Below the pieces are notes generated by a model. The model saw only the letters and a list, made by a program, of their open reading frames with translations. It searched no databases and was not told where the DNA came from. This document shows, piece by piece, positions 1-64,000 of a stretch of DNA of 64,000 nucleotides (positions within the stretch are counted from its first letter, which is position 1; the number at the start of each line of letters is the position of its first letter). This stretch comes from Planktothrix tepida. GTDB lineage: Bacteria; Cyanobacteriota; Cyanobacteriia; Cyanobacteriales; Microcoleaceae. The stretch lies in the NCBI RefSeq assembly GCF_904830955.1, contig NZ_LR882970.1, one strand, 5' to 3'. The position numbers were made by a program, and so were the translations under genes.

Positions 1-2017
1 TCAGCTAACGCCACTGCTAACCCTCCTTCGGCACAATCATGGGCCGATTGAATCCAACCTTGACGAATGCCTTCCCGACAAGCTGCTTGTACCTTTTGTT
101 CTAACTCAAAATCGACTCTGGGCGGTTTCCCTGCAATGGTTTGATGAACTACAGCCAGATATTCAGACGCTCCTAACGTAGGTAAGGTTTTGTCATCCCC
201 CAAAAGATAGATTAAATCCCCTGAATTTTGCCAAGCTTGGCCACAAATTTTCGTTAAATCTGAAATCAATCCCACCATTCCCACCACGGGAGTCGGATAA
301 ATGGCTTCAGGATTTCCTTCTGCATCAAGGGTTTCATTGTAAAGCGATACATTTCCCCCCGTTACGGGAGTATTAAACGCTTTACAGCCATCGGAAATTC
401 CCCGACAAGCTTCGGCTAACTGCCAATATCCGATGGGTTTTTCAGGGCTCCCAAAATTTAAGTTATCCGTCACCGCCACAGGTTCAGCCCCCACACAACT
501 TAAATTCCGGGCGGCTTCGGCTACTGTTGCTTTTGCTCCTTCGTAGGGGTCAAGATACACATACCGAGAGTTACAGTCTACCGTTGCGGCTAATCCCTTA
601 TTAACTGACCCTTGGAAATTTGGAACAGGTTCCAACGGCCTTAACCGAATCACCGCCGCATCTCCACCGCCAGGAACTAAAACGGTATTATTTTGAACTT
701 GATGATCATATTGACGATAAACCCAGCGTTTAGAGGCAATAGAAGGGGTATCTAATAACGTTAATAATACCTGATTCCACGATTGAAATTCGCCGTTAAT
801 TTCAAGTCCTAAAATTGTAGATTGAGGTAAAGATTCCGGTGTCCACTGCCATGCTTTTTGAGCATATTCTGGGGGTTCTGATAATATTTCTCGCGGATAT
901 AACGGCGTATTTTCTGCTAAAGCATCGGCTGGTATTTCCGCCGCAATTCCCCCTTTAAATAAAATTCTAACGATGGGTTCTGCAATGACTGTTCCTGCAA
1001 CAACCGCTTGCAATCCCCAACGATGGAAAATCTCAATTAACTCCGGTTCTCGTCCTTTTTGAGCCACAAATAACATTCGTTCTTGAGATTCCGATAATAG
1101 ATATTCATAGGGAACCATCCCCGTTTCTCGCACCGGAATTAAGTCTAAATCGAGTTCAATTCCGACCCCACCTTTTGCCGCCATTTCTGACGTTGAACAG
1201 GTAATTCCTGCGGCTCCCATATCTTGGGCTGCCACCACCGCCCCGGTTTTAAACGCTTCTAAACACGCTTCAACTAAAGACTTTTCTAAAAACGGATCTC
1301 CCACCTGTACTGCGGGGCGATCTTGTATTGATTCTTCGCTTAATTCAGCACTAGCAAAACTCGCGCCCCCCATGCCATCCCGCCCCGTTGTTGAACCTAC
1401 ATATAACACAGGATTTCCAATTCCTGAAGCTCCTGATTTAACGATTTCTGGGGTTTCCATTAACCCAATTGCCATCGCATTAACTAGGGGATTTCCATTA
1501 TAAGCCGGATCAAAATAAACCTCTCCTCCAACAGTCGGAACCCCGAAACAATTCCCGTAATTAGAGATACCTGAAACAACGCCTTTAAAGATTTGTCGAG
1601 TTCGGGAATCTTCTAAGGAACCAAACCGTAAAGAATTTAATGCAGCAATAGGACGCGCCCCCATTGTAAAGATATCCCTTAATATTCCTCCGACTCCTGT
1701 GGCGGCACCTTGGAAGGGTTCAATGGCTGAAGGGTGATTATGGGATTCGATTTTAAAGGCAATATGGAGTCCATCTCCAAAGTCTACAACTCCGGCATTT
1801 TCCCCAGGGCCAACTAATATTCTCTCTCCCGTCGTGGGAAATTGTTTGAGGAGGGGACGGGAATTTTTATAACAACAGTGTTCACTCCACATCACGCCAA
1901 ACATCCCCAATTCTGCTTGATTGGGGTGTCGTCCTAAGCGTCGGACTATTTCTTCATATTCTTCCGGTTTAATGCCTTCAGAGGCGATTTCTTCAGCAGA
2001 AAAGGGAGTATTGGTTT
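1..2017 (-). CDS. purL: Phosphoribosylformylglycinamidine synthase subunit PurL (FGAM synthase II). N-terminus is in the window; the C-terminus runs off the window start.
   Basis: Hand translation of the reverse strand from ATG (rc of 2015-2017) gives [60 protein letters not shown]...GENAGVVD...[25 protein letters not shown], typical PurL/AIR-synthase-related motifs. The frame stays open to position 1. Confidence 0.85.
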
Positions 2018-2368
2018 CGGTAGACATGGGTTAAGCGATCGCACTTTGCAGACAGCATTGTTTATTGTATAGCAAGGGAGAGGCAACAGGGAACAGGAAG
2101 GAAAACCTTCTGGGATAGCCCTACTTATTGTTTATTCTTACCGATAATATTTGTCCAAAGCTAATTAATATACTTCATCATGGCTACCAATATGTACAAA
2201 TACAGCCTTTTCATCTTCGGTAAAGTAGAACAATACCCAATAATACCCTGGCATCATAATCTATAATAAAACTCCAAAATTCTTTAAGCTTGCCCGATAG
2301 TTTATGCGTTTTTAAACTCGGATCGTAAGGATTGACTGCAAACTGTTCCAATTTCCCATAATTGCCTC

Positions 2369-2848
2369 ATGACCTTCCCCCAAATTAACAATTATTCCAT
2401 CCATCAATATTGGATGAATCAAGCGTTAGAATTAGCGCAACAAGCAGGAGAAGCCGGAGAAGTGCCCGTTGGAGCTATTATTATTAATCATAATAATCAA
2501 TTAATTGCCCAAGCTCAAAACCGCAAAGAACGAGACTTTGATCCGACGGCTCATGCAGAAATATTAGTGCTACGAGAAGCGGGAAAACAATTAAAAAATT
2601 GGCATCTCAATACTTGTACCCTCTATGTGACCCTAGAACCTTGTCCCATGTGTACCGGAGCCATTTTACAAGCTCGTTTAGGGTTACTGGTTTATGGCGC
2701 AGATGATCCTAAAACGGGTACTATCCGCACCGTTGCGAACCTTCCTGATAGTGCTTGTTCGTTTCATCGGTTATCGGTTTTAGGAGGAATATTAGAATCT
2801 TCCTGTCGTCAACAGTTACAAGCTTGGTTTGCTCAAAAACGCCATTGA
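2369..2848 (+). CDS. tadA: tRNA-specific adenosine deaminase (CMP/dCMP deaminase zinc-binding family)
   Basis: HAE...PCPMC zinc-binding deaminase motifs (TAHAEILVLREAG; LEPCPMCTGAI); 159 aa. Confidence 0.8.
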   Translation: MTFPQINNYSIHQYWMNQALELAQQAGEAGEVPVGAIIINHNNQLIAQAQNRKERDFDPTAHAEILVLREAGKQLKNWHLNTCTLYVTLEPCPMCTGAILQARLGLLVYGADDPKTGTIRTVANLPDSACSFHRLSVLGGILESSCRQQLQAWFAQKRH

Positions 2849-2938
2849 AAAGCTTTGCTGAACAGACAATAGAAAAACTGTCCTGAACCCCATAGATAAT
2901 CCCTTTTAAACTTTTTAATCTAAAGTTAAGAGGTTTAT

Positions 2939-3667
2939 TTGATCCAGAAAACCATTATGCTCATCCTTGACTCTCATCAATCTTCTGCAAAAATGTCCAT
3001 CCCGACAAAGGAAACACCCACTAATTCTGATGTTTCCCCCTGGTTAGCTTCCTTGGTTTACCCCTTGGGACGATATTTTGTTTTACCGTTCTATTTCAAA
3101 TCCCTGGAAGTCATTGGCCAAGAACATCTTCCCAAACAAGGCCCTGTTATCTTAGCACCCACCCATCGTTCTCGTTGGGATGCTTTGATCGTTCCCTTTG
3201 CGACGGGTCGCCATGTCACCGGACGAGATTTACGATTTATGGTGACAGTGGATGAAATGAAAGGACTCCAAGGCTGGTTTATTCGTCATTTAGGAGGGTT
3301 TGCAGTGAATCAAAAACACCCGACTATTGCCACCCTCCGTTATGGGTTAGAATTACTCCACCAAGGAGAAATGTTAGTGATTTTTCCAGAAGGTAATATT
3401 TTTCAGGATCATCAAGTTCACCCGCTCAAACCGGGACTTGCTCGTTTAGCACTACAAGCGGAAACCAGCTATCACAATTTAGGGATTAAAATTGTACCGA
3501 TGTCCTTACACTATGATCCGATTATCCCCCATCAAGGTGCTCGTGTTCAAGTTAGGATTGGTTCGCCCTTATCGGTTCTTGATTATTCTCAAGGTTCGAT
3601 TAAGAAAAATGCTCAATCTCTGATGCAAGATTTAGAATTTGCTCTCCATCAAATTGATCAGCAATAA
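2939..3667 (+). CDS. 1-acyl-sn-glycerol-3-phosphate (lysophospholipid) acyltransferase, PlsC family
   Basis: Acyltransferase block I H(x4)D (THRSRWD) and block III FPEG (FPEGNIF). Confidence 0.65.
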   Translation: MIQKTIMLILDSHQSSAKMSIPTKETPTNSDVSPWLASLVYPLGRYFVLPFYFKSLEVIGQEHLPKQGPVILAPTHRSRWDALIVPFATGRHVTGRDLRFMVTVDEMKGLQGWFIRHLGGFAVNQKHPTIATLRYGLELLHQGEMLVIFPEGNIFQDHQVHPLKPGLARLALQAETSYHNLGIKIVPMSLHYDPIIPHQGARVQVRIGSPLSVLDYSQGSIKKNAQSLMQDLEFALHQIDQQ

Positions 3668-3723
3668 CCGTTATAATCAAGATTAAGAGTCAGCCATATG
3701 TTGTTTGGATTAAATCAATACGA

Positions 3724-4164
3724 ATGAACTCTAGCTTGAATTTCCAGCCCGGTCAGATTGTGGGATTAAATCATCTCAACCGTTGTTTATATGCAGAAGT
3801 CATTCAAGTTGTCGAATTTCGGGGAGTGTGTTGGGTACGCCCTTTGATGTTAATTGAAAGGTTAGCCGATCAAGATCAAGGTGATTATTTGGATGTTCCT
3901 AATACCCCAGAATCCTTTATTTTGTACAATTTGCAACAAAGCCCTGATTTAATTTGGCCGACTCAGTTATTTAGAGCCGCTTTAGATACGGAGGTGATTC
4001 CCTTCTTAGCTCAGTTAGACGCTCCAGATGTCAATTTTCCGGGAATAAAACCCGTTAATGCTCGTTCTGCTCACCAACAATTGCGAGAGTTTATTCGTCA
4101 GGTTTGGCAAGCTTATCCTGATGTTTTTCAGTCTGTTGATCATCCTGAAGTTGATGTTAAATGA
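3724..4164 (+). CDS. Hypothetical protein
   Basis: 146-aa ORF, no recognisable motif. Confidence 0.4.
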   Translation: MNSSLNFQPGQIVGLNHLNRCLYAEVIQVVEFRGVCWVRPLMLIERLADQDQGDYLDVPNTPESFILYNLQQSPDLIWPTQLFRAALDTEVIPFLAQLDAPDVNFPGIKPVNARSAHQQLREFIRQVWQAYPDVFQSVDHPEVDVK

Positions 4165-4251
4165 ACTGAAAAACACGTTTAGTAAGCACCGTCAACCTAA
4201 TCGCTGAAAATATTTTATTTGGCTATATCAAAATTTTAAACCGTGAACTCA

Positions 4252-4446
4252 TTAATGGCTAGAAATTAACCGAATACGACCTGCATCCATTTCTTCCATT
4301 AAGAGTTCTAAGGCTTCATAATCCACATCTGAAATATAACCGAGTCGGGTTAACTCAGTGTTAATCGCATTCTCAATTTCAGGGGTCAGACATTTGAAAT
4401 AGAGTGCTTTTTCAACCAATTTACGAATCATATTCGTTGCTGACAT
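4252..4446 (-). CDS. Small hypothetical protein (64 aa)
   Basis: ORF only; acidic helical sequence. Could be spurious. Confidence 0.25.
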   Translation of the reverse strand: MSATNMIRKLVEKALYFKCLTPEIENAINTELTRLGYISDVDYEALELLMEEMDAGRIRLISSH

Positions 4447-4918
4447 GGCAGGTACAGAGAACTCAGATAGCTTTATTGTCTTATAAACTGTTATTTTGAC
4501 TTGTGATCACATCCTTTGATTCTGCGTGATCCCTATCACTTAATTTTCAGGAACTTTATTGATAGTTATTCTGTCCCCAATCCATCCTTCTTAAGGAATA
4601 TTTTTTAGTGTCATTGGATACATTTTACTTAAAATCTAGCTTCAAAAATTAATCGGTCTTTTGTTTCGGTAACAACTATTTTATGACACTTGAGGCTCGA
4701 AATTGCTGTATTAATTGTTACTCTTTTCTGTAAAAGAAAAACGGTACTCTAGCCTAGTCTTATTACCCAATCAGTCTGATCACAACTCCTACTGAAAACA
4801 ATAACATCCTGATTTCGGTAACATTTATACTTTCTGGTCTAGGTTAACCCCTCAGTTTCTGCTACAATGAGCCAGTAGAATTATCGATTAAAACCTTAAA
4901 GATTGTCCTTTTATACAG

Positions 4919-7591
4919 GTGAGGTTGACTTTGGCAGTCGCAGTAGAACAACTGATTACACCGGAAATTCACCAACCTGCACGTTATTTGGGTCAGGAGT
5001 TAGGCGCGAAACGCAAACCTTGGGAGTCCGCCATTGTGCGTTGGTCGTTGACCTATCCTGAAGTTTATGAGGTGGGAGTCTCTAATTTGGGCCATGTTAT
5101 TCTCTACAATATTTTAAACACTCAACCTCGGCAATTATGCGATCGCGCCTATCTCCCGGCACCGGACTTTGCTAAAAAATTACGCGACACCCAAACCCCT
5201 CTATTTGCTGTTGAGTCCCGTCGCTCTTTAATTGATTTTGATATCTTAGGATTTAGCCTCAGCTACGAATTAGGGGCAACCAATATCCTAGAAATGTTAG
5301 ATTTGGCTGAAATTCCTTTAACCTGGAAAGAGCGACAAAATTATTCGGTTTGGGCTAATGAAAACGAAGCTACTCAACGCCATTATCCGTTAATTTTTGC
5401 GGGAGGACAAACGGCAACTTCTAACCCTGAACCCTACGCTGATTTTTTTGATTTTATTGCTTTAGGAGATGGCGAAGAATTATTACCCGAAATCGGATTA
5501 ATTATTGAAGAAGGCAATAAAAATAACTTAAATCGAGAAGAAGTTTTATTAGATTTAGCGCAAATTCCAGGGGTCTATGTTCCCCAATTTTATCAGATGG
5601 CAGAAGATGGTTCTGTTCATCCCTTACGGGCTGATGTTCCAACTCAAATTTTAAGACGGGTTGCGGCACCAATGCCCGCTTATTCAATTAAATTTGTCCC
5701 CTATGTCCAAACAGTTCATGATCGATTAGTGATTGAAGTTCGACGGGGTTGTACAAGGGGATGTCGCTTTTGTCAACCCGGAATGTTAACCCGTCCGGCG
5801 CGAGATGTGGAACCGGAAGCGGTGATTCAAACCGTTGAAAAAGGCATGAAAGAAACGGGTTACAATGAATTTTCTTTATTATCTTTGAGTTGTTCCGATT
5901 ATTTATCCTTACCCTCGGTGGGAATGGAAATTAAAAACCGCCTCAAAGATTACAATGTTAATTTAGCTTTACCGAGTCAACGGGTGGATCGCTTTGATGA
6001 AAATATTGCTAATATTATTGGGGGAACTCGACAAAGTGGGTTAACCTTTGCGCCTGAAGCCGGAACTCAACGGATGCGAGATATTATTAATAAAGGGTTA
6101 ACTAATGAAGAATTATTAAAGGGAGTTAAAACCGCCTTTGAGCAAGGGTGGGATAAAATTAAACTCTATTTTATGATCGGTTTACCCGGAGAAACCGATG
6201 CCGATATATTAGGAATAGCCGAAACCGTTGCTTGGTTACAACGAGAATGTTCGGCTCAAGATCGCAGAAAATTAAGCTTTAATTTAACGATTTCTAACTT
6301 TACCCCCAAACCTCACACCCCGTTTCAATGGCATTCCGTTTCAACCACAGAATTTGAACGGAAACAAAAATTATTAAGGCATGAATTTCGCCGGATGAAA
6401 GGGGTGAAAGCGAATTTTACTGATGTTAGAATATCAGCAATGGAGGATTTTGTCGGTCGAGGCGATCGCCGTTTAGGATCAGTTGTTCGTAGAGCTTGGG
6501 AACTCGGCGCGGGAATGGACTCCTGGTGGGAAAGTTTAGATCGGGCGTTTGGTGCTTGGACACAAGCGATAGAAGAAGCGGGTTTAAGTTGGAAATATCG
6601 TCAAGTTGAAAGCGGAGAATGGAGTTTAATCCAATCTGTAGAAACCCATGAAAACCCCGTAGAGGCGCGCCATGGCGCGTCTCTACAGATGGATCAAACT
6701 TTATTAGATCAGCCGTTACCTTGGGATCATATTAATAGTGGGATTGAAAAAGATTGGTTAAAAGCAGATTTAAAACGGGCGTTAGAAGCGGCGACTGTTC
6801 CTGATTGTTCTTTTGAGAGTTGTTCCCATTGTGGCGTTTGTGGAACTGATTTTGGTCATAATATTGTCATAGAACCTCCAGCTATTCCTAAATTTTCTGG
6901 TGAATTTATTCCCAATTCTCAAAAAGTCCAACGGTTAAGAGTTTGGTTTGGCAAATTAGGGGATATGGCTTTAGTCGGTCATTTGGATTTATTAAAATTA
7001 TTAGATCGGGCGGTTCGTCGTGCTTCCCTTCCCCTGGCTTTTACCGCCGGATATCGTCCTAGTCCGCGAATTTCTATTGCTTATGCCTTACCATTAGGGG
7101 CAACCAGTAGCGGAGAAATTGTTGATTTTGAATTAACAGAATTCATTGATTTAGAAGAATTTCGCCAAAAATTAGCCGAAGGTTTACCCGAAACAATACC
7201 CCTATATTCTATCCAAAATATTCCAGTCAATGCTCCTTCCTTAACGGATGTTGTTAAACAAGCAGAATATCATTTAACCGTCCAGTGGAAATCCGAAACT
7301 GGAAATTCACCCCTATGGTTAGAGTGGATAAATCGCGTTAAATCTACATCAGAAATTCTATGGGAAAAAACCACAAAATCAGGGAAAAAGAAATTAATCA
7401 ATTTACGAGAACAGTTACAGGAACTGGATATTATTTCCCCCAAAGGGACAGTGCTGCGTTATGTCGGAACTTGTCTTAATGATGGGACACAACTGCGACC
7501 GGAACATATTATTGAGATGTTAGAACAAGTGACTCACCAAGAGTTTCAATTGTTGCACATCCACCGTCAGCAGCTTTTAACCCACGACTAA
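4919..7591 (+). CDS. Fused radical SAM protein (TIGR03960-type radical SAM domain + DUF2344/TIGR03936-like C-terminal domain); apparent GTG start
   Basis: CxxxCxxC radical SAM cluster motif (RRGCTRGCRFCQPG); 890 aa; domain order typical of the cyanobacterial fused rSAM family. Confidence 0.7.
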   Translation: MRLTLAVAVEQLITPEIHQPARYLGQELGAKRKPWESAIVRWSLTYPEVYEVGVSNLGHVILYNILNTQPRQLCDRAYLPAPDFAKKLRDTQTPLFAVESRRSLIDFDILGFSLSYELGATNILEMLDLAEIPLTWKERQNYSVWANENEATQRHYPLIFAGGQTATSNPEPYADFFDFIALGDGEELLPEIGLIIEEGNKNNLNREEVLLDLAQIPGVYVPQFYQMAEDGSVHPLRADVPTQILRRVAAPMPAYSIKFVPYVQTVHDRLVIEVRRGCTRGCRFCQPGMLTRPARDVEPEAVIQTVEKGMKETGYNEFSLLSLSCSDYLSLPSVGMEIKNRLKDYNVNLALPSQRVDRFDENIANIIGGTRQSGLTFAPEAGTQRMRDIINKGLTNEELLKGVKTAFEQGWDKIKLYFMIGLPGETDADILGIAETVAWLQRECSAQDRRKLSFNLTISNFTPKPHTPFQWHSVSTTEFERKQKLLRHEFRRMKGVKANFTDVRISAMEDFVGRGDRRLGSVVRRAWELGAGMDSWWESLDRAFGAWTQAIEEAGLSWKYRQVESGEWSLIQSVETHENPVEARHGASLQMDQTLLDQPLPWDHINSGIEKDWLKADLKRALEAATVPDCSFESCSHCGVCGTDFGHNIVIEPPAIPKFSGEFIPNSQKVQRLRVWFGKLGDMALVGHLDLLKLLDRAVRRASLPLAFTAGYRPSPRISIAYALPLGATSSGEIVDFELTEFIDLEEFRQKLAEGLPETIPLYSIQNIPVNAPSLTDVVKQAEYHLTVQWKSETGNSPLWLEWINRVKSTSEILWEKTTKSGKKKLINLREQLQELDIISPKGTVLRYVGTCLNDGTQLRPEHIIEMLEQVTHQEFQLLHIHRQQLLTHD

Positions 7592-8830
7592 CAAAGTTCT
7601 ACGGACTGAGAAAATTTGCATTTTATCCAGTGTTATAATACAATTCGGTAAGCCAAGTTTTGTGGCGTAGAGGCGGGTTCGTCCAGATCTAGGCTACAAA
7701 CCGACAATATTGCTAAACCCACCTGGATTCAGCTAGGGTTGTCAGAATCAAAAAATGCAGGCTGACGCTAAAATAAACTCAATCAAAAGTGTTCATTGAA
7801 CAAAAGCTACTGCTATCTCTCAACGCTGAGGAAGAAGTAGACCGAAGGGTTATCGACTTACGCCAAAGTCACCTTGATGGCTGACGACAGTTGTATAAAA
7901 CCCGATCCTCATTTAGAAAGGATGGGAAAACATTGGACAACTCTTTGTCAATTGATAATCAATAGATAGTCAAGAATCAAGGGTTTAGAAAGGTTGAGCT
8001 TTGAAACCCCAACCTACTTTTAGGAGTAGCGTACCTGTCCCTTGGGCGGTTGAGAAATCCAGAAACCTTAATGTTGCTGAAAGTTAGGGAAATCAGGAAG
8101 AAAGTAGCGGAGTCTCGTGTGGGAACATTCGCTTTCTTGAATAGAACTAGGGGGAAGGTTGTTCCAAGGTTAAGCCTGTAGAGAATCATCTTTGATGGGA
8201 ATACCGACTGAGAAGGATCTTAATACAGGAAAAAATTGGGTCAATATCCAAAATTATCCTAGGGTTGCAGTAGCTCAAATTCAATTCATTTGATTTGCAA
8301 TGTGGCATCTGTTTGTGCCAGTATTTGACAATAAAACTTTCTCTGGTATATGTCTTAAGACCAGAACAAAACAAACTTACCTGAAGGGCCTAGGTTTAAG
8401 TCCAGTTCAGTGAGGATTAGGGGATATTGTGTAGCTTAGACCGTGCGATCTAAGCTGTACGCTCTAAAAAACTTTTGAGAAGGCGGATACGGTGTGCTGA
8501 GTCTGTCAAGAGGGAAACCCCTGTCAAACCCAAGTATCGTTTTAGACAGAAAATGATGAAGGCTAACGGATAACAAATAACCTGCTTTCATTTCAGTTGC
8601 CCATAACGGTTTAAGGCTGACGGTTGATGGATTTTTGCGATGGGATTAGGTTAGGTATTAACTGTTATTTTTAAACAATCACTCACCTAATTTCCTCCGG
8701 CTTCCTGTCTTCAGTTTTTAGTCTTCCTAAAGGGCGACAATTCGCATTAATAGATTTACTAATCACGTCAATATTGCGAGGTACACGCAACGTAGGTGCC
8801 TTCAATATGACTCAGTTTTGAGGGAATTGA
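7592..8830 (+). promoter_or_regulatory. About 1.2 kb non-coding region immediately upstream of rne. Probably the promoter plus a long structured 5' leader of RNase E mRNA (autoregulatory 5'UTR); it could instead hold an independent sRNA.
   Basis: No credible ORF on either strand (only 62-70 aa shadow ORFs). rne 5'UTRs are long and autoregulated in cyanobacteria and enterobacteria. Confidence 0.4.
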
Positions 8831-11092
8831 ATGTCAAAACAAATTATTATCGCAGAACAACAACGCATCGCGGCGGTTTTTTCAGAAGATCAAATTCAAG
8901 AACTGGTTGTAGCGACCGGAAATCACCAAGTCAGTGATATTTATCTGGGTATCGTTGAAAATGTCCTACCAGGGATTGATGCAGCATTTGTCAATATTGG
9001 AGATCCTGAGCGCAATGGATTTATCCATGTTTCCGATTTAGGGCCATTACGATTAAAACGAACGTCTGGTTCCATCACCGAATTATTAACCCCCCAGCAA
9101 AAAGTGCTGGTACAGGTGATGAAGGAACCGACGGGAACTAAAGGCCCCCGGTTAACTGGAAATATTTCCTTACCCGGACGGTATTTAGTGTTAATGCCTT
9201 ATGGCAGGGGGGTAAATTTATCTCGGCGCATTCGTTCAGAAACAGAACGCAACCGTTTAAGGGCTTTAGCAATTTTAATTAAACCCTCTGGAATGGGGTT
9301 ATTGGTGCGGACAGAAGCCGAAGGCATGGCTGAAGATGCGATTTTAGAAGATTTAGAAAGTCTGCAAAAACAATGGGAAGTGATTCAACAAGAAGCTCAA
9401 TCTTCCCGCCCTCCGGCTTTGTTAAATCGAGATAATGACTTTATTCAACGGGTGCTGCGAGATATGTACAGCACCGAAGTTAACCGAATTGTGGTGGATA
9501 ACAGCCCGGCGGTTAAGCGGGTCAAACAACATTTGATGAATTGGAGCGTCGGAAAAGCACCTCAAGGGGTCTTAATTGATCACCACCGGGAACGAATTCC
9601 GATTTTAGAGTATTTCCGAGTTAATGCAGCCATTCGAGAAGCCTTAAGACCCAGAGTTGATTTACCATCAGGCGGTTATATTATCATTGAACCGACGGAA
9701 GCTTTAACGGTGATTGATGTTAACTCTGGCTCCTTTACCCGTTCGGCGACATCACGAGAAACCGTGTTATGGACAAATTGTGAAGCCGCCACGGAAATTG
9801 CCCGTCAATTGAGGTTACGCAATATTGCTGGGGTGATTATTGTGGACTTCATTGATATGGATTCCCGGCGAGATCAATTACAAGTCTTGGAACATTTTAA
9901 TAAAGTTCTCAAAGCCGATAAAGCCCGACCCCAAATTGCTCAATTATCGGAATTAGGGTTAGTAGAATTAACCCGTAAACGCCAAGGCCAAAATATTTAT
10001 GAGTTGTTTGGGCGAACCTGTGCCACCTGTGGCGGTTTAGGTCATACCGTTCATCTACCGGGAGAAATTGAACTCGAAATCGGAGAACCCCCCGCCGAAC
10101 GAGTTGTCCTCACCAATAATCGGATTGTTCCGCCACCAGCCAGTAGTGAATCCCCAGAACGACCTAGTTTACGCACTCCGATTTCCCCCTATGAACCCAC
10201 TTCTCGGGAAGAACCCGAAGTCGTTGAATTTGATGCGTCTAATAATTTCCAAGAGTTAGAACTGCTCAACCATCCCAGTTATCAAGATATTGGAACCAGT
10301 AACGCCCGTCGCCGCCGTCGTCGAATTCGGGATATGGATTCGTTAACGCGAGATGAAGAAACCCCCCGGACTTCCCTGCGGATGTCTCCTCCGGTTCAAT
10401 ATGGCGAGTCTCGTTCGGATATGGGGGGATTCAGTGAAGGGTTCTCCGCCCGAAGCGGATTCAGTGAACGCAGTCGTCCCACAAAATCCGAAATTATTAA
10501 ACCGCCTGTGGAACCCCCGGAAGTTGTTTCGGTGGAAATGACCCCAGAAGAGCAGGAAATGTATGCGTTGATGGGGATTTCTCCCTTGATGCTCTCCCAT
10601 CAACAGGTGAAAAACCCTCGTTCGGTGATTGTTACCGTTCGTTCCCCTGGGGAAGCCCCCGTGTCTCCCTCAACCCTCATCGATGAAGACTATGACGAAC
10701 CCGACATTCCTGGGATTTCCATAGGGGTCACAGACCGGATTATTCCTGAACGGACGATTTCTGAACGGATTATTCCTGAACGGACGATTTCTGAACGGAT
10801 TATCCCCGAACGGTCGATTTCTGAACGGATTATCCCCGAACGGTCGATTTCTGAGCGGATTATTCCCGAACGGACGATTTCTGAACGGATTATCCCCGAA
10901 CGGTCGATTTCTGAGCGGATTATTCTGGAACGAGAAACACCAGAAGTTGAAGAACCGGAACCCACCCCAGAATTTTCTATTTTGGAAACCGATAATGAGG
11001 ATTTCTCAGAAGAGTCTTCTGACTCAGACCATGAACCGGGTGAACCCATTATTCGTCGCCGTCGCCGTCGGTCTTCTGCGGTTACAGAGTAA
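8831..11092 (+). CDS. rne: Ribonuclease E (cyanobacterial type: S1 domain + catalytic domain + Arg-rich non-catalytic C-terminus)
   Basis: N-terminal S1/5'-sensor/DNase-I-like catalytic region (VDNSPAV...IIIEPTEALTVIDVNSG...ARQLRLRNIAGVIIVDFIDM). Zn-link CxxC (CATCGG). Arg-rich segments ARRRRRRIRD, and the terminal RRRRRRSSA nonapeptide that recruits PNPase in cyanobacteria. Confidence 0.9.
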   Translation: MSKQIIIAEQQRIAAVFSEDQIQELVVATGNHQVSDIYLGIVENVLPGIDAAFVNIGDPERNGFIHVSDLGPLRLKRTSGSITELLTPQQKVLVQVMKEPTGTKGPRLTGNISLPGRYLVLMPYGRGVNLSRRIRSETERNRLRALAILIKPSGMGLLVRTEAEGMAEDAILEDLESLQKQWEVIQQEAQSSRPPALLNRDNDFIQRVLRDMYSTEVNRIVVDNSPAVKRVKQHLMNWSVGKAPQGVLIDHHRERIPILEYFRVNAAIREALRPRVDLPSGGYIIIEPTEALTVIDVNSGSFTRSATSRETVLWTNCEAATEIARQLRLRNIAGVIIVDFIDMDSRRDQLQVLEHFNKVLKADKARPQIAQLSELGLVELTRKRQGQNIYELFGRTCATCGGLGHTVHLPGEIELEIGEPPAERVVLTNNRIVPPPASSESPERPSLRTPISPYEPTSREEPEVVEFDASNNFQELELLNHPSYQDIGTSNARRRRRRIRDMDSLTRDEETPRTSLRMSPPVQYGESRSDMGGFSEGFSARSGFSERSRPTKSEIIKPPVEPPEVVSVEMTPEEQEMYALMGISPLMLSHQQVKNPRSVIVTVRSPGEAPVSPSTLIDEDYDEPDIPGISIGVTDRIIPERTISERIIPERTISERIIPERSISERIIPERSISERIIPERTISERIIPERSISERIILERETPEVEEPEPTPEFSILETDNEDFSEESSDSDHEPGEPIIRRRRRRSSAVTE
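10736..10935 (+). repeat. In-frame tandem repeat inside the rne C-terminal region: 30-nt unit (cggattattcctgaacggacgatttctgaa) x ~6.5. It encodes RIIPER(T/S)ISE decapeptide repeats.
   Basis: Direct reading: units at 10736, 10766, 10796, 10826, 10856, 10886 and a partial unit at 10916; only T/S and synonymous differences between units. Confidence 0.9.
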
Positions 11093-11147
11093 GCTGTCCT
11101 TTTCCAACAAACTCAGCGTTGAAATCGCCTCTAAGGGTTAGAGGCTA

Positions 11148-11230
11148 GGGTGTGGGGGGAACAAAGTGAAGTAGAGAGTATCAATGATGTTATCCTCTCT
11201 TCCTGTGTCCCTACACCCCTCTTATTTTTG
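11148..11230 (+). terminator. Putative compound hairpin + U-tract terminator downstream of rne; possibly a bidirectional terminator shared with the convergent gene
   Basis: gggtgtgggg (11148-11157) pairs with ccctacaccc (11209-11219) with one G-U pair. An inner agagag/ctctct hairpin sits between them, followed by cttatttttg. Confidence 0.35.
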
Positions 11231-11710
11231 AACTTCGATAATTTCTGTATCTCCAATTTCTTGATCATGAACCATTAACATTTCATGACCATTTCCTGTT
11301 AAACCCACTCGAATTTCATGGCGTCCTGGTGGCAATTCGGGGAGATAATACCAATTTCCATAAATTCGGGTTACTTTTTTGCCATTAATATAAAGATGAG
11401 CGTGTCCTTCTTGATAGGAACTCATGGCTTGATTGACATTTTCAGGTGTTAATTTAAAATTCGTTAATTTTAACTCTAAATTCCATCCTTGACGGGCATC
11501 AGGATGGACAATTAAATCAACGGTTGGAATGGGTTGACCCGGAGGAATCGTCACGGTTTTATGATGACCAGAAGAGGAATGGTGCTGTTGTTCATCGGCT
11601 TGGACAGATAATAGACCCAATCCTGTAAAATGACTCAAAACCATTCCCAATAGTAGAGAAAATCCCAGCACAACGTTTTTGTCTTTTCTCAGATTAAATT
11701 GCCAGTTCAT
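11222..11710 (-). CDS. Secreted/periplasmic His-rich protein (signal peptide; QQHHSSSGHH, HAH, GHE). Putative copper-responsive protein transcribed downstream of petRP.
   Basis: N-terminal hydrophobic signal sequence; His-rich; lies directly downstream of the petR-petP pair; promoter carries the same 26-bp motif as petJ. Confidence 0.5.
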   Translation of the reverse strand: MNWQFNLRKDKNVVLGFSLLLGMVLSHFTGLGLLSVQADEQQHHSSSGHHKTVTIPPGQPIPTVDLIVHPDARQGWNLELKLTNFKLTPENVNQAMSSYQEGHAHLYINGKKVTRIYGNWYYLPELPPGRHEIRVGLTGNGHEMLMVHDQEIGDTEIIEVQK

Positions 11711-11782
11711 GAAATCAAGACCCTATATCAAGAAAGTGTTTTTCCTTTGTTCTGGTCTTGATTTCTCACCCTCATGTTATTC

Positions 11783-11808
11783 TTGTCAAAAGACAGTTTG
11801 TCAAACTT
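11783..11808. promoter_or_regulatory. Operator-like motif TTGTCAAAAGACAGtTTGTCAAACTT upstream of the His-rich protein gene. Candidate PetR (BlaI-family) binding site.
   Basis: Near-identical 26-mer (24/26) also present upstream of petJ at 13766-13791. Contains TGTC-N4-GACA and TGTCAAAC half-sites. Confidence 0.5.
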
Positions 11809-11880
11809 ATAGGAAATTCAAAAATGTTAGCTAAAAATCCTTTATCGGGTAGCTAATCACTTTTTACTATCCTCTATTTT

Positions 11881-11915
11881 CTGTTCCCTGTTCCCTGTTC
11901 CCTGTTCCCTGTTCC
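11881..11915. repeat. STRR-type heptamer tandem repeat (CTGTTCC x5; rc GGAACAG)
   Basis: Direct reading: ctgttccctgttccctgttccctgttccctgttcc. Confidence 0.9.
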
Positions 11916-11928
11916 CTCTTTCCTAAAT

Positions 11929-12774
11929 TTAAGAATAATGAAAAGGAACTGTAATCCAAGGTAAACAAACCCAGAACAGTAACATCCACATCCACCATCC
12001 CCAGGTTAAAGTATCAGAATCTTCCGCTAAAATAGCATCGATTCGCTCTCCTAAACGACTACTCCGAATCGAACAACTAAACGATAAATTGCAATAAGTT
12101 GGAGATTTAAACGGAGCTTTGGCAAGATATAATAAAGATTCTGCTAACACTAACGGATCGACTTTTTGGGTTGCATAACGGTCAGCCCGCATTTCTCTTA
12201 ATAACAGTAATTCTTGCCATAGATTCTCTGTATTGGGTAGCCAAACTGTGAAAGTTTTTAACCAACCTAAAATACAAAACCAAAAGGTATCTCGATAGTT
12301 TAAATGAGCTTGTTCATGGGCAATAACGGCTTCTAAATGGAGGTCATCTAAGGTTTCTAATAATCCTCGACTCACCACTAATTCCGGTTGCCAAAACCCA
12401 ACTTGAGCACTGTAGGGAAAATCATCTTGTAAAATTCGGGCTGTTTTTCCCATCACCACCTGTTGAGACAGACAATCAATTCGGTGTTGAGACTGACACA
12501 ATTGACTCAGTAACTGAACCCCTGTGAACAGTCCCCAAGCGACAAACCCCACAGCTAGTAAATAACTAAACCAACTCGCTTGGAGTCCTAACATTTCCCC
12601 TTTTGTCCCCATCGACAACACCGCCAACGCCGTCATCAACAATACTAACGGAGGACAAACAAATAAAAATAGAGATTTTTGCCAACGTTGATGCCAACTT
12701 CTTCCTTGAGGTAAAGGCATCACTCGTAAACCCAGCGCCACTAAGAGTGCTAATAAAATAATCATTAAGTGCAT
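11929..12774 (-). CDS. petP: BlaR1-family M56 membrane metalloprotease; PetP-like copper-sensing protease
   Basis: Multi-TM protein with HExxH (AHEQAHL) in the M56/M48 context. Start overlaps the stop of the upstream BlaI-like repressor. Adjacent to petJ. The PetR/PetP pair is known to control the cytochrome c6/plastocyanin switch in Synechocystis. Confidence 0.6.
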   Translation of the reverse strand: MHLMIILLALLVALGLRVMPLPQGRSWHQRWQKSLFLFVCPPLVLLMTALAVLSMGTKGEMLGLQASWFSYLLAVGFVAWGLFTGVQLLSQLCQSQHRIDCLSQQVVMGKTARILQDDFPYSAQVGFWQPELVVSRGLLETLDDLHLEAVIAHEQAHLNYRDTFWFCILGWLKTFTVWLPNTENLWQELLLLREMRADRYATQKVDPLVLAESLLYLAKAPFKSPTYCNLSFSCSIRSSRLGERIDAILAEDSDTLTWGWWMWMLLFWVCLPWITVPFHYS

Positions 12775-13196
12775 TATTGTTGTCCCTCCCGTTGACGACG
12801 AATGGCATCCAGACGTGAGGCAATGGCATCAATTTGTTCTAAACTTGCTGTATCCAAGCTATCGGCAAAAGAAGCCACTACATCAGGATTACCAATCGCT
12901 AAAAATCGATTTAAACGATCATAAGCCAAAATAGCCTGCGCTTGTTCACGGGTGACTAAAGATTGCCAATAAAAAGCACGTTCCTGTTTATTACAGGTTA
13001 ACCAACCTTTATCGGTTAAACGGCGTAAAACTGTTGTGACTGAAGTATAAGCTAATTCTCGATTAGGGTCAGCTAAAATTCGTTCATGAACATCTTTAAC
13101 CGTGGCAATACCCAAGTCCCAAACGATTTCTAGGATTTCCGTTTCTAATGGGCCGAGAGACAGTTGGCGAGGACGATAATCTGGCAAAGGGGCCAT
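12774..13196 (-). CDS. petR: BlaI/MecI/CopY-family winged-helix transcriptional repressor; PetR-like
   Basis: 140-aa penicillinase-repressor-family fold (LSLGPLETEILEIVWDLGIATVKDVHERI...YTSVTTVLRRLTDKGWL). Translationally coupled to the BlaR1-like gene. Next to petJ. Confidence 0.6.
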   Translation of the reverse strand: MAPLPDYRPRQLSLGPLETEILEIVWDLGIATVKDVHERILADPNRELAYTSVTTVLRRLTDKGWLTCNKQERAFYWQSLVTREQAQAILAYDRLNRFLAIGNPDVVASFADSLDTASLEQIDAIASRLDAIRRQREGQQ

Positions 13197-13367
13197 AAGG
13201 AATTAAGAGAAATACAACTAATTCGTTAGTTTAGTGGATGATTTGAACAGAAATCAAGGATTGGTGATGTTTCGACATGAAGATCTAATAAAGATACACC
13301 TCTCACCCTTTAATTGATCCAAGGGTTTGAGAGGTTTAAGGGTATTAAAATTTGGGATTAATTGATA

Positions 13368-13709
13368 TTACTTTGGCCAACCTTGATCGGCTTGAGACAA
13401 CACATAAGTCGCAACATCAGCAATTTGTTCTGGTTTTAAACGACCTTTGAAAGCTGGCATGGCATTTTTCCCGTTTGTAACTTGGGCTGTGATTGCCTCA
13501 ATACTATACATTCCATATTTTTCGAGATCTGCTTTTTGTAAGGTATATTTAGCATTGACTAGATTTTTTCCACCAGCATGACAAGATGCACAATTTGCTG
13601 AAAATACTTTACCTCCATTTGCTACATCTCCAGCCAATGCACTAGGAACAACAATTAAAACAGCCACTGCAATCATTAACAAGGCTGAGATTAACTTCTT
13701 TTTCATCAC
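13368..13709 (-). CDS. petJ: Cytochrome c6 (cytochrome c553) precursor
   Basis: Signal peptide + CxxCH haem motif (CASCHAGG) + conserved c6 C-terminal region ([13 protein letters not shown]...[10 protein letters not shown]). Confidence 0.9.
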
Positions 13710-13765
13710 TATTCTCCTCTGAGGAAATTAAATCAATCCTTCTATCGTGCAAAACAGATTTCTGG

Positions 13766-13791
13766 TTGTCAAAAGACAGGCTGTCAAACTT
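13766..13791. promoter_or_regulatory. Operator-like motif TTGTCAAAAGACAGGCTGTCAAACTT in the petJ promoter region (57-82 nt upstream of the petJ start). Candidate PetR site.
   Basis: Shared with 11783-11808. Confidence 0.5.
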
Positions 13792-13874
13792 CCAATTTAA
13801 AACCGTTTACATCTAGGCTGTGTAAGCTGCATACTACGGCACAAATAAATATTAAAAATTATTAATCAAATCGC

Positions 13875-15758
13875 TTAATCTGGAGTCGGAGAAATCTGTT
13901 TCATGACTTCAATATTAGCTGGCTTAATACTTGATTTTGCTTCTAAATCTTTAACTTGATTGGATTTTAGTTTGTCTAGCCAATTCACTAAAATCGTTTC
14001 GACATCATCAATAATCTGTTCTTTATTTAATTCTATGCGTAACTGATCTACAAACTTTTGAGTTAATTGTTTTTGTAACTGCATAGCTATAAAATCAGGG
14101 GGTTTATTTTTACCTTCCTCCAGAGATTTTTTAGGGTTTTCTGAAATAGCGATCGCAATTTTTTGGGCTACATTATTAGCAACTTGTTGGGGAAGATGAC
14201 GAACACCTGGAATTTTATTTAACCCTTTATAAATGGGGGATTTTTGGATGGATTGAGAAACTTGATAATGTACATAAGCTTCTAATTCAGGATGAATACT
14301 GGGTAAAACCTGAGTAATTGTAAGTTCAACAATCCGATTAGGAATTCCTGGGGGAACTTGTTGAGTCAGGTCTACAAAATCGAGGGCTTGATAGGAGGAA
14401 GCAGGATTACCGATTAAATTTTTAATCGCTCCTTTTTTCACAAAAGATTGAACTTGATTAACGCCTTGATTGACCAAAACTTGAATTAATTCTTGAGCAA
14501 AACTATAGATAAATTTTAATTTTAGATAATCAATAGTAGGCTGTAATCTAGGAAAATTAGCTCGATTCAAGTGATAAACGGCTGAAATAAACCGCAAGAA
14601 CAATAATTTAGGAATTAATAAAAACAAATAATACCATAATTTTAAAATAGCTTCCCTTAATGTCAACTCCGGTTGACGACGACGAAGGGCATAGATCTCC
14701 ATTAAAAATGTTAAAAAGAATAAGGTAATCCAAGGTAAATCAATCAACCAAAATCGGTTAACAAATTCACCATCTATTCCTAAATGTCGAAAATAAAATA
14801 ACTGCATTAACTCTTGCATTTCAGCTTCAAAAAATTGAAGTTCAGTTTCCCATCCATATTGTTCTAAGTTTTCAAGGCTCCAAAAAGTGTTAAACGCTTG
14901 TTTAGCGGATCGATCTGACCAAATTAACTCTGGGGCTAAAAAATTTAAGAGTTTAATTTGATATAAAAATTTTAAGGTGGGTGTCAGTCGAGTTGTAAAT
15001 TGGGGATCTCGACCATAAATATGATCAATAATTCGATATTTAATTTCCGTTAATTTCCCTAAATTAGGTTGTAATTGTAAGGGATAATTACGGTCAATCA
15101 GTTCTATGCTAATTTGACGAATTTCTTTCAATAAACTCTGAGATTTAGGGTGATTTAATCCGTTGTATTTTAAATTAACCTTTAATTCAGAAACTTTTCT
15201 TAAATAGTTTTGGCTAAGTCGATCCGGTTCAACCCCTTTAATCAGGTCATAGGTTAAACTAGGTTCATAAAAAATAATTAAAAATCGAATATTTTGATTA
15301 AAAAAAAGTAATTGCTTTTTCCAGGTTTTCTGATTAAAATAAACAGGACTCCAAAACAATTCTAAGGCTTGCTGAAAATTATTAGCCTTGACCTGATTTT
15401 GAAAACGTTTTTGAATTTCAGCTAAGGTTCCAGATGAATTAAGAACCGGAAAGGGAGGATTTTTAATGAATAGTTCTACACTGGATGTCTGAATCTGCTC
15501 TAAGGCTAGTTTAACTTGTTGAGATTCAATCCCAAATTGATTAATCGTTTTTTCAAGTTGATCAATTTGTTGTAAATATTGATTTTGAGGCGTATTTTCA
15601 GATTGTTGTTGATGTTGATCTATTTTTAAATAATATTCCCGAAATTTTATGTAGCTTAAATCAAAAATAACTAAACAGAAATTAGCAGTGACAACTAGAG
15701 CTAGAATTCGAGCCGTGAGTAGGGATAAACCACTGGATGGAGAAGATGACAATCGCAT
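13875..15758 (-). CDS. Hypothetical protein with N-terminal and central TM segments (627 aa)
   Basis: ORF with hydrophobic segments. Start is 19 nt downstream of the stop of the upstream flippase-like gene. Confidence 0.4.
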   Translation of the reverse strand: MRLSSSPSSGLSLLTARILALVVTANFCLVIFDLSYIKFREYYLKIDQHQQQSENTPQNQYLQQIDQLEKTINQFGIESQQVKLALEQIQTSSVELFIKNPPFPVLNSSGTLAEIQKRFQNQVKANNFQQALELFWSPVYFNQKTWKKQLLFFNQNIRFLIIFYEPSLTYDLIKGVEPDRLSQNYLRKVSELKVNLKYNGLNHPKSQSLLKEIRQISIELIDRNYPLQLQPNLGKLTEIKYRIIDHIYGRDPQFTTRLTPTLKFLYQIKLLNFLAPELIWSDRSAKQAFNTFWSLENLEQYGWETELQFFEAEMQELMQLFYFRHLGIDGEFVNRFWLIDLPWITLFFLTFLMEIYALRRRQPELTLREAILKLWYYLFLLIPKLLFLRFISAVYHLNRANFPRLQPTIDYLKLKFIYSFAQELIQVLVNQGVNQVQSFVKKGAIKNLIGNPASSYQALDFVDLTQQVPPGIPNRIVELTITQVLPSIHPELEAYVHYQVSQSIQKSPIYKGLNKIPGVRHLPQQVANNVAQKIAIAISENPKKSLEEGKNKPPDFIAMQLQKQLTQKFVDQLRIELNKEQIIDDVETILVNWLDKLKSNQVKDLEAKSSIKPANIEVMKQISPTPD

Positions 15759-15776
15759 TATTAGAATCGCCTAGAA

Positions 15777-16739
15777 TCAATAAAATGAACGCTGTTTTTT
15801 AATTTCATGAATTCCCAGTAATAAGGTCGCTACAATTAAAGGAAGAAGATAGTAAATTGCGCGATAAGCCAATAAAGCTCCTAAAACCTCTGCTGGATTT
15901 GCTTCTGCGGAAACCAAGGTGAGAACAACGGTTTCAAAGACACCTAAGCCCCCTGGAATACTACTAATCATACTAGCAGTCATTGCCAATAAATAGATAC
16001 TAAAACAACTGAGATAGGAGGAAGTGCTCCCTGCTGGTAATAATAAATATAAAACACCACCCGCAGCCCCCCAATCGAATAATGCAAAAGCGATTAAGGC
16101 TAAGGAAAGGCTAACAGTTGGAAAATTTAATTCCCAGTCTCCCAGTTTCAAGGGTTGATGATTGAAACTACTCCATAATAAATAAAGACTAATAGTGAGG
16201 AGAAAGATCATTCCGATGGGACGAACAGAGACAAAAGGTAAATCTAAAATACTAGGAATTTGTAAAGGGGTGATTAGAAAAACAAACCCACAAACACCAA
16301 ATAATCCCAACCAAAATGTTAAGTTAGCGAAAGCAATCACTTGAGCAATCACACCCGCAGGAACACGCCATCCTGAATAGATTCGATATCGAAGAGCACT
16401 GCCTGTTAATATGGATAATCCAATATTATTACTAATAGCATAACTAATAAATGCACCGTAGGCAATTTTGCTATAATGCAGGGGGAAACCGATATAACTA
16501 AATGCTAAAACATCATAACCTGTTGTCATTAAATAACTAATTAACATCAGGAAAATTGCACCTGATTGATGAGTTTTAGGAATATTCGATAAACTGCTTA
16601 AAACATCTTGAAGAGAATATCGTTCTAGCTTTTGACTAATGGCCCAGATGGAAAGAGCAAATAGAAGAAAGCCAAGAAGAGAAGGCCAAATCTTACGCAG
16701 TCGATTCATCTCTGAATTTAACCATGAACTGGTGGACAT
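15777..16739 (-). CDS. Polytopic membrane protein, UPF0104 / lysylphosphatidylglycerol-synthase-TM (flippase-like) family
   Basis: About 8 predicted TM helices; N-terminal pattern typical of the TIGR00374/LPG_synthase_TM family. Confidence 0.45.
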   Translation of the reverse strand: MSTSSWLNSEMNRLRKIWPSLLGFLLFALSIWAISQKLERYSLQDVLSSLSNIPKTHQSGAIFLMLISYLMTTGYDVLAFSYIGFPLHYSKIAYGAFISYAISNNIGLSILTGSALRYRIYSGWRVPAGVIAQVIAFANLTFWLGLFGVCGFVFLITPLQIPSILDLPFVSVRPIGMIFLLTISLYLLWSSFNHQPLKLGDWELNFPTVSLSLALIAFALFDWGAAGGVLYLLLPAGSTSSYLSCFSIYLLAMTASMISSIPGGLGVFETVVLTLVSAEANPAEVLGALLAYRAIYYLLPLIVATLLLGIHEIKKQRSFY

Positions 16740-16758
16740 TGATTCTTAACCTCATGCT

Positions 16759-16823
16759 GGGGACAAGGGGACAAGGGGACGGGGGGACAAGGGGACAAGG
16801 GGACGGGGGGACAAGGGGACGGG
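16759..16823. repeat. STRR-type octamer tandem repeat (GGGGACAA/GGGGACGG x8) in the 5' region of the flippase-like gene
   Basis: Direct reading. Confidence 0.9.
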
Positions 16824-17001
16824 AGAATGGGAGAGGGGGGGAGTAATAGTTAAGGGTTAATATGGCGATGCCTTTTGTAGATCAGGAGGTGAAATACCTA
16901 ATACTAACGTTTCATACAGTTCGGTTTTTGGGTTGCCATTTTTGAATGCCCTAGAGATCAATAGATAGTTTTGCTCTAGGGAGGGAATGAAAACCAAAAG
17001 A

Positions 17002-17412
17002 TTACTTAATTTGGGCTAAATAGTTTTGGAAGTCTTGAACCCGTTGCTGAGTTACTTTTGTTAAGCAAGTGGTTAGGAATAAAGATTCTGCCGAACCTCC
17101 TAAAACTTCACTAGATTCAAAACGGCAGGTTTTGTCTCGGAATGAAATCCAAGCTCGTTGAGCTTCAATTAAGCGTTGTTTTCGTTCAGGTGACAGTTGA
17201 CCGATTAGGGTTTGGTAATTTTGATTGAGCTTTTTATCCGCTAATACATATTGATCGGATGCACACTTTTTCATTTCTAAATTTGTTCCATTCGGATTAC
17301 ACTGAATATTTTGAGCAATCACAATTGGGACTGTTGCCCAACTTGGATCGACACCAAACAAAAAATTCACCATTAAAAGCAATAGAAAAAAACCGGGTAA
17401 TAATCGTCGCAT
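17002..17412 (-). CDS. Secreted DUF1311 (LprI/lysozyme-inhibitor-like) protein
   Basis: Signal peptide; conserved DUF1311 core (KKCASDQYVLADKKLNQNYQTL...AQRAWISFRDKTC). Confidence 0.55.
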   Translation of the reverse strand: MRRLLPGFFLLLLMVNFLFGVDPSWATVPIVIAQNIQCNPNGTNLEMKKCASDQYVLADKKLNQNYQTLIGQLSPERKQRLIEAQRAWISFRDKTCRFESSEVLGGSAESLFLTTCLTKVTQQRVQDFQNYLAQIK

Positions 17413-17486
17413 ATTTTTTTAATAAACTCTGATTTAAGGACAAAGAACATTAGATCTATTCAACAATCCCTTCCGGTTTAAATCCC

Positions 17487-18740
17487 TTAAAACTTAATAC
17501 GCTGTCGGTGGTTGGCAACAGATTGGACAATGCCAATGGCAATCCAATTACTCAGTAAGGAAGACCGACCATAACTTAAAAACGGTAAGGGAATTCCAGT
17601 GACAGGTGCGATACCAATATTCATGCCAATATTAACAAACACCTGAAACAACAGCATACATAGCACTCCAATCGTAATTAAAGACCCGAAGGAATCTTTA
17701 GCCGTTTGAGCAATAATGACTAAACGTAAACAGACAAACCAAAATAGAGCTAATACAGCAATACAACCAATAAAACCCAATTCTTCCCCAACGGCTGAAA
17801 AAATAAAGTCTGTATGTTGTTCAGGAATAAAATTCAATTGAGTTTGAGTCCCTTGATACAGTCCCCGACCATACAATTGTCCTGCACCAATTGCAATTCG
17901 AGACTGAATTAAATGATAACCACTTCCTAACGGATCTTGCTCAGGATTTAAAAATCCAATCAGCCGCATTTTTTGATAGTCTTGCAGGACATTCCATAAA
18001 ATATGGCTTAACTGTCCCGCTCCTAAATTCGCTAATAAAGCCAGAGGGCCTGTCAACCATCTCAAGGGAAGACTCCACCACCCCACAAAACCCATCAAGA
18101 TCGCCCAAACAATTCCCACCGGGAGAGAAACATTAAATACAATGGCTGTAATCACTGGAGACACCAGCAAAATTAACCACCCCGGATGAATATTGCCCCA
18201 ATACATCATGCCAACGGTAATCGCACCAAACACTAAGGAAGTTCCTAAGTTCGGTTCAATAAAAACCAATCCCCAAGGAACCGCAGCAATTCCTAAAATC
18301 CGAACCATATCCCCTAAATTTGGCGTTTTTAACTCTTGAAGTAAAGCCGCCAAGGTAATAATAATTCCGACTTTGGCAAATTCTGAGGGTTGGACATGAA
18401 ACCCCGCAATATTAATCCAGCGTTGCGCTCCTAATGCCGTTGTTCCAATGATTTGTACCGCAATCAAAGACAAATTGGTAACGCCATAAATCACCCATCT
18501 CCACTTAATCAGACGTTCATAACGACATCGAGAAAAAATGAGAGCTAAGATTAAACCCACCCCTCCAGTTACCCAATGTTGCCACCAATCCGTTAACCCT
18601 TGGTTTAATTCCACACTGCGGATCATAATTCCCGCAAACAAGGTGAGAGCAATGCAACTCGCCATTAACAACCAATCGACTTCAGCCCAAGCATAAAATC
18701 GTGAACTCCGGCGACTTCCCACTCGGATTTTTTGAAACAT
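17487..18740 (-). CDS. SEDS-family peptidoglycan glycosyltransferase (FtsW/RodA)
   Basis: 10-TM SEDS pattern. C-terminal conserved block FIFSAVGEELGFIG...GIAPVTGIPLPFLSYGRSS. Confidence 0.8.
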   Translation of the reverse strand: MFQKIRVGSRRSSRFYAWAEVDWLLMASCIALTLFAGIMIRSVELNQGLTDWWQHWVTGGVGLILALIFSRCRYERLIKWRWVIYGVTNLSLIAVQIIGTTALGAQRWINIAGFHVQPSEFAKVGIIITLAALLQELKTPNLGDMVRILGIAAVPWGLVFIEPNLGTSLVFGAITVGMMYWGNIHPGWLILLVSPVITAIVFNVSLPVGIVWAILMGFVGWWSLPLRWLTGPLALLANLGAGQLSHILWNVLQDYQKMRLIGFLNPEQDPLGSGYHLIQSRIAIGAGQLYGRGLYQGTQTQLNFIPEQHTDFIFSAVGEELGFIGCIAVLALFWFVCLRLVIIAQTAKDSFGSLITIGVLCMLLFQVFVNIGMNIGIAPVTGIPLPFLSYGRSSLLSNWIAIGIVQSVANHRQRIKF

Positions 18741-18766
18741 AGTTTTTTAGTGCAACTTTTCTTAAC

Positions 18767-19120
18767 TCATTTATTGGGTTCATACAGGTATTCAAAGCCA
18801 TTTCCGTCAGGATCACGACCATAAAAAGAGGCTGTACCATCTCGATGTTCATGAATCGCCGTCACCGGAATTCCTTGGGCTTTTAACGCTTGATAGGCGC
18901 TTTCCATCTCACTGCGTTGATTAAACACAAAGCCAAAATGGGGGCCTGCTTGGTCATAACCAGGACTCAGTAATGCTAATCCATCTTCACCTGCTTTTAA
19001 ATAAGCCCAGTCCGCATCCTTCCAAACCAGATCCATGCCTAAGTTTTGATAAAACTGAGCGGATGAGTCAATATCGTTGACACAAATAGCAACATGGCCT
19101 AAACGTTTCAGGTTCATCAT
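18767..19120 (-). CDS. VOC-family (glyoxalase/bleomycin-resistance fold) protein
   Basis: 117 aa; LGHVAICVNDIDSSAQFY...GFE motif pattern. Confidence 0.6.
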   Translation of the reverse strand: MMNLKRLGHVAICVNDIDSSAQFYQNLGMDLVWKDADWAYLKAGEDGLALLSPGYDQAGPHFGFVFNQRSEMESAYQALKAQGIPVTAIHEHRDGTASFYGRDPDGNGFEYLYEPNK

Positions 19121-19160
19121 GACAACAATTAACGTCTCTATAACTTTCTATTGTAGGGAA

Positions 19161-20111
19161 TTAGTTACTAGATGCTGGAGCCGAGGGGCGGGGTTCAGGA
19201 ACCTCCGTTGCGGGTGCTGATTCAGTTTGGGGTTGGGTTTCTAACGGTTTCGGCTCAGGGGGTTCACCCGACTTAGCAGGAGCCAGATTTCCTCCGGCTT
19301 GTTTTTGAATTTGATCTTTATAAACCGCCGGAGCTAAATCAACCGCTTTAGCAAATAAAGGTTCAGCTTCTTCGGTATTTCCTTGTTGTTTTAAAACCAA
19401 TGCTTTTGCATAAACAGGGCGGAAATCTTGGTCGTTATTTTTAATCGCTTCATCGTAAATCGCTAGGGCTTCATCATAGCGTTTATCTTCAGCATAAACC
19501 TGCCCTAAAATTAATTGTACCGACATTTCATCAATCGTACCGGGTGCAGTTTGATTGACAGTCGCGGCAGATTTAAGCGTATCTTGTAATAATCCAATTG
19601 CCGCTTCAGGACGTTTTTGTTCTAAGAAAAGATTCACTAACCCTTGTAAGGCTTGAATATCTCCAGGTTGACTCGCTAAAATTGTGCGATAGGTTTGAGC
19701 CGCGCCTTCTTGATCTCCAGTATAGGCTTTAGCCTGTGCTAAAAGAACACTGTAACGTGTATCTTCAGGGTGTTTTTTTGACAGTTTCTCTAAAGGTTCA
19801 ATCACATCTTTAATCTCCGCTTGCTTAAAGCGAATAAGCTCTAATTTAGCTTGCAATAAACCCTTCAAAGCCGTTTCATTATCTGGTTCTCGCTGCAATA
19901 CTAACTCATAACCACGAGCTTGTGCTTGTAAATCGGATTGTTTACCCGTTGGAGTTGATTGCGTGGGTGTTGGAGCAGGTTGTCGTTTGGACTGATTGTT
20001 TTCCACAATCCCACTAATCAGTGGCCCCATAGAAAATCCCACAAAGGCGATTACAGCTAACACTAAAACTACACCAATAAACCCACGACGTTTATCTACC
20101 ATGAAACTCAA
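19161..20111 (-). CDS. Membrane-anchored TPR-repeat protein with Pro-rich C-terminus
   Basis: N-terminal TM helix. TPR-like repeats. Shares the (R/K)GYExVL(Q/K)REPxNxTAL(K/E)GL motif with ORF 46760-47185. Confidence 0.5.
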   Translation of the reverse strand: MSFMVDKRRGFIGVVLVLAVIAFVGFSMGPLISGIVENNQSKRQPAPTPTQSTPTGKQSDLQAQARGYELVLQREPDNETALKGLLQAKLELIRFKQAEIKDVIEPLEKLSKKHPEDTRYSVLLAQAKAYTGDQEGAAQTYRTILASQPGDIQALQGLVNLFLEQKRPEAAIGLLQDTLKSAATVNQTAPGTIDEMSVQLILGQVYAEDKRYDEALAIYDEAIKNNDQDFRPVYAKALVLKQQGNTEEAEPLFAKAVDLAPAVYKDQIQKQAGGNLAPAKSGEPPEPKPLETQPQTESAPATEVPEPRPSAPASSN

Positions 20112-20533
20112 TCCTGAACTGATTAGGCCAACTTCCTTGTAGCTAATATCCTAACAGAAGCCAGAGACTCCCACTTAACTTTATTTTCTACAAACTCAGT
20201 CCTTCAGGCACAAAGCCTACGGATTTGTCCGATCAGCCTGTGGATTCAGTACAATAGGTAAGTTAACTCAAGATCAATTGTGATGGCAGCCTTCAAGCAC
20301 TTAACTTGAGATGACAACATTTTCTGACAGGATAAACAATAGGCTACGGCTTTAGGGTAGGCACAAATCAACCTCGGTTGTTTGTTAACAACAACGATCT
20401 AGGTCAAAGTATCTTTACTGCTTCCTATTCCTCAAGAAGGGGTGCAAATGTTGAAATGTCCTGATAGTGTTGATCCGTGACTTAAGTTTAGTGTCAAACT
20501 TTTACCTTTCCTCAAATCATTAGGGAAGATAGG

Positions 20534-21700
20534 TTGGTTTGCCATGTCCTCGCTCCCATAAGGGATGTGTCTCCGCTAAGAGGTTTTATGAGTCCTTCTC
20601 CCAATCGCTCCTCTCAATCTAAACGTTCTTCCCGCTCAAGTCCAGTTAATGAGCCAGCCGTGAATATGTCTAAAGATATCCATTTGGATGCACCTCATGA
20701 GAGTGAACGTGTCATCCCCGAACCGTTAAAAGAAACACCACCAGAACCAGAAAGTGCTGATCCAACACCCCAAGAGGGTGCATTGGATCAGCCTGAAATG
20801 ATGGAATCCGAAGAAGAAGCAGAGGAGGAATCTTCTGAATTTTCTGAATCTCCCGAATCTGTAGAGCGTCTCTGGCAACATCCAATTCCGCCCCCTAGCG
20901 AAGCTCGCCAGTATCGGGCTATTGGATTAGTTCATGGCCGATATATTGCTTCTGCGGATCAGTTTACCCAAGGAACTTTACTCACCAGTGAAGGAAAACT
21001 TCTGGATGCAGTGTTATTAGGTCGAGTCATGAGTTTAGTGAAAAAACATATTGACTTAGATCAAGATCATCTTTGGGTGGTATATCCTCGGACACGTCAA
21101 CAAGAAGGAAATTTACACGTTCAAATTATGGGGGTTTGGGAACCTGAAACCCTCCGATCTGATGAATCTGAAATTTCCGATGAATCTTCACCCGAAATAA
21201 AAGATTCTGCATCGGTTTCTGAGGAATCAAAGTTAGTAGAATCTGGGAATAAAATTGAAGCCTTACCGGACGTTCAACAGGGCTATTTTTCCATTCGAGG
21301 TGAGGTTGTTTATCAATCTCAAGAAGTTGAGAAATATGTCATTGTTAAAATTCGCCAAGCTCCTCGTAAAGATAATGATAAACCCAAGTTTTTCAAACTC
21401 AAACTGATGGGAATTGCGGGAATGAGAGCCGTCGGTCATTTCTGGGATTTACACGTTCAGTTACAGGAAGATTATTTGGTCATCCAAGAAAGTCATGATA
21501 TCGGCTTTCTTCCTACTAAAAAGCGCAAACCTCCCTTTCAAAAAGGTGGCCCCAGAAGACAACCGGGTCAGGGTTACTCTAATCCGGGTTCTCGTCCTCC
21601 TTATAAGCCTAAATTCCAATCGGATGCGCCTCCGCCTCCTCCCCGTCGAGAACCCCTTGCTAAACCGTTAAAACGGAAAGCTGCATCAGAAGAAAGTTAA
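20534..21700 (+). CDS. Hypothetical protein: acidic/Ser-Pro-rich N-terminus, internally duplicated core, Pro-rich C-terminus. The true start is probably an internal Met (about 20588 or 20666).
   Basis: ORF; two similar halves (…LLDAVLLGRVMSL…LWVVYPRT… / …KLKLMGIAGMRAVGHFWDLHVQLQEDYLVI…). Confidence 0.4.
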   Translation: MVCHVLAPIRDVSPLRGFMSPSPNRSSQSKRSSRSSPVNEPAVNMSKDIHLDAPHESERVIPEPLKETPPEPESADPTPQEGALDQPEMMESEEEAEEESSEFSESPESVERLWQHPIPPPSEARQYRAIGLVHGRYIASADQFTQGTLLTSEGKLLDAVLLGRVMSLVKKHIDLDQDHLWVVYPRTRQQEGNLHVQIMGVWEPETLRSDESEISDESSPEIKDSASVSEESKLVESGNKIEALPDVQQGYFSIRGEVVYQSQEVEKYVIVKIRQAPRKDNDKPKFFKLKLMGIAGMRAVGHFWDLHVQLQEDYLVIQESHDIGFLPTKKRKPPFQKGGPRRQPGQGYSNPGSRPPYKPKFQSDAPPPPPRREPLAKPLKRKAASEES

Positions 21701-21890
21701 AGCTATTAGCCGTTTTTTTAACAATTAATATTAATTGAAATTCCCCAGAGCTAAAAGCTAGGGGAGTTTCAATTAAACCAACAGAGCAGTGAAAATGTTG
21801 TTTCCAGGTTAAATATTCTGACTCAATATTATCCTAAGTTTAAGGGTATGGATACAGAGCAAGAAACTGATTACATCCTTCAAGATTTGC

Positions 21891-23324
21891 TCAATCTTGA
21901 GACCGCTTTTTCACATATTCTTTAATCACAGGTTGAAGGGTGAAGCCAAATGCTTCCCTGTCTATAGCTTTTTCAATTAAACCGCGTTTCCTCAAAGACT
22001 GTACGGCTTTCAAAAATTCTGAGTCCGACAAAAATTCTGCGGGTTTACTGCAAATATCTGCTGCTGTCTCTTGGTTAGCTAACCATACCATGACCAATTT
22101 TTCTGACTCTGATAACCTTTGATAATGTTCCTGTAATATTGTTTCTAAGTCTCCTAAAAACAGAGTAGAATAAGATAGAAATTGAGCAACGCTACCATTA
22201 AATAAATCGAGTATCGTTAAAGCAATAATGTTTAACCAGGAAGGGTTTCCGCCATAAAGATTAATCAGTTTTAACCATTGATCTTGATCATTTAATCCTC
22301 TCGCCTTCAAGAGTTGTTCTCCTGACTCTCCTAAACCTTGAAGTTCTAAACTTCGACAATGGGAGTTTTCAGCTTCTAAGGTAGCAATTTCTATGGGTTT
22401 TTCCCAACTCAGGAGTAGCAAGCAACTGTTATGTGACGATCGCCCAATTTGCTTTAATAATTTACCATAATTTTTGTATTCTGGGAAATAACTACCGACT
22501 AATTCCCCACTGGTTAATGTTTCTTGAAAATCATCAAGGATAATCAAACAACGATGCGATCGCAAAGAGTCAATAATTGATAATTGTTGAGTTTCTTGCT
22601 GTCGGAAAAGAAACTCAATTAAGTTAGTTTTTAGGGATTTTAGACTAGAAAATTGACTATGACTTCGCCAGATTACCCGATCAAAGTCCTCTTTTATGTG
22701 TTCAACCAGTTGGGTAGCGAGGGCTGTTTTACCAATACCAGATAATCCAAAAATAGTGATGATACGACTATTTTCCGTCAGTATCCATTGTTTCAAGGTG
22801 TTTAATTCTTGGGTGCGGTTGCAAAATATTTCGCATTCTGAGACTTCGGTTATATCGTGGTATTTTTCGGGTTCATTGTTGTCTGAGTTAACGGGGGAAG
22901 GTGATCGGTTTTTTGTGGTTTCTTGAGAATGCGGATTTTCTCCACAGACTGTAATGCTACTTCCAAAAGATTGACTCTGTACAACAAAATTACCCACTTG
23001 GGAATTAGAAATATTATACCGTTCCATCGTGGCGCGGAAGTTTGATTTATTAACTTTTTCGCCTAATTCTTTTGATATTATTTCCCATAAATTGCTTGCA
23101 ACTCTCTTGACATTCGCTTCACTACAGTGATAGCGTTCAGCAATTTCTCCATATTTTTGATTATGCCAAACCCCTATTAACACAGCTTGTTGTAGACTAT
23201 TTAAGTGTGTTCCTGTTTTGATAAACATCAACTCATCGGCCCACTTCAGGATTGTTTGAACATCCATAGGCGATACAAATATTATTTTGTCAGAAATCAT
23301 ACTACTTTTTTCATCCTTTTGCAA
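21891..23324 (-). CDS. STAND-class NTPase: N-terminal HTH-like domain + NB-ARC/AAA P-loop domain, with no C-terminal repeat sensor
   Basis: Walker A GLSGIGKTALATQL; Walker B IILDDFQE. The N-terminal 90 aa resembles a sigma70-region-4-like HTH (QQAVLIGVWHNQKYGEIAERYHCSEANVKRVASNLWEII). Only 477 aa. Confidence 0.6.
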   Translation of the reverse strand: MQKDEKSSMISDKIIFVSPMDVQTILKWADELMFIKTGTHLNSLQQAVLIGVWHNQKYGEIAERYHCSEANVKRVASNLWEIISKELGEKVNKSNFRATMERYNISNSQVGNFVVQSQSFGSSITVCGENPHSQETTKNRSPSPVNSDNNEPEKYHDITEVSECEIFCNRTQELNTLKQWILTENSRIITIFGLSGIGKTALATQLVEHIKEDFDRVIWRSHSQFSSLKSLKTNLIEFLFRQQETQQLSIIDSLRSHRCLIILDDFQETLTSGELVGSYFPEYKNYGKLLKQIGRSSHNSCLLLLSWEKPIEIATLEAENSHCRSLELQGLGESGEQLLKARGLNDQDQWLKLINLYGGNPSWLNIIALTILDLFNGSVAQFLSYSTLFLGDLETILQEHYQRLSESEKLVMVWLANQETAADICSKPAEFLSDSEFLKAVQSLRKRGLIEKAIDREAFGFTLQPVIKEYVKKRSQD

Positions 23325-23565
23325 CTTTTTTTAACTAAACTCTACTTTTTAAACCAATGACTACTCAAAAAGGTCTGTCAAAATCTATCCAAACTTAGAC
23401 TTTTTATGACTTTACAAATTCCTGAGAATGCTTATTATGAAAAAGAGAGATAAAAATTAAATAAACTAGCTTTCAAGAGAGCTAGATTTGTAGTCCAATA
23501 TGAAATGACTGCTTGATTTTCAAGGGTATATTCATAGAAATTCGTTTAATCTTAGGAGAAAAGTC

Positions 23566-23760
23566 ATGAACCCAGACAAAACAGTTGAAAACATGGAACA
23601 GAAATTTAGCGCCCTCAGTGCTGAAGATTTGGAAAATTTGGAAGTTGAAGAACTTGAACAGCGTCTTGAGTTAGCAGCTATTGATTATACTGCAACTATT
23701 ATCACCTTTGCGGCGATCAAAACCCCTGATTGTAGGACACTAGGCGTTTGGTTTTGTTAG
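23566..23760 (+). CDS. Small precursor-like peptide (64 aa): acidic amphipathic leader-like N-terminus and hydrophobic Thr/Cys/Trp-containing C-terminus (…IDYTATIITFAAIKTPDCRTLGVWFC)
   Basis: Good SD (AGGAG 7 nt upstream of the ATG). Followed by a hairpin + U-tract. Immediately upstream of two putative processing-enzyme genes. Confidence 0.5.
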   Translation: MNPDKTVENMEQKFSALSAEDLENLEVEELEQRLELAAIDYTATIITFAAIKTPDCRTLGVWFC

Positions 23761-23783
23761 GATATAAATCTAATTTCACCTGA

Positions 23784-23846
23784 TAAATGCAGAATTCGTA
23801 CAGGCTTTTACACTGTAAAATCTGCATTTATTTTTGTTCATTTTTG
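23784..23846 (+). terminator. Putative attenuator/terminator between the peptide gene and the downstream enzyme genes
   Basis: taaatgcaga (23784-23793) pairs with tctgcattta (23821-23830), followed by tttttgttcatttttg. Confidence 0.35.
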
Positions 23847-23871
23847 ATATTTATTTATTCGATTTAAAATC

Positions 23872-24837
23872 ATGAATAATTTTAACTTTACAGAGAATCA
23901 TAATAACAACACAGATTTGATTGCGAAAGCAAACTTGCTACAAGCTCAAGAAACTATCGAAAATGTCGATAAAATTATTTGTGGTTTAGGTAACCAATGG
24001 CCTAATGATATAGAATTCCCAATAAACTTTGTTTTTTTAGAAAGATTTGGGCCTCTATTATTTTTAGATGTTTTTCCATCACTGACCCTAGAAACAATTC
24101 GCCCCATTATGGTTGCTGAAAAACTTTTAGGAACATCCTTGGTTATGTGTGATTGGATTACAGATCGTACAAACGATGCTTTTCTAGCCACTAAATACGG
24201 CTTGAGCATTCAAGCAATGCAGTTAGAAGGTTATCATATTTTATACTCTATTTTTCCTCCAAATTCAAAATTTTGGCAACGTTTTCGCAACTATTACCAA
24301 GAATATATGGATGCCTGCATTAAAGAACAAAAATTCGCTTCAGGCGAGTTACCCTTCTCTGAATATACCGAAGAATTAGCAATTGAAATCACGGCTAATA
24401 AATCAGCACCTATTAAAAGTAATATTGCTGCTTTAGTAGAATTGTCAGGGGATGAGAGTCTTTTTGAACCTTTGACTGCTGCTGTTAAACAGTATCTAAT
24501 TGCTCGTCAAATCTGGGACGATATTCAAGACTGGAAAGAAGATTTACAGTTTGGTATTCCTTCTTTATTACTGTCGCGTATTATTCAGGAATGGCCGATT
24601 AAACCTGATGAAATTAACCTAAAAAACTTAACTAAAAAAATGTACTATGGCGGACATATAAACTATGTAATCGAAATCGCTTGTCAAAGTCTTGAACTCG
24701 CTAAAGAACTAACAAAAGATATTCCCGAACTGGCTTGGCGAAGTGTAGCAATTTCAGCTTTAGAGAGTAATTTTAAATCACTATCTCAGGATATCGAAAA
24801 AATCTGTAATAAAAATCTTGAATCATTGCAAAAGTAG
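23872..24837 (+). CDS. All-alpha enzyme with a single isoprenoid-synthase-type aspartate-rich motif (IARQIWDDIQDWKED, like the FQxxDDxxD SARM / DDxxDxxxE of trans-prenyltransferases and terpene synthases). Candidate ComQ-like peptide isoprenyltransferase; function unproven.
   Basis: Motif read directly. 321 aa, about the size of Bacillus ComQ. Low-GC codon usage. No SD. Confidence 0.3.
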   Translation: MNNFNFTENHNNNTDLIAKANLLQAQETIENVDKIICGLGNQWPNDIEFPINFVFLERFGPLLFLDVFPSLTLETIRPIMVAEKLLGTSLVMCDWITDRTNDAFLATKYGLSIQAMQLEGYHILYSIFPPNSKFWQRFRNYYQEYMDACIKEQKFASGELPFSEYTEELAIEITANKSAPIKSNIAALVELSGDESLFEPLTAAVKQYLIARQIWDDIQDWKEDLQFGIPSLLLSRIIQEWPIKPDEINLKNLTKKMYYGGHINYVIEIACQSLELAKELTKDIPELAWRSVAISALESNFKSLSQDIEKICNKNLESLQK

Positions 24838-24856
24838 ACTATTCAAAACAACATAA

Positions 24857-26056
24857 ATGCACAAAAAATATAGCTTGCAAGAACTTCAAAAAAGACTGGT
24901 GGTGGAAACATCAGAAAATCGACCTGTTTATTTATTATTAGTGGGTAATCCCCCCAAATATATCCGATTATCTGTTTTTGCCTATGAACTCCTCTACGAA
25001 AATAGCTTAGGTAAATCCTTTGAAGAAATTTCTGAAATAGTCCGGCAAAAAACAGGGAAAAATCTATCACCCTCTGAGGTAGAGGCAGCTTATCAAAAAG
25101 TCATCTCTGACCTGAGCGAAATCGAAGAAAATAAAAAAAACCAGCTTTCAGGTTTTTTACTGCGCCTGCCACTTATCCCCCAAAAAATTGTTAATAAGAT
25201 TGCATCTTATCTTTCAGTTGCCTATTATCAACCCGTAGCGATTTTACTTTTAACTATTATTATTGTAGCTACAGGATTTGCCCCGCGAAATGATTTATTT
25301 TTAAGATTGGCAAAAGAAGACTTAATTTGGGGATACTTTTTCTTTTTCATTTCTCTGCTATTCCACGAGTTAGGTCATGCTAGTGCTTGCGTTTATTATG
25401 GGGCAGAACCTAGTAATATTGGTTTAACAATTTACTTCATATTTCCAGCCTTTTATAGCGATGTCACCGATGCTTGGAGATTGAAACGTTGGCAGCGCGT
25501 CATCATTGATTTTGGAGGAGTATTTTTTCAACTAATTGTTGGTGCAATTTATATAATTTTTTACAAATTTACGGAATGGGCTGCCCTTAAAATAGCTATT
25601 TTAGCGATCGCTTCCAGTTGTATTTTATATCTAAACCCAGTCTTTAAATTTGATGGTTACTGGGCTTTATCAGACGCTTTAGGTGTGACCAATCTCAGTC
25701 GAGAACCCGGACGCATTTTCCGTCACATATTTAGTCAAATCAACAACCCATCAAACAAGCGTTTACCCTGGTCTCCACTAATGATGTCTTTTCTGGCAAT
25801 CTACACAGTTACTAGCTTTAGCATTATAGGATATTTTATCTGGCTAGTTTTCCCAATTTTATGGCGACAACTTCTGGGCTATCCTCTTGTAATAACTACC
25901 TTCATCGAGAAATTATTCACTTCCCCTAACCAACTGGGTTTTGAGCAAATTACATCTTTTCTGACTTCTACATTGATGGTCGGTATCCTCTTGTTAATAG
26001 GTTGGAAATTCATCCAATTTTTATTGACGGCTATGAGAAGATTATTGAAGAAATGA
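24857..26056 (+). CDS. Intramembrane zinc metalloprotease, M50 (site-2-protease-like), with ~110-aa cytoplasmic N-terminal extension
   Basis: HExxH inside a TM helix (LFHELGHASACV) and downstream NPxxxxDG (YLNPVFKFDGYWA), the two hallmark S2P motifs. Multiple TM helices. Confidence 0.55.
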   Translation: MHKKYSLQELQKRLVVETSENRPVYLLLVGNPPKYIRLSVFAYELLYENSLGKSFEEISEIVRQKTGKNLSPSEVEAAYQKVISDLSEIEENKKNQLSGFLLRLPLIPQKIVNKIASYLSVAYYQPVAILLLTIIIVATGFAPRNDLFLRLAKEDLIWGYFFFFISLLFHELGHASACVYYGAEPSNIGLTIYFIFPAFYSDVTDAWRLKRWQRVIIDFGGVFFQLIVGAIYIIFYKFTEWAALKIAILAIASSCILYLNPVFKFDGYWALSDALGVTNLSREPGRIFRHIFSQINNPSNKRLPWSPLMMSFLAIYTVTSFSIIGYFIWLVFPILWRQLLGYPLVITTFIEKLFTSPNQLGFEQITSFLTSTLMVGILLLIGWKFIQFLLTAMRRLLKK

Positions 26057-26226
26057 CTGTACATCCCTCTTTTGTCACTAAGAGGAATTTGGAGAAAGTT
26101 ACGTCATTTCAGGCTACGGAAAATCAAGGTTTTCCCTTAAAGTGACAAAAGAGAGGTACATCAAAAACCGGAAGGGTTAGTAGCAAACTTCTGAGAATTA
26201 GGGTAACTATAACCTTTCTTTTGATT

Positions 26227-27336
26227 TTAACGGGATTCATTATTCAAACCCATCTGTTTTAATCGAGTTTCAATAAACTTTTTCCCTTGTTTTTCCCCAT
26301 CTTGAATCAAGCGATTAATCATTTCTGGAGAGCGATCTAATTTACTTTCATAATTCAATAGTTTGGCTAAATCTTCAGACATTTCAATCATCGGAATATG
26401 GTAATCTTGGTCAGGATCATCAGGAAAAGATTTAGGAATTTTCATCGGTTCTTTCACATCAATTTTAGCGAGAAATTCCTCGTTAAATGCCCCCCTTAAA
26501 AAGAGATTATTGAGATTTTCGATTTCACCAAGGCTTTGAAATAAAGAGAGGTTTCCCTCTAATTCATTACGACGATCAGCAATATCATCGGCCTCTGTGG
26601 GAATCTTATCCCTAGTTGTGGGATTGATTTTAATCACCCAAATTTCTTGGGGAAGATTAGCAATTCCCACAAAATTGCTTTTAATCAAAGAATCAATCGG
26701 TGGATTATCGGAAAAAAGTCCGTCCCAATAAGCCATTTCTTCAATAGAAACAGCCGGGAAAAGGTTCGGTATGCAAGCAGAAGCCAAGATATGTTCGAGT
26801 TTAATAGCTTCGCGATAGGAGTTGAATTTATGTAATCTCCCTGTGAGGATATTACAAGCGCCGATCAGTAAAATTGGGGGTTCGGGTTGCATACCCCAAG
26901 TCGCTAATTCTGAGAAATCAATATGAGATCCTAGTAATTCTTCAAAATCAGTAAATCGACGGCGTAAACCTTGGGTCGCAAAGGAAAACCAAGCTTTAAC
27001 AATCGGTGAATAAGGACTTAAATTGTACTGAGGAATTTTCCCTTTGCTGACCCATTCCAGAGTTTTAATTGCAGAATCGTTGAAAAACTTTTCTTGAGCG
27101 GTTTGGGCTGTATTATCTTCCCAAAAGTCGATCAGTCGTTTCCAAACAATATCATCTCCTTTTTTCAGGGCGTACCAAATCAGAAATGCACAGATCGCGC
27201 CTCCAGAAGTTCCACTTAAGCTGACAATATTAAAATAATCCTGAATCTTGTTTTCAAATAGGGCTTTAAAGACACCCGCCGTGAAAGCGGTTTGGCTTCC
27301 TCCTCCCTGACAAGCGATCGCAATTTTAGGCTTCAT
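26227..27336 (-). CDS. Patatin-like phospholipase
   Basis: Gly-rich oxyanion loop (ACQGGGSQTAFTAGV), GxSxG nucleophile elbow (LSGTSGGA) and the downstream Asp motif region. Confidence 0.7.
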   Translation of the reverse strand: MKPKIAIACQGGGSQTAFTAGVFKALFENKIQDYFNIVSLSGTSGGAICAFLIWYALKKGDDIVWKRLIDFWEDNTAQTAQEKFFNDSAIKTLEWVSKGKIPQYNLSPYSPIVKAWFSFATQGLRRRFTDFEELLGSHIDFSELATWGMQPEPPILLIGACNILTGRLHKFNSYREAIKLEHILASACIPNLFPAVSIEEMAYWDGLFSDNPPIDSLIKSNFVGIANLPQEIWVIKINPTTRDKIPTEADDIADRRNELEGNLSLFQSLGEIENLNNLFLRGAFNEEFLAKIDVKEPMKIPKSFPDDPDQDYHIPMIEMSEDLAKLLNYESKLDRSPEMINRLIQDGEKQGKKFIETRLKQMGLNNESR

Positions 27337-27421
27337 ATAGAATCTATTCTAAAGGTTTTCGGACTAATGGGTGCAAGGCTGGATCAGTTTAACACGATCA
27401 AAACAAGTATATCTTAATGAA

Positions 27422-27715
27422 CTACGCACATCCGCTATCGCGCTCGATGTGCGTTTCTGACGCTTCAACTGAGAAACTTGCTTGAAGCTTCCGCACTCCT
27501 GTAGAGGTATTCTCATCTGCATCTGAAGAGGCACGTTCCATACCCCTTGCATAATTAAGCATCACCATTGCTGCGGCAACATCTCTATCACAATGAAACC
27601 CGCAATTAACACAATGATGTTCTCTTTCTGCTAATGTTTTCTTCTTCTGATGACCGCAATTTGGGCAAGTTTGTGAAGGTTTAACTTTTTGAGTGGGAAC
27701 CTCAACTTGTCCCAT
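27422..27715 (-). pseudogene. tnpB: Relic of an IS200/IS605-family tnpB: only the C-terminal Zn-ribbon/RuvC-III part remains (about 97 aa of an expected ~400 aa)
   Basis: TSQTCPNCGHQKKKTLAEREHHCVNCGFHCDRDVAAAMVMLNYARG matches the TnpB OrfB_Zn_ribbon terminus. No upstream ORF continues the protein. Confidence 0.6.
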
Positions 27716-27895
27716 CCCATAAACCTATTTGATCCTTGCTCAACCATTTCTTTAATTTCTACAAGATTAGCGATCGCAATTTAACAAAAACTTAACTTAA
27801 AATCTTGTTTAATGCTAAATTGCTTAAATTGTTAAACCTTAATTTAATTCATCTTTGGATTATTGTTAAGATATTCTAATCATTTTTCTCAAATT

Positions 27896-28066
27896 CTTTT
27901 GTTTTTTAAAAGATTGTCAGGAAATCTTGATACATTATTGAAAATTACTTGCAAATAGTTGACGGCAGCATGGGGGTTCTGGTATATTTAGAAAATACCG
28001 CTCAAGGGGTTATTGTGTCTATTTGCCAAAATAGAGGCTAGAACTACTATTCTTTCGTAAAATATC
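27896..28066 (+). repeat. Copy A of a ~170-bp repeated element containing a sigma70-like promoter (TTGACG 27959-27964, N17, TATATT 27983-27988) reading toward + (antisense to the DUF39 gene)
   Basis: Manual alignment with the reverse complement of 49418-49590, about 80% identity over the whole length. Confidence 0.75.
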
Positions 28067-28237
28067 TGGATTTCCTGACTCAATTTCTGCCTTACGAGCT
28101 ATCAATTTTGGGGGTAAATCCTTAAAGGACTAAGAGGGGTATTGACAAAGTTGCCAATTTATGCAATTAGACAGGAAGGGAAGAGGTGATTTTAAAATAA
28201 CTGGGTGTTTCCGTCTCTAACTCTAATTAAGTCAGAC

Positions 28238-29413
28238 TTAATCTAAACTAATTTGAGAACCCCAAATATTTTGAGGAAGAAATGATCGATCTAAGGGAAT
28301 AGAAGCAACGGGTTCTGTGAGGGTAAAGGTTCCTGATTCAATCCATTTTTTTAACTCTTGGGCAATTTCACGAGAACGGGAAATACTCGCTACAGGTGCA
28401 GTTCTGACCATTTTTCCCTCAATAGAAATTTTGCCTTTTTTCAGTTGACTATAGGAAACTAAACCAAAGGTGGGACGAACCCGTCGAGGGATGGCAAAAT
28501 CCACTACGGGTGCAACAATATCTTGATCAGAAACTGCACAACGAGCAATCACATCTTCATTCAAAACGGGTAAAGGAATCCCCACACCTAACATTAATGA
28601 AGGGCCATAATTTTTAAAATAGCAACCCCTAACCCAATAAGGATTCATTTGTTTTGCATCTCCAATTAACGCTAACGTTGCAGCAGGGCCGATGGGGGTG
28701 CGATTGTCTAGGCGTTTTTGCAGGGGAAAATGTTGGGTTCCTTCCCAAGTAATATAGCCAATTCCGCCTCCTAAAAAAATCCGAGTCCCAATTCCAATTA
28801 CTTGTAAATCAGGATCATTAATTAAGGGAGAAATTGCACCCGGATTAGAATAAACTGCATTTCCTAAATAGGGTTGGAGGGGGCCTAAATAAGTATAAAG
28901 GGGGCGATCGCCACCATTAACTCCGACAATAAAATTTTGATAGAGATTGCGAGGATTGAATAAATAAAATTGGTTAATGGTATCACGGGTAATTGTAGTT
29001 TCAAAAGAACTCCGGGGATAACAATCAGAAACCACTCCTGATGCTCTGAGATGCACCGATTTTCCCGCAATTAAATCTTCAATCACATGACCCCCCCCTT
29101 GTTCATTGCCCTCTTCCCCATCTTCCATCATTTGACTCGCGCCCAGATATAAATCAACGGAACCAAATCCACTATAGGCAAGAACCCCATTTAACCAACA
29201 GGTTTTAATATTAATCGGGGGATCGGTATGACCTAAATTAATCACCGCCCCAGAGGCTTCCATCGGTTCAAAAGTTCCTGTGGTAATGACATCAACTTCT
29301 TGAGCAATTTGGGGAATAGTATCGGGGGTGACTTTGGCTTTCAATTCCTCCACAGTCCAAACAACAGCACGATTCTGAAGAATTTTATCGTTAATTTCAG
29401 CAATAGTTTTCAT
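28238..29413 (-). CDS. DUF39/COG1900-family protein (homologous to the methanogen homocysteine-biosynthesis protein)
   Basis: 391 aa; overall resemblance to the DUF39 family. Recalled from memory, not verified. Confidence 0.4.
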   Translation of the reverse strand: MKTIAEINDKILQNRAVVWTVEELKAKVTPDTIPQIAQEVDVITTGTFEPMEASGAVINLGHTDPPINIKTCWLNGVLAYSGFGSVDLYLGASQMMEDGEEGNEQGGGHVIEDLIAGKSVHLRASGVVSDCYPRSSFETTITRDTINQFYLFNPRNLYQNFIVGVNGGDRPLYTYLGPLQPYLGNAVYSNPGAISPLINDPDLQVIGIGTRIFLGGGIGYITWEGTQHFPLQKRLDNRTPIGPAATLALIGDAKQMNPYWVRGCYFKNYGPSLMLGVGIPLPVLNEDVIARCAVSDQDIVAPVVDFAIPRRVRPTFGLVSYSQLKKGKISIEGKMVRTAPVASISRSREIAQELKKWIESGTFTLTEPVASIPLDRSFLPQNIWGSQISLD

Positions 29414-29473
29414 TAAATTTTGACACCCCTTTAATTCTATTGTTTATGTTTCGTCGTTTTCAATTGTCGGAAA

Positions 29474-30520
29474 TTATTGTTTCCAGTGATCCAGAATATC
29501 TCGAATTAGGATTTCTTGCACTAAAACTTGTCCCACAACCGTTAACGGTAAGGCTAAAAGTAAACCCAGAAAGCCAAAAAAGGTAAGAAAAAAGCCTTGG
29601 GAGAGTAACGTAATTGCAGGTAAGAGGGAAACTTGTTGCGCCATAAGATAGGGCATTAAAAAATTGCTTTCCGCTTGTTGAATCAGAAAATATAAAATAA
29701 AAACAAACCCGGCTTTCCAAGGATCTTCTAATAAAGCAATCGCCATCGGAGGAATCACACTCAAAGTCGGCCCAATATTGGGAATTAAGTTGAGCAATCC
29801 TGCTAATATGGCATTGGCAAAGGCTAACGGAACTTGTAAGACTAAAAGCCCTGCTAAACTACAAACCGCCACAACACTCATATCAATTAAAGCTCCAACA
29901 ACCCATAGTCCTAACGCTATTTCACATTGATCTAAAATCCCATTCAGGCGTTGACGGTAAAAGGAAGGGATGAGTTGAATAAATGCTCTGCGATAAGCTA
30001 CAGGATCAGCTAATAGCATGATTGTTAAAACTAGAATTAATAAAAAGCCGAGAAGTCCTCCTAATGTATTTCCCACGAAAGCCCCAACGCCTCCTATTAA
30101 AGGATTTCCGATGCGTTGTAACTGTTGAATCAGGGCATTAATTTGTAAATCGACTTGAAATAAATTTTGCCAAAATTCCCCTGGAAGTTGGGTTTCTAGG
30201 TAATTAATCCAAAGATTTAGCCGTTGTAATCCTCGTTCTAACCCTCTAGGAACCCGTGTAGCGAGTTCTTGTAATTGGTCAAATAAAGGCGGAACAACTA
30301 ACAAGAATATCGTTATAAACCCTAAAATTAGTAAACTAATTGAGAAGAATACCGCCCAAGAGCGTTTAATTCCAAAGCGTTGTATCCATCGAGCTAATTT
30401 ATTCAGGGCGGTTGCTAAAACAATCGCAGCAAAAACAAGTAATAAAGCTTGTCGAACTTGCCAAAGGATATAGATGGCACAGAGAATTGCGCTAAAACCG
30501 AACCATTGCCCTAGTGTCAC
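29474..30520 (-). CDS. AI-2E family (PerM/UPF0118) transporter
   Basis: 8-TM permease with the characteristic N-terminal and C-terminal pattern of PF01594. Confidence 0.6.
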   Translation of the reverse strand: MTLGQWFGFSAILCAIYILWQVRQALLLVFAAIVLATALNKLARWIQRFGIKRSWAVFFSISLLILGFITIFLLVVPPLFDQLQELATRVPRGLERGLQRLNLWINYLETQLPGEFWQNLFQVDLQINALIQQLQRIGNPLIGGVGAFVGNTLGGLLGFLLILVLTIMLLADPVAYRRAFIQLIPSFYRQRLNGILDQCEIALGLWVVGALIDMSVVAVCSLAGLLVLQVPLAFANAILAGLLNLIPNIGPTLSVIPPMAIALLEDPWKAGFVFILYFLIQQAESNFLMPYLMAQQVSLLPAITLLSQGFFLTFFGFLGLLLALPLTVVGQVLVQEILIRDILDHWKQ

Positions 30521-30682
30521 AGGATAAACACCGATGAGATGAAATTCTGATCTATTATGATCGATTTAAGTCTTAAGAATATCAATTATCTGTTAAAATT
30601 AAGCGATCGCTCATTCTGAAGGGAACAGTCAGTAAATTTTCAATCCGTTTCCCGACGTTCCCTTTTGCGATTCTTTACCCTT

Positions 30683-30889
30683 CTATTCCGGTTGTTGAGA
30701 ATGTTGTCTCATCCGCCAACTAAATAAAACGGCTAGAATAACCGAAGGTAAGCAAACCGCAATAGCTGCAAGAATTGAGGATTCAGGAATCGAAAGCAAG
30801 GGGCCAACGAATTTGATCACAACCGATAGTCCCAGGGACAAAAGTAGAACTTTGAGTAGAAATGTTATTTTGTTATCCATACAGGGCAT
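30683..30889 (-). CDS. Small two-TM membrane protein (68 aa), hypothetical
   Basis: ORF only. Confidence 0.25.
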   Translation of the reverse strand: MPCMDNKITFLLKVLLLSLGLSVVIKFVGPLLSIPESSILAAIAVCLPSVILAVLFSWRMRQHSQQPE

Positions 30890-31061
30890 TTTATAAAGGG
30901 TGAGGGTGCGATGGCGTAGCCGCCGCCTGTCGGCATCGCAACTAGGCAGAAACCCGGTTTCTCAACAAAAAATCTGGATAGAATTACTAAAATCTGGGTG
31001 AGAAACTCGGTGTCTTGGGTTTTGTGCGATCGCCAATTCATAGTTTACTTGAGAAATACCA

Positions 31062-32384
31062 ATGCAAAACCAAGATCCAAAATTATTAGAAAAAATTCGT
31101 CAACAGTTTGACTCAGCCCCCTATCCTAGAATTCCCTTAGAACACTCCCCTAAAACCGATTATGAGTTGCTATTTATCCACAATTTAGTCACGCCTTATT
31201 ATTTAAAATATCAGAAAGTTATTAATACAGAAGGAAAAGTTATTTTAGATGCAGGCTGTGGAAGCGGATATAAATCCTTAATGTTAGCAGAAGCCAATCC
31301 AGGGGCTAAAATTGTAGGGATTGATATTTCTGAACAATCTATTGAACTGGCTCGTCAACGTTTAAAATTTCATGGGTTTGATAATACAGAATTTTATGTT
31401 TTACCGATAGAAAACTTACCAGAAATTGGGTATGAGTTTGATTATATTAATGCAGATGAGGTGCTTTATCTATGCCCAAATTTATTCAATGCAATGCAAG
31501 GGATCAAACAAGTTTTAAAACCCCAAGGTATTATTCGGGCTAATGTACATAGTTTATATCAAAGGGTCGGTTATTTTAGGGCGCAATCTCTGTTTAAACT
31601 CATGGGAGTCATGGATGAAACTTCTCAAGAATTGAAGGTTGAGATCGCTAGAGAAACAATAGAATCCATCAAAGATGAAGTGGTACTCAAGACACAAACT
31701 TGGAATAGTCCAGATTATAAAAATGACGAATGGTTGCTGGTTAATTATTTACTTCAAGGGGATAAAGGCTATACAATCCCAGAGGTTTTTGCGGTTTTGA
31801 AGGCAACTGATTTACAATTGATCAGTATGGTAAAATGGCGACAATGGCAGTTACTAGATTTATTTAAAGATCCTGATAACTTACCTGCGTTTCTAGCCTT
31901 GAGTTTATCCGAAATTTCTATCGAGGAACAGCTACATTTATTTGAGTTAATTAACCCCGTGCATCGGTTATTAGATTTTTGGTGTGGTCATTGTGAGCAA
32001 GAATTGATTCTCCCGGTGTCTGAATGGGCTGAAGTTGATTGGCAAACGGCACGGGTTGATTTACATCCTCAACTCAGAACGACTCAAGCTAAAGCAGACT
32101 TAATTGAATGTATTCAGACCCATAGACCTTATGAAATTAGCCAATATGTGAAGTTACCCACTCGCATACCCATCACCCTTGAGAGTAGTCGGGCAGCCTG
32201 TTTACTGCCGTTATGGGATGGAAAACAGACGGTGATCTCCCTGGCAGAACGGTGGCAACAAATCTATCCTCTTGATCCCATTACCCTAGAACCCATTACT
32301 GTCCAGAGGGCACTGCAACAGATCAAAGAAGTCCTCATCACCCTGGATGCCTTTCTGTATGTGCTTCTGGAGCATTCCGGGTGA
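31062..32384 (+). CDS. Class I SAM-dependent methyltransferase with C-terminal extension
   Basis: Motif I VILDAGCGSGYKS; motif post-I IVGIDIS. Confidence 0.65.
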   Translation: MQNQDPKLLEKIRQQFDSAPYPRIPLEHSPKTDYELLFIHNLVTPYYLKYQKVINTEGKVILDAGCGSGYKSLMLAEANPGAKIVGIDISEQSIELARQRLKFHGFDNTEFYVLPIENLPEIGYEFDYINADEVLYLCPNLFNAMQGIKQVLKPQGIIRANVHSLYQRVGYFRAQSLFKLMGVMDETSQELKVEIARETIESIKDEVVLKTQTWNSPDYKNDEWLLVNYLLQGDKGYTIPEVFAVLKATDLQLISMVKWRQWQLLDLFKDPDNLPAFLALSLSEISIEEQLHLFELINPVHRLLDFWCGHCEQELILPVSEWAEVDWQTARVDLHPQLRTTQAKADLIECIQTHRPYEISQYVKLPTRIPITLESSRAACLLPLWDGKQTVISLAERWQQIYPLDPITLEPITVQRALQQIKEVLITLDAFLYVLLEHSG

Positions 32385-32487
32385 AATAAAAAAAATTTTT
32401 GTAGGGGTGATATGAAAGGTTGAGAAAGTGGGTAAGTTAGAACTACCAGATAAAAAGTTAAACATCCCCCCAAGAGGAGAAAAACCT

Positions 32488-33015
32488 ATGAAGACCGAAT
32501 TTAAAGCGAAATTCCTGCAATACGTTGCTAATAGAAAAAAAGAAGAAGGTTTCACCTTAATTGAATTGTTAGTTGTTATTATCATTATCGGTATTCTGGC
32601 TGCGATCGCTCTGCCTTCCTTCCTCAACCAAGCTAACAAAGCCAAACAGTCTGAAGGAAAACAATATCTTTCTTCCATTAACAAAGGTCAACAAGCTTAC
32701 TACGCTGAAAATACACAGTTTGGAGCAACCATTTCAGAATTAGGGATTGGTTTAAAAACCCAAACCTCTAACTTTGTCTATGACAATGGAGTTGCTACTG
32801 GTGGTACTGGAGCATCATCCTCAGCTTCCCCTGCTTCCTCTGCAATGAAAGCTTATGCGGCAGGTGTCGGCTTAAGTGGAACAGGCGAAGCAAAAACAAC
32901 CTCTACTGTTCTCTGTGAAGAAGTTGTAGCTGCAAACTGGCAGGATCCTGTTAGTATTGGATTCTCTACTACTGGGCCAATTTGTGGAACCAACCAAAGT
33001 GCAGTAACGAAATAA
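32488..33015 (+). CDS. pilA: Type IV pilin (PilA-like major pilin) precursor. The ORF could also start at 32428, but the SD favours 32488.
   Basis: Cyanobacterial-type long leader ending …KKEEG|FTLIELLVVIIIIGILAAIALPSF (prepilin peptidase site G|F, Glu+5). Ser/Thr/Gly-rich C-terminal region. AGGAG SD upstream of 32488. Confidence 0.8.
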   Translation: MKTEFKAKFLQYVANRKKEEGFTLIELLVVIIIIGILAAIALPSFLNQANKAKQSEGKQYLSSINKGQQAYYAENTQFGATISELGIGLKTQTSNFVYDNGVATGGTGASSSASPASSAMKAYAAGVGLSGTGEAKTTSTVLCEEVVAANWQDPVSIGFSTTGPICGTNQSAVTK

Positions 33016-33064
33016 TAGCTTAAGTCTAACCAGTCTTTCTGGTTCAGAATATGAATCATTGAGA

Positions 33065-33095
33065 GCGGGTAGTATGGAAAATACTGCCCGCTTTC
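33065..33095 (+). terminator. Intrinsic terminator after pilA
   Basis: gcgggtagtat-ggaaa-atactgcccgc hairpin (11 bp, one G-U) followed by tttc. Confidence 0.55.
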
Positions 33096-33119
33096 ATGCA
33101 ATAAATTTGCACAAATTAT

Positions 33120-35369
33120 TTGAGTTCTATGAAATCTAATCTTAGTCTAAGTGTTTATTCTGATTGGGAACAAAAAGCCAAGCAGTATTGGGAAGAAAAA
33201 AACTATACCCAATCGGCAAAATTGTATGAAGCTGCGATTGAAAGAGAACCTGATGTTAAATCTCTATACTGGTATCTAGGCTTAATGTTATTATTGCAAG
33301 GACAAGAAGTGGAAGCTCAAACCACTTGGTTCTTGGCAATGACCGAAGGTGAACCGGATCAAGTTGAGCAGTGGACGCAAGAATTAATCCAAGTTTTAGA
33401 AACTGAAGCTGAACGACAAAGAATTACCCTCGGAGACTGTACAACAGCCTGGATTATTCGCCAGCATATTCGAGAAATTAATCCCACAGATATTAATAAT
33501 CTTTTACATTTAGTGGGCTTATCAACCTTACTGAACACTTATTCCGATGAGGTGCTAGTTGAATTCGGAATTTTAGAGTTATTTCAATCTAATGTTATTG
33601 TTCCAGAAGACGTTAATAATGACTTATTACTTGAAGTTTTAAATAATGTTTTAGACCAAGCTCCTCAACAGCCTTTATCTTATGAATTAGTAGAAACCAC
33701 TGTTCCTTATCTGTCTGATATTCAGTCCTATATGGGAGTCTTAGTTCCCGTTATCTATCAATTAGCGTATTCTCGAAGTCAACATCCTTTAGCAATTAAA
33801 TTCACTGAACAAGGCTTAAAATTCGATCCCAAGCATCCTGAATTATGGCGATGTTTATCGACGTTGTATCAAGATATCGGGGAATATGCAAAGGGGATAG
33901 AAGTTGCAAAACATTGTTATTCTGTAATGGATAATTTTCCTGATCAAGTCTATGCAACTTTTTTATTGCTTCGGGGGTTAATGAGTGCTGGTGGACGCTG
34001 GACAGAATTCTGCACAACGATAGAAAATTATCAGTTGATGCTCAATCGTTTATTGGAAGAAAAGCCAACCTTAGCTTATGATTTGGCTGTGCGCTCTTTT
34101 TCAACAACATTTTTCTTTCCCTATTATCAAGATCAACCCCGCGAAAACTACTCGCTGCGTCGTCAGGTTTCTGAATTTATCCAGTCTAATATAGAAACTC
34201 AAAATACAGAAACAGTCAAGTATTGTCGGGGTTGGAAATCTCGTTCAAAAACAAATATTTTAGCTGAAAAACGCTTAAATATTGGTTATGTTTCCCACTG
34301 TTTAAGAAATCATTCGGTCGGTTGGTTAGCGAGGGGTTTATTTCAACATCATGACCATGATAAGTTTAAAATTCATAGTTATTTATTCGCAGCACAAAAG
34401 AATCATAATGAGGTACAAGATTGGTACGTTAGTAAAAGTGATAAAGCCCATGGATTAGGGTTAGATGGAAAAGAAGTGGCTAAAGTTATTTATGATGACG
34501 AGATTGATATTTTAGTAGATCTCGACAGTTTAACCTTGACATCAACCTGTGAAACCTTAGCTCTTAAACCAGCACCCATACAAGTTACTTGGTTAGGTTG
34601 GGATGCTTCATCGGTTCCCAGTGTCGATTATTTTATGGCTGACCCTTACGTTTTACCTGAAGATGCTCAAGACTATTATCAGGAAACAATTTGGCGTTTA
34701 CCTAATACTTATTTAGCAGTAGATGGGTTTGAAATCGCAATTCCTAGCCTGCGACGGGACGAATTAGGGGTTTCTAATGATGCCATTCTGTATTTTACGG
34801 CTCAACGAGGCTATAAATATAACCCTGATACGGCTAAATTACAGCTTCAAATTTTGAAAGCTGTTCCTAATAGTTATTTTTTGATTAAAGGGATGGCTGA
34901 TCAAGAATCTTTGAAAACTTTTTATGCTGAAATTGCTGAATCTGTTGGGGTCGATTGCGATCGCTTAAAATTATTACCTTTATCCCCAACAGAAGCGAGT
35001 CATCGAGCTAATTTAGCGATCGCAGATGTAGTTCTTGATACCTATCCCTATAATGGTGCTACAACCACGATGGAAACCCTGTGGATGGGTGTTCCAATGG
35101 TGACAAAGGTTGGGCAACAATTCGCCGCCCGTAATAGTTATACGATGATGATTAATGCCGGAATTACAGAAGGTATTGCTTGGACAGATGAAGAATATGT
35201 GGAATGGGGAATTAAGCTAGGAACTGATGAAAATTTACGGCAACAAGTTACTTGGAAATTAAGAAAAAATAGACAAACTGCCCCGTTATGGAATGCGGAA
35301 CAATTTACCCGTGAGATGGAGAATGCTTATCAACAAATGTGGCAGAGATATATTGAGGGTAAGAATTAA
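33120..35369 (+). CDS. TPR-repeat protein fused to a GT41 (O-GlcNAc-transferase/SPINDLY-like) glycosyltransferase domain
   Basis: N-terminal TPRs. C-terminal GT41 pattern (GYVSHCLRNHSVGWL…IQVTWLGWDASSVPSVDYFMADPYVLPED…LPNTYL…TYPYNGATTTMETLWMGVPMVT). Confidence 0.7.
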   Translation: MSSMKSNLSLSVYSDWEQKAKQYWEEKNYTQSAKLYEAAIEREPDVKSLYWYLGLMLLLQGQEVEAQTTWFLAMTEGEPDQVEQWTQELIQVLETEAERQRITLGDCTTAWIIRQHIREINPTDINNLLHLVGLSTLLNTYSDEVLVEFGILELFQSNVIVPEDVNNDLLLEVLNNVLDQAPQQPLSYELVETTVPYLSDIQSYMGVLVPVIYQLAYSRSQHPLAIKFTEQGLKFDPKHPELWRCLSTLYQDIGEYAKGIEVAKHCYSVMDNFPDQVYATFLLLRGLMSAGGRWTEFCTTIENYQLMLNRLLEEKPTLAYDLAVRSFSTTFFFPYYQDQPRENYSLRRQVSEFIQSNIETQNTETVKYCRGWKSRSKTNILAEKRLNIGYVSHCLRNHSVGWLARGLFQHHDHDKFKIHSYLFAAQKNHNEVQDWYVSKSDKAHGLGLDGKEVAKVIYDDEIDILVDLDSLTLTSTCETLALKPAPIQVTWLGWDASSVPSVDYFMADPYVLPEDAQDYYQETIWRLPNTYLAVDGFEIAIPSLRRDELGVSNDAILYFTAQRGYKYNPDTAKLQLQILKAVPNSYFLIKGMADQESLKTFYAEIAESVGVDCDRLKLLPLSPTEASHRANLAIADVVLDTYPYNGATTTMETLWMGVPMVTKVGQQFAARNSYTMMINAGITEGIAWTDEEYVEWGIKLGTDENLRQQVTWKLRKNRQTAPLWNAEQFTREMENAYQQMWQRYIEGKN

Positions 35370-35502
35370 AAATTAAGCCCTTCAAGTTAGCTAGCCATGG
35401 TCAAGGATTCTCCCTTGCTTATTGGTAGTGGGGGTATCCGTAGAACTGAGCATTCAATTTCAGATCACAAACTAAGTGAGTAAAATTTTAAATTCTATCT
35501 TT

Positions 35503-37896
35503 TTATAAATCATAAACAGGAATTTTTTCTCCATTAAAATTAGCGATCGCATTTTGATCTTCATGTAATAGAATCATGCGGGCAGTCAAACGAGATCCTA
35601 GAGCCTGACTTTGCTGATCAGTTAATTGTCCTGTGAGGAGAATTTCTAATCCGACAGTGACATCCAATTCAGTTTCCATGAAGAAATTCATGACCATGCT
35701 AGATAAAATTACATTAGCATCTTCATCCAAAATATTCTGATTATTCAGATATAACGTTATTTCGTTTTGATTGGGTAGAGTTGCCAGGGTTTGGAAGAGA
35801 TGAGCTAACTCTAAATAAAGAGTTTCTTCCGGTTGTTTCCAATCAGGAAAAACAATATAATTTTTTTCTCTAAGTTTCCACAATTCCCAACCCCCATTTT
35901 CCAGCTTCAGACCTCGCCAATCTAGCAACTCTTCTAATGGAAACTGGGGAATTTGATCAGCATGAACTGCTTCAATTGCGGTGGAGTTTTCCAGGTCTAA
36001 ACAAATTCGACCTTGGACAATTGAAAGTAAATTTGACCACTGGGGTTGAGTTAACTGACCCAGGAGAGAAACATCTGGCCCCTCTTCCACATCTAATTCA
36101 TCTTCTATCAGAAGATTCATCATCATACTCGATAACGTTAAATCTGCATCTTCATCGCCCATTCCTTGATGATCAATCAATAGTTTAATTTGACGTTTAT
36201 CAAGATGATTAATCAGAGTTTTGATGATAGCACTTAACTGGGAATACAGTTGTTCTTCTTCTTGAGTCCAGTCAAGAAATACGATCAGATTAATGTCCTT
36301 TAATCCCAGATGACTAATATCCCCTTCTAATAAAGGTTGTAAACGCTCATAAAGTTGTTGTGCTTTGACAAAATCCGGCACAAACTGTAACACTCTTGTT
36401 ACCGCTTGTTCAGCCAAAACAATATCCTGTAATTGTTCTGCTGATTCGGCTAAATACCAAAAAACACGCCAATGATTACAGCCTAAATTAATAGCATTTT
36501 GAAACTCAAAAATGGCTTGAGGAATTCTTTGCTGATGACGTAAAACCAACGCCAACCATAACCTTAAATAGCCATCATTGATGTAATGATCTCGATACTG
36601 ACAAATGCTTCCTTCTCCTAATCCCAATAACATCGATGAAGCGGCAATTTGTTCTTCGGCTGCTAGAATTAAATCAATATTTTCTGCGGTTAAACTAACC
36701 AGAAAAGGTTCGGCTGTATGACCCAACGCTTTAATAAAGGTTTGCGCTCCCACAAACTTTTCAGGGAGTTCTAAAACATCCAGTAAAGATAGCGGTTGAT
36801 CTAATAAGCTCGATCCCATCGGAATGCCCCATTGACGTTCCCGCTTGGGTAATTGCATTAATTTTTCATAAATAGGATTCAATTGTTTAGCCGCATTTTC
36901 GGCACCAAAAAGCTGTTTAGCATATTCTTTAGCATTTTGCCCAAGTCGTATTCTTTCTTGAGGATGATGATAAAGATATTCAATGGCTTGGGTGTATTCT
37001 AATTGACTTTTAACGACTAATCCAGTATAATTATTAATAACTAATCGTTTAATTCCACCATGAGGAAAAACAACAGGGGGGATTCCAGCACACATGACTT
37101 CTTGTAAATTTAACTCTGCGGCGGCATAGGTATCTTTACAAAGCGGATAACCATAAATATCTAAGGTTTCAATCACGGATGCAATATCTTCAACGAAGCC
37201 TCGGAAATCAAATTTTTCAGACGCATTAATTTTTTCAGCTTGTTGTTTTAAATAATCTTCTACACCTCCACCACAAACCACAAAACGCACATCGGGAAGA
37301 TTCACCGCAGCACTCATGGCGACATAATCTTGGTGCATTTTACTAAAGCTAACACTGCCAATATAACCGACATTAAAATTTTGATGGGGTTTAGGCTGAA
37401 TATTAGCAACACGCTCAAAATCTGCCGCATCATAAACCATACCAATTTTTTCAATTCTCACGGCATCAGGGAGAGATTGAAAGACCGGAAGCTCATAGGA
37501 GTAAGGATTACAAGGAATAGCAAAATCAGCGTAATCTACTAATTCCTTAGTAATCACTTGAGGGGGATATTCTCCAGCAACATGAAACCAAATTAAGAGC
37601 CGAGTTTCGGGAAGTGGCGATCGCAAAAATTCAAACAGTTTGGGGTTATTCCAATAATGAACTTGAACAATATCAACGGTTTTAATAGCCTCAAAGATGT
37701 CCGTTTGATCCAAAGTATTAATAAATTTCATTCCCGATTGTTCAGCCAGTTCTAAAGCCATCCAATCAGGGGGTTTAAGGGAGACTAAATAATGTTCAAA
37801 TTGACCTAATCTTGATGAATATTTGGAGGTAGCTATCATGCCGCGAGCAGCACCACCCAAACACAACCAATCAATAATATGTAGAACCTTAATCAT
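35503..37896 (-). CDS. Glycosyltransferase (GT4/GT1-type GT-B fold) with a C-terminal duplicated uncharacterised ~100-aa domain
   Basis: GT-B C-terminal-domain motifs (…DIYGYPLCKDTYAAAELNLQEVMCAGIPPVVFPHGGIKRLV…). Two tandem copies of the domain carrying LSSMMMNLLIEDELDV / LSSMVMNFFMETELDV. Confidence 0.6.
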   Translation of the reverse strand: MIKVLHIIDWLCLGGAARGMIATSKYSSRLGQFEHYLVSLKPPDWMALELAEQSGMKFINTLDQTDIFEAIKTVDIVQVHYWNNPKLFEFLRSPLPETRLLIWFHVAGEYPPQVITKELVDYADFAIPCNPYSYELPVFQSLPDAVRIEKIGMVYDAADFERVANIQPKPHQNFNVGYIGSVSFSKMHQDYVAMSAAVNLPDVRFVVCGGGVEDYLKQQAEKINASEKFDFRGFVEDIASVIETLDIYGYPLCKDTYAAAELNLQEVMCAGIPPVVFPHGGIKRLVINNYTGLVVKSQLEYTQAIEYLYHHPQERIRLGQNAKEYAKQLFGAENAAKQLNPIYEKLMQLPKRERQWGIPMGSSLLDQPLSLLDVLELPEKFVGAQTFIKALGHTAEPFLVSLTAENIDLILAAEEQIAASSMLLGLGEGSICQYRDHYINDGYLRLWLALVLRHQQRIPQAIFEFQNAINLGCNHWRVFWYLAESAEQLQDIVLAEQAVTRVLQFVPDFVKAQQLYERLQPLLEGDISHLGLKDINLIVFLDWTQEEEQLYSQLSAIIKTLINHLDKRQIKLLIDHQGMGDEDADLTLSSMMMNLLIEDELDVEEGPDVSLLGQLTQPQWSNLLSIVQGRICLDLENSTAIEAVHADQIPQFPLEELLDWRGLKLENGGWELWKLREKNYIVFPDWKQPEETLYLELAHLFQTLATLPNQNEITLYLNNQNILDEDANVILSSMVMNFFMETELDVTVGLEILLTGQLTDQQSQALGSRLTARMILLHEDQNAIANFNGEKIPVYDL

Positions 37897-37912
37897 GACT
37901 TTAATCCTTCAA

Positions 37913-40900
37913 TTAGTTAATGGGTTTACGATAGACTCGAATGGTGGAAAATACCCCTGGAATAATCGGGAGATAGGCTTGAGTTTGGGTGGGATCTGTG
38001 GGATATAAAAGGGGAATATCGATTAGTTCACAACGATAGGTGTCTTCCATAAGTTCCTGACACGCTTGACGAATCCCCGGTTCATTTCCGCCATGATGAG
38101 ATAAGATTGCACTACGATTCTCATCATTAAGGGCAGGTAAGTAATCATGGAACATCATAATTCCACCGGGTTTTAACAAGGGATAATAGTTAATAATATC
38201 TTGTTTGACTCCTTCATAACTGTGATCTCCATCGACAAAAATGAAGGGAGGGAAATTGCTATCTTGTTCAAATTTCAGTTGCAGTTGAATCACGGCATCA
38301 TGGGAAAACTGTTGCAGATGGGTAACATTTTGTTTAACTTCTTGAAGAACCAGTTTTAACTGAGGATGTAACCCTGGATCGATGGCAAATCCTTGTAAAT
38401 TAGAGGTGAGTCGGTTTAAGGCTTTACAAGTTAGAAATAGAGAACTTCCTGCAAATGATCCAATTTCAATAAAACGCAAGGGTTGAGAAAATTCGGGTAA
38501 CAATTTTCGGAGAACATAATAGAGTTGAAATCGTTCATTTTTCGACATTTGGCTTTGAATCCCATAAACAACTGGATCATCTTGATTAAAGTCGTTTAGT
38601 AGGTTGGGTTCAATAATGGGATTAAGAGGAAATTGATCAGGGGTTGTCAACCAAACTCCTGTATAATCAATCGGATTCAAATTGAATTTAAGGTGATTTT
38701 TTTCTTCAAATTCATGTAAAGCTTTTTTACAGCCTTCCCAATGACCATAATTATCAACTTGGATAAACCCATCATTAACCACGCGGTCAAAAAGCTGTTC
38801 TAAAATGACTTTTGTAGATTCATACCAATCACCATCCATGTGCAAGAGTGCAATTACCCCAACTGAATTTCTGAATTGAGGTAAGGTGTCTTGGAAATAT
38901 CCTTTAACTGTACGAACAACATCAGAAACACCCAATTTTGCACAGAGATTTAAAACACTAGATTCCGGTGCCGCACAACTTCCTTGTGTCAAACCGAGGG
39001 ACTCTGCTGATACACCTTGATATCGATCAAATTCAGAGGGTTTAGGTAAACCTTGAAAGGAATCAAAAGCATATAGTAATCGAGGTTGTTTACTATATCT
39101 TGTAAGGACAGCCGCTAGTAATGCAGTTGAACCCCCTTTTTCTACACCACACTCCACAAAATTACCCGGAATATTATCAATACAAACCTTTTTCGCTAAG
39201 GAAAACAGTGAATATAATCGTTCTTCGCTCAGTCCGGTATAAGGAGAAACAATCTGTAATAATTCTTGAAATTCTGGATAATCTGGTGGAAGGGATTGAG
39301 ATTTAATATTGGTAGATTTACTTTTGATAGATTGAGGAATTGATGCGCGAATTTTTGCTAGAGTCTGCTTTTTCAAAAAGCCATTTGTTGCCCAAGTTAA
39401 GTTATATCCAAAAAAGTCACAATATTCTCCATCAATTTCATAGTCTTGGGGATGTTCTGATAAAAAGGACTTTAAAGCTTGATGGGGGCCACTATTATAA
39501 GAAGCATCTTGAACAATATCAGAAATAATGCCATCCTCAACAATAATATATTCTCCTTGATCCAGATAAGCATGGAAGAAATCTAACACTGCTTTACTGG
39601 TTGTAAATGAATGATCTGCATCCTCAATCACTAATAAAGGGCGGGGTAGGGATTGAATGAATTTAGGGGATAACGTTTCCGCTAAATTACTTCCATCGCC
39701 TTCTAAAAAGGTAACGCGAGGATGGGAAACTTGAGTCACTTTGACAATATCAATGGAATAAACATGACCTTCAATTCCAAAGTTATTCATTAAATCTCCA
39801 AACCATAAGGCACTTCCTCCGCTTTTAGAACCAATTTCAATAATAGTCTGAGGTTTAATTTTCCAGAGCAATACCGGATAAATCGAATAATCAAAGGGAT
39901 TTTTTTGTAACGGAACTCCTTTGTAAGAAAAGTTATGTAAAGCATTTTGAATCGACATCATTAATTCATAAGGCAAAGCGGTATTCCAGGGTCGTTCATG
40001 GGTGGGAATTTTTGCTTTTTCAGGTCGAATCAAGGCTTGAGTTAAAGATTGAACTTGAGCTTGAGCTTCAGGGTGATTGGGGTTATTTTCTAGTTCCTGT
40101 TTAGCTGCTGCTAGTGCTTCTTCATATCGACCGACTGCACTTAAACAAACGGCTCGAATATAGTGCATTTCTGGGATAAATATTCCGGCTTCTTTGTTTT
40201 TTTCAGCACAACGTAAAGCAGCCACTTTTTGACCTTGATTGAATAAAGAAATAGCTTTTTCAATCTGAGCTTTAATTTTTTGTTTTGCTTCAGTGGATAA
40301 CTGTTCTAACAGCCGTTGACCTTGGGAGTGATTAGGGTTCAAATTCAATAATGCTTTGAGGGAATCAAGAGACTCAAATAATTGACCTAGACGAGCTTCA
40401 GCAATCGCTTTAGCGTAATAAACCCCTGATTGCTCTGGAGCAATTTCCAGTACCTCTTTAAAGAGATTGAGAGCTTCTAAATTTTCATTTTTATTGAGAG
40501 ATTCAATTCCTTGGGATAAACGTTCTATCCCCTCTGAATTTAGTTTTTCTTGAGTCGGAGATACAGTAGAACTAAACATAATTGCCTCAGTCCAATGATC
40601 AGCTTGACGGTTACGCATTACAACAGTTGGATGTTGCAGGGGAAAACTAATGGGTTGTGTGGGTAAATTAGCCAGTTGAGATTCCCCTTTCGTATGGGTT
40701 GCATCGGCTCTAAAACCAATATTTGAAACTAGATTAACGTGAGGAAGAATCGTTAAGCCTTGATTCGCCCAACAAGCAAATGTCCAAGCATAATCCCAAG
40801 TATTAAATCCTTCATAGGCATCTTGAAAGATTCTTGACCAATAGGCGATCACTTCAGGATTTTCTAGGATCTGTTGTAACCTCCCTGTGTCTCTAATTGA

Positions 40901-42064
40901 CGGCCATAATTTCATTTCTAAATCATACAATTTCCAAGCTCTGCGCCAAGTTGCCCAGCCCCAAATATGATTGTACCGAGAAAAGTAGTAACTAGCCCCT
41001 GGATGATTGTGTCCAAATTGAAAATTATTACCTGAGATTGCCATAATTAGTTCATCATGGCGATATCGTTCTAATAATTCTTCACAAAATCGGAAAAATG
41101 TCACATCGGGTAAACAATCATCTTCAAGAATAATGGCTTCTTCAACAGTATTAAAAACCCAATTTAAGCCACTGGAAACTCGATGACGACAGCCTAAGTT
41201 AATATCAGAATAGTGGGTTAAAACTTCACAATCCCAATCCACTTGATTAATAATTGCTCTGGTGGCTGCACATTTTTGAAATTCACCGTTTACATTCCGT
41301 CGCGGGCCATCAGCAATGACCAGGAGTTTTTCGGGTTTCACCTGACGAATTGCATTAAACACTTGCTGCGTTGTGTCCGGTCTGTTGAAAATCATTAAAC
41401 AAACCGGAGTTGTTAATTGGGGTTTTTGATCAAGTTCAGATAAATTTTTAAGCGGATAACTTACCCCAGGTTTTCTAGCTTCTGCATAAATAGATTCATG
41501 CTTTCTCGTTTCTAAATCTAAACCGGGTTCAAACTCCCTGAGCTTAACATTTTCAAAACCAACATTAGCAATAATTATGGGTAAGTTTTCGTTATCAAAC
41601 AGATAACGATGATGACCATCCATATAAGCGATATAATTAATAAAATCTATTTTAGAATGATAGTGATAGGCAGGGGTATAAAGACAATACTTTTCAGGAT
41701 CGAATTGATCGGGTTTCTCATAAGATTCTATATAAATTCTGGCATCGGGGACAGCTATTTTAAAAATACCTCCGGGTTTTAAAACGCGATAGCATTCTGA
41801 AAGCAAGTTCAGCATCGGATCAGGAAACGAAAAGTGTTCTAATAGATGAGAGGAGTAAATTTCTTCTACGCAGTTATCAGGAAAGGGTAGAGGTTTTGAC
41901 AAATCCATACATAAATCACTATTGGGATCTAAATCCATTGTGAGCCACCCTTCCATTCTCTTCTGGGAAGAACCTAACTCAATTTTGATGGGTTTTCCCC
42001 TTTCTAAAATCAACTGAATTAAATGTTGATTTTTGATGGCAATCTGTGATAAAAAGTCATTCAT
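37913..42064 (-). CDS. 1383-aa multidomain enzyme: class I SAM-MTase + GT-A-like glycosyltransferase + TPR repeats + CmcI-family MTase + TylF/MycF-family O-MTase + a further class I MTase
   Basis: Successive domain signatures read from the translation (VLKPGGIFKIAVPD; LMIFNRPD…ILEDDCLPD; TPR block; IIEIGSKSGGSALWF; FVECGVEKGGSTALLAAVL…DSFQGLP; IEIGSFAGSSLFL…MFHDY). Confidence 0.6.
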   Translation of the reverse strand: MNDFLSQIAIKNQHLIQLILERGKPIKIELGSSQKRMEGWLTMDLDPNSDLCMDLSKPLPFPDNCVEEIYSSHLLEHFSFPDPMLNLLSECYRVLKPGGIFKIAVPDARIYIESYEKPDQFDPEKYCLYTPAYHYHSKIDFINYIAYMDGHHRYLFDNENLPIIIANVGFENVKLREFEPGLDLETRKHESIYAEARKPGVSYPLKNLSELDQKPQLTTPVCLMIFNRPDTTQQVFNAIRQVKPEKLLVIADGPRRNVNGEFQKCAATRAIINQVDWDCEVLTHYSDINLGCRHRVSSGLNWVFNTVEEAIILEDDCLPDVTFFRFCEELLERYRHDELIMAISGNNFQFGHNHPGASYYFSRYNHIWGWATWRRAWKLYDLEMKLWPSIRDTGRLQQILENPEVIAYWSRIFQDAYEGFNTWDYAWTFACWANQGLTILPHVNLVSNIGFRADATHTKGESQLANLPTQPISFPLQHPTVVMRNRQADHWTEAIMFSSTVSPTQEKLNSEGIERLSQGIESLNKNENLEALNLFKEVLEIAPEQSGVYYAKAIAEARLGQLFESLDSLKALLNLNPNHSQGQRLLEQLSTEAKQKIKAQIEKAISLFNQGQKVAALRCAEKNKEAGIFIPEMHYIRAVCLSAVGRYEEALAAAKQELENNPNHPEAQAQVQSLTQALIRPEKAKIPTHERPWNTALPYELMMSIQNALHNFSYKGVPLQKNPFDYSIYPVLLWKIKPQTIIEIGSKSGGSALWFGDLMNNFGIEGHVYSIDIVKVTQVSHPRVTFLEGDGSNLAETLSPKFIQSLPRPLLVIEDADHSFTTSKAVLDFFHAYLDQGEYIIVEDGIISDIVQDASYNSGPHQALKSFLSEHPQDYEIDGEYCDFFGYNLTWATNGFLKKQTLAKIRASIPQSIKSKSTNIKSQSLPPDYPEFQELLQIVSPYTGLSEERLYSLFSLAKKVCIDNIPGNFVECGVEKGGSTALLAAVLTRYSKQPRLLYAFDSFQGLPKPSEFDRYQGVSAESLGLTQGSCAAPESSVLNLCAKLGVSDVVRTVKGYFQDTLPQFRNSVGVIALLHMDGDWYESTKVILEQLFDRVVNDGFIQVDNYGHWEGCKKALHEFEEKNHLKFNLNPIDYTGVWLTTPDQFPLNPIIEPNLLNDFNQDDPVVYGIQSQMSKNERFQLYYVLRKLLPEFSQPLRFIEIGSFAGSSLFLTCKALNRLTSNLQGFAIDPGLHPQLKLVLQEVKQNVTHLQQFSHDAVIQLQLKFEQDSNFPPFIFVDGDHSYEGVKQDIINYYPLLKPGGIMMFHDYLPALNDENRSAILSHHGGNEPGIRQACQELMEDTYRCELIDIPLLYPTDPTQTQAYLPIIPGVFSTIRVYRKPIN

Positions 42065-42111
42065 TTTTTAATCCTCTTTATAAGTTTTAAACACAATCTC
42101 ACTATCATCAT

Positions 42112-43371
42112 TTAATTATCTTGAGTAGGAGAGGGTTTGGGATTCATGACTTGAAAACATCCTTTTCCTAAAATAGATTGTTTCTGGCTGGGAACTCCCT
42201 GGCTTTCTAAAATATCAAATTTCCTAAAAAACAAAGAGGTACAATTTTTATAAGTGTAGCTAGAAATAATCCCCCAGAAATCCAGACGTTTATAACCTTC
42301 ATTGGCTAATTTTTGAACAGAGGAGTCATAATTGTAATCATCGGTATTATCAAAGATAATTAAGCCCCTTTCTTTAATGTGATTTAAACTTATTTCCAAA
42401 CACCGATTTCGATTAGCTCCATCAACAATAATAACATCAAAGTAATCCGATGGAAAGGAAGAAATCATTTCTGCATATTCTTGTTCATCTTCTCGTAAAA
42501 AAATTTGAACATTTTTAGGCATTTTAGCCTTGATTTCTTCAAACCAATTGGCATCATTTTCAATAGAAATAACTTCTGAAACTCGTTGTGACCACCATAA
42601 GGTTGAGTTACCTGCTCCAAATTCAAAGACTTTAAAATCAGGCTTAACTTTATCTTCTAAAAATTCAATCGCTGGATAGGTATACCAGGGAAGGGGTTGA
42701 TTATCTTGAGTTACAGGTTTTCTTTGATATAGTGAATTCAACCATCCTGATGTCAGAAAATAATTAATTCCCGGAGGAAGATTAGCCGCAACTTCATACC
42801 AATTTAAAGATAGAATTAAACTATGAGCTACTGGAATTGAATACCCTTTTTCTACTAAGTCAGGATAATCTGACAATAGCTGTTTTCCTAATTCAGCAGA
42901 TTCAACAAATCTTTGAGCGTTAAAACATTGTTGGGTGAGTTGTAATTTAAAGTTTTTTTGTTGTTCATTAATTGTCGATAGAAATTCATATTTTTCTAAA
43001 TCAGTTACTTGCTCTAAGGTGACAATCGGAATAATATCTGACCATTCATTGAGTTGGCTTTTGTTGACGTTATTACCTAATATCTTATAATTTATTTTTA
43101 AAATGGAGTTAAACCATTCTTCAAAATTTTGGGAACTAACTAAACTAATATTAAGAGCATCTTCTAATTGTTCATTTCCCTCGATCATCAAGTTCATCAT
43201 TACACCTGATACATACAGGTCTGCTTCTTGACCAGGAAACTGATCATAGTCGATAAAAATAGATAAATTGCTTCTGTCAGGATGGTTGAGAAAGGCTTTG
43301 ATTATTGTTGTCAATTCTAACAAAAGCTCAGGCTCTGGTGATGCCCAGTTGAACAGAACCAAAAAATTCAT
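42112..43371 (-). CDS. Uncharacterised N-terminal domain (same family as the repeats in the GT4 protein) fused to a class I SAM-dependent methyltransferase
   Basis: N-terminal …LYVSGVMMNLMIEGNEQLEDAL…. C-terminal MTase motif I VFEFGAGNSTLWW and …IIVDGANRN…. Confidence 0.6.
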   Translation of the reverse strand: MNFLVLFNWASPEPELLLELTTIIKAFLNHPDRSNLSIFIDYDQFPGQEADLYVSGVMMNLMIEGNEQLEDALNISLVSSQNFEEWFNSILKINYKILGNNVNKSQLNEWSDIIPIVTLEQVTDLEKYEFLSTINEQQKNFKLQLTQQCFNAQRFVESAELGKQLLSDYPDLVEKGYSIPVAHSLILSLNWYEVAANLPPGINYFLTSGWLNSLYQRKPVTQDNQPLPWYTYPAIEFLEDKVKPDFKVFEFGAGNSTLWWSQRVSEVISIENDANWFEEIKAKMPKNVQIFLREDEQEYAEMISSFPSDYFDVIIVDGANRNRCLEISLNHIKERGLIIFDNTDDYNYDSSVQKLANEGYKRLDFWGIISSYTYKNCTSLFFRKFDILESQGVPSQKQSILGKGCFQVMNPKPSPTQDN

Positions 43372-43618
43372 AGACTCGGAGCCTTCTAGGGGATTATGGT
43401 TTTAGTATACCCTGTGGGTTTCAGAAAATGATCATTTTTGCTGTATTAATTTTTTGTAAGATATTATAGTTTAGATTAGTCAGTGTTTAAATCGCTTGTA
43501 TAATATTTGACTAGCTGATGATTTAACGAAATTAATCTGTTAAAATAGATCTGAAGTACAATTGATTTATTTTTTCATAGTTTAATCGTTAACCTATATC
43601 TTGACCAGATAATAAATC

Positions 43619-46600
43619 ATGAAAATTATAAACTTTTTAGATCTTTATTCCTCAATAGAAGAATCCCATGATTTAGTTAATAACTGGTCACTCTTATTTC
43701 CTGAGCTACAGTTTATTTTAAAACTGGGAGATCCTGAAAACAATATTTATCTTCCTCTATTGTTAAACTTAGCAGTTCGCAATTTAGAAAATCAGGAAAT
43801 TTATTGCCAAATCGGGGTAAATTATGTTAGTAGTTTAATGGGTGCGTTACTGAATAATCCTGACTCTATAGCTTATGTGGTCGATTCCTTCTATGAAAAA
43901 GATGAATCCCAAAGTTATGAATCTAGCGTTGAAATTTTAGATGCTTTAAATTTTAGTAATCAAGTATTTTTATGTGATCAAGAACCAGAAGAATTTTTAT
44001 TAGAACTAAGAGAAGTTGAATTTGAGAATCAAATCGGTGTTTGTTTCTACGATTGGAAAACTGATTATCGTTCTGTTCTGAATAGCTTATTATTGATTAA
44101 TTCTTTTTTATCTGATCAAGCATTAATTATTGTTAATGATGCAAATCATGCCAGTGTTCAGCAAGCTATATGGGATTTTATCGCAGCAACACCTGAATGT
44201 CAAGTTGAACTAGAACTATTACCTCAGACTGATGAACCACTCCTGTTTGAAGATAGGATTTTTATTATCAGTCGGGATATCAACAGAACTTTTAACTATC
44301 AAACAGTGGCTTTGCTAAACCATCGCCAACCTCAAGTCATTCAAAGAATTTCTCAGTTACATCAATTCGACAAATTATTAAATAAAATTTATCAGGAAGC
44401 TGTCGATTTTCATCAAAACGAAAAATTTAATGAAGCCGAAAACAAATATCAAGAATTTATTGATTTTAATCCAAATCATCTGGAAGCGTGGATGAATTTA
44501 GGAAAGTTATATTATCAAATCGAAAATTATCAAGCATCTCTGCACGCTAGTTACAAGTTAATAGCACTGACTCCTCAAAGGTTTGACGGATATTATCAAT
44601 TAGGTCAATGCTTTGAAAAATTGAATCAAGTTGAACAAGCGATCGCAGCCTACGAAAAAACAATCGCATTAAAACCTGATTATCTTGATGCCTATAATAA
44701 CTTAGGAAATCTCTTAACGCAACAAGGGCAATTTGCAGAAGCAGAAACAGTTTATCGTCAAGCAATAAAGATTAACCCTAATCATTTTGGTAGTTACTTG
44801 AATTTAGGCAATTTATTTTTATTGCAAAATCAATTTCAATTCGCTAAAGCAACCTATCAAAAAGGTTTAAGGATTATTCCAGATCAGCCTGATATTCTGC
44901 ATAACTTAGCTCTAACGGATGAAATAGAAAAAAATCCGATTCCTTATTATCGTAGTTTTGGCGATCGCTTGTATGAATTAGGCAATTATGAAGGAGCGAT
45001 CACAGAATATCAAAAAATCCTCAATTTGCAAGCGGGAGATGTTGATCTTTATGAAAAACTCAATCACTGTTACTGGCAACTCAACCAACCGAATGATGCC
45101 ATAGATATCTTGAAAATAGGAACAAAAATTTATCCTGATTTTGCCCCCCTTCATTTTACATTAATTATGAATCTTCTTTATCAAGGAAGAACAGAAGAAG
45201 CCGTTAAACAAGCGGAACTAGCATCAGAATACTTACCCAAAGATTATACCTTTACGTTGCTTAAACATTTAATTGTTCCGATGTTGTATCACTCCGTTGA
45301 GGAAATCAATAATTATCGTGAACGATTTAATCAAGGATTACAAAATTTAATTGCAACGACCGATTTAAATGATCCTGAAACCTTAGAACAATCGTTTTTA
45401 GGAATGGGACGATTTACCAATTTTTATTTAGGGTATCAAGCGAGAAATGTGGTTGAAGAACAACGCATTTATGGTCATTTTCTTTATCAAATAATGTCGA
45501 AGAAATATCCCCAGTGGGTTCAAACGCTAACTCTCCCTCCTGTAGAAGATAAAATAAGAGTTGGATATGTTTCCAGTTATTTACATTGTTATAGTGGTTC
45601 ACTCTGGTTAATCGGTTGGTTGCGCTATGCGAATCGTGATCAGTTTGAAATTTACGCTTATTATACGGGGAATTCTCCTGATCCTGTTACGGAAAAATTT
45701 AGACAATATAGTCATAAATTTTATCATATTCCTAATAATTTAGAAGCGGTTGCTGAACAAATTATTAAGGATCAACTGCATATTTTAGTCTATCCCGAAA
45801 TTGGCATGAACCCCCCAACAATGGAACTTGCAGCATTGCGTTTAGCACCTATTCAATGCACAGCTTGGGGTCATCCCGTCACATCAGGACTTCCAACCAT
45901 TGATTATTTCCTATCGAGTCAATTAATGGAACCGGAAAACGCACAGAAACATTATTCAGAAGCCTTAATTTTATTACCGAATATTGGGGTTGCTTATCCG
46001 AAACCTCAAGATATTCCACCGTTAGTTAAAACTCGATTAGACTATAATTTACCCGAAGATACGGTGATTTATTTATGTTGTCAAGCTCCCTTTAAATATC
46101 TTCCCCAATATGATTATATTTTACCGGAAATTGCGATCAAGGTTCCGAACGCTAAGTTTTTATTTTTCCGAGGAACATTACTCAATGATCGCTTAAATCA
46201 AGCTTTTTCTAACTATGGCTTAAATTATCAGGATTATTGTTTACATCGAAAAGTTGACGAACGCTTTGATTATTTAATGTTAAACCAACTTTCGGATGTG
46301 TTTTTAGATACCTTTACTTGGTCGGGAGGAAATACCTCTTTAGAAGCGATCGCTTGTTATTTACCTATTGTCACTTGTCCTGGGGAATTTATGCGAGGTC
46401 GTCATGCAGATAGTTTCCTAAAAATGATGGGTTTAACAGAAACTATTGCAAAAAATGAAGCAGAATATATTGAAATTGCGGTCAAATTAGGGTTAGATTC
46501 TATATGGCGTGAAACAATTTCTCAACAGATGGGTGAACGCCAAAATCTTCTATTTGATGATCAAGTTTGTGTGACTGCGCTAGAGGAATTTTATCAAGCT

Positions 46601-46624
46601 GTCACTAAAGCTAGACTTTCATAA
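43619..46624 (+). CDS. Second TPR + GT41 (OGT/SPINDLY-like) protein, 1001 aa, with N-terminal domain distantly resembling the same uncharacterised domain
   Basis: TPR block (aa ~260-520). GT41 C-terminal pattern (VGYVSSYLHCYSGSLWLIGWL…APIQCTAWGHPVTSGLPTIDYFLSS…). N-terminal …VNYVSSLMGALLNNPD…. Confidence 0.65.
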   Translation: MKIINFLDLYSSIEESHDLVNNWSLLFPELQFILKLGDPENNIYLPLLLNLAVRNLENQEIYCQIGVNYVSSLMGALLNNPDSIAYVVDSFYEKDESQSYESSVEILDALNFSNQVFLCDQEPEEFLLELREVEFENQIGVCFYDWKTDYRSVLNSLLLINSFLSDQALIIVNDANHASVQQAIWDFIAATPECQVELELLPQTDEPLLFEDRIFIISRDINRTFNYQTVALLNHRQPQVIQRISQLHQFDKLLNKIYQEAVDFHQNEKFNEAENKYQEFIDFNPNHLEAWMNLGKLYYQIENYQASLHASYKLIALTPQRFDGYYQLGQCFEKLNQVEQAIAAYEKTIALKPDYLDAYNNLGNLLTQQGQFAEAETVYRQAIKINPNHFGSYLNLGNLFLLQNQFQFAKATYQKGLRIIPDQPDILHNLALTDEIEKNPIPYYRSFGDRLYELGNYEGAITEYQKILNLQAGDVDLYEKLNHCYWQLNQPNDAIDILKIGTKIYPDFAPLHFTLIMNLLYQGRTEEAVKQAELASEYLPKDYTFTLLKHLIVPMLYHSVEEINNYRERFNQGLQNLIATTDLNDPETLEQSFLGMGRFTNFYLGYQARNVVEEQRIYGHFLYQIMSKKYPQWVQTLTLPPVEDKIRVGYVSSYLHCYSGSLWLIGWLRYANRDQFEIYAYYTGNSPDPVTEKFRQYSHKFYHIPNNLEAVAEQIIKDQLHILVYPEIGMNPPTMELAALRLAPIQCTAWGHPVTSGLPTIDYFLSSQLMEPENAQKHYSEALILLPNIGVAYPKPQDIPPLVKTRLDYNLPEDTVIYLCCQAPFKYLPQYDYILPEIAIKVPNAKFLFFRGTLLNDRLNQAFSNYGLNYQDYCLHRKVDERFDYLMLNQLSDVFLDTFTWSGGNTSLEAIACYLPIVTCPGEFMRGRHADSFLKMMGLTETIAKNEAEYIEIAVKLGLDSIWRETISQQMGERQNLLFDDQVCVTALEEFYQAVTKARLS

Positions 46625-46759
46625 AAAATTGGTGTTCTTTCTGAATTTCGTTGAATTTCATTATGGACTTGAGCGATTGTTAATTCCAACTGTCCTAAAC
46701 GTTCTAACTCAATTTCAATATGCGTCACCCGTTCCTGCACTTGACTGGCTGAACTGGAG

Positions 46760-47185
46760 TTATTTTTGATTTCCCTGTTTTAATTGAGTTAATAACTGTT
46801 GATAATCTTGTCGATCAGGATTTAATTTTATTAAATTATTTAAGGGTTCAATTGCTCCTTGAATGTTATTTTGTTCTAGTCTAACCTTCACTAAACCTTC
46901 TAAAGCAGTCGGGTTATTGGGTTCCCGTTTTAATACCGTTTCATAACCTTTTTCTTGCTTTTGTAATAAAGCACTTGCAGATTGTTCTTCTGTAGGTTGA
47001 GTGGGTTGAGGTTCGCGTTCAAAAACACCTTTAAAAACTTTGCCTAATCCAAAGATACTGGTTCCAAAAAAAGACACCATTGATAGCACAAGCACAATTT
47101 TTTGTATCTTCTTAGAGCGTTCCATTCGGCGCATACGCTCTGTCCCATATTGCCTTTCTAAGGATTCCTTCTCGACGGGATTCAT
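46760..47185 (-). CDS. Small membrane-anchored TPR-like protein, paralogous to the core of ORF 19161-20111
   Basis: Shared motif KGYETVLKREPNNPTALEGLVKVRLEQ; single TM. Confidence 0.45.
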   Translation of the reverse strand: MNPVEKESLERQYGTERMRRMERSKKIQKIVLVLSMVSFFGTSIFGLGKVFKGVFEREPQPTQPTEEQSASALLQKQEKGYETVLKREPNNPTALEGLVKVRLEQNNIQGAIEPLNNLIKLNPDRQDYQQLLTQLKQGNQK

Positions 47186-47257
47186 GGCTAATACCTTCCT
47201 CAGATTCTTGATTAGTTGGCTTGAATAGCACCTATTTTGAGAATACCCTGTTTGTTC

Positions 47258-48043
47258 TCAAAAGTGATCAGAACTAGATTCGGGTAATTCGCCAAACTGT
47301 TGACGGTAAAGGTTTAGCAACGTTTCTAACTCTTGGGAACGCTGTTGAGCTTCTTCGGCTTGACGTTGAGCTTCTTCGGCTTGACGTTGAGCTTCTTCGG
47401 CTTTTTGTGCAGATAATTCATCAACTGTGGGTAGAATTTCACCCTCTGAAGTAGCCCATCTTAGCCAGACCGTTTCGACGGTTTTATAACTTCCTGACCA
47501 TCGCACTAATGATAAGCCTAATTGTTGACTGACTAATCGATTAAATTGATCAGGAAAAATCGGTTCATAACTGCCATTAATTAACGTAAATCCTGCCCAA
47601 TCATCAGGATTAAAGGGATCATACCAAAAATATTCAGGAACCCGAACTTGATTTTGATAGATGAGTTTTTTGTTTGTTTTATCTTCTGGGGCGGTACTTT
47701 GTGATAATAATTCAATAATCACATCGGGGGCTTTTCCTTCTTCCCAAACCACCCAACTTTTTCGTTCTTTTTTGGGAACGCCTAATACGGCAAAAAAATC
47801 AGGACCTTTGAAGTCTTGGTTTCGCACTTGAGCTAAACTAAAATAGAGAAACATATTCCCCCCAACATAACCATCTTCTCGTTGTTCTAACCAAGGAATT
47901 AACTGATCAATCAGCAAATCCATTTGCAGTTTATGGCGTTGAGTTTCCATCGGGACTCCATCGTCACAAGGTAGTTCATCTTGCGTGGGCGGTAATATTA
48001 ACCCAAAGGGGATTGTTTCTTGTGGTGGTGACATAGCTCTCAA
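47258..48043 (-). CDS. Uma2-family (DUF820) putative endonuclease with C-terminal (AEEAQRQ)3 repeat
   Basis: Family-typical length and core. C-terminal 21-nt x3 tandem repeat at 47344-47406. Confidence 0.5.
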   Translation of the reverse strand: MRAMSPPQETIPFGLILPPTQDELPCDDGVPMETQRHKLQMDLLIDQLIPWLEQREDGYVGGNMFLYFSLAQVRNQDFKGPDFFAVLGVPKKERKSWVVWEEGKAPDVIIELLSQSTAPEDKTNKKLIYQNQVRVPEYFWYDPFNPDDWAGFTLINGSYEPIFPDQFNRLVSQQLGLSLVRWSGSYKTVETVWLRWATSEGEILPTVDELSAQKAEEAQRQAEEAQRQAEEAQQRSQELETLLNLYRQQFGELPESSSDHF

Positions 48044-48133
48044 TTAATCTATTGATTAATGATTTTAGAGACATTATATCATAGCAATCTACCATAATGG
48101 TAAATGGAGTAACCATTCAAGTTACAACACAGA

Positions 48134-49213
48134 TTATAAAACCCTACAATTCTTGATTTTTTCTAGGGTGGCTTTCATTAATTCTGTTGTTTGACCGGAT
48201 ACGTTAAAAACTAACGCTTCTCGATAAATTCTTTGGGCGAAATGGCTGTTTAAATTAGCAGCACCACTGGAGACTGTTATCGCAGCGTGGGCGCAACGCA
48301 CGGCTAATTCTATCGCCCAAGCGCGGAGTTTATATTTTTCTGAGGGATTAAGTGTTTGAGGATGATTGTGAGCCGAAAATATTTGAGAGCGACATTGATT
48401 GAGTTCTTGGTTTAAAGAATTAAAGGCATCTTGAATAACGGAAAAATTTGTTTTTTGAAAGGCTGTTTCTACAATATCTAATCCGGCTCTTGCACAGCCT
48501 AATGCTAAAAAACTAGCTTGTAGAACTTTGGCTTTATCATTCTCTTGCATCCAGCCAACGGGATGAATAGAAACGACTTTTTCTGTTGGTAAAAACCATT
48601 GGGTAAAGGTGGCTGTTACGGTATTAGTGGAAGTCATGCCGCAAAGGGATAGGGGAGGACTTAATGCTATCGTACTTTCTCCTATTTTTTGTTCGCAAAA
48701 GGGGACTAACCCCCAAACAGATTGACCATCAGGTAATATTGCAGCAACTACAAATTCTTCAAAAATTTCCCATCCTGTTATCCAAGGAACAAAACCATTA
48801 AGTTGGTATCCCCCCGTTACAGGAATAGCAATAATTGAGGGATTTCCTAACCGTCTTAAGTGGGAGAATCCTACACCAATTTTAACAGTTCCATAGCTCA
48901 TTTTGGGTAAATAATCTGCTTGTAATTGAGCATTAGAGCTTTGAATTAACATCCCAGCAACACTTTGATGTTGAGTTTGCAAAAAAGCTAAGGCACCTGA
49001 ATAACGGGCGATTAATTCTTGAAATTTAAAAAAGGTTTCTGCATCGAGTTGTCGTCCTCCCCAACCCTGGGGAATTCTTAATCCTAAAACCCCTAATTCT
49101 CCTAATCCGTTAAAGGCTTCATGAAGGGATTTTGAACAGCGATCAATTTGATTCGCATGGGGGTAAATCTTTTGTTTTAAATAGGATTCTGTTTGTTGTA
49201 GCAGTTCAGACAC
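48134..49213 (-). CDS. Acyl-CoA dehydrogenase-family protein
   Basis: ACAD middle-domain motif GYQLNGFVPWITGW and the N-terminal helical domain. Confidence 0.6.
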   Translation of the reverse strand: MSELLQQTESYLKQKIYPHANQIDRCSKSLHEAFNGLGELGVLGLRIPQGWGGRQLDAETFFKFQELIARYSGALAFLQTQHQSVAGMLIQSSNAQLQADYLPKMSYGTVKIGVGFSHLRRLGNPSIIAIPVTGGYQLNGFVPWITGWEIFEEFVVAAILPDGQSVWGLVPFCEQKIGESTIALSPPLSLCGMTSTNTVTATFTQWFLPTEKVVSIHPVGWMQENDKAKVLQASFLALGCARAGLDIVETAFQKTNFSVIQDAFNSLNQELNQCRSQIFSAHNHPQTLNPSEKYKLRAWAIELAVRCAHAAITVSSGAANLNSHFAQRIYREALVFNVSGQTTELMKATLEKIKNCRVL

Positions 49214-49417
49214 AATATATTGAGTTTAGGGTAAAATTATAACGGTTTTCAATCTAGTGAACAGTTCGAGGTGGAAACCGGGTTTTTGGGAAAAAGCCCA
49301 TACCTTGTTTTTCAATGCACAAATTTTGCTTTTTGTCAATCCCCCTGTTTCTCAGGCGATCATTTTTGTTTGTCCAAAATTCGAGCATCGCAGGGTAGGA
49401 ATTGGCAGCGAAACTCA

Positions 49418-49590
49418 AAAGATTTTACGAAAGAATCATGGTTTCAGACTTAATTTTGGGCTATAGACACAATAAACCCTTGGAGGGTGTTTTTCACACT
49501 ATACCAGAACCGCGATCATCTCGTCAACTTTTTGAGAAATATTTTTAATAAAATATCAGGATTCCCTGACAATCTTTTAAAAAACAAAAG
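49418..49590 (-). repeat. Copy B (inverted) of the ~170-bp promoter-bearing repeat: -35 TTGACG (rc of 49522-49527), -10 TATAGT (rc of 49498-49503). It is oriented toward the acyl-CoA dehydrogenase-like gene.
   Basis: Manual alignment with 27896-28066. Confidence 0.75.
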
Positions 49591-49659
49591 TATTTTTAGA
49601 AACCTATTAGATAAAGTTAACATAAAAACCCAAAACCCGGTTTTTTCCAGGGAGTGAAG

Positions 49660-50826
49660 TTAGATAAGCTTTGAATTTTTAATTAATAGATTTCCAAACC
49701 AAGGACTAATTAATAAGATCAATAACATTCGGGTCATTTGCATCGCTAATACAATTCCAGAGTCTCCCCCCAGTTGAATTACGGTTGCAATCATAGCTGT
49801 AATTCCTCCCGGTGTGGAACCTAATATAGCAGTCATGGTATCGACTTGGGTGATTTCATGGAAGATATAACCCGCGCCTAAACAAAATAAAATTAATAGT
49901 AGAACTAAAATGATTTCAATTAAAACAGCTTTCCAAAGTGTTTTAGCATTGTTCCAGTCAAACTTTAACCCTATAGAAAACCCCACAAACAATAGCCCAA
50001 TGGTAAAGATTAAAGGGGGCATTTGAATACAATAGGGCAGTATCCAAAATAGAATTAAGCTGACCAAAAAAGGCCCAAAAAACAACGAAGAGGGGAGGCG
50101 AAATTTCTCTCCTAAAACAATCCCTAATCCACCACAACTCGCTAACAGAAAAAAGTTTAAAAGGGGAGGTAATACGGATATATTGGGAGTTGAGATAGAC
50201 AAAACAGAATGAACAGTCCCATCCCCTGCAAACCAGTAACCCACAATGGTGGGAACAATAACAGCTACTAATAAAATTCGTAGATATTGTAACAGGGCAA
50301 CGGCGATCGCATCGGCTCCCATTGCCTCACTCATAGCAATTAAACTGTAACTCGCCCCAGGAACACAACTGAGGAACCCCGTCGCCCGATCAAGATTACC
50401 CCAACGCCCTAATAAATAGCCATTTAAGACACTCATTCCCCCAGTGATCACAATACAGATTATCAGGGGAAAAGCGTAAGTTTTCATTAACCCTAGGGTA
50501 TGCAAGGAAAACCCTGTAGCCGTAGCGATCGCAACAATAGCCTGACCTACGATAAAAAATATCGGGGGTAGGGGCTGGGGTTTTCCTCGAAACACGGCAT
50601 AAAGAATGCCCGCCACCATCGGGCCAATCAGCCATCCCACAGGAAAGTGCAACCCGTTGAATAAATAGCCGACCCCCACAGCCAGCATCAACTGAGGTAA
50701 AAGTTGGACAAGTTGGGACAAAGTTCGAGAGAATTCTTGCCTCAAGTGTGTCAGGGTATTTTGATAGTCTATATTCATCGACGAGAACCGATCACTCGGA
50801 TTAGGATTTAGGCTAAGAAACCGCAA
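49660..50826 (-). CDS. AbrB-duplication family membrane protein (PF05145-like; putative transporter)
   Basis: Two similar polytopic halves; 388 aa. Confidence 0.4.
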
Positions 50827-51274
50827 TAGTCTTGAGAGTGGTTAAGGCTTCGTCAACGTGACGCTGAAACTCTAGCATCGAATCAAACAGATGTCGCACC
50901 ACACCGTCTTTATCAATAATGTATGTCACACGACCGGGGAGAATCCACAGTGCGGCTGGAACACCATAGAGTTGACGAACTTTATTTCCAGTATCACTCA
51001 ACAAAATAAACGGAAGATTGTATTTTTTGACAAACTGTTGATGAGATTGGGTACTATCGGAACTAATCCCAATCACTTCTGCACCCGCATCTTTAAAGAC
51101 TTGATAGCTATCTCGAAAGCCACAGGCTTCCGCCGTACAGCCCGGAGTATCATCTTTGGGATAAAAGTAGAGGACAACGGATTTTTTTCCTTGGAAGTCC
51201 TTAAGGCTAACTGATTCGCCCGTTTGCGAAGTCAAGGTGAAATCAGGAGCCATATCTCCGACTTTAACGGCCAT
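50813..51274 (-). CDS. bcp: Peroxiredoxin, Bcp/PrxQ type
   Basis: Thioredoxin-fold peroxidase motif [16 protein letters not shown]. Confidence 0.8.
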
Positions 51275-51428
51275 AGTGGTGATAACCCTGTATGATTTGA
51301 TGAAATGTTAACGTTTGTTATGATAGCGCGGAGAGACTAACTCGGCTACCCAAGGAGGATTTTTCAGGGAGAATTTAACAAATTGAGATTCTACGTTAAC
51401 ATTTTAACTCACAATTACCCTTTTTTCC

Positions 51429-52991
51429 ATGAAAACATTATTGATTTATCCTGAATTTCCTCCTACTTTTTGGTCGTATGAAAAAATTCTGGAATTAGTT
51501 AATCGCAAAGTCTTATTACCTCCTTTAGGATTAATTACAGTGGCGGCAATTTTGCCTCAAACTTGGGAATTTAAACTGGTTGATCGCAATATTACCTCTG
51601 TGAGTGAAGCGGATTGGGATTGGGCAGAATTAGTCATTCTTTCAGGAATGATTGTTCAAAAATCCGATTTTATCGCTCAAATTCAAGAAGCGAAAAGACG
51701 AGGAAAATTAGTGGCTGTTGGTGGCCCCTACCCCACGTCTGTTCCCCATGAAATTGAAACCGCCGGAGCAGATTTTCTGATTTTAGATGAAGGGGAAATC
51801 ACCCTTCCGATGTTTGTTGAAGCGATTGAACGGGGGGAAACATCCGGGGTATTTCGTACCCCAGAAAAACCCAGTGTCACCTTAACGCCTATTCCCCGTT
51901 ACGACTTATTAGAATTGGATGCTTATGATTCCATGTCGGTACAGTTTTCACGGGGATGTCCGTTTCAATGTGAATTTTGTGACATTATTGTGCTTTATGG
52001 TCGCAAACCCCGCACCAAAACCCCTGAACAATTATTAAAAGAATTAGATTATCTCTATGAACTGGGATGGCGACGAGGGGTGTTCATGGTGGATGATAAT
52101 TTTATTGGCAATAAACGCAATGTCAAATTATTGTTAAAAGCCTTAAAAATTTGGCAAGCCGAACATCAATATCCCTTCCGGTTTAATACAGAAGCTTCCG
52201 TAGACTTAGCGGATGATGCTGAATTAATGGATTTGATGGTAGAGTGTAATTTTGATGCGGTATTTTTAGGCATTGAAACCCCCGATACCAGTAGCTTAGA
52301 ACTGACTAAAAAATATCAAAATAACCGCAGTCCCTTATTAGAAGCCGTTGATAAAATTATCCGGGCTGGTTTACGTCCGATGGCGGGATTTATTCTAGGG
52401 TTTGATGGCGAAAAACCCGGTGCTGGTTCTCGAATTATTGACTTTGTGGAACAAGCTGCCATTCCAACGGCTTTATTTAGTATGTTACAAGCCTTACCGA
52501 ATACGGCACTATGGACTCGTTTAGAAAAAGAAGGACGGTTAATTAATCCCAAAAAGTTTGATATTAACCAAACCACTTTAATTAACTTTATTCCCACTCG
52601 TCCCGTTGAAGAAATTGCTGAAGAATATATTGAAACCTTTTGGCAACTTTATGATCCTGAACGGTATTTAGAACGCACCTATCGCTGTTTCTTAAAGTTA
52701 GGCGCACCTAAATGTCATCCTCCGGGTAAAATACCGAGTTTTATTGATTTAAAAGCCTTAGCCACTGTGATTTGGCGACAAGGATTTAAACGCAAAACCC
52801 GTTGGAAATTTTGGCAATATTTGTTCAGTATTATCAAACATAATCCCGCCGTTTGGGATCATTATTTAACCTTATGCGCCCATAATGAGCATTTCTTAGA
52901 ATATCGGCAAATTGTCAAAACCGAAATTGAACAACAGTTAGCTGAATATAAAGCTCAAAAAGCTCAACTGCAAACTCAAGTTCCAGCTTAG
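51429..52991 (+). CDS. B12-binding radical SAM protein with DUF4070 C-terminal domain
   Basis: N-terminal cobalamin-binding domain, CxxxCxxC (RGCPFQCEFCD), class-B rSAM architecture. Confidence 0.7.
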   Translation: MKTLLIYPEFPPTFWSYEKILELVNRKVLLPPLGLITVAAILPQTWEFKLVDRNITSVSEADWDWAELVILSGMIVQKSDFIAQIQEAKRRGKLVAVGGPYPTSVPHEIETAGADFLILDEGEITLPMFVEAIERGETSGVFRTPEKPSVTLTPIPRYDLLELDAYDSMSVQFSRGCPFQCEFCDIIVLYGRKPRTKTPEQLLKELDYLYELGWRRGVFMVDDNFIGNKRNVKLLLKALKIWQAEHQYPFRFNTEASVDLADDAELMDLMVECNFDAVFLGIETPDTSSLELTKKYQNNRSPLLEAVDKIIRAGLRPMAGFILGFDGEKPGAGSRIIDFVEQAAIPTALFSMLQALPNTALWTRLEKEGRLINPKKFDINQTTLINFIPTRPVEEIAEEYIETFWQLYDPERYLERTYRCFLKLGAPKCHPPGKIPSFIDLKALATVIWRQGFKRKTRWKFWQYLFSIIKHNPAVWDHYLTLCAHNEHFLEYRQIVKTEIEQQLAEYKAQKAQLQTQVPA

Positions 52992-53282
52992 GAGATTCGG
53001 TAAAATTTAGCTCTAATTTTATTGGGGGTGTGTAAGCTAGACTTATACTCCCCTTCAAACTTGAAAAATTTATTGGAGATAAAACAGGTAATAATAACCG
53101 CTTTTTTGGAAGAATAAGAATTTTTTCATATTTTCTTTAAAATTTATTTATTGTTTTATTAATTTTTTCTGATTTTGCTACATATAGCACCAAAATATTT
53201 CAATCTTATGGTAGGTTTCAGGGGAAAGTTATCTGCCAAAAGGCAGATCTTTTAACTAGGTTGTATTCTAAGAGGTTTAATA

Positions 53283-54029
53283 ATGCCGATCACTAAGCGA
53301 TGTCTTGCCGAGTTTATCGGAACATTTTGGCTCGTTTTTGGAGGGTGTGGATCTGCTGTTTTTGCGGCTCAATTTCCAGACGTAACTAATCCGCTTGGTA
53401 TTGGATTTACCGGGGTTGCCTTTGCGTTTGGTTTAACCGTTTTAACGATGGCCTATGCCATTGGTCATATTTCCGGTTGCCATCTCAACCCTGCGGTTTC
53501 CTTCGGATTATGGGCGGGTAAACGCTTCTCTGGAGGGCAAGAGTTAGCCTTTTATATTGGCTCTCAAGTTGCGGGTGCAATTGTAGCCTCTTTAGTGCTT
53601 TATCTAATCGTGAGTGGCAAAGCGGGATTTGATGCAGCAGCCTTTAAGAGTGGCTCTAACCCCTTTGCAACCAATGGATATGGAGACCATTCTCCCGGCG
53701 GTTACGGGTTATTTTCAGCCCTATTGCATGAATTTGTGTTGACATTTATGTTCTTGATGGTGATTATGGGATCAACCGATCGCCGCGCCCCTCAAGGCTT
53801 TGCCCCCATTGCTATTGGTTTAGGATTAACCTTAATTCACTTAATCGGAATTCCCGTCACCAATGTATCTGTAAATCCAGCCCGTAGCACCGGCCCTGCA
53901 TTGTTTATTGGCGGTTGGGCAATCCAACAATTATGGTTATTTTGGGTCGCACCTATTTTAGGGGGAATAGCAGCAGCTTTAACCTATAACAGTTTATTTG
54001 GTGAATCACCATCTAACCCCGATGTTTAA
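53283..54029 (+). CDS. aqpZ: Aquaporin Z
   Basis: Two NPA boxes (NPAVSFG; NPARS), six TM; 248 aa. Confidence 0.85.
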
Positions 54030-54192
54030 GGAATAAAAATTTATACTTTTTCTCGTTTTGTGCCAAAAAAAAGATCAAGTATCTCCTTCTAGGAGCGAGT
54101 ATGGCATGATGGGTATTAACAATCTCATTAATGCAGTATTCGCTCTTAGCAGATCGTTAGAAAAACCCAAAATTTTCGCTAAAATTCCTGGC

Positions 54193-54891
54193 TCAAGATG
54201 AATTTTTGCGAGGGGAGGGAAATTTGAGCAGCAATCTTACTCCAATTGCCCATGCAATAGAAGCTGCCCAACCTGCCAGAATATCGCTAGGATAATGAAC
54301 TCCTAAATATAAGCGTGTCCAGCCAATTGCCAAGACAAATCCCCCTCCAACGGCTAAAACGAACCAGCACCAGCGACTCCCCCAAGTCAAGACCACTAGA
54401 GCCACAACCAGAGTCATACTTGACATGGCATGACCACTGGGAAAGCCATAATCCAATTCGGGAGCCGGAGAGTCCCAAAGGTGAGGACGTACTCGGTGCA
54501 GCAGAACTTTTGTTGTTCGATTGATAATAATACTTCCGAGCAAAGTAATTACTAAATAGGTTAATTGATGCCAGCGACGGTGAAACAGTAGCGTTAACAC
54601 AATAACAGTCGCAACGGGAAAGACCCCCCAAAAAACACCCAACCTAGTCAAGGTTGAAGCGAACCTATCGAGTTGAGGGTTTGCTGTTGAGTGAATCGCT
54701 AGAAGCGTGGGTACATCCCACGAAAAGCCCCCTTCGTTTTCCCAAACTTCCTCAGCTAATTCTCCAAAGATTTGTAACGGAAAAAAGACTCCAACCAACA
54801 AAATTAATAAAGCAACCCGATGAGCAATCAGCGAACGCTTCAAAATCAGGAAAAATGACCGGATATAATTCCAAAAACCGCCATCAAACAT
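54193..54891 (-). CDS. PAP2-family phosphatase (membrane)
   Basis: KxxxxxxRP (…RVRP), PSGH, and SRxxxxxHxxxD-like (GVHYPSD) motifs. Confidence 0.7.
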   Translation of the reverse strand: MFDGGFWNYIRSFFLILKRSLIAHRVALLILLVGVFFPLQIFGELAEEVWENEGGFSWDVPTLLAIHSTANPQLDRFASTLTRLGVFWGVFPVATVIVLTLLFHRRWHQLTYLVITLLGSIIINRTTKVLLHRVRPHLWDSPAPELDYGFPSGHAMSSMTLVVALVVLTWGSRWCWFVLAVGGGFVLAIGWTRLYLGVHYPSDILAGWAASIAWAIGVRLLLKFPSPRKNSS

Positions 54892-54947
54892 GACTGAATC
54901 CCTTAAACAATTGAGAGCACTCGCCTGTCATATCAGAAAAATTTACT

Positions 54948-55856
54948 ATGAACAATAATAAATCTGCCCGTTTCTACACGTTTCTGTCCATTGGAGCAGC
55001 ACTCCTAACCATCGCCCTGAAAACGGGAGCTTACTTACTCACGGGTTCTGTTGGCTTATTATCGGATGCGGCAGAATCCTGTGTGAATTTAGTCGCCGCT
55101 ATTATTGCAACCTGGGCTGTTACTTATGCAGCCAAACCACCCGATGAAAAACATACCTTCGGACATTACAAAGCCGAATATTTTTCCAGTGGAGTTGAAG
55201 GTGCATTAATTCTAGTCGCCGCAGGTAGTATTGCCTTCGCAGCTTGGCAACGCTTGCTTCATCCTCAACCCTTGGAGCAATTGGGAATTGGACTCGGATT
55301 ATCTCTGGTCGCGGCTGCCATCAATGGTGGATTAGCTTTGGTGATGTTGAGAGCGAGTAAGCGATTACGTTCAATTACATTGCGCGCGGATGCTCATCAC
55401 CTGCTTACCGATGTCTGGACTTCCGTAGGGGTTGTATTGGGATTAATTCTAGTCCCCATTACTCAATGGTTGATTCTTGATCCGATTATTGCTTTTATCG
55501 TTGCTGCTAATATCGTTTGGGCGGGTTTCAGGTTACTACACGAGACGGGTTTGGGACTGCTCGACACCGCAATGCCTGTAGCAGAACGTCGCCTGATCAC
55601 AGATATTTTAGCGGGTTACGATGCTCAAGGTGTTCAGTTCCACGCCCTGAGAACACGGGTAGCAGGTTCCCGTCGTTTTGTCTCCCTTCATGTGTTAGTA
55701 CCGGGTGCTTGGACAGTTCAACAGGGACATAATATTTGTGAAGAGATTGAACTGGCCATTGGACGCTCGTTGCCGGGAACTTATGTTTTCACTCACTTAG
55801 AACCGTTGGAAGACCCCATTTCATGGCAAGACCAACAACTAGAGCGAGACCTATAA
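54948..55856 (+). CDS. Cation diffusion facilitator (CDF) family metal efflux transporter
   Basis: 6-TM N-terminal domain with conserved H/D metal site (HHLLTD) + cytoplasmic C-terminal domain. Confidence 0.7.
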
Positions 55857-55917
55857 CTTAACATCCCCGTAAGAGCGATAGGTATGGGTCATTACCTATC
55901 GCTTGTTGATTTAACCT

Positions 55918-57585
55918 TTATTCCTCCTCACCCGATGAAGAATTTTGAACGGAAACAACCGGAGCAATAGAACTGAGTTTTAACTCAGGATGATCCCCTT
56001 CCGCTTGACGACAATTCCAGTCATTTTTAAACAGTAAAACTGGACGATTCCAACTATCTTTAACTACGGCTGCATTAAAAATCCGTCCGACTTGATTTAA
56101 AGCATCCCAACCCCCTGTTACCCAACGAGCCACACTATAAGGTAAGGGATCTAATAAAGTTTCAGCACCGTATTCATTTTGTAATCGAAACTGAACCACT
56201 TCAAATTGCAGTTGACCCACAGCGGCTAAAATCGGGTCACGTTTAGATTCATCGGCGGAAAACATAATTTGTACCGCCCCTTCTTCTCGCAATTCCGAAA
56301 CCCCTTTATGGAATTGTTTAAACTTAGAAGGATTCGGATTTTTTAAATAGGCAAATAATTCCGGGCTGAAACAGGGAATTCCTTCATATTCTAATTTTTT
56401 GCCCATATAAATCGTATCCCCAATGGCAAAAACCCCTGGATTATTTAATCCAATTACATCTCCCGGATAAGCAATTTCAATCGATTGTCGTTCTTGAGCA
56501 AATAATTTTTGGGGACGAGAAAGACGGATCACTTTTCCCGTGCGAGCATGATTAACCGTCATATCTTTTTCAAATTTTCCGGTACAAACGCGCACAAAAG
56601 CCACTCGATCTCGATGCTTGGCATCCATATTCGCTTGGAGTTTAAACACAAAGCCTGTAAACTCATGATATTCCGGTGGCATATCCCCCAAGGTACTGAG
56701 GTGAGAACCGGGTTTTAAGGCATAGTCTAAGAAGGAATCTAAGAATAATTTAACCCCAAAATTAGTCATGGCACTTCCGAAGAAAACCGGGGTCATTTTT
56801 CCCGAATGAATTTCATCAAAATTCAATTCTGAACCGACTTCTTCGAGAAGTTCTAACTCTTCTTTCAACTGATAATATAGATCCTGATCTAAGAATTCCT
56901 CAATCCGGGGATCACCTAAATCTAAAACCGTATCTAACGCTTCTCGACTTCCGTGAGCACTGCGTTCAAATAAATGAATTTGTTTTTTACGCCGATCATA
57001 CACCCCTTTAAAGCGATCACCCATGCCAATTGGCCAATTTACCGGATAGGTTTTTAACCCTAATTCTTTTTCGATTTCATCCAGTAATTCTAAGGGTTCT
57101 CGACCCGGACGATCCATTTTATTAATAAATGTAAAAATAGGCAGACTTCGCATTTTACAAACTTCAAAAAGTTTGCGAGTTTGCGGTTCTAATCCCTTCG
57201 CCGCATCTTCTAACATCACGGCATTATCGGCGGCTGCTAAAGTCCGATAGGTATCTTCACTAAAATCTTGGTGTCCGGGTGTATCTAGCAGATTAATCTG
57301 ACAATTGTTATACTCGAACTGCAAAACTGTTGAGGTAATCGAAATTCCCCGTTGTTGCTCCATTGCCATCCAGTCTGATGTTGCATGACGTTGAGCCTTC
57401 CGTACTTTAACAGCACCTGCTTCATGGATTGCACCTCCGTAGAGGAGTAATTTTTCAGTCAGGGTCGTTTTTCCAGCATCAGGGTGAGAAATAATCGCAA
57501 AGTTACGACGTCGCTCAACCTCCGCTTGAATTTCAGTTTGGATTTCTGTAGTCATACTAAAGCCTAAATCGGGGTTTTGTATCAA
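55918..57585 (-). CDS. prfC: Peptide chain release factor 3
   Basis: GTPase G1 motif [23 protein letters not shown]; RF3-specific C-terminus. Confidence 0.85.
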
Positions 57586-57741
57586 ACTTATAATTATAGA
57601 GGCTAAAGGGGATTTTTGCTCTGTGCAGTATAATTCCCCTGTACTGTTGAGGTTATTATCAATTATTAAGGGTCGTTTTCTTTGAGGTCATTATCGATAT
57701 TTTATTCTGCCTTTCTCCTTAAATAAATTTTTTAAACCGTC

Positions 57742-60474
57742 ATGAACTTGACCTGGATAATTTCACAAAAACTGGTTGCAATGGCTTCATGGATGCCTCA
57801 TGGTTCCTGCTACCTTTGGCAATCTCAATTAATGGGGCTTCATCTTGTTTCAGATTTGTTGATTGCGTTGGCTTATTTTTCCATCCCAATTTCATTAATT
57901 TATTTTGTTCGCCAGCGTCAAGATTTACCCTACCCTCAAGTTTTTATCCTATTTAGTGCCTTTATTTTTGCCTGTGGACTCAACCATTTAATGGCGATTT
58001 TTACCCTTTGGTATCCTCTATATTGGTTATCAGGAGGATTGAAGGCAATCACGGCTTTAATTTCAATTTTTACATCTTGTACAATTATTCCTTTAGTTCC
58101 CAAATTATTACAACTTCGCACGCCTAAAGAGCTTGAAGCCATCAACCAAGCGTTAACAACAACCCAACAGCGTTATCAATCTTTAATGCAAGCTTGTCCA
58201 GTGGGTTTGTTTGAAACGGATGTAACGGGACACTGTTTATATGTGAATGAATATGGATGTCGAATTACGGGACAGCAACCTTCAGATGCGTTAAATAGAG
58301 GTTGGGTTGATAGCATTTATGTTGATGATCGAGAACGGTTAATTCAAGAATGGTCAAATGCGATTCAAAATCAACGCCCTTTTTCTTCAGAATATCGTTT
58401 AAACTCATTAGATCAAAGTGGGGTTTGGGTCTTAGGTCAAGCGGTTCCCATCAAAGATCCATCGGGAAAAGTAACGGGATATATTGGTACACTGACTGAT
58501 ATTAATGATCGCAAAAAAGTAGAGGAAGCACTAGAACAATCCCAACAAATGTTAAAGTTAATTATGAATACGATCCCGCAACGGATTTTTTGGAAAGATC
58601 GAAATTCAGTTTATCAAGGGTGCAATTTACAGGTCGCTTTAGATGCGGGGTTTAATTCTCCTCAAGACTTAATTGGAAAAACGGATTATGATTTACCTTG
58701 GACTTTAGCTGAAGTTGAATATTATCGAAAAATTGATCAAGAAGTCATGGCAGCTAATGCCCCCCGTTATCGGATTATCGAAACTTTATTGAATGCCAAT
58801 GGCGAACAATGTTGGATAGAAACTAATAAAATTCCTCTGCATGATCCAGAGGGTAATGTGGTGGGAATTTTAGGAACTTATGAAGATATTACAGAACGAA
58901 AAGTTGCGGAAGAATTATTAGCACAATCGGAAGTTCGGTTCCGACAATTGGCTCAACAGGAAAAATTAATTAATCATTTAGCTAACCAAATTCGTAATTC
59001 TTTAGATTTGAAAACAATTTTAGAAACAACCGTTTTACAAGTTTGGGAGTTAATGAAGGTCGAACACTGCTATTTTTGTTGGTATCGTCGGGAAGAAATG
59101 AATTTTAATTCTGTTTATTCTAATCCGTCTAAACCCTATTTTACTCCGGCTTATTGGGAAATTGTAACGGAAGCTAAAGATCCGGCTTTTGCCCATATTG
59201 TTGGTCGCTATTCTTTAGAAGAAGTTGGGGCTTGGTCACAGCAATATTTGGATTTAAACATAGGACGAATTAATCATGTTGTTAATCTTCCTGATTCTCA
59301 AGAAAAATCCTGTTTACTTCAGTTTGGATTTGTGTCTGTTCTGTCTCTTCCTATTCAAACCCAAATGGGAGAAATTGGGGTTTTAGTCTGTGCTAATCAT
59401 CAGGAACCTCGATGCTGGACTGATTCTGAAGTGGAATTATTACAGGCTGTAACGGCGCAAGTGGCGATCGCAATTAATCAAGCCCAACTTTATAGCCAAA
59501 CCCGTGAAGCAGCCGCGTTAGCAAAAGCTCAAACCTTAGAATTAGAAACAACTTTAAAGAAATTACAACAAACTCAAGCCCATTTAATTCAAACAGAAAA
59601 GATGTCTTCTTTAGGTCAGTTGGTGGCGGGTGTCGCCCATGAAATTAATAATCCGATTAATTTTATTTACGGAAATGTGGATTATGCCACCCAATACATG
59701 GAGGATTTATTAAGTTTAATTGAACTTTATCAACAGCATCATTCTGAACCTGTTCCTGCTATTCAAGAGGTGACGGAAACGGTTGATTTAGATTTTTTAA
59801 AACGGGATTTACCCAAACTCTTAAGTTCGATGAAAGCAGGGGCGAGTCGCATTCAACAAATTGTTTTATCCTTACGCAATTTTTCTCGTTTAGATGAATC
59901 TTCTGTGAAAAAGGTGAATTTGCATGAAGGTTTAGAAAATACATTATTAATTCTCCAAAATCGCTTATCAGAAGCAGGGGGAAAAGAAATGATTCAGGTG
60001 ATAAAAAATTATGGTGATTTACCCTTAGTTGAATGTTATGCAGGTCAAATTAATCAAGTTTTTATGAATTTACTAACGAATGCGATTGATGCGGTTCATG
60101 AGCGCAGACTAGAACGGGATGAGGCTCTTTTTTCTCAATCTTCTCAGGAGGAGATCCCTTGTAATTCCTTAAATTCTTGGCAACCTAGGATTACTATTAC
60201 CACTGAAATCCTTCAAAATGAACAGGTTATTATCCGTATTATTGATAATGGGATGGGAATGACGGAAGCGGTTCAAAATAAATTATTTGATCCCTTCTTT
60301 ACAACAAAACCTGTCGGGAAAGGGACGGGTTTAGGATTAGCTATTAGCTATCAAATTGTTGTGGAAAGACATCACGGTCAATTAAAGTGTTCGTCTCAAG
60401 TTAGAGAAGGCTCAGAGTTTATGATTGAGATTCCGATTCAACAATACAAAAATTTTACGCTTGATCAAAATTAA
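57742..60474 (+). CDS. Multi-sensor histidine kinase: N-terminal ethylene-binding-domain-like 3-TM module + PAS x3 + GAF + HisKA + HATPase
   Basis: TM region SDLLIALAYFSIPISLIYFV…FSAFIFACGLNHLM closely matches plant ETR1 / Synechocystis SynEtr1 ethylene-binding domain, including the Cu-ligand Cys and His. H-box AHEINNPINFIYG. G-boxes. Confidence 0.75.
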   Translation: MNLTWIISQKLVAMASWMPHGSCYLWQSQLMGLHLVSDLLIALAYFSIPISLIYFVRQRQDLPYPQVFILFSAFIFACGLNHLMAIFTLWYPLYWLSGGLKAITALISIFTSCTIIPLVPKLLQLRTPKELEAINQALTTTQQRYQSLMQACPVGLFETDVTGHCLYVNEYGCRITGQQPSDALNRGWVDSIYVDDRERLIQEWSNAIQNQRPFSSEYRLNSLDQSGVWVLGQAVPIKDPSGKVTGYIGTLTDINDRKKVEEALEQSQQMLKLIMNTIPQRIFWKDRNSVYQGCNLQVALDAGFNSPQDLIGKTDYDLPWTLAEVEYYRKIDQEVMAANAPRYRIIETLLNANGEQCWIETNKIPLHDPEGNVVGILGTYEDITERKVAEELLAQSEVRFRQLAQQEKLINHLANQIRNSLDLKTILETTVLQVWELMKVEHCYFCWYRREEMNFNSVYSNPSKPYFTPAYWEIVTEAKDPAFAHIVGRYSLEEVGAWSQQYLDLNIGRINHVVNLPDSQEKSCLLQFGFVSVLSLPIQTQMGEIGVLVCANHQEPRCWTDSEVELLQAVTAQVAIAINQAQLYSQTREAAALAKAQTLELETTLKKLQQTQAHLIQTEKMSSLGQLVAGVAHEINNPINFIYGNVDYATQYMEDLLSLIELYQQHHSEPVPAIQEVTETVDLDFLKRDLPKLLSSMKAGASRIQQIVLSLRNFSRLDESSVKKVNLHEGLENTLLILQNRLSEAGGKEMIQVIKNYGDLPLVECYAGQINQVFMNLLTNAIDAVHERRLERDEALFSQSSQEEIPCNSLNSWQPRITITTEILQNEQVIIRIIDNGMGMTEAVQNKLFDPFFTTKPVGKGTGLGLAISYQIVVERHHGQLKCSSQVREGSEFMIEIPIQQYKNFTLDQN

Positions 60475-60484
60475 TTCCTTTATA

Positions 60485-60563
60485 GGGAACAGGGAACAGG
60501 GAGTTACGAATTACGAATTACGAATTACGAATGGGGAATAGGGAATAGGGAATAGGGAACAGA
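60485..60563. repeat. Composite STRR array: GGGAACA x2, TTACGAA x4, GGGAATA x3, GGGAACA
   Basis: Direct reading. Confidence 0.9.
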
Positions 60564-60692
60564 GATAATACTTCTGGCTGTTTTATGTTAGTTGTAAATG
60601 ATTAAAACCTAATTTTTGATTGCTATATCTCCTTGTAATATTAACATAGCTCAAATCAATTGTAATCAACCTTTTGCTATCATATGATTAAG

Positions 60693-61427
60693 TCATTCTT
60701 CATCTATCCAATGCCAAAATTTAAACTGATAATTTATTCCCTCAATGGCTAAAGTTGCTCTATAGTTTTCTGCGGTTTGAATTGTTTTTAATGTCCAATT
60801 TTGGGCAAGTTCTGAATTTTGGGAAATCTTTAAAATTTGTAAGACTGAACTTAAAGGCGTTTTAATTTCAATATCTTGTAACCCCACTAAGCCTTCTCCC
60901 GTTGCTTTTAAATAAGCTTCTTTGCACGTCCAGAGTTGAAAAAATCCAGCATATTGTTCTTCTAACCGTAAACAATTTAACCATTGATATTCGGAATCAC
61001 AAAAAAAACGTTTAGCCAAAGAAAGGATTTCAATTTTACGAATATATTCAATATCTACACCGATATTTTTTTCCAAGGCGATCGCATAAATAGCTTTTCC
61101 ATAAGAATGAGATAAATTAAAGTGTAGGGGTAAGGGATTTTGATCTAAACAAGGTTTTCCTTTGGAACTATACTTAAATTTAATCTCTGCTGGTGACAAA
61201 GTTAAATACTGACTTAAAATCATTCTTAGAGTTCCCCGTGCGATGATAAATGCTTGTTGATCTTTTTCAAACTTAAAGCGTTCAGCCCGTTTTTTTTCAT
61301 CAGCAGAAAGAATCGTTTGGTAAAATTGAAGAGATGAAAGCGATCGCTTCAGGTTTGTTTGCCAAACATGAATACTTTGGGAAGATAACTGAAAATTTGA
61401 TGAAGTTGCCAATAAATGATTATCCAT
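60693..61427 (-). CDS. Sfp/HetI-type 4'-phosphopantetheinyl transferase
   Basis: PPTase motifs (…FNLSHS…; …VGVDIE…; WTCKEAYLKATG). Confidence 0.75.
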   Translation of the reverse strand: MDNHLLATSSNFQLSSQSIHVWQTNLKRSLSSLQFYQTILSADEKKRAERFKFEKDQQAFIIARGTLRMILSQYLTLSPAEIKFKYSSKGKPCLDQNPLPLHFNLSHSYGKAIYAIALEKNIGVDIEYIRKIEILSLAKRFFCDSEYQWLNCLRLEEQYAGFFQLWTCKEAYLKATGEGLVGLQDIEIKTPLSSVLQILKISQNSELAQNWTLKTIQTAENYRATLAIEGINYQFKFWHWIDEE

Positions 61428-63789
61428 TACGATGATGAACCTGTTGATATAATTGTTGTAATGTTTGTCCCTGGGTAGGAAATTCTGTAATTTTTACCTC
61501 ACAAACGACCTGAAATCGTTGTCCTTCCAAAGTGGTAAACACCTGCTGTCGGAGAGAAATCAAGACATCAGATAGGTGTTCCTGAGCTTCTGCTTGAGTT
61601 AACCCCGGCATTCCAACAACAAATTCCCCATTTCCCCAATATCCAATTGTTTCAACTCCAACTGTAGTCATTCCTTGAAATAAACGCCCCCACCGTTGCA
61701 AAACTTGATAGCCAATCAAATGCCCATATTCAAGATTAATATCATGTAGTTGACTAAAACTTAATACTCCCAAAGAAAACGGTTGTTCTAATTGTTGACA
61801 CTTCTGGATTTGTTGTTGTAATTCTTGGCTAGACTGGAGATAATTTGCTAACCCTGTAATCGGATCTTTTGTAGATAATGTTTGTAATAATCGAGTCCGT
61901 TCTAAACGGTTAGTAATGCGAGTTAATAGTTCTGGCCCCATGACGGGTTTGCTGACATAATCATCCGCCCCCGCCGCAAATACCTGTTGAATGGTTTTAC
62001 TATCACAATGGGCCGTGAGAAATACAATCGGTAATCCTTGCCAATGGGGATCAGCCCGAACCGTTTGGCAAAGTTCGATCCCACTGACGGGGGACATTTC
62101 CACATCTAAAATTAATAAATCCGGTGAGACAGATTTCAAAACCTCCCAAAACCGCAGGGGGTCGCTGAGTCCCGTCATTCTTATCCTCCAAGGCTCTAAA
62201 ACGGGACGCAAGGTGGCTAAAAATAAGGGGTCGTCATCGACAACCAAAACATTGACTTTGGAGTGCGGAGAGGCTTGTAAGAGTTGGCTGGTGGCTTCCC
62301 AAATTTGGGTTGGGGTCACAGGTTTAATGAAGATTCTGCGACCCCCTGCACGAGCTACTGTGACTCGATCCATTAAACCTTCTGTGGAGGTTAGGACTAA
62401 GACGGGAATGGGAGGAGTGCGTTTGGCTAAATCTATGATCAGTTGGGATCGGTCTTCGGTTTTAATATCGGGATAGTCATTGAAAACAACAACCTCTGGA
62501 GTATTGAGGTTTAACCAAGTTTTTGCTTCTGCTAAGGTGGGGATTTGTTGCCAAGCTAACCCCATAGAATCTGCTAAAGATTGCAGAGCTTTTCCGAATT
62601 CGGGATCGGAATCAATTAATAACAGGCGAGGGGAAATCTCGGAAACTGAATATTCAGGTAAGGAACTCACATTGGGGGAAAGATTTATTTCCAAATTTGG
62701 GGGGGTTGAGGTCGGGAAAGGCAGAGGAGATTGATCGGTTTCAGACATTGAGTGAGGAAGTAACTGTTCTAATTCGTGAATATAGGAGTGTAACAGTTGG
62801 ATTTGCTCAAAGGTTAGGGCCTGATCTCCTTCTAAATTCTGTTCAATTTTTTTAGCAATTTCTGTCCCTTGTTCTAGGTCAAACATGGCTAGAACTCCGG
62901 CTAATTTATGGGCGGCTTGTTCGGCGGCGTTACGCAGGGAAGGAAGCAGAGTGTTTGTGGTTAAGGCGATCGCTAAATGTTGTAAAATCGCTAACCGTTC
63001 TATTAATAAATCTTGATATTGATTCCAGAGTTTTTCTTTAGCTTGGTTAAACTGTTGTTCTAGGGAAATTTCGATTGTGGGCTGAGGAGAATCAGCAGAA
63101 ACAGAGGGCGTTGTTTGGAGTTTTGCACTGAGACGATAACCCAACCCATAAACATTTTCAATCCACTCCGCCGCACCAACGGCTTTTAATTTTTGTCTCA
63201 GTCCTTTAATATGAGCTTTAACGCTTTCTTCTTGGGGTGGATCATCAAAACTCCACAAATATTCAATCAGTTCAGCCCGACTAAAAACCCGTGCGGGGTT
63301 TCGCATTAATAATTCTAATAAACTATATTCTTTGGGGGTCAAGGTAATGGGTTGATGGGCATAATGAACTTGACAAGTTACCGGATTTAGTTGTAAATTT
63401 CCAATTTCTAAGATGGAAGAATGGGAAACTTCACCTCGTCGTAATAATGCCCGAACTCTCGCTTGAAATTCTGCAATATCAATCGGTTTAATCAAATAAT
63501 CATCAGCACCCGCATCTAAACCTCGGATGCGCTCGCTTGTTCCGTCTTTAGCGGTTATTAATAAAATCGGGATGGTACTGCCTTGATAACGTAATTTTTG
63601 ACACAGCGTAATACCGTCTAATTTAGGTAATCCTACATCAATGACAATTAAGTTATAAGTGGTACTTTGAGCATATTCCCACCCCATTTGACCATCTTCA
63701 GCTTGATCGACAATATAACGCTGGTTGGTTAAAGATTGTACCAACATTGATGCAAAAATTGGATCATCTTCGATCAACAAAATTTTCAT
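61420..63789 (-). CDS. Hybrid multidomain response regulator: REC + OmpR-type winged helix + Hpt-like + REC(degenerate) + REC + degenerate GGDEF (GNGEF)
   Basis: Domain signatures read along the 789-aa translation. Its stop overlaps the PPTase start by 8 nt. Confidence 0.65.
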   Translation of the reverse strand: MKILLIEDDPIFASMLVQSLTNQRYIVDQAEDGQMGWEYAQSTTYNLIVIDVGLPKLDGITLCQKLRYQGSTIPILLITAKDGTSERIRGLDAGADDYLIKPIDIAEFQARVRALLRRGEVSHSSILEIGNLQLNPVTCQVHYAHQPITLTPKEYSLLELLMRNPARVFSRAELIEYLWSFDDPPQEESVKAHIKGLRQKLKAVGAAEWIENVYGLGYRLSAKLQTTPSVSADSPQPTIEISLEQQFNQAKEKLWNQYQDLLIERLAILQHLAIALTTNTLLPSLRNAAEQAAHKLAGVLAMFDLEQGTEIAKKIEQNLEGDQALTFEQIQLLHSYIHELEQLLPHSMSETDQSPLPFPTSTPPNLEINLSPNVSSLPEYSVSEISPRLLLIDSDPEFGKALQSLADSMGLAWQQIPTLAEAKTWLNLNTPEVVVFNDYPDIKTEDRSQLIIDLAKRTPPIPVLVLTSTEGLMDRVTVARAGGRRIFIKPVTPTQIWEATSQLLQASPHSKVNVLVVDDDPLFLATLRPVLEPWRIRMTGLSDPLRFWEVLKSVSPDLLILDVEMSPVSGIELCQTVRADPHWQGLPIVFLTAHCDSKTIQQVFAAGADDYVSKPVMGPELLTRITNRLERTRLLQTLSTKDPITGLANYLQSSQELQQQIQKCQQLEQPFSLGVLSFSQLHDINLEYGHLIGYQVLQRWGRLFQGMTTVGVETIGYWGNGEFVVGMPGLTQAEAQEHLSDVLISLRQQVFTTLEGQRFQVVCEVKITEFPTQGQTLQQLYQQVHHRNG

Positions 63790-64000
63790 GGTGAGTTTAA
63801 TCTTTCCCTTGAAATGCGATACCTTCCCGACTTTTTCCCGATCCTACCTTAACTTTAGATTTGAGAATTCCTTCTGACTCCAACTCAAACGGTTTTTCTC
63901 GGTTTATTCTCCAGTGTAACGTACCTGTAGATAGGCGTTATCTTGGGTTCTACATTGAGAAGAAGCAAGGAAATTAATTCCTCACTTCTTCTCGATTTAT

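Follow-up and report, generated by a model that had tools for sequence, protein, structure and literature searches.

On the minus strand of the window, the whole 64-kb stretch of DNA that was analysed, petJ, petR, petP and a gene for a secreted His-rich protein follow one another in that order, and these four ORFs lie where a sequence-only reading had placed four co-oriented genes. The interval delimited by that reading ends at position 13875, which is the stop codon of the next upstream gene, and it therefore takes in the petJ promoter. The features of the locus are as follows:

13768..13788, minus strand: predicted PetR operator before petJ, TTTGACAGCCTGTCTTTTGAC
13368..13709, minus strand: petJ, cytochrome c6 precursor
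13298..13335, minus strand: stem-loop followed by a U-rich tract, directly past petJ
12774..13196, minus strand: petR, BlaI/CopY-family winged-helix transcription factor, 140 aa
11929..12774, minus strand: petP, M48/M56 membrane metalloprotease, 281 aa
11881..11917, no strand assigned: heptamer tandem array
11785..11805, minus strand: predicted PetR operator before the His-rich gene, TTTGACAAACTGTCTTTTGAC
11222..11710, minus strand: secreted His-rich protein gene, 162 aa
11130..11221, minus strand: long stem-loop directly past the stop codon of the His-rich gene

The product of petJ matches the NCBIfam equivalog 'cytochrome c6 PetJ' (NF045930, Cytc6PetJCyano; 159.4 bits, cut-off 135), as well as PF13442 and PF00034. 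Read from a GTG codon, it comprises 113 aa, including a signal peptide and the haem-binding motif CASCH; translation more probably starts at an ATG at 13706. The stem-loop past petJ (MFE fold −21.5 kcal/mol, z = −3.0 vs shuffles) was not called by a simple terminator scan; it is probably the petJ terminator, in which case petRP would form a separate transcription unit. The regulator encoded by petR belongs to the BlaI family (PF03965 Penicillinase_R, 98.6 bits, cut-off 22.6), with a match to CopY/TcrY TIGR02698 that falls below threshold, and its homologues (59–96 % identity) adjoin petP and petJ in 18 clustered loci, the window included. The BlaR1/M56-type membrane protease proposed for petP is borne out by PF01435 Peptidase_M48 (27.4 bits, above the cut-off of 20.3), with PF05569 Peptidase_M56 just below its own (25.6 bits, cut-off 31), by hydropathy and by a HEXXH motif: hydrophobic segments at residues 1–24, 32–57 and 71–90 represent three N-terminal transmembrane (TM) segments, HEQAH lies at residue 153 in a cytoplasmic domain, and a Trp-rich TM segment follows at the C-terminus. 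The translational overlap of the two genes was likewise found, the protease ATG sharing one base with the TAA stop of the regulator (TAATG).

A BlaI-family regulator, a sensor-less 4-TM HEXXH protease, their overlapping genes and a predicted PetR operator before petJ underlie the assignment of this locus, and all are common to the PetR/PetP (Slr0240/Slr0241) copper switch of Synechocystis sp. PCC 6803 (Garcia-Canas et al., bioRxiv 10.1101/2020.07.31.226407 / PNAS 2021). The hydropathy profile of PetP, which lacks an extracytoplasmic sensor domain, corresponds to the topology published for Slr0241. PetR and PetP were matched to Slr0240 and Slr0241 by family, topology, gene overlap and operator; the petJ-petR-petP assignment agrees with each sequence-testable feature of the published system. 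On these features, a Planktothrix-like cyanobacterium has here a bona fide petJ-petRP copper-switch locus, with a fourth gene that carries its own predicted operator.

The published PetR motif is GAC-N5-GTC inside TTTGAC-N9-TTTGAC at activated promoters; it lies 75 bp upstream of the ATG of Synechocystis petJ, and binding of PetR to promoters with TTTGAC-N9-TTTGAC was seen there by EMSA (bioRxiv 10.1101/2020.07.31.226407). The box before petJ in the window matches this petJ-type motif exactly, being a TTTGAC-N9-TTTGAC direct repeat around GACAGCCTGTC (GAC-N5-GTC), with its core 76–79 nt upstream of the petJ start. The box before the His-rich gene is also an exact match with the same architecture, its core lying 92 nt upstream of the ATG, which supports the proposed membership of this gene in the regulon. 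These are the only two exact sites in 64 kb (0.01 expected; two or more matches in 0/100 shuffles), and the core GAC-N5-GTC occurs in the window at the two operators only. No strong sigma-70 −10 element was found after either box, as would be expected, although not proof, for activator-dependent promoters.

The fourth gene encodes a protein that, as the sequence-only reading had it, is both secreted and His-rich: its ORF, homologues and AF2 model indicate a signal peptide (residues ~1–39; basic N-terminus, hydrophobic stretch and a cleavage-like site between VQA and DE), a disordered His-rich linker (~40–50) and a β-sandwich (50–162, pLDDT >92). Eleven of the 162 residues are His, and the motifs QQHHSSSGHH, EGHAH and GHE are all present. 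Among 121 family sequences, D71, H103, H105 and H142 are invariant, H50 (110/121), E79 (115/121), E101 (113/121) and E143 are nearly so, and no Cys occurs in the domain; the conserved His residues are assumed, from strand positions alone, to cluster in space. No Pfam or NCBIfam model reached its cut-off with the window protein, and no solved structure matched it. In rare cases, a relative is joined to a CopC or Cupredoxin_1 domain. These fusions, the invariant His/Asp set and the neighbouring genes lead us to infer that the protein binds copper, with the proviso that a His/Asp/Glu ligand set without Cys or conserved Met suits Zn(II), Ni(II) and Fe(II) no less than Cu(II).

Homologues of the protein occur in at least 581 species genomes. 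We scored the box on 16 specified positions in loci from 80 cyanobacterial species (1.73 Mb), in which sites scoring at least 14/16 formed a second histogram peak well apart from background. There were 74 such sites: 45 upstream of the His-rich gene, 22 upstream of petJ and the remainder mostly before a TPR gene or a DsbD_2-FRD gene of the same cluster. In 65/80 loci, a box precedes either the His-rich gene itself or the co-directional operon to which it belongs; these species thus conserve a box of its own or co-transcription with petJ, and no recognisable box was found in the other 15 of the 80. The petJ and His-rich gene sets share one consensus and similar spacing (median distance to the start codon 80 vs 88 nt). 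In 25/80 species, petJ and/or petRP lie within 6 kb of the His-rich gene, a frequent order being petJ, TPR gene, His-rich gene, DsbD_2/ferric-reductase fusion and another secreted protein. The gene follows petJ and the TPR gene in the same co-directional cluster in ~17 species, while in ~45 species, as in the window, it has its own box and petJ lies outside its operon. Its conserved neighbours include a DsbD_2 + Ferric_reduct fusion with the motifs HCxGMCGP and PCGFLY (20 loci) and a cytochrome b561 (10 loci).

By sharing petJ's regulator-binding site here and in dozens of other species, the His-rich gene is very probably a conserved, undescribed gene that is switched on when copper is short. 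Its regulation by PetR is well supported computationally, and low-copper induction is the direction to which the petJ-type box points; the gene is thus predicted to be an independent PetR-controlled unit, ON at low copper like petJ, suggesting scavenging rather than detoxification. We lean, with moderate confidence, towards a PetR-activated, low-copper-induced gene whose product captures Cu(II) outside the cytoplasm and hands it on. By extension from Synechocystis, PetP would be inactive when copper is scarce and PetR would accumulate, binding the TTTGAC-N9-TTTGAC boxes centred near −35 of both genes and activating them; when copper returns, PetP would degrade PetR, leaving both silent. A Sec-type signal peptide would direct the product to the periplasm or thylakoid lumen, where a single β-sandwich, presenting the putative His103-x-His105/His142/Asp71 cluster behind a flexible His-rich tail, may capture scarce Cu(II) and hand it on. 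Many other cyanobacteria encode, next to the gene, a membrane DsbD_2/ferric-reductase fusion or a cytochrome b561; either may be the recipient there and could convert Cu(II) to Cu(I) for transfer across the membrane. No petE, DsbD_2-FRD partner gene or c7 protein gene was found in the window, and for this genome the partner in such a hand-off to a reductase or transporter is therefore hypothetical. What is observed here are the gene identities, the two operator motifs and their conservation and synteny across species.

Synechocystis also has a small extra set of unknown-function targets with petJ-type boxes in their promoters, but the extra target of the window, a secreted His-triad β-sandwich, fits neither Slr0601 nor Slr0602 as published (two TM helices and a coiled coil, respectively), and here it directly adjoins petJ and petRP in one contiguous block, with petE outside the window. 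In concept, the locus resembles the Bacillus subtilis copper-acquisition operon ycnKJI (YcnI, PMC8424229; YcnI-YcnJ Cu(II) exchange, PMC12154828), which likewise combines a copper-responsive regulator with an extracytoplasmic Cu(II)-binding protein (predicted here) and a membrane importer. However, there is no sequence or family relationship to the His-rich protein (Pfam detected no DUF1775/YcnI, CopC or CopD in it), the regulatory principle would here be proteolysis of an activator rather than a copper-sensing repressor, and the membrane partner is a putative DsbD_2/ferric-reductase fusion rather than CopCD. CopC (PF04234) and E. coli YobA-YebZ-YebY (PMC8689200, PMC11923076) also offer small secreted β-sandwiches with His ligands. 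In a distant relative of the His-rich protein (P0262), a CopC domain at the N-terminus passes the Pfam cut-off; the window protein itself has no match to PF04234, Foldseek ranked CopC 37th (E = 0.03, insignificant), and the family motif EGHAH...NxHE differs from the CopC His1/His-x-x-Asp site.

The family also weakly resembles the PEGA-like sandwiches DUF4399 (PF14347), DUF2846 and the TcaA third/fourth domains, with sub-threshold matches in 29, 107 and 57 of the 121 members, respectively. Multi-copy relatives of the domain exceed the DUF4399 threshold (best E value 3e-42), and UniRef labels a few cyanobacterial members DUF4399; all 121 single-domain cyanobacterial members and the window protein fall under every Pfam gathering threshold. 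As DUF4399 has no assigned function, membership would explain nothing. Another secreted protein of cyanobacteria, ZepA (All3515) of Anabaena, shares with the window protein an Ig-like domain and a conserved His triad; it handles extracellular zinc under Zur control, and its induction under limitation of this metal goes with a proposed role as scavenger (PMC10957091). ZepA differs in family, regulator and metal; it consists of two domains and carries a PEP-CTERM anchor together with an H-X2-9-H-[FY]-H motif, whereas the window protein ends in ...IIEVQK without PEP-CTERM. Were the neighbouring DsbD_2-ferric-reductase or cytochrome b561 to act on Cu(II) bound by the His-rich protein, this would follow a reduce-then-import logic under copper limitation, reminiscent of the copper starvation-induced CrpH/CcoG-type bacterial cupric reductases (PMC13038864) and eukaryotic FRO/FRE uptake (PMC3968747). 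The reductase families differ, being PepSY_TM and CcoG as against a ferric-reductase-like/MsrQ-like domain fused to DsbD_2, and the window holds no reductase gene of this kind.

The gene could instead be PetR-activated for a product that supports the low-copper state in some way other than copper acquisition: the protein might serve cytochrome c6 as redox partner or assembly factor, help to supply iron or haem via a ferric reductase, or replace some other cuproprotein without needing copper. We consider this unlikely. The gene is co-operonic with petJ in many species; however, the window and ~45 species separate the two. Formally, PF13386 describes a thiol-transfer membrane domain of the cytochrome c biogenesis type, PF01794 takes its name from ferric reduction and the TPR neighbour carries a faint TPR_CcmH_CycH match, yet the Cys, Met and His of HCxGMCGP and PCGFLY suit handling of the soft metal Cu(I), and the general system that matures cytochrome c6 in Synechocystis is not known to need genes of this kind. 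Similarly, the ligands are not copper-specific, but the known domain fusions are to CopC and cupredoxin and none is to a haem-handling domain.

It is considerably more doubtful that PetR represses the gene, as it does petE, and that the protein buffers or chaperones copper when it is replete or in excess. The box does hold an inverted repeat, GACA-N3-TGTC, that petE-type repressor sites likewise have at their core, and its place relative to −35/−10 is a predicted one; nevertheless, it has the second TTTGAC published for petJ-type promoters (bioRxiv 10.1101/2020.07.31.226407), is indistinguishable in consensus and spacing from 22 petJ boxes and serves a gene that sits behind petJ in ~17 species, and excess-copper genes of Synechocystis are under CopRS rather than PetR. 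Finally, that the shared 21-mer is a chance or generic promoter-like element of two TTGACA-like hexamers beside an unrelated gene seems highly improbable: TTGACA is the sigma-70 −35 consensus, and with one mismatch allowed, 17/100 shuffles gave at least two window matches, but the two exact matches far exceed expectation, the high-scoring sites are nearly confined to petJ, the His-rich gene and its operon partners, and PetR binds promoters with this motif in Synechocystis.

Two further elements flank the His-rich gene. The stem-loop past its stop codon (MFE fold −30.8 kcal/mol, z = −2.5) faces a convergent RNase E/G-like gene and is possibly a 3′ end or stabiliser. In the spacer between petP and the His-rich gene, Tandem Repeats Finder detected the heptamer array (CTGTTCC)x5.3 (plus strand; GGGAACA on the gene strand; 100 % matches), which is probably a bystander short tandem repeat.

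The interval 11222-13875 comprises four ORFs, all on the minus strand, in agreement with the sequence-only reading, which had described four co-oriented genes including one for a secreted His-rich product. All four were found, and are set out here with bit scores and cut-offs for the three that matched a profile.

Features of the petJ-petR-petP locus, in transcription order
13368-13709, minus strand: petJ, cytochrome c6, first in transcription order (NCBIfam NF045930, 159.4 bits vs a cut-off of 135)
13298-13335, minus strand: stem-loop with a U-rich tail 3' of petJ, detected by folding (z = -3.0)
12774-13196, minus strand: petR, BlaI/CopY-family winged-helix regulator of 140 aa (PF03965, 98.6 bits vs a cut-off of 22.6)
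11929-12774, minus strand: petP, M48/M56 membrane metalloprotease of 281 aa (PF01435 Peptidase_M48, 27.4 bits vs a cut-off of 20.3)
11222-11710, minus strand: gene for the secreted His-rich protein of 162 aa, separated from petP by a 218-nt spacer

The identities that had been proposed for the first three genes (a cytochrome c6, a BlaI-family regulator and a BlaR1/M56-type protease overlapping it) were all upheld. PetJ has a signal peptide with a hydrophobic N-terminus and a CASCH haem motif (CxxCH type), and its gene is probably transcribed as a monocistronic unit, because the stem-loop and U-rich tail lie 3' of it; this hairpin appeared only on folding, the terminator scan calling no terminator, and an Rfam search of 8000-17000 returned no match. 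The petP product passes the Peptidase_M48 threshold and falls just under that of Peptidase_M56 (PF05569, 25.6 bits vs 31). Its sequence has three hydrophobic stretches near the N-terminus (1-24, 32-57 and 71-90), the HEQAH motif at residue 153 and a Trp-rich C-terminal segment, and it ends at residue 281 with no extracytoplasmic sensor domain; the published topology of the Synechocystis protease places transmembrane helices at 4-21, 28-50, 65-87 and 256-278 (Garcia-Canas et al., bioRxiv 10.1101/2020.07.31.226407). The petR TAA stop overlaps the petP start as TAATG (12774-12776), the same stop/start overlap as is published for Synechocystis petR/petP. A BlaI/CopY regulator and a sensor-less HEXXH membrane protease make up the PetRP switch (Slr0240/Slr0241 type) and both appear to be encoded here; judged by its genes, the locus is an already known kind of system, the PetRP copper switch. 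Neither a plastocyanin C-x-P-H...G-M motif (petE) nor a third GAC-N5-GTC (a repressor-type petE box) was found within the 64-kb window.

The upstream regions of petJ and of the His-rich gene were read, and the same 21-mer precedes both:

PetR boxes in the window
13768-13788, minus strand: PetR box of petJ, TTTGACAGCCTGTCTTTTGAC, a perfect extended motif with its core 76-79 nt from the start
11785-11805, minus strand: PetR box of the His-rich gene, TTTGACAAACTGTCTTTTGAC, a perfect extended motif with its core 92 nt upstream of the ATG

In the paper defining PetRP, the GAC-N5-GTC core is completely conserved and in Synechocystis precedes the petJ ATG by 75 bp (close to the spacing at petJ in the window); activated (petJ-type) promoters carry it within the longer direct repeat TTTGAC-N9-TTTGAC, and in vitro binding by PetR was shown for the promoters of petJ, petE and slr0601 (Garcia-Canas et al.). 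The exact direct repeat occurs at two sites in the 64 kb vs 0.01 expected, with no shuffle giving two, and even the bare core is confined to these two boxes. Candidate boxes were scored by their agreement with TTTGAC-N5-GTCTTTTGAC, in which 16 positions are specified; after the two perfect boxes, the window's best-scoring site (52107-52127) reaches 13/16 and lacks the GTC core. Scanning for sigma-70 promoters turned up none of consensus type downstream of the two boxes.

The fourth product had been described as a secreted-type, His-rich protein, and its ORF bears this out: it encodes a basic and hydrophobic N-terminus, a cleavage-like site between VQA and DE, the His-rich stretch DEQQHHSSSGHH and the motifs EGHAH and NGHE. 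Modelled with AlphaFold2 from 121 sequences, the protein is disordered over its signal peptide and His-rich linker (residues 1-49) and folds over residues 50-162 into a nine-strand beta-sandwich of very high confidence (pLDDT 92-98). D71, W76, H103, H105, R115, Y117, W120 and H142 are invariant across the 121 sequences, and H50 (110/121), E79 (115/121), E101 (113/121) and E143 (101/121) are nearly so; none of the sequences has a Cys in the domain, Met is not conserved, the linker holds a median of four His, and the majority consensus has A-H just before the linker, in the probable signal-peptide cleavage region. E101, H103 and H105 alternate on one strand and therefore share a face, on which we assume that H50, H142 and D71 converge.

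No Pfam or NCBIfam model matched the window protein at threshold, and none of the 121 members passes one. Sub-threshold Pfam matches of the protein or its family were to DUF2846, TcaA 3rd/4th and DUF4399, which indicate only a PEGA-like sandwich. DUF4399 (PF14347) was rejected as an assignment, as it has no match in the window protein and 0/121 members reach its 28-bit gathering threshold (29/121 match below it). A profile search of PDB sequences found no solved structure related by sequence; its only match, to the low-complexity His/Glu linker of a cobaltochelatase, was rejected as compositional. The fold search returned generic FN3/Ig similarity and nothing beyond, and the CopC, YcnI and PCuAC families were unmatched by family HMM or fold search. 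Kinship with ZepA of Anabaena, a Zur-regulated zinc exoprotein with two domains, a C-terminal PEP-CTERM and the motif H-X2-9-H-[FY]-H (PMC10957091), was rejected on architecture, the window protein being single-domain, with the C-terminus ...IIEVQK and the motif EGHAH.

The closest database match is a 'hypothetical protein' of Planktothrix mougeotii (95% identity), which places the window in a Planktothrix-like Oscillatoriales genome, and the family's 224 database matches are cyanobacterial 'hypothetical proteins'. Scanning one genome per species, we confirmed at least 581 relatives among at least 600 matching stretches and took the best 80 loci of these (1.73 Mb, both strands) for analysis of boxes and synteny. 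These loci come from Planktothrix, Trichodesmium, Okeania, Dapis, Lyngbya and Nostocales (Anabaena, Fischerella, Scytonema), and also from Pleurocapsales, Leptolyngbyaceae (among them Leptolyngbya JSC-1), Thermosynechococcaceae, Acaryochloris and Prochloron. In 25 of the 80, the His-rich gene has petJ and/or petRP no more than 6 kb away. A recurrent order is petP<petR<[box]petJ>TPR protein>His-rich gene>membrane protein>c7, where c7 is a second secreted protein.

Gene arrangements at loci from other cyanobacterial species
L015 (2733-7649) and L049 (2800-8147): petP<petR<[PetR box]petJ>TPR>His-rich>DsbD_2-FRD>c7 cluster
L010, L031, L036, L053, L054, L059 and L072: the same petJ>TPR>His-rich>DsbD_2-FRD>c7 cluster type
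L049 (7575-8147) and L079 (7515-8099): examples of c7, which is always downstream of DsbD_2-FRD (15 loci)
L011, L012, L014, L017, L028, L042, L050 and L070: divergent cytochrome b561 arrangement (Dapis, Okeania, Trichodesmium and relatives)

The downstream membrane protein is, in 20 loci, a fusion of about 430 aa (DsbD_2-FRD) that joins DsbD_2 (PF13386, 160 bits) to a ferric-reductase-like/MsrQ-like haem-b domain (PF01794), with the invariant motifs GSFGHCxGMCGP and GLIPCGFLY. The Trichodesmium, Okeania and Dapis group has a cytochrome b561 (PF01292) divergent from the His-rich gene, with the box in their common spacer. Both DsbD_2-FRD and cytochrome b561 are transmembrane electron carriers; that two unrelated proteins of this kind occupy one position suggests an electron donor as the working partner of the secreted His-rich protein. 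The c7 protein, of about 190 aa, matches no Pfam or NCBIfam model; it looks like a second metal-handling protein, with the motifs H-x-E-P and C-x-C and an invariant His adjoining the point at which its signal peptide is predicted to be cleaved. None of these partner genes (DsbD_2-FRD fusion, cytochrome b561, c7) is within the window. A DUF4177-like small membrane protein is encoded convergently downstream of the His-rich gene in Trichodesmium/Okeania/Dapis-lineage loci.

We consider it reasonably likely that the conserved site of the His-rich protein binds metal, and propose more tentatively that copper is its physiological metal. A serious alternative is that the protein is activated by PetR but not for copper acquisition, serving cytochrome c6 support, iron/haem supply or cuproprotein replacement, since its ligand chemistry is not copper-specific and the Pfam names of its neighbours are those of cytochrome c biogenesis and ferric reduction. 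Some bearing on the metal comes from the wider domain family, for which an exhaustive profile search recovered 2,069 representatives at 50% identity with E <= 1e-3 (1,595 with E <= 1e-10). Many relatives have two domain copies and some eight to ten, joined by His/Asp/Glu-rich linkers; multi-copy distant relatives do pass the DUF4399 threshold, and at least one domain relative is from a Pseudomonadota MAG. Rare fusion partners in these wider-family relatives (proteins P0121-P0265, outside the window) are CopC (P0262, above the Pfam cut-off), Cupredoxin_1 (two proteins), YtkA and YHYH, and the fusions to CopC, Cupredoxin_1 and YtkA form a thin but directional link to copper.

The case for regulation by PetR is drawn from the distribution of the box. 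Over the 1.73 Mb, box scores were bimodal: the number of sites drops to 20 at 13/16, and beyond this minimum region 14 sites score 14, 24 score 15 and 36 score 16. High-scoring boxes lie upstream of the His-rich gene (45) and of petJ (22); the few others are mostly ahead of genes of the same cluster, and otherwise nearly none occur. Both sets share the consensus AAGT[T/A]TGACAg.[c/t]TGTCTTTTGACA, at a median distance from the start codon of 80 nt (petJ) and 88 nt (His-rich). Locus L010 has a second PetR box immediately upstream of its DsbD_2-FRD gene, and in L071 a box is ahead of the DsbD_2-FRD/c7 pair. However the box type is interpreted, the co-operonic position of the His-rich gene behind petJ in the recurrent cluster is independent evidence of its co-expression with petJ. 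That PetR represses the His-rich gene rather than activating it is unlikely, as is a coincidental or generic box, because the petJ and His-rich box sets are identical, the His-rich gene is found within petJ operons and the motif is specific genome-wide.

The sequence-only reading had put the His-rich gene forward as a candidate for the PetR regulon, a proposal that its own perfect box and the presence of a box ahead of the gene or its co-directional operon in 65/80 loci reinforce. On this comparative evidence we think PetR control of the His-rich gene very probable and, given such control, would expect induction at low copper with high confidence by analogy with Synechocystis. The gene is a strong candidate for an undescribed, widely conserved member of the PetR regulon expressed at copper scarcity.

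By the same analogy, PetP would be inactive at low copper and PetR would accumulate, activating petJ and the His-rich gene through -35-proximal boxes; copper would lead to PetP-dependent degradation of PetR, switching both genes off. The exported His-rich protein would bind Cu(II) at a site made of His103, His105, His142 and Asp71, to which His50 and Glu101 may also contribute, with the His-rich tail as a capture arm; where the neighbours exist, it would deliver the metal to a membrane protein that serves as reductase and Cu(I) conduit. The nearest functional analogues of the proposed role are in different families, namely the YcnI/YcnJ Cu(II) relay of B. subtilis, CopC/CopD-type systems, cupric reductases induced by copper starvation, such as CrpH, and, on the zinc side, the Anabaena exoprotein ZepA.

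A broader reading, which we regard as possible and on balance unlikely, is that the PetR regulon of most cyanobacteria exceeds the Synechocystis four and includes a complete, unrecognised low-copper acquisition pathway. Its parts would be the His-triad secreted protein as Cu(II) receptor, DsbD_2-FRD or cytochrome b561 as cupric reductase and Cu(I) conduit, c7 as the second secreted protein, and the TPR protein. If true, this pathway would be a bacterial counterpart of algal and yeast reductive copper uptake, co-regulated with the plastocyanin-to-cytochrome c6 swap.

The published PetR regulon in Synechocystis comprises petE, petJ, slr0601 and slr0602 (Garcia-Canas et al.), a petR synteny study highlighted only petP, comB and petJ, and a 2026 review gives petE and petJ alone as PetR targets. 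For uptake induced at low copper, a 2025 review of cyanobacterial copper handling goes no further than CtaA and cross-talk with other metal transporters. Our search of the literature on DUF4399, PetR regulon extensions and cyanobacterial low-copper uptake found no description of the His-rich protein family, and the supplementary data of the PetRP paper list nothing from Planktothrix. Copper acquisition by cyanobacteria under scarcity is poorly understood. The secreted putative metal-site protein with a PetR activation box is found in dozens of species, from Nostocales to Thermosynechococcaceae, and its gene often lies between petJ and a putative metal reductase/transporter, making it a candidate scavenging arm of the copper-sparing response. 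With the box, a large domain family (about 2,000 representatives) that is uncharacterised and has no Pfam-level description also gains a regulatory setting.

Several other features surround the locus. A perfect heptamer array, (CTGTTCC)x5.3 (GGGAACA on the gene strand; 11881-11917), lies past the petP stop and ahead of the PetR box of the His-rich gene; it looks like a cyanobacterial short tandem repeat. Immediately past the stop codon of the His-rich gene is a stable long stem-loop (11130-11221, minus strand, -30.8 kcal/mol, z = -2.5), in the convergent spacer common to this gene and one encoding an RNase E/G-like protein, a homologue of which adjoins the His-rich gene in several Planktothrix-group loci too. 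Inside the latter ORF (8831-11092), a 30-nt tandem repeat (10736-10932, plus strand, 6.6 copies, 92% matches) encodes IIPER(T/S)ISER units in the C-terminal part of the RNase E/G-like protein. Directly upstream of petJ, an ORF of 627 aa (13875-15758, minus strand) has no Pfam or NCBIfam match and lies where the GC content of the region is lowest (0.327 for 14001-16000); hydrophobic stretches suggest membrane segments in its product. A further ORF (15777-16739, minus strand, 320 aa) matches only the N-terminal flippase part of MprF (LPG_synthase_TM); of the bifunctional MprF model, 841 positions long, it covers 2-303 and is without the synthase domain.

Follow-up and report, generated by a model that had tools for sequence, protein, structure and literature searches.

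Two 26-nt copies of one motif were found in a stretch of 64 kb of DNA from a Planktothrix-like filamentous cyanobacterium (the whole stretch analysed being hereafter the window), one upstream of the cytochrome c6 gene petJ and the other upstream of a gene encoding a secreted His-rich protein. We consider it likely, with a probability of roughly 85 %, that both are activator-type sites of the regulator PetR encoded next to them, which would switch on petJ and the His-rich gene at low copper. This assignment is based on their near-identity to Synechocystis sites bound in EMSA, the presence of petR and petP between the two boxes, the geometry of the promoters, the specificity of the motif, its conservation at the second target and the outcome of a metagenome scan. 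The box itself was described earlier, as the petJ-type binding site of PetR; what appears to be new is the second target gene alone.

The PetR box of the cytochrome c6 promoter, of the activator (petJ) type, occupies positions 13766..13791 on the minus strand (plus-strand letters TTGTCAAAAGACAGGCTGTCAAACTT; gene orientation AAGTTTGACAGCCTGTCTTTTGACAA), and the second box, in the promoter of the His-rich gene, positions 11783..11808 on the same strand (plus-strand letters TTGTCAAAAGACAGTTTGTCAAACTT; gene orientation AAGTTTGACAAACTGTCTTTTGACAA). A preliminary description made from the sequence alone had reported that the copies were identical at 24 of 26 positions and had the same orientation relative to their genes; direct comparison of both sites bore this out, each lying upstream of a minus-strand gene. 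The distance of 73-98 nt given for the His-rich gene was also correct, and that given for petJ (57-82 nt) becomes 60-85 nt if petJ starts at ATG 13706. Searching both strands of the window with the 26-mer at up to three mismatches returned these 2 matches, with 0 expected from 100 dinucleotide shuffles. The repeat finder (family D3) placed the boundaries at exactly 26 nt, so the duplicated stretch extends no further than the copies themselves. A CTGTTCC heptamer array was also observed at 11881-11917. In an Rfam scan of positions 10900-14100 with E up to 1, only a chance snoRNA match was obtained, which indicates that the motif does not belong to any known RNA element.

In gene orientation, the structure shared by the copies is AAGTTTGAC-N5-GTCTTTTGACAA, i.e. 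a TTTGAC-N9-TTTGAC repeat enclosing GAC-N5-GTC. Both fit the activator-type PetR box pattern TTTGACNNNNNGTCNTTTGAC with 0 mismatches; the window holds just these 2 matches at up to two mismatches, and allowing three added two extra matches only, which is chance level. The palindromic core GACA-N3-TGTC (a feature without strand) lies at 13775..13785 in the petJ box (GACAGGCTGTC) and at 11792..11802 in the box of the His-rich gene (GACAGTTTGTC). GAC-N5-GTC occurs twice in the 64 kb, each time inside a box, and no further GAC-N5-GTC or GACA-N3-TGTC core was found there. The dyad that corresponds to BlaI/CopY-type sites is GACA-N3-TGTC and not the TGTC-N4-GACA element that had been emphasised previously; the direct repeat is TTTGAC.

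In Synechocystis sp. PCC 6803, the petJ-type PetR box is likewise made up of a TTTGAC-N9-TTTGAC repeat and a GAC-N5-GTC core (Garcia-Canas et al. 2021, bioRxiv 10.1101/2020.07.31.226407 / PNAS). Boxes of the activator type lie in the -35 region, their core preceding the TSS by about 37 bp; the petJ and slr0601 promoters of this strain are bound by PetR in EMSA, PetR-dependent and copper-repressed, and they are silent in the petR mutant and constitutive in the petP mutant (10.1101/2020.07.31.226407). The repressed petE promoters carry the GACA-N3-TGTC core only, located between -35 and -10, and lack the direct repeat; according to the authors, petJ-type sites need more PetR (10.1101/2020.07.31.226407). 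Among our loci, L061 provides an example of such a petE-type repressor site, with the core and no direct repeat. Compared with Synechocystis petJ (aacTTTGACAGATTGTCTTTTGACtt) and slr0601 (aagTTTGACGGGCTGTCTTTTGACcc), the window boxes AAGTTTGACAGCCTGTCTTTTGACAA and AAGTTTGACAAACTGTCTTTTGACAA are nearly base-for-base alike; they also share the AAG 5' flank of the slr0601 box, as well as the distance of the box to the -10 and the TSS, which are predicted in the window. The regulator family, the overlapping petR-petP pair, the architecture of the box and its location upstream of petJ are common to both organisms. The present organism differs in that it was not among the 169 genomes of the Synechocystis study, and in that petJ, petR, petP and the second target adjoin one another and are read in the same direction.

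The gene petR (12774..13196, minus strand, 140 aa), located between the boxes, had been proposed to encode a BlaI/CopY-type regulator, and this identification held: its product is a winged-helix protein of the BlaI/CopY family matching Pfam PF03965 at 3.8e-28 (98.6 bits against a cut-off of 22.6), and its gene overlaps that of an M48/M56 protease. The CopY_TcrY model matched below its cut-off. Homologues of petR with 59-96% identity adjoin box-bearing petJ genes in other cyanobacteria. The start of petP (11929..12774, minus strand, 281 aa) overlaps the petR stop as TAATG at 12772-12776, and its product is an M48/M56 membrane protease that has HEQAH (HEXXH) at residue 153 and lacks a C-terminal sensor domain (Peptidase_M48 27.4 bits against a cut-off of 20.3; M56 below cut-off). 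Three clear N-terminal TM segments were recovered by a hydropathy scan, a Trp-rich C-terminal segment remaining under threshold. Synechocystis PetP has four TM helices and conserved M53 and M58 in the TM2-TM3 loop (10.1101/2020.07.31.226407); the window protein has M55 and M61 in this loop, with a spacing that differs from that of M53/M58. Judged by the two protein families and the TAATG overlap, the genes between the boxes are a typical PetR/PetP pair. Such pairs are found in genomes having both petJ and petE (10.1101/2020.07.31.226407), and tblastn detected no petE (plastocyanin) gene in the 64-kb window. The product of petJ (13368..13709, minus strand) was assigned to cytochrome c6 by the NCBIfam equivalog NF045930 (159.4 bits against a cut-off of 135), with matches to Pfam cytochrome c families. 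Its real start is probably ATG 13706 rather than GTG 13709, because relatives do not share the GTG, and residue 2 of the ORF is the first one aligned by the NCBIfam PetJ model.

The register of the promoters was set from 62 aligned box-bearing promoters, in which a conserved nAnnAT follows the proximal TTGACa after 17 nt. The third half-site of the box, which gives rise to the TTTGAC direct repeat, falls on a consensus -35 hexamer, the promoter-proximal TTGACA lying at 13767..13772 for petJ and at 11784..11789 for the His-rich gene (both on the minus strand). In the petJ promoter, a 17-nt spacer separates TTGACA from a -10-like hexamer, the predicted weak -10 CACGAT (13744..13749, minus strand; inferred TSS ~13737), recognised by the conserved nAnnAT at fixed distance. 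For the His-rich gene, the predicted weak -10 is AGAAAT (11761..11766, minus strand; inferred TSS ~11754), where orthologues have AAAAAT, AGAAAT or ACAAT. The same register corresponds to CATAAT of Synechocystis petJ and to the mapped slr0601 TSS, 31 nt after the box. A generic sigma-70 scan called no promoters at the boxes because their -10 hexamers match weakly, and no terminators were found between the four genes in a generic terminator scan. The arrangement of TTGACA 17 nt upstream of a weak -10 fits activation at low copper and not classical repression.

The protein encoded by the second putative target (11222..11710, minus strand, 162 aa) consists of a signal peptide, a QQHHSSSGHH linker and an FN3/Ig-like beta-sandwich, as delineated with the family alignment, in which an EGHAHLY motif is invariant. 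Residues 50-162 have a pLDDT >90 in the AF2 model, and fold searches returned generic FN3 folds only. No Pfam or NCBIfam family was matched above threshold; the most frequent match within the family, DUF2846, is sub-threshold, the window protein scoring 18.5 bits where 34.3 are required. DUF4399, the database name of some homologues, was discarded, as the window protein gave no match and the 11 of 30 family members that did match had E no better than 1e-3. The PDB sequence search hit the low-complexity His tract only, and altogether the fold and sequence searches (Pfam, NCBIfam, PDB) assigned no function to this protein. Its family is present in at least 581 stretches of a one-genome-per-species collection, and the literature, for which coverage was incomplete, yielded no prior report of it as a PetR target. 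The known PetR regulon of Synechocystis comprises four genes only, none of which, as described, resembles the His-rich protein; the slr0601-slr0602 operon, of unknown function and restricted to cyanobacteria, is its sole other PetR-activated target, Slr0601 being small with two transmembrane helices and Slr0602 a coiled-coil protein (10.1101/2020.07.31.226407). Both organisms thus have a second promoter with a petJ-type box, but the second activated target inferred here is, going by these descriptions, a different protein, with a cleavable signal peptide, a His-rich linker and an FN3-like beta-sandwich. A protein of the Slr0601/Slr0602 type was likewise rejected on these descriptions, since the window protein has one N-terminal hydrophobic segment of signal type and an all-beta domain. 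We infer that the His-rich protein is a further PetR-activated target and a member of the copper-limitation regulon. Its role is most likely the binding or handling of a metal (copper) in the periplasm or lumen, which is a guess and the weakest step of our explanation.

Conservation of the box supported the earlier proposal that both genes belong to one regulon, as it precedes homologues of both across cyanobacteria. In the loci of 64 of 80 cyanobacterial species, the box stands directly before the His-rich homologue or heads a petJ/TPR/His-rich cluster: it is directly upstream of 45 of the 80 homologues, and another 19 follow co-directional, box-bearing petJ and/or TPR genes. Alignment of 8 orthologous promoters of the His-rich gene from the Planktothrix clade showed the box unchanged amid promoter sequence that has otherwise diverged, and the box is also invariant in the petJ promoters of this clade. 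Across the 865 kb that surround His-rich homologues, boxes with at most one mismatch number 60, of which 59 are on the gene strand; shuffled sequence gives 0-1. The box is thus conserved across genera, at orthologous positions and in fixed orientation. In an unbiased metagenome scan for the box, the first downstream ORF was petJ at 27 sites and the His-rich gene at 3 sites, with copper-related families found besides; TonB receptors, ExbB, MbnP, HMA and PepSY proteins and a DsbD_2/ferric-reductase-like protein were also retrieved. No TPR, DsbD_2/FRD or related gene was detected by tblastn in the 64-kb window. A membrane protein of ~110 aa with GLTT repeats was observed to be box-associated, and database names give no link between it and Slr0601.

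The results of the metagenome scan hint that the regulon responding to copper limitation extends beyond the four genes known in Synechocystis. With little better than even confidence, we propose that a much larger conserved PetR regulon responds to copper limitation outside Synechocystis. Its core would comprise petJ, a secreted TPR protein, the His-rich EGHAHLY protein and the DsbD_2/ferric-reductase-like membrane protein, to which TonB-dependent receptors, ExbB, PepSY-TM, MbnP-like and HMA proteins and porins would be added according to lineage. The cytochrome c6 switch would in this way be coupled to a dedicated pathway of copper acquisition and handling, in which the His-rich protein would bind copper in the periplasm or lumen.

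When copper is scarce in Synechocystis, the membrane protease PetP is inactive and PetR accumulates (10.1101/2020.07.31.226407). In the window, PetR would then bind the GACA-N3-TGTC palindrome together with the adjoining TTTGAC repeat, an element that would overlap or abut the -35 of two promoters with weak -10 hexamers. Binding would turn on petJ and, at a separate promoter 2 kb away, the His-rich gene; in the presence of copper, PetP would degrade PetR and both promoters would fall silent. The role of PetR presented here is drawn by homology from one experimentally studied species. A variant of PetR control, possible although we hold it only tentatively, is that PetR binds GACA-N3-TGTC alone (centre ~-43) and that the proximal TTTGACA is simply the sigma-70 -35, the 26-mer being a composite of activator site and core promoter. 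The proximal repeat is indeed an exact TTGACA consensus at the canonical 17-nt spacing in the 62 promoters, and it is absent from repressor-type petE sites. However, the distal half-site also bears the TTT prefix (TtTGAC), which makes a true 15-bp direct repeat, and the 62 promoters all have a single T between GTC and TTTGAC; moreover, the authors of the Synechocystis study describe a TTTGAC-N9-TTTGAC repeat, and the higher PetR need suggests extra protomers.

The preliminary description took the motif for a BlaI/CopY-type operator, which would stand insofar as it is a putative site of PetR, a member of this family; in the characterised system, it is an activator site at -35 and not a repressing operator. 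Classical repression, in which PetR on the -35 blocks both promoters until its copper-triggered degradation derepresses them, seems very unlikely to us: BlaI, MecI and CopY are established repressors and the box covers a consensus TTGACA where a bound protein could occlude RNA polymerase, but Synechocystis petJ and slr0601, which have the same box, are silent without petR and constitutive without petP, repressed petE sites have only the core between -35 and -10 and no direct repeat, and a copper-induced cytochrome c6 would be physiologically backwards. We give equally little credit to the motif being the site of another regulator, or a promoter module unrelated to PetR that is close to petRP by coincidence. 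His-rich homologues often bear the box at loci without petRP within 6 kb, but trans-acting regulators need no linkage to their targets, PetR of Synechocystis binds DNA fragments that contain the sequence in vitro, and petR and petP mutants lose regulation of the genes behind it. Filamentous cyanobacteria do have many short AT-rich repeats (e.g. the CTGTTCC array), but the view that the motif is a chance similarity, or what is left of a duplicated or mobile repeat without function, is effectively refuted by the 0 matches expected, the similarity ending exactly at the 26-mer and the cross-genus conservation.

The CopY cop box and the BlaI/MecI operators of Firmicutes are dyads of the TACA-Nn-TGTA type. 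The PetR system shares with them a winged-helix dimer on a short ACA...TGT dyad and a BlaR-type protease that controls the abundance of the regulator. It differs by its GACA/TGTC half-sites with a 3-nt spacer and by an extra direct-repeat half-site that overlaps the -35, as well as by its outcome, which is activation according to the homologous Synechocystis sites; PetP also lacks the extracellular sensor domain found at the C-terminus of BlaR1. The window boxes were accordingly not assigned to the cop box or BlaI/MecI operators, given their GACA-N3-TGTC dyad with direct repeat and the positive action of homologous sites. The logic resembles that of CRR1/CuRE at Chlamydomonas CYC6, where copper scarcity makes an activator turn on the genes for cytochrome c6 and copper assimilation, although CRR1 belongs to an unrelated protein family (SBP domain), its motif (GTAC core) bears no relation to the PetR box, and plastocyanin control in Chlamydomonas is post-translational, unlike that in the PetR system.

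The box and its regulator have been textbook-level knowledge since 2021, and the petJ box merely adds another species. The second box would give a regulatory context, namely induction by copper limitation, to a conserved and wholly uncharacterised cyanobacterial family. Together with the cross-species box census, this second target suggests that the PetR regulon is under-described, having been defined in a single strain. Copper acquisition and its delivery to plastocyanin are poorly understood in cyanobacteria, and the secreted and membrane proteins linked to the box would make this question directly testable, with a short list consisting of the His-rich protein, the TPR protein, the DsbD_2/ferric-reductase-like protein, TonB receptors, MbnP and HMA proteins.

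The window carries two 26-nt boxes, one in the promoter of the His-rich gene (11783-11808, TTGTCAAAAGACAGTTTGTCAAACTT) and one in that of petJ (13766-13791, TTGTCAAAAGACAGGCTGTCAAACTT). They are identical at 24 of 26 positions and each lies 5' of its own gene in the same relative orientation (AAGTTTGACAGCCTGTCTTTTGACAA for petJ and AAGTTTGACAAACTGTCTTTTGACAA for the His-rich gene, read in gene orientation), exactly as the preliminary description had them. No further match was found in the 64 kb (up to 3 mismatches, both strands; shuffles expect 0), and an independent repeat search recovered the same 26-nt boundaries, so that the boxes are not one end of some longer duplicated stretch. Both read TTTGAC-N9-TTTGAC enclosing GAC-N5-GTC, with 0 mismatches. 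The inner core occurs only twice in the window, each time inside a box, against 5.9 expected from shuffles; spurious PetR cores may be avoided, or this scarcity may be small-number noise.

This is exactly the PetR motif of Garcia-Canas et al. (2021, 10.1101/2020.07.31.226407), in which the promoters of petE and petJ share GAC-N5-GTC as their core, and the extended form TTTGAC-N9-TTTGAC is specific to those of petJ; the published PetR box was thus rediscovered from sequence alone. In their supplement, the Synechocystis petJ promoter reads aacTTTGACAGATTGTCTTTTGACtt followed by CATAAT, and the slr0601 promoter aagTTTGACGGGCTGTCTTTTGACcc, with a mapped transcription start site (TSS) 31 nt past the box. 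Both fragments were shifted by PetR in EMSA, and both genes were off when petR was mutated, constitutive when petP was, and copper-repressed in the wild type. No Planktothrix is among the 169 genomes of that study.

The four genes around the boxes all lie on the minus strand, i.e. petJ (13368-13709; NCBIfam equivalog 'cytochrome c6 PetJ', 159 bits vs a cut-off of 135), a petR-type regulator (12774-13196; 140 aa; BlaI/CopY 'Penicillinase_R', 3.8e-28), a petP-type protease (11929-12774; 281 aa; M48/M56-type, HEQAH at residue 153) and the His-rich ORF (11222-11710; 162 aa). The protease ATG overlaps the regulator stop codon as TAATG and the protease, at only 281 aa, lacks a BlaR1-type sensor domain; the pair shows the same hallmarks as reported for Synechocystis petR/petP. 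Since the GTG at 13709 is not conserved among close relatives and the PetJ model aligns from residue 2, petJ probably starts at the ATG at 13706, which leaves the position of the box as described and moves its distance from 57-82 to 60-85 nt upstream. No terminator-like structure was predicted between petJ, petRP and the His-rich gene (13197-13367, 11809-11928), and read-through from a PetR-activated petJ promoter into petRP would constitute positive autoregulation.

Between the stop of petP and the second box, most of the sequence is a perfect heptanucleotide array (CTGTTCC x 5.3, 11881-11917), an STRR-like repeat of the kind that filamentous cyanobacteria typically carry. A 30-nt tandem repeat (10736-10932; 6.6 copies, 92% matches) encodes decapeptides ERIIPERTIS/ERIIPERSIS within the 3' part of a 753-aa ORF (8831-11092) that by eye resembles RNase E/G. 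Directly upstream of the petJ promoter, a 627-aa ORF (13875-15758, minus strand) had no match in Pfam at E up to 0.01.

The promoter layout was derived from 62 promoters with a box at no more than 1 mismatch, drawn from 80 related loci and the window. Their consensus is AAgTTTGACAgcnTGTCTTTTGACa, then a conserved nAnnAT after 17 nt. The promoter-proximal repeat is a perfect TTGACA at the canonical -35 position, and the centre of the GACA-N3-TGTC palindrome lies ~8 bp further upstream. As the predicted -10 elements are weak (CACGAT at 13744-13749 for petJ; AGAAAT at 11761-11766 for the His-rich gene), neither promoter was called by a generic sigma-70 scan. They stand in the same register with the box as the -10 and TSS of Synechocystis, from which TSSs are predicted near 13737 (petJ) and 11754 (His-rich gene).

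The layout agrees with what is reported for petJ, an activator site that overlaps or abuts the -35, and does not fit a repressing operator. The repressor-type position described for petE is seen, by contrast, in the related locus L061, where the petE promoter (petE at 3423-3800) has only the core GACAGCCTGTC, identical to the petJ core of the window, ~135 nt upstream of petE and directly upstream of a -10-like CATAGT. On a variant reading, the proximal TTTGACA would serve mainly as the -35 for sigma-70 instead of as a PetR contact. By homology, the box would in our reading act as an activator site.

The His-rich protein is part of a large family in cyanobacteria, for which at least 581 genomic matches were confirmed; its nearest homologue is from Planktothrix mougeotii (95% identity). 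It has a signal peptide, a His-rich linker that is variable, and a conserved domain in which H50, D71, WNL, EGHxHL and H142 are invariant. In 45 of 80 loci, each set drawn from different species, the His-rich gene has a box (no more than 2 mismatches at 15 specified bases) directly upstream and oriented with it; in 19 others the gene follows a co-directional petJ and/or TPR gene with a box in its promoter, forming apparent petJ-TPR-HisRich clusters. Two of the 15 loci without such a box have one with 3 mismatches at the usual distance. These loci span 865 kb and contain 60 boxes at no more than 1 mismatch, 59 of them on the gene strand; shuffled sequences give 0-1. Within 6 kb of the His-rich homologues, petRP is present in 17 loci and petJ in 22. 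In the Planktothrix clade, the box is for both genes an invariant island amid diverged or unalignable promoter DNA. These comparisons are strong evidence that the His-rich gene is a genuine, ancient member of the box-controlled regulon.

The TPR gene (~300-aa secreted protein; none in the window) has a full-length match in 16 loci (L015:4869-5804, and L008, L009, L021, L025, L032, L036, L037, L049, L053, L054, L059, L060, L062, L071 and L072). It is mostly 3' of petJ; 15 of the 16 loci have it just upstream of the His-rich gene, and L071 has it downstream, after petJ. L071 also encodes a 143-aa secreted protein (4034-4465, minus strand) with a box in front (4549-4569, minus strand); by eye, its predicted mature N-terminus starts with His (…VAA|HNVK…), reminiscent of His-brace copper proteins.

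Metagenome contigs scanned for TTTGAC-N4-TGTCTTTTGACA gave at least 135 sites on at least 120 contigs (L081-L200), among which some single matches must be chance. The first downstream ORF is PetJ at at least 27 sites, often with two tandem boxes 73 nt apart (L081:703-724 and 776-797, 62 and 135 nt before the ORF; also L089, L090, L101, L138, L164, L175, L176 and L199). The second most frequent among the sites listed (at least 19) is a membrane protein of ~400 aa in which a DsbD_2 domain (HCxxMCGP) at the N-terminus is joined to a ferric-reductase/MsrQ-like domain (for example L086, L099, L109). This protein, which is not a known PetR target, also occurs at L071:4578-5789 (minus strand) and L010:5877-7061 (plus strand). 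TPR (at least 4 sites) and His-rich proteins (at least 3) follow. TonB-dependent receptors, ExbB, PepSY-TM, MbnP-family, HMA-domain and DsrE-like proteins, OprB-type porins and ABC transporter components also recur (exact-box examples: L146:3282-5390, L192:3814-4464, L179:3479-4510, L193:393-584, L121:4001-5440). So does, directly behind the box, a membrane protein of ~105-120 aa that is rich in Gly and Ile (Pfam GLTT repeat) and has His-rich ends (L117:6083-6104 and downstream; L111, L112, L120, L142, L148, L154, L159, L160). It might correspond to the Slr0601 family, a link that database names do not make.

Reviews up to 2026 give petE and petJ as the only PetR targets, a commentary on Garcia-Canas et al. 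adds slr0601/slr0602, and the only neighbours of petR named in a genomic-context study were petP, comB and petJ. In the literature outside subscription journals, work on DUF4399, histidine-rich proteins, TonB or copper deficiency with petJ in cyanobacteria did not report the His-rich family, which is thus provisionally unreported. The earlier proposal of one regulon under petR was essentially right, its motif and regulator being already known; the incremental novelty would be the His-rich secreted protein as a conserved extra PetR-box target. We consider that PetR controls both petJ and the His-rich gene with a probability of about 0.85; that the protein handles copper is held with much lower confidence. 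The copper- and uptake-related families recurring behind the box suggest that it may drive copper-acquisition functions in many cyanobacteria, a hint of a wider copper-limitation regulon whose copper-acquisition arm would be the context of the His-rich protein.

Follow-up and report, generated by a model that had tools for sequence, protein, structure and literature searches.

The question raised by this locus is what three adjacent genes, each annotated as "hypothetical protein" in both Planktothrix tepida PCC 9214 and P. agardhii, make together. They encode a 64-aa peptide, a 321-aa protein and a 399-aa membrane protease, and the first-pass annotation had proposed that they produce an isoprenylated peptide, either ComX/ComQ-like or a minimal RiPP-like one. 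The genes were analyzed within a 64-kb window, meaning the whole stretch of DNA examined. The isoprenoid-synthase fold, the synteny of the three genes and the conservation of the small ORF were all upheld, and a minimal RiPP-like isoprenylated peptide is therefore the best-supported reading. We put at about 70% the probability that four genes here form a biosynthetic cassette whose product, as predicted from sequence, is a prenylated ribosomal peptide (RiPP) most likely carrying its prenyl group on a tryptophan. The direct basis for this is the folds, the motifs, homology to the P domains of larger enzymes, synteny in three phyla, and the pattern of conservation in leader and core.

Organization of the cassette

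[quoted passage not shown] The same triad of peptide, enzyme and protease adjoins in many genomes and was seen repeatedly in cyanobacteria, Chloroflexota and Acidobacteriota, so its recurrence is more than chance. While the triad is conserved, the earlier count of three genes was incomplete for the cyanobacterial loci, in which a divergent ORF for an HTH/NB-ARC protein is conserved as a fourth gene. A patatin gene was also considered as a member and rejected, because its conservation does not extend beyond P. tepida and FACHB-1365.

Precursor peptide

The 64-aa peptide consists of a leader (aa 1–38; 23566–23679, plus strand), whose C-terminal end is ...LEVEELEQRLELAA, and a core (aa 39–64; 23680–23760 including the stop codon), IDYTATIITFAAIKTPDCRTLGVWFC. 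The boundary after aa 38 is approximate and its exact position putative. The motif [LN]xxxL[DE]VEELExRLE[LM] precedes the enzyme gene in nearly every locus of the three phyla, with LxVEELExRLEL common to cyanobacteria, Chloroflexota and Acidobacteriota. The leaders of P. tepida and FACHB-1365 are 100% identical, and nine of the ten nucleotide differences between their precursor genes are within codons 47–57, in the core.

Apart from a conserved C...W-x-C end, the core is hypervariable. Of the nine distinct close cores, none lacks a Trp (the chance of this is about 2e-4 for the first eight), seven end in W-x-C, and eight have exactly two Cys, one at or beside the C-terminus. The P. tepida peptide is as the first-pass annotation quoted it, with Cys at C56 and C64 and W62 as the third residue from the C-terminal end, and "LGVW" is common to its core and Chloroflexota cores. 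The small ORF is conserved among related loci in the form of a near-constant leader and a hypervariable core; judged by these and by the adjoining maturase gene, the peptide is a genuine RiPP precursor.

W62 is the best candidate for the acceptor. Prenyl transfer to an internal Trp is predicted from its position and from the Trp that each of the nine close cores contains. Further out in the family, Trp is missing from a distant "...LLSYL" clade and from many cores of Acidobacteriota, and the acceptor is therefore possibly clade-specific. C56 and C64 may form a loop; that the two conserved Cys could themselves be acceptors counts against a disulfide.

The 321-aa enzyme

Searches with the single sequence did not classify the enzyme: Pfam and NCBIfam scans with the 321-aa protein had no match, to the ComQ family or otherwise, PF00348 did not appear in the Pfam scan even at an E of 1 or less, and phmmer against PDB sequences returned noise. 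The class signal comes from a family profile and a fold search. The profile matched PDB polyprenyl synthetases with an E of 2.4e-10, aligning the FARM, KT and FQxxDDxxD motifs, and K177-S-A and Q213xxDDxxD fell on the KT motif and SARM of 4lob and 3oyr. The fold search found the all-alpha trans-isoprenyl diphosphate synthase fold; only 12 sequences underlie the AF2 model. The isoprenoid-synthase assignment made earlier was thus borne out by profile and fold, but not by a direct match to PF00348.

The motifs of the enzyme are D94xxxD98, K177, Q213xxD216D217xxD220 and D224. All eight residues are 93–100% conserved in 148 family representatives, with Q213 at 95% and D216, D217 and D220 at 99–100%. 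The sequence IARQIWDDIQDWKED, previously recognized as the second Asp-rich motif, is present, with 95–100% conservation at Q213, D216, D217, D220 and D224, but it is not the only conserved motif as had been thought: D94xxxD98, W135, E152 and K177 are conserved as strongly as the DDxxD motif in the same representatives. The first motif is D94-W-I-T-D98, and its second position is never Asp in the family consensus. This degeneracy, DxxxD and not DDxxD, was counted against prenylation.

None of the basic motifs that bind IPP (the N-terminal GKRxR and the RRG after FARM) was found – there is no conserved basic residue before position 177 in the 148 representatives. Relative to canonical trans-IDS enzymes (PF00348), the KT and FQxxDDxxD motifs are present, while the IPP-binding motifs are absent and the PF00348 threshold is not reached. 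This pattern indicates that the motifs for IPP binding have been lost, and that the Mg2+/diphosphate machinery for an allylic donor has been kept.

A word-indexed homology search found 11 relatives, and an exhaustive profile search reached a set of fused relatives. Of the 149 representatives listed, 83 are at least 600 aa long, with the family domain at the N-terminus. At 50% identity the family falls into 1362 clusters; neither Pfam nor NCBIfam has a model for it, and it is therefore invisible to routine genome mining. Fusion homologs are common in Nostoc and Microcystis, and an alignment of 300 aa with the P domains of their ~690-aa fusions gives the P. tepida enzyme about 41% identity. The C-terminal halves of the fusions match SQHop_cyclase_C (E 1e-12 to 1e-20) and carry DADD and QW motifs, as class II terpene cyclases typically do; in JGI, relatives are labeled squalene-hopene/tetraprenyl-beta-curcumene cyclases. 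A different identity for this domain, a Zn-dependent thiol-alkylating toroid like LanC or farnesyltransferase beta, was rejected, as it has no conserved Cys/His. An hmmsearch with the C-domain profile found no cyclase domain in the 64-kb window, nor in any of the close loci L001–L007.

M50 protease with a recognition domain

The protease has both hallmarks of S2P enzymes, as described earlier: HELGH at aa 170–174 (25364–25378) and NPVFKFDG at aa 260–267 (25634–25657). HExxH and NPxxxxDG are invariant among its orthologs, and the protein has the S2P core fold, with HExxH and an NxxPxxxxDG-type motif in membrane helices. N-terminal to this part is a PqqD-like domain (about aa 14–91; 24896–25129), a winged helix of a three-stranded sheet and three helices like PqqD and lasso B1, that is, an RRE fold; orthologs also have PqqD matches. 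The NCBIfam matches are to daptide MpaP (NF041824, E 5e-34) and YydH-LiaK (NF058609, E 1e-15), both short of the equivalog cut-offs (118 bits vs. 300 and 58 bits vs. 225, respectively). By sequence, the protease is homologous to the MpaP and YydH-LiaK types and in a different subfamily.

RiPP peptidases of the M50 type are known, with documented roles in leader or scaffold removal (PMC10885120), and the RRE-M50 protease is probably the leader peptidase, although the usual partner of an RRE domain is a modifying enzyme.

Divergent gene and regulatory elements

The gene at 21891–23324 on the minus strand encodes a 477-aa HTH and NB-ARC (STAND) NTPase, with a Pfam NB-ARC match (E 3.4e-13) and a weak sigma-70 r4/LuxR-type HTH at aa 40–79. 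Every close cyanobacterial locus for which there is upstream sequence (L001/7, L002/3, L006, L042–44, L047–50) has an ortholog in divergent orientation upstream of the precursor, and the Chloroflexota and Acidobacteriota loci lack the gene. Going by this distribution, the gene belongs to the cyanobacterial cassette as a fourth member, and its product is probably the pathway regulator.

Between this gene and the precursor is a promoter-like site, TTTACA-16-TATTAT (23411–23438, plus strand), conserved among Planktothrix loci. At 10/12 it is the best consensus match of the region, and it is a consensus match only, the promoter scan having found 17 sites vs. 11.3 expected. An imperfect palindrome, AAACTAGCTTTC/GAGAGCTAGATT (23463–23488), lies between the promoter-like site and the Shine-Dalgarno sequence and is hairpin-like on both strands; it is kept in Planktothrix loci and partly in L044, and may be an operator or a 5'-UTR hairpin. 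The strong Shine-Dalgarno sequence of the peptide gene, AGGAGA (23554–23559, plus strand), could be read as before, spaced 6 nt from the ATG, and is conserved in related loci.

The hairpin and U-tract noted after the peptide gene are real. The terminator-like element spans 23782–23845 on the plus strand, with the stem at 23782–23832 (dG −18.8 kcal/mol, z −3.4 vs. shuffles) followed by a T-run, and only 1 of 200 shuffles folded equally well. A stem-loop of altered sequence is found at the same position in seven related loci, among them L042, L044, L005, L006, L002 and L047. The hairpin is probably a partial terminator that would set the stoichiometry of precursor to enzyme by attenuation.

Proposed pathway

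In the proposed pathway, the leaky terminator hairpin 3' of the precursor gene would keep the 64-aa precursor in excess over the enzymes. The enzyme would ionize a C10–C20 prenyl diphosphate drawn from the cellular isoprenoid pool and, by comparison with its relatives, would attach its prenyl group to the core, where the indole of Trp62, in the conserved C-x5-W-x-C end, is the most probable site. The chain should remain linear, because there is no cyclase domain. The M50 protease would grip the conserved leader (LEVEELEQRLEL) through its N-terminal PqqD-like domain and remove it at the membrane, possibly coupled to release. A Cys56–Cys64 disulfide, giving a 9-residue loop around the prenyl-Trp, is speculative. 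Transcription would probably be controlled by the divergent HTH/NB-ARC protein.

Relationship to described systems

The first-pass annotation knew of no similar system described in cyanobacteria, a claim of novelty that has been overtaken: peptide prenyltransferases of the trans-IDS-like type are on record outside Bacillus, as reported in a review (PMC13290415, citing Hubrich et al., Chem 2024). According to the same review, ChrPC is a prenyltransferase-cyclase fusion, its P domain prenylates an internal Trp with C10–C20 donors, and every characterized enzyme of the trans-IDS-like peptide prenyltransferase type acts on Trp by means of a Gln directly before the SARM (PMC13290415). A literature search on RiPPs with M50 proteases and polyprenyl synthetases, or on ChrPC/NctPC, returned nothing beyond this review. 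The P. tepida locus shares with the ChrPC type a trans-IDS-like enzyme, a ribosomal precursor with an internal Trp, and a Gln upstream of a retained SARM (Q213 before D216-D217-xx-D220), and its enzyme is homologous to the P domains of class II terpene cyclase fusions. It differs in having no fused or adjacent class II cyclase, so that the product should bear a linear and not a polycyclic prenyl group, in the additional HTH/NB-ARC gene, and in the core, where C-x5-W-x-C is near the C-terminus and the Trp of the ChrPC type comes soon after the leader. The Nostoc and Microcystis fusion loci have the same leader motif and the same M50 gene, but also genes for rSAM proteins, exporters and glycosyltransferases that are missing from the P. 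tepida cluster. The fused family is assigned to the ChrPC type by analogy, from matching architecture as described in that review and not from sequence comparison. The P. tepida enzyme would be an uncharacterized, cyclase-free relative of this peptide-prenylating type, first described in 2024.

Membership in the ComQ family, as first suggested, did not hold. ComQ/ComX of Bacillus and StheQ/StheX of Sphaerobacter (IPR033965) share with the P. tepida locus the IPPS fold, an adjoining precursor gene and a Trp near the C-terminus (W62 of 64); they prenylate a Trp 2–4 residues from the C-terminus of a precursor of ~55–70 aa (PMC10853753; bioRxiv 10.64898/2026.08.29.745113). However, ComQ and StheQ have a FARM DDxxD and a pseudo-SARM NDxxx, with X downstream of Q (same sources), whereas the P. 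tepida enzyme has DxxxD and a full QxxDDxxD, with the peptide gene upstream. The comQXPA organization is also absent: the locus lacks ComP/ComA, and no histidine kinase or response regulator was found. It has a dedicated RRE-M50 protease, while the ComX protease is unknown.

PalQ/PalX of Paenibacillus alvei is likewise a three-gene cluster with a stand-alone RiPP Trp prenyltransferase of isoprenoid-synthase fold (PMC10853753), but PalX combines a leader of the NHLP type with a strictly C-terminal Trp, and its cluster has a histidine kinase where that of P. tepida has a protease. PalQ falls in a different cluster from ChrPC in a published similarity network (PMC13290415). The M50 proteases of other RiPP clusters – MpaP for daptides, EpeP/YydH/LiaK for epipeptides, TglG/TmoG for pearlins – are also intramembrane HExxH enzymes; that of P. 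tepida is distinguished by its N-terminal PqqD-like RRE and the pathway it would serve. PqqD and lasso B1 proteins (TfuB1, TbiB1) are RREs that work with a modifying enzyme, whereas the P. tepida RRE is fused to a membrane protease and is predicted to bind the leader. Ord1 (PDB 9v4g), an all-alpha indole prenyltransferase that farnesylates free tryptophan and not a peptide, has no precursor or protease partners, unlike the P. tepida enzyme.

Alternative explanations

The same cassette could S-prenylate C56 and/or C64 as a bacterial counterpart of CaaX- and Rab-type modification, with the Trp serving only for recognition. The paired Cys of eight of the nine close cores would suit this, as would the Cys-rich cores of many fused enzymes, some of them without Trp, and the Rce1-like gene (CaaX-protease family) in the fused cluster of Nostoc PCC 7524. 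We consider it unlikely, as the Hormoscilla core VGLPDYGIGWPK has a Trp and no Cys, the enzyme has no conserved Zn-binding Cys/His site like those of thiol-alkylating enzymes, and it does have the Gln-SARM shared by the characterized trans-IDS-like peptide prenyltransferases, all of which act on Trp (PMC13290415). That the 321-aa protein acts on the peptide without prenyl transfer, as a leader-binding scaffold or by other chemistry at the Asp site, is more doubtful still: the degenerate first motif and the missing Pfam match are in its favor, but the diphosphate/Mg2+ residues are the most conserved positions of the family (93–100%), which is unexpected for a scaffold, and in relatives the protein is joined to a class II terpene cyclase domain whose DxDD-type motif is intact and which needs a prenyl substrate.

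An ordinary isoprenyl diphosphate or terpene synthase that makes a small terpenoid, with the small ORF and protease as mere neighbors, is very improbable. The fold, the SARM and the JGI labels of relatives fit such an enzyme; against it are the leader-type ORF and RRE-M50 gene that accompany the enzyme gene in three phyla, the peptide-leader recognition domain of the protease, the tight packing of the enzyme and protease genes, and the lack of conserved IPP-binding motifs. An anti-phage or conflict island of STAND NTPase, patatin phospholipase and protease, with the peptide incidental, was suggested by the STAND and patatin-like genes flanking the cassette and the nearby TnpB relic. This idea was rejected as barely credible: PADLOC yielded only marginal P-loop or short matches, P. 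agardhii and other loci lack the patatin gene, the STAND protein carries an HTH but no effector domain, and the triad is conserved in other phyla without either gene.

Implications

Planktothrix is a bloom-forming genus known for bioactive peptides, and a cassette for a prenylated ribosomal peptide therefore predicts an undescribed class of lipidated peptides in it. PCC 9214 is a culture-collection designation, so the prediction is directly testable if the strain is obtainable. The stand-alone version would be a small system – precursor, one enzyme, one protease – in which to study peptide prenylation by the IDS fold, and a possible tool for attaching lipids to a Trp close to the C-terminal end of disulfide loops. 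The type of maturation protease that is missing from ComX-like pathways has a candidate in the RRE-fused M50 protease.

The product might serve as an antimicrobial or as a signal; a pheromone or signal role is speculation. A specific version, to which we give little credence, has a linear C15–C20 prenyl on the single Trp of a C-terminal, disulfide-closed C-x5-W-x-C nonapeptide loop, released at the membrane by the RRE-M50 protease as a strain-specific pheromone of filamentous cyanobacteria, with the adjacent STAND HTH/NB-ARC protein sensing it as cytoplasmic receptor-regulator. If true, unrelated parts would here make up a quorum-sensing circuit like that of ComX, and no earlier one would have had its dedicated maturation protease identified.

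Context of the cassette in the window

No further precursor gene was found in the window beyond the one at 23566–23760, and an Rfam scan of the window found no known structured RNA. The low-GC island proposed earlier is weak: the cassette has a GC content of 0.35 against roughly 0.39 for the window, but other segments are as low as 0.31–0.33, and horizontal acquisition as read from GC content is speculation. The TnpB relic reported near the cassette was confirmed at 27422–27715 on the minus strand, with a match limited to the C-terminal TNB domain (Pfam E 1.7e-11).

The enzyme and its family

The 321-aa enzyme of the cassette (23872–24837, PCC9214_02519) is deposited as 'hypothetical protein', as are the 64-aa peptide (23566–23760, PCC9214_02518) and the 399-aa protease (24857–26056, PCC9214_02520). 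The cassette that these genes form is real, conserved and unannotated, is not categorically new, and is open to experiment. Single-sequence searches with the enzyme gave no match in Pfam, NCBIfam or PDB sequences, and a word-indexed search returned only 11 relatives. An exhaustive profile search recovered 1362 clusters (E ≤ 1e-3), and a 57-member family profile had sequence matches among the polyprenyl synthetases of the PDB (4lob, E 2.4e-10), in an alignment that pairs the KT motif, FQxxDDxxD and the first of the Asp-rich motifs.

The most conserved positions in 148 representatives were D94 and D98 (DxxxD), W135, E152, K177, Q213, D216, D217, D220, W221 and D224. The first-pass annotation had taken the DDxxD region for the only conserved motif, which was too narrow: DxxxD, W135, E152 and K177 rank with it. 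Because its residues are among the most conserved, the donor-diphosphate/Mg2+ site is retained in the family. Of the basic motifs that bind IPP (GKRxR, and RRG following the first motif), none was conserved across the 148 representatives. The reading of trans-IDS motifs as donor or IPP sites is established, and since the former are kept while the latter are not, the family would be a prenyltransferase to a non-IPP acceptor rather than a chain-elongating synthase. The close relatives are all from oscillatorian cyanobacteria except P0005, a 309-aa family member 66% identical to the window enzyme, whose NCBI label is 'MAG TPA: Flavobacterium sp.'; its source is probably a misbinned contig, horizontal transfer being less likely.

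More than half of the representatives listed (83 of 149) have at least 600 aa, mostly about 670–700 aa, with the family domain at the N-terminus. In these proteins the C-terminal half is a SQHop_cyclase_C domain (E 1e-12 to 1e-20), with QW repeats and a conserved GGWxY...PDADD motif, the class II terpene cyclase acid motif DxDD; no Cys or His is conserved in this half. The window enzyme shares 41% identity over 300 aa with the prenyltransferase (P) domains of Nostoc fusions, that of PCC 7524 included, and 40% with those of Microcystis fusions, and unfused and fused forms are intermixed in a distance tree. A cyclase-domain profile that recovers every fused locus matched neither the 64-kb window nor any of the close cyanobacterial loci. 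The window system has the 'P' enzyme in stand-alone form and, because the cyclase is absent from the window, its predicted product carries a linear prenyl group.

The precursor peptide

The gene for the enzyme is preceded by a small ORF whose product has the motif [LN]xxxL[DE]VEELExRLE[LM] and then a variable tail, and ORFs with this leader motif were found in cyanobacteria, Chloroflexota and Acidobacteriota. The 64-aa peptide is the precursor. Its core in P. tepida (IDYTATIITFAAIKTPDCRTLGVWFC) was compared with those of close relatives, whose enzymes are at least 60% identical: FACHB-1365 (IDYTATIIPFHALKMPDCKTLGVWFC), P. agardhii (IDYMAAFNFFAAVPVGNPCPKSKWPWGC), two further loci, L044 (IDYTAAIFAVDVPNCKQLRVWFC) and L047 (IDFTASVLNVNNDISPSCEELRVWGC), Oscillatoria (FDYTASVLTAGKGGLPDPGQICPPKSHWFC), Microcoleus anatoxicus (IDYTSSSFFAGPPLPSCKQMKSWIC), locus L002 (IDFTASVLKAQLLPDYCEEDVFNLACW) and Hormoscilla (VGLPDYGIGWPK). 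All nine have a Trp, seven end in W-x-C, and eight have two Cys. With a local Trp frequency of 1.8%, the chance of a Trp in all of the first eight cores is about 2e-4. P. tepida and FACHB-1365 have identical leaders, and of the ten nucleotide differences between the two, nine fall within core codons 47–57.

The string 'LGVW' is common to the window core and to Chloroflexota cores (...PLGVWCDCN...), and in the cores of the Nostoc and Microcystis fused enzymes a Trp likewise follows shortly behind the leader. Many Acidobacteriota cores and those of a distant '...LLSYL' clade are without Trp, so the acceptor residue may differ from clade to clade.

The M50 protease

The protease matches the NCBIfam RiPP intramembrane proteases daptide_HExxH (E 5e-34) and YydH/LiaK (E 1e-15), with both scores far under the equivalog cut-offs. 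Across 45 homologues, HELGH and NPVFKFDG do not vary. In the orthologues, the N-terminal 130 aa match PqqD (PF05402; 24.4 bits for the orthologue at locus L008), and in an AF2 model (pLDDT 84) a strand-strand-strand-helix-helix-helix domain precedes the membrane helices. Judged by sequence and model, the protein joins a leader-recognition element to a site-2-type protease, and this fusion is strong circumstantial evidence that it would bind and remove the conserved leader. M50 enzymes already act in the epipeptide and pearlin pathways (PMC10885120).

Proposed maturation and comparison with known systems

The folds, motifs, homology and synteny are observed; in the maturation scheme built on them, we infer the prenyl transfer, its acceptor and donor length, where the leader is cut, the disulfide and what the product does. 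The precursor and the enzymes would be encoded on one transcript, with attenuation 3' of the precursor gene. The enzyme would hold an allylic prenyl diphosphate through DxxxD, K177, DDxxD and Mg2+, and the prenyl cation would pass to Trp62, positioned by Q213 and D216. The protease, with its PqqD-like leader-recognition domain (RRE), would then dock on the leader and cut at the membrane, and Cys56 and Cys64 may close a loop.

A review names three trans-IDS-like peptide prenyltransferases, ComQ, PalQ and the ChrPC P domain; all that are characterised act on Trp, and the indole is recognised by a Gln just upstream of the second Asp-rich motif (SARM) and by the first SARM Asp (PMC13290415). Both of these residues are conserved in the window enzyme family (Q213, D216). 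In ChrPC, the P domain transfers a prenyl group from C10–C20 donors to an internal Trp, and the C domain then cyclises that group (PMC13290415, citing Hubrich et al., Chem 2024). By the architecture that the review describes (PMC13290415), the fused family here appears to be that of ChrPC. A ChrPC-type maturase is the closest known kind, from which the window system differs in having no cyclase.

The cassette had been proposed as possibly ComX/ComQ-like, and it would indeed work like ComQ/ComX, PalQ/PalX and StheQ/StheX. Membership of the ComQ family is not borne out: ComQ and StheQ have DDxxD and NDxxx, the latter a pseudo-SARM, and their peptide genes lie downstream (PMC10853753; 10.64898/2026.08.29.745113), whereas the window enzyme has DxxxD and a full SARM, with the peptide gene upstream.

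Gene organization and possible regulation

ORF analysis gave exactly the coordinates of the first-pass annotation for the three genes, and the SD of the peptide gene (AGGAGA, 6 nt 5' of the ATG) and the hairpin 3' of its stop codon (stem-loop 23782–23832, then a T-run) are as it described them. The stem-loop has a dG of -18.8 kcal/mol (z -3.4 against dinucleotide shuffles). Seven related loci have a stem-loop of different sequence in the equivalent place, so this feature is conserved and is most simply read as a partial terminator; Rfam had no structured-RNA match in the window. Only 19 nt separate the enzyme stop from the protease start, and the protease gene comes after the enzyme gene in most loci.

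The fourth gene of the cassette (21891–23324), which is divergent, encodes a protein with HTH and NB-ARC domains. It is present in all close cyanobacterial loci having upstream sequence and is missing from the loci of other phyla. The protein lacks an effector domain, PADLOC gave no meaningful match, and a regulatory role is the simplest inference. An imperfect palindrome (AAACTAGCTTTC..GAGAGCTAGATT, 23463–23488), kept in the Planktothrix loci, lies between a promoter-like site and the precursor-gene SD; it could be an operator for this protein or a 5'-UTR hairpin. At the Hormoscilla MAG locus L001/L007 (OZ001293.3, 6900–7934), precursor copies are duplicated and partly truncated, repeated sequence separates the precursor gene from that of the enzyme, and the STAND gene has an IS (DDE_Tnp_1) next to it, which together suggest recent rearrangement.

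Just downstream of the cassette are a patatin-like phospholipase gene (26227–27336, minus strand, Pfam E 1.7e-15) and the remnant of a TnpB RNA-guided nuclease, 97 aa from its C-terminal end (27422–27715, minus strand), the latter already recognised from the sequence. They adjoin the cassette only in P. tepida and FACHB-1365; in P. agardhii an SBF transporter occupies their position. The suggested low-GC island is weak, with 0.35 GC in the cassette against about 0.39 and other segments lower still. The window flanks hold mostly housekeeping-type genes (RodA, homocysteine biosynthesis, AI-2E transporter). Two ORFs have no Pfam match: 20534–21700 (+), 388 aa and Pro/Glu/Ser-rich, just left of the cassette, and 13875–15758 (-), 627 aa, in the lowest-GC part of its window half (0.327).

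Fused and distant relatives

The fused versions in Nostoc sp. PCC 7524 (L037, CP003552 6117066–6129114) and Microcystis aeruginosa (L039) lie in larger clusters, where the fusion is accompanied by a radical SAM enzyme, a precursor that shares the leader motif given above, the M50 protease, a MacB/FtsX permease and a membrane fusion protein. The PCC 7524 cluster also has Rce1-like (CaaX-protease family) and glycosyltransferase genes.

A distant unfused clade (loci L004, L015–L017, L030–L032 and L036; 25–30% identity) has short precursors with the leader IEELEARLxxEE and cores ending in ...LLSYL, ...MLSYL or ...LLLYLY. These cores have neither Trp nor Cys, so the acceptor must differ; it is perhaps a Tyr or the C-terminus. 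By phmmer, the retrieved flanks of L015–L017 had no M50 homologue.

In Acidobacteriota and metagenomes (loci L011, L012, L026, L021, L022 and L024), fused-enzyme precursors have Cys-rich cores without Trp, which either contain CGxNC-type repeats or terminate in, for example, GGCYING or FSCYIN. A recurring feature of the whole family is an aromatic residue beside a Cys (WC, YC, WxC, CY). One metagenomic family member, P0138 (988 aa), has a C-terminal third domain, GldB-lipoprotein/DUF2268, after the prenyltransferase and cyclase domains; this domain is predicted to be Zn-protease-like, and the protein hints at a Bacteroidota version with a fused-in protease.

Follow-up and report, generated by a model that had tools for sequence, protein, structure and literature searches.

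Two inverted repeats in Planktothrix tepida belong to a dispersed family of ~310-bp non-coding cassettes, probably reused as promoter and leader

Correia elements (CREE), found in Neisseria, carry inverted repeats at their termini together with TA target duplications, and occur in ~100 or more near-identical copies per genome. Their built-in promoter elements can drive or modify neighboring genes and create non-coding transcripts. A promoter segment placed between inverted repeats is the classic geometry of E. coli fimS and of the Bacteroides invertons, wherein ~120-150 bp are enclosed by repeats of ~20-30 nt and the same repeat is found at several loci of one genome. Multi-copy sRNA families, such as Qrr1-5 and the cyanobacterial Yfr2-5, have a conserved promoter and 5' seed. 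Putative mobile promoters (PMPs) are stretches of 50-100 nt, at least 80% identical, that lie within 150 nt of a start codon, and they are reportedly most common in cyanobacteria, among other groups (PMC3488235).

Here, we analyzed two related sequences, copies A and B, in a 64-kb window of Planktothrix tepida, that is, the whole stretch of DNA under study. The reading we favor, with a probability of about 0.6, is that both are members of a lineage-specific family of ~310-bp non-coding promoter/leader cassettes, reused before unrelated genes. Such cassettes fit the PMP kind: homologous non-coding sequence precedes non-homologous genes, and families are small, with two to a few copies per genome, and common to species of a genus (PMC3488235). 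However, the Planktothrix cassette is longer (~310 bp), its distance to the start codon is 30-390 nt, its internal architecture is fixed, and some of its copies are orphans. Its paralogues are 62-79% identical overall, yet they contain blocks of at least 50 nt at 80% identity or more.

The repeat pair in the window

The original prediction, which proved partly supported overall, described a ~170-bp unit present twice with about 80% identity. The pair is real, as copies A and B were matched both by alignment and by blastn. Segment 27896-28066 is homologous to the reverse complement of 49418-49590, but with 133 of 173 columns identical (76.9%), and the unit is longer than proposed, since matches of the family profile to both copies extend over ~306-312 bp. 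Full-length identity is 70.6%. In blastn searches of copies A and B against the whole window, the match was 74.7% identical over 265 nt (E=6.7e-37), that is, far beyond chance. Each region returned its partner alone, hence there is no third copy in the 64 kb, nor did blastn against the window find any other sequence like the cassette ends. The two copies are inverted relative to each other, ~21.1-21.5 kb apart. Their longest common exact run is 26 nt (27896-27921 / 49590-49565), and none of the others exceeds 15 nt. Weak similarity continues 3' of the unit to ~28232 / 49248, with 38 of 72 columns identical between A and B, a level reached by 29 of 1000 shuffles.

The near-consensus promoter announced for both copies was recovered, each one matching 10 of 12 consensus positions with a TG upstream of the -10 hexamer. 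The neighbors were also as described: copy B stands before an acyl-CoA dehydrogenase (ACAD)-like ORF, whereas copy A points toward the 3' end of the DUF39 gene and has a tnpB relic nearby (Table 1). In copy A, the arms of an internal inverted repeat are 22 nt long, 82% complementary and separated by 120 nt, and the predicted transcription start lies near 27995. The DUF39/HcyBio protein is 100% identical to a P. tepida protein. A read-through transcript from copy A, if any, would cover the 3' end of this gene.

Table 1. Features of copies A and B and of their neighbors (positions in the window)
Feature	Position	Strand	Basis or remark
tnpB C-terminal relic	27422-27715	-	copy A begins 146 nt away
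Copy A, full-length cassette	27861-28166	+	nhmmer profile, model positions 3-309, E=6.7e-82; orphan without co-oriented downstream gene
Copy A left arm of internal inverted repeat, GTCAGGAAATCTTGATACATTA	27916-27937	+	upstream of -35 hexamer
Copy A predicted promoter, TTGACG-18-TATATT, TGn before -10	27959-27988	+	consensus scan, 10/12 with TG
Copy A core, CAAGGGGTTATTGTGTCTAT	28003-28022	+	alignments; most conserved block of the family; reads SD-like AAGGGG, 5 nt, GTG
Copy A candidate mini-ORF, GTG TCT ATT TGC CAA AAT AGA GGC TAG (MSICQNRG*)	28015-28041	+	hypothesis
Copy A right arm of internal inverted repeat, TAAAATATCTGGATTTCCTGAC	28058-28079	+	repeat search
Copy A terminal box, TTGACAAAGTTGCCAATTTATGC	28142-28164	+	imperfect palindrome containing -35-like TTGACA; conserved in all copies
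Weak 3' extension	28167-28232	+	abuts DUF39 stop codon; in copy A, copy B, L001, L011
DUF39/HcyBio gene	28238-29413	-	Pfam HcyBio, E=3e-150; convergent with copy A
ACAD-like gene	48134-49213	-	Pfam Acyl-CoA_dh_N + Acyl-CoA_dh_1; presumed target of copy B
Copy B, full-length cassette	49314-49625	-	nhmmer, model positions 3-310, E=1.8e-80; 100 nt upstream of ACAD-like gene
Copy B terminal box, TTGACAAAAAGCAAAATTTGTGC	49317-49339	-	conserved in all copies
Copy B candidate mini-ORF, MSIAQN*	49470-49450	-	candidate
Copy B core, CAAGGGTTTATTGTGTCTAT	49463-49482	-	alignment
Copy B predicted promoter, TTGACG-18-TATAGT, TGn	49498-49527	-	consensus scan, 10/12 with TG
Copy B left arm motif, GTCAGGGAATCCTGATATTTTA	49549-49570	-	also flagged as terminator-like hairpin

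Architecture, distribution and age of the family

Our searches recovered 19 full-length members of the family, spread over ~9 independent loci of Planktothrix and its relatives, from at least 10 genomes or MAGs. The family profile matched all 14 copies first found from end to end, each of them being 295-312 bp long. Nine of the 19 were found with the exact 20-mer of the core and three with a pattern that joined the left-arm motif to part of the core, a search bias toward core motifs that therefore leaves diverged copies under-sampled. By the core pattern there are 1-3 copies per genome, counts that are lower bounds.

The internal layout is shared. In 18 of the 19 copies, TTGACG is followed by 15 nt, TGn and TAnnnT, then by the core 15 nt downstream; in the two orthologues of copy A this last offset is 14 nt. 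The core is a nearly invariant block of 20 nt, CAAGGGnTTATTGTGTCTAT, and it was exact in six of the seven copies found without using it as a search pattern. An internal inverted repeat of 20-30 nt surrounds the promoter, with arms in at least eight family copies. In most copies these arms are 17-30 nt long and 80-90% identical, lie at about -70 and +85, and enclose a promoter segment of ~120-145 bp. In the ACAD-locus copies, including copy B, and in L015 too, the right arm has decayed. Conserved sequence extends ~55 nt beyond the left arm and ~90 nt beyond the right one, the two ends being unlike each other. Near the 3' end is a terminal box, CTTGACAAA...TTTRTGC, just after which the paralogue alignment falls off.

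Genes downstream of the cassette are unrelated: ACAD-like, GvpK plus GvpL/F, a MalK-type ABC ATPase, a phosphoribosyltransferase, DUF1963 and GcpE/IspG. In three or four copies, among them copy A, L008 and L011, no gene follows in the same orientation. The association of cassette and gene differs between lineages. Indeed, P. serta, P. paucivesiculata and others carry the cassette at gvpK, and P. pseudagardhii and P. agardhii lack it there. At the ACAD locus, orthologues of copy B lie upstream of the gene in L001 (P. serta), L002/L003 and L024, and relatives share the arrangement AhpC - AbrB - cassette - ACAD - Uma2. L025 has identical synteny and no cassette there; the whole intergenic region is missing, beyond the cassette itself, so that this is not a clean empty site, and no such site was found at the loci compared. 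An orthologue of copy A was identified in P. pseudagardhii (L023:4248-4551), while P. serta, which has copy B, lacks copy A at DUF39. The pair therefore does not travel together.

Copies group by locus rather than by genome. Identity within loci is 89-99% for gvpK, 90% for IMPase and 70-76% for ACAD, as compared with 62-79% between loci. The spread is therefore old, with no recent activity, and inheritance of the copies is vertical. At the gvpK locus, cassettes are 89-92% identical without indels, versus 81-87% for the third codon positions of gvpK. Substitutions between ACAD copies tend to spare columns that paralogues have in common (Fisher p 1e-5 to 8e-13), and so do those between the P. 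tepida and P. pseudagardhii versions of copy A (p=0.009), which therefore points to purifying selection. Constraint on copy A is only weak: the two versions are 89% identical, with intergenic flanks at 84-89% and flanking genes at 97-99%, thus copy A diverges about as fast as its intergenic flanks.

A reused promoter/leader and other explanations

Among the options offered by the original prediction, a duplicated promoter-leader module is the best supported, as the cassette was kept before ACAD in P. serta and two relatives, precedes unrelated genes elsewhere, and occurs as a full-length orphan in copy A. An A/T-rich segment with a GTCAGGAAAT motif at its end opens the cassette, followed by what is predicted, from consensus matches and conservation, to be a strong sigma-70-type extended -10 promoter. 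The nearly invariant core comes next, roughly at +10 to +30 in the predicted transcript, with an inverted copy of the GTCAGGAAAT motif 3' of it, and a terminal palindromic box, TTGACAAA...TTTGTGC, closes the cassette. Copied long ago into several intergenic sites, it would supply transcription, and probably shared regulation, to the gene downstream. In the window, copy B would serve the ACAD-like gene as its promoter and 5' leader. Copy A would be an orphan that the lineage of P. tepida and P. pseudagardhii has retained, and its promoter would yield a non-coding antisense transcript into the DUF39 3' end.

The position of the two copies had raised the possibility that recombination between them inverts the 21.5-kb DUF39-to-ACAD segment, or that they bracket a mobile island. 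Apart from their opposite orientation, their spacing of 21.1 kb and the 26-nt exact run, nothing pointed that way, and we consider this scarcely credible. Identity is only 70-77%, with other exact runs of 15 nt or less, and neither a GC step nor any compositional boundary marks the repeats. Both junctions are collinear in all relatives examined, namely junction A (patatin - cassette - DUF39) in P. pseudagardhii and junction B (AbrB - cassette - ACAD - Uma2 - TPR) in P. serta, L002, L024 and L025. An inversion at a smaller scale, wherein a recombinase would act on the arms at about -70 and +85, flipping the ~145-bp promoter segment and making expression phase-variable, is suggested by the size and identity of arms and segment in most copies and by their occurrence at several loci, as in invertons. 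It is nonetheless highly improbable. In all 19 copies, across the ~9 loci and at least 10 genomes or MAGs, the promoter has the same orientation relative to the outer parts. A metagenome scan gave no match to the flipped junction, a weak test since the normal junction itself had only three. Moreover, the right arm is degenerate in the ACAD-locus copies and L015, and the annotated ORFs beside copies A and B are not recombinases.

A non-autonomous transposon, either a MITE or an IS-end remnant with an outward or internal promoter, whose copies are left over from past transposition and have only incidental regulatory effects, would account for a dispersed family whose members are alike in length, rather sharply bounded and inserted in unrelated intergenic regions, for the 20-30-nt inverted repeat of most copies, and for orthologous loci that differ in presence or absence of the cassette. 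The unit is not unique to the two sites, since related genomes have it at many further loci, and the -35-like TTGACA at its extreme 3' end recalls hybrid-promoter IS ends. Like Correia elements, it is a small dispersed non-coding repeat with inverted repeats and a built-in promoter. In contrast to them, however, the inverted repeat is internal and the ends are mismatched, family copies having no terminal inverted repeats. Target duplications were not evident, the 5' edge being too fuzzy to exclude short ones. Copies number 1-3 per genome by core pattern and are old and divergent, clustering by locus with no recent activity. Every one is full length with block-wise constraint, unlike decaying relics. 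No partner transposase was found for the cassette, and neither the rest of the window nor plasmid and phage collections held a match. Copy A has no tie to the tnpB relic either, because P. pseudagardhii carries copy A without the relic, which is therefore an unrelated, independent insertion. We thus hold the transposon explanation to be possible but unlikely.

The cassette might itself be a gene, that is, a multi-copy sRNA with the 5' core as seed, or a leader with a translated mini-ORF (M-S-I-x-Q/K-N-x-G-stop) controlling downstream expression, orphans such as copy A being the sRNA-only form. The resemblance to Qrr1-5 and Yfr2-5 lies in several paralogues per genome, a shared promoter with a conserved 5' end, and some members without a gene: the three or four orphans keep promoter and core, and the most conserved block is the 5' end of the predicted transcript. 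We regard this explanation as rather improbable. Unlike those families, most cassettes are leader-like before a co-oriented gene. No consensus secondary structure emerged (RNAalifold, -0.22 kcal/mol, 0 compensatory pairs), and predicted transcripts did not fold better than shuffled sequences (z = +1.07 and -0.62). No terminator was found in copy A, Rfam gave no family match, and the region well before the transcription start is conserved too, a feature that an RNA cannot account for. As for the mini-ORF, the core reads AAGGGG, 5 nt, GTG, and 14 of the 18 tabulated copies have a 6-8-codon ORF after it, in which the Ile (ATH) and Asn (AAY) codons vary only synonymously. Yet L014, L015 and L018 have lost its stop, as has L011 judging from the alignment; three of the 18 tabulated copies have an extended ORF, and in copy A of P. 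pseudagardhii an early nonsense codon cuts it to four codons (MSIC*). Returning to the promoter/leader cassette, an extra function (protein binding sites, a leader peptide or an RNA) is likely, because a plain promoter leaves the ~310 bp, the fixed spacing and several outer blocks unexplained. The repeated motifs may well be where a protein binds.

The two copies and the anatomy of the cassette

When either region was used as a blastn query against the whole window, its partner alone was returned (74.7% identity over 265 nt, E=6.7e-37), and the similarity claimed between the two sites is therefore real. The alignment of 27896-28066 with the reverse complement of 49418-49590 was recovered, with an identity of 133/173 columns, that is, 76.9%, in place of the ~80% first given. 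The repeat is not a unit of ~170 bp, as had been proposed, since the profile of the family spans both copies end to end over their whole extent. At full length, the copies were 70.6% identical (69% in a global pairwise comparison), their longest common exact run was 26 nt, and weak similarity continued 3' of the cassette to ~28232 / 49248. Between 27896 and 27945, the alignment showed 45/50 identical positions; members of a putative mobile promoter (PMP) family share 80% identity or more along 50 nt or more. Both copies did carry the near-consensus promoter match that had been predicted, made of TTGACG, an 18-nt spacer, and a TATAtT-type hexamer with a TG just upstream.

The neighboring genes also matched their description in the original prediction. 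At copy A, the order was a patatin gene, a C-terminal tnpB relic, the cassette, and the convergent DUF39/HcyBio gene, whose product was 100% identical to that of P. tepida and near-identical to that of P. pseudagardhii. At copy B, it was AhpC, AbrB, the cassette, the acyl-CoA dehydrogenase-like (ACAD-like) gene, Uma2, and a TPR gene, the AhpC-type ORF being assigned by synteny with relatives. The ACAD-like gene starts 100 nt from the cassette, and its product shares 87% identity with the P. serta protein.

Coordinates of the features in the window, followed by the elements of the cassette in 5' to 3' order
Feature	Position	Strand	Sequence or remark
Copy A, extent of the family profile	27861-28166	+	
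Copy B, extent of the family profile	49625-49314	-	
Copy A promoter match	27959-27988	+	consensus, 10/12 positions plus TG
Copy B promoter match	49527-49498	-	consensus, 10/12 positions plus TG
Predicted transcription start, copy A	~27995	+	
Predicted transcription start, copy B	~49491	-	
Copy A inverted-repeat arms	27916-27937 / 28058-28079		internal
tnpB relic, ORF	27422-27715	-	
tnpB relic, whole	27414-27715	-	C-terminal fragment only, Pfam Cas12f1-like TNB domain
Relic segment missing from P. pseudagardhii	27414-27701		287 nt
DUF39/HcyBio gene	28238-29413	-	
ACAD-like gene	48134-49213	-	
AAACCSGGTTT palindromes	30950, 49275, 49633		
5'-most element of cassette			box TATGTTAAgTTTTTCTAAT
Left arm of inverted repeat			GATTGTCAGGAAATCTTGATATTT, closes A/T-rich stretch
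Promoter			CTCAAATAGTTGACG, 15 nt (with conserved GGGGTTC), TGn, TAnnnT
Core			15 nt downstream of promoter; 14 nt in the two copy-A orthologues
Blocks after core			CAAAAT..GGCTAAAACCCTGATT..TCGT.AAATAT
Right arm of inverted repeat			..GATTTCCTGAC
Block 3' of right arm			CGATGCACGA.TTTT, then variable stretch
Terminal imperfect palindrome			cTTGACAAAA....AATTTRTGC; paralogues diverge beyond

The promoter spacing was identical in 18/19 copies. The core reads as a Shine-Dalgarno (SD)-like AAGGGG, 5 nt, GTG, and then a short ORF. Inverted-repeat arms (GTCAGGAAAT) of 17-30 nt with 80-90% identity were present in at least eight copies, whereas the copies at the ACAD locus and at one further locus, L015, had degenerate arms. 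Because the left arm, the right arm, and the terminal palindrome each contain the motif TTGTCA(G/A)GA, it is found three times per cassette: once forward upstream of the promoter (~-70) and twice inverted downstream, at ~+85 and, within the terminal palindrome, at ~+170. The sole sizeable differences in cassette length were deletions of ~10-15 nt in the variable stretch preceding the terminal box in three cassettes (L010, L015, and L020); they amount to about one helical turn and would leave the flanking motifs in phase.

Distribution, downstream genes, and age of the family

In total, we collected 19 full-length cassettes of 295-312 bp from about nine independent loci. A scan with the core CAAGGGNTTATTGTGTCTAT of one genome per species gave 13 matches, of which nine were full-length cassettes (in Planktothrix MAGs, P. 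paucivesiculata, two 'Oscillatoriales' MAGs, and Lyngbya sp. CCY1209), three were chance matches, and one was doubtful. Some four chance matches had been estimated beforehand for the 19-base pattern in 596 Gb (our own estimate, not computed by a tool). A metagenome scan yielded three further cassettes, and protein-guided look-ups added the P. pseudagardhii copy A (locus L023) and a P. serta gvpK copy (L029). The core-pattern searches gave one to three copies per genome. These counts are lower bounds, and the sampling favors copies in which the core or the left-arm motif is exact. The doubtful match, in a Xenococcaceae MAG (L017:4477-4544), has the exact core 20-mer downstream of a promoter-like TTGACG...TACTAT site, and a branched-chain amino-acid permease gene follows 150 nt further on. 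Once the 20-mer was masked, the flanks showed no significant similarity to the family; it is probably a chance match and could otherwise be a distant relative retaining the kernel only. One 8.4-kb contig binned as 'Candidatus Obscuribacterales' (L006, DATNRE010000010.1) contains a cassette and a gvpK of the Planktothrix type, with 96% amino-acid identity, so that mis-binning is probable.

The original prediction had proposed, among other explanations, a duplicated promoter-leader module, and this is the one that the other loci support best. In P. serta (L001) and in two uncultured relatives (L002/L003 and L024), the cassette precedes the ACAD orthologue, and all share the order AhpC - AbrB - cassette - ACAD - Uma2. 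At other loci, it lies upstream of unrelated, co-oriented genes, namely those for GvpK followed by GvpL/F, a MalK-type ABC ATPase, a phosphoribosyltransferase, DUF1963 followed by a likely hydrogenase protease, and GcpE/IspG, with 30-390 nt from the 3' end of the cassette to the start codon. Three or four copies have no co-oriented downstream gene; among them are copy A and those of loci L008 and L011, which have a convergent gene ahead. Judged on these comparisons, the cassette is most likely a reusable promoter-plus-leader module.

In operational terms, the family counts among the 'putative mobile promoters' described by Matus-Garcia et al. 2012 (PMC3488235), who reported PMP families to be most enriched in cyanobacteria. 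The likeness is that one cassette stands upstream of ACAD-like, GvpK, MalK-like ATPase, phosphoribosyltransferase, DUF1963, and GcpE genes alike. The Correia elements of Neisseria, which are promoter-bearing MITEs, are similar in effect, but the cassette fails their defining features. A full-text literature search on the conserved cassette sequences found no paper. The family is well defined, old, constrained, and tied to gas-vesicle and other genes, and it brings no new principle.

Cassettes grouped by locus rather than by genome. Identity within a locus was 89-99% for gvpK, 90% for IMPase, and 70-76% for ACAD, versus 62-79% between loci. This indicates that the spread of the cassette is older than the species split and that the copies have been inherited vertically since. 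Between species, the gvpK cassettes were 89-92% identical with zero indels, the third codon positions of gvpK itself being 81-87% identical. Moreover, substitutions between orthologues were rarer in the columns conserved among other loci. The avoidance odds ratio was 2.9 (p=0.009) for copy A of P. tepida versus P. pseudagardhii and 4-8 for the ACAD copies (p from 1e-5 to 8e-13). Overall, copy A was 89% identical between P. tepida and P. pseudagardhii, as compared with 84-89% for its intergenic flanks and 97-99% for the flanking genes. Copy A therefore diverges about as fast as its flanks, which makes the constraint modest and limited to the conserved blocks. As to the same locus, the DUF39 coding sequence was 99.4% identical (98.5% at third codon positions) and patatin 97.3%, versus 84-89% for the intergenic DNA (window 27702-28237 versus L023:4177-4712). 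Such an unusually sharp contrast could stem from recombination or from hypervariability of the spacer.

The presence of the cassette differed between lineages. At gvpK, it was found in P. serta, P. paucivesiculata, UBA8402, and CG2_30_40_61, and it was absent from the gvpK loci examined in P. pseudagardhii and P. agardhii/rubescens. At the DUF39 locus, it was restricted to the tepida/pseudagardhii lineage. One ACAD locus with the same synteny (L025, ACAD 85% identical) has no cassette: the entire intergenic region, 49214-49659 in the window, is gone, and 11 nt separate the AbrB stop from the ACAD start (L025:2989-3001), which implies co-transcription of both genes there.

Mobile-element, inversion, and RNA explanations

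A remnant of a MITE or of an IS end had been another proposal. Occurrence at several loci agrees with it, while the terminal inverted repeats, the high copy number, and the genome-wise clustering it calls for were not seen. The ends of the cassette do not match each other, and conserved sequence extends outside both arms of the internal repeat. No target-site duplication was evident in the flanks of 13 copies, where a 5' edge fuzzy by ~15-20 nt could hide short ones. The core pattern found one to three copies per genome, as lower bounds, with 62-79% identity between loci. No related IS with the same ends was detected in the 64-kb window or in plasmid or phage collections. A clean empty site, sought at the ACAD and DUF39 loci of relatives, was not found either; among the candidates, L025 had lost more than the cassette, locus L004 was too divergent, and the DUF39 loci of P. 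serta and P. agardhii were not syntenic downstream. A classical MITE is thus unlikely, the inverted repeat being internal and the copies found few and old. Past MITE-like transposition or illegitimate recombination is a possible origin of the copies. An association with tnpB, as an IS200/IS605 right end or omega-RNA, was rejected, since P. pseudagardhii keeps copy A without the relic; copy A, moreover, adjoins the 5'-truncated side of the relic, not the tnpB 3' end. P. pseudagardhii lacks the relic segment in a locus that is otherwise collinear, and hence the relic is a lineage-specific insertion remnant or was deleted in the other species.

The palindrome AAACCSGGTTT occurs three times in the window versus 0.05 expected, and two of these sites flank copy B in inverted orientation. 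It was considered as a terminal repeat of the cassette and discarded, as it is absent from most other copies. Pairs of it make up a ~116-nt extra insert between cassette and gvpK in L006/L013 as compared with L016/L009. It thus forms small insertions of its own and resembles a small mobile hairpin of the REP-like kind, separate from the cassette.

Inversion of the 21.5-kb segment between the copies, also proposed, found no support. Collinearity with the window was seen for P. pseudagardhii at junction A and for four relatives at junction B. In P. serta, copy B is present and copy A is not, and no compositional step marks the repeats. A smaller inverton was considered because the geometry is present, with inverted repeats bracketing the promoter in at least eight copies. 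It was rejected, as 0/19 copies were flipped and the arms have degenerated in some. The metagenome scan gave 0 matches to a flipped junction, with low power since the normal junction gave just three, and the inversion and inverton tests as a whole have low power. Among the annotated ORFs beside the window copies (patatin, tnpB relic, HcyBio, AI-2E, AbrB, ACAD, and Uma2), there was no site-specific recombinase. For the annotation of the window, the repeats mark neither a mobile island nor an invertible segment, and the neighboring tnpB relic is unrelated to them.

A structured cis-regulatory RNA or sRNA was also rejected. Rfam gave no match at gathering score over the whole window, and permissive Rfam scans of copies A and B and of the L016 copy returned chance-level matches only. 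RNAalifold on 13 copies yielded -0.22 kcal/mol, six pairs, and zero compensatory changes; single-sequence fold z-scores (+1.07 and -0.62) were within the shuffle range, and no terminator was found in copy A. On the minus strand, an open stretch of 36-104 codons (..IIRVLA.IL..RHNNPL..) covers the core in all copies. A small protein encoded there was dismissed, as start and stop are inconsistent, a start codon is often missing, and no Pfam match was obtained; in several copies, an in-frame TAA/TGA falls within the promoter spacer. The conserved SD-GTG mini-ORF offers a second, weaker lead: most copies have it at a length of 6-8 codons, four have lost or extended it, and it is truncated in the P. 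pseudagardhii copy A.

Predicted transcription and regulation

As a promoter-plus-leader module, the cassette would have RNA polymerase start ~7 nt past the -10 hexamer and transcribe ~170 nt of it into whatever lies downstream. The transcript of copy B would run into the ACAD-like gene, and that of copy A into the 3' end of DUF39 in antisense. Copy A would then yield a non-coding or antisense RNA, or else be a tolerated leftover. Were the promoter active, the family would clearly illustrate how regulation is rewired in nature by the copying of a whole promoter/leader cassette. Selection would have kept it across the divergence of Planktothrix species, in front of ecologically relevant genes that include those for gas vesicles in a bloom-forming genus. 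A co-regulated gene set and a transcript antisense to the DUF39 homocysteine-synthesis gene would also be expected, and Planktothrix genetics would gain a native cassette, compact in size, for expression.

The conservation of ~310 bp with fixed spacing, upstream blocks, and a thrice-repeated motif suggests that the cassette may be bound by at least one protein. A further and rather unlikely possibility is that the cassette is a portable looped-operator unit defining a lineage-specific regulon. On this view, the three TTGTCA(G/A)GA copies would be recognized by a single dedicated DNA-binding protein, which would loop the DNA around the promoter. Such looping would fit the strictly kept spacing and the ~10-15-nt length differences in three copies. 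The gvpK/F/L genes, the ACAD-like enzyme, the ABC ATPase, and ispG would come under one signal because each had gained this cassette. The shared signal would also govern orphan copies such as A, with antisense or regulatory RNA as their product, and a translated leader ORF of 6-8 codons could add a second layer of control.

Two observations concern the downstream genes themselves. In P. agardhii/rubescens (L027 and L028, LR812490.1), a gvpK - gvpF/L - nitroreductase unit forms at least three tandem repeats followed by an IS (DDE_Tnp_1), and no gvpK copy there carries the cassette. In many heterocystous and other cyanobacteria, homologues of the ACAD-like protein are fused to an N-terminal cyclase/kynurenine-formamidase domain (PF04199) and reach ~600 aa, whereas the protein is unfused in Planktothrix and other Microcoleaceae.
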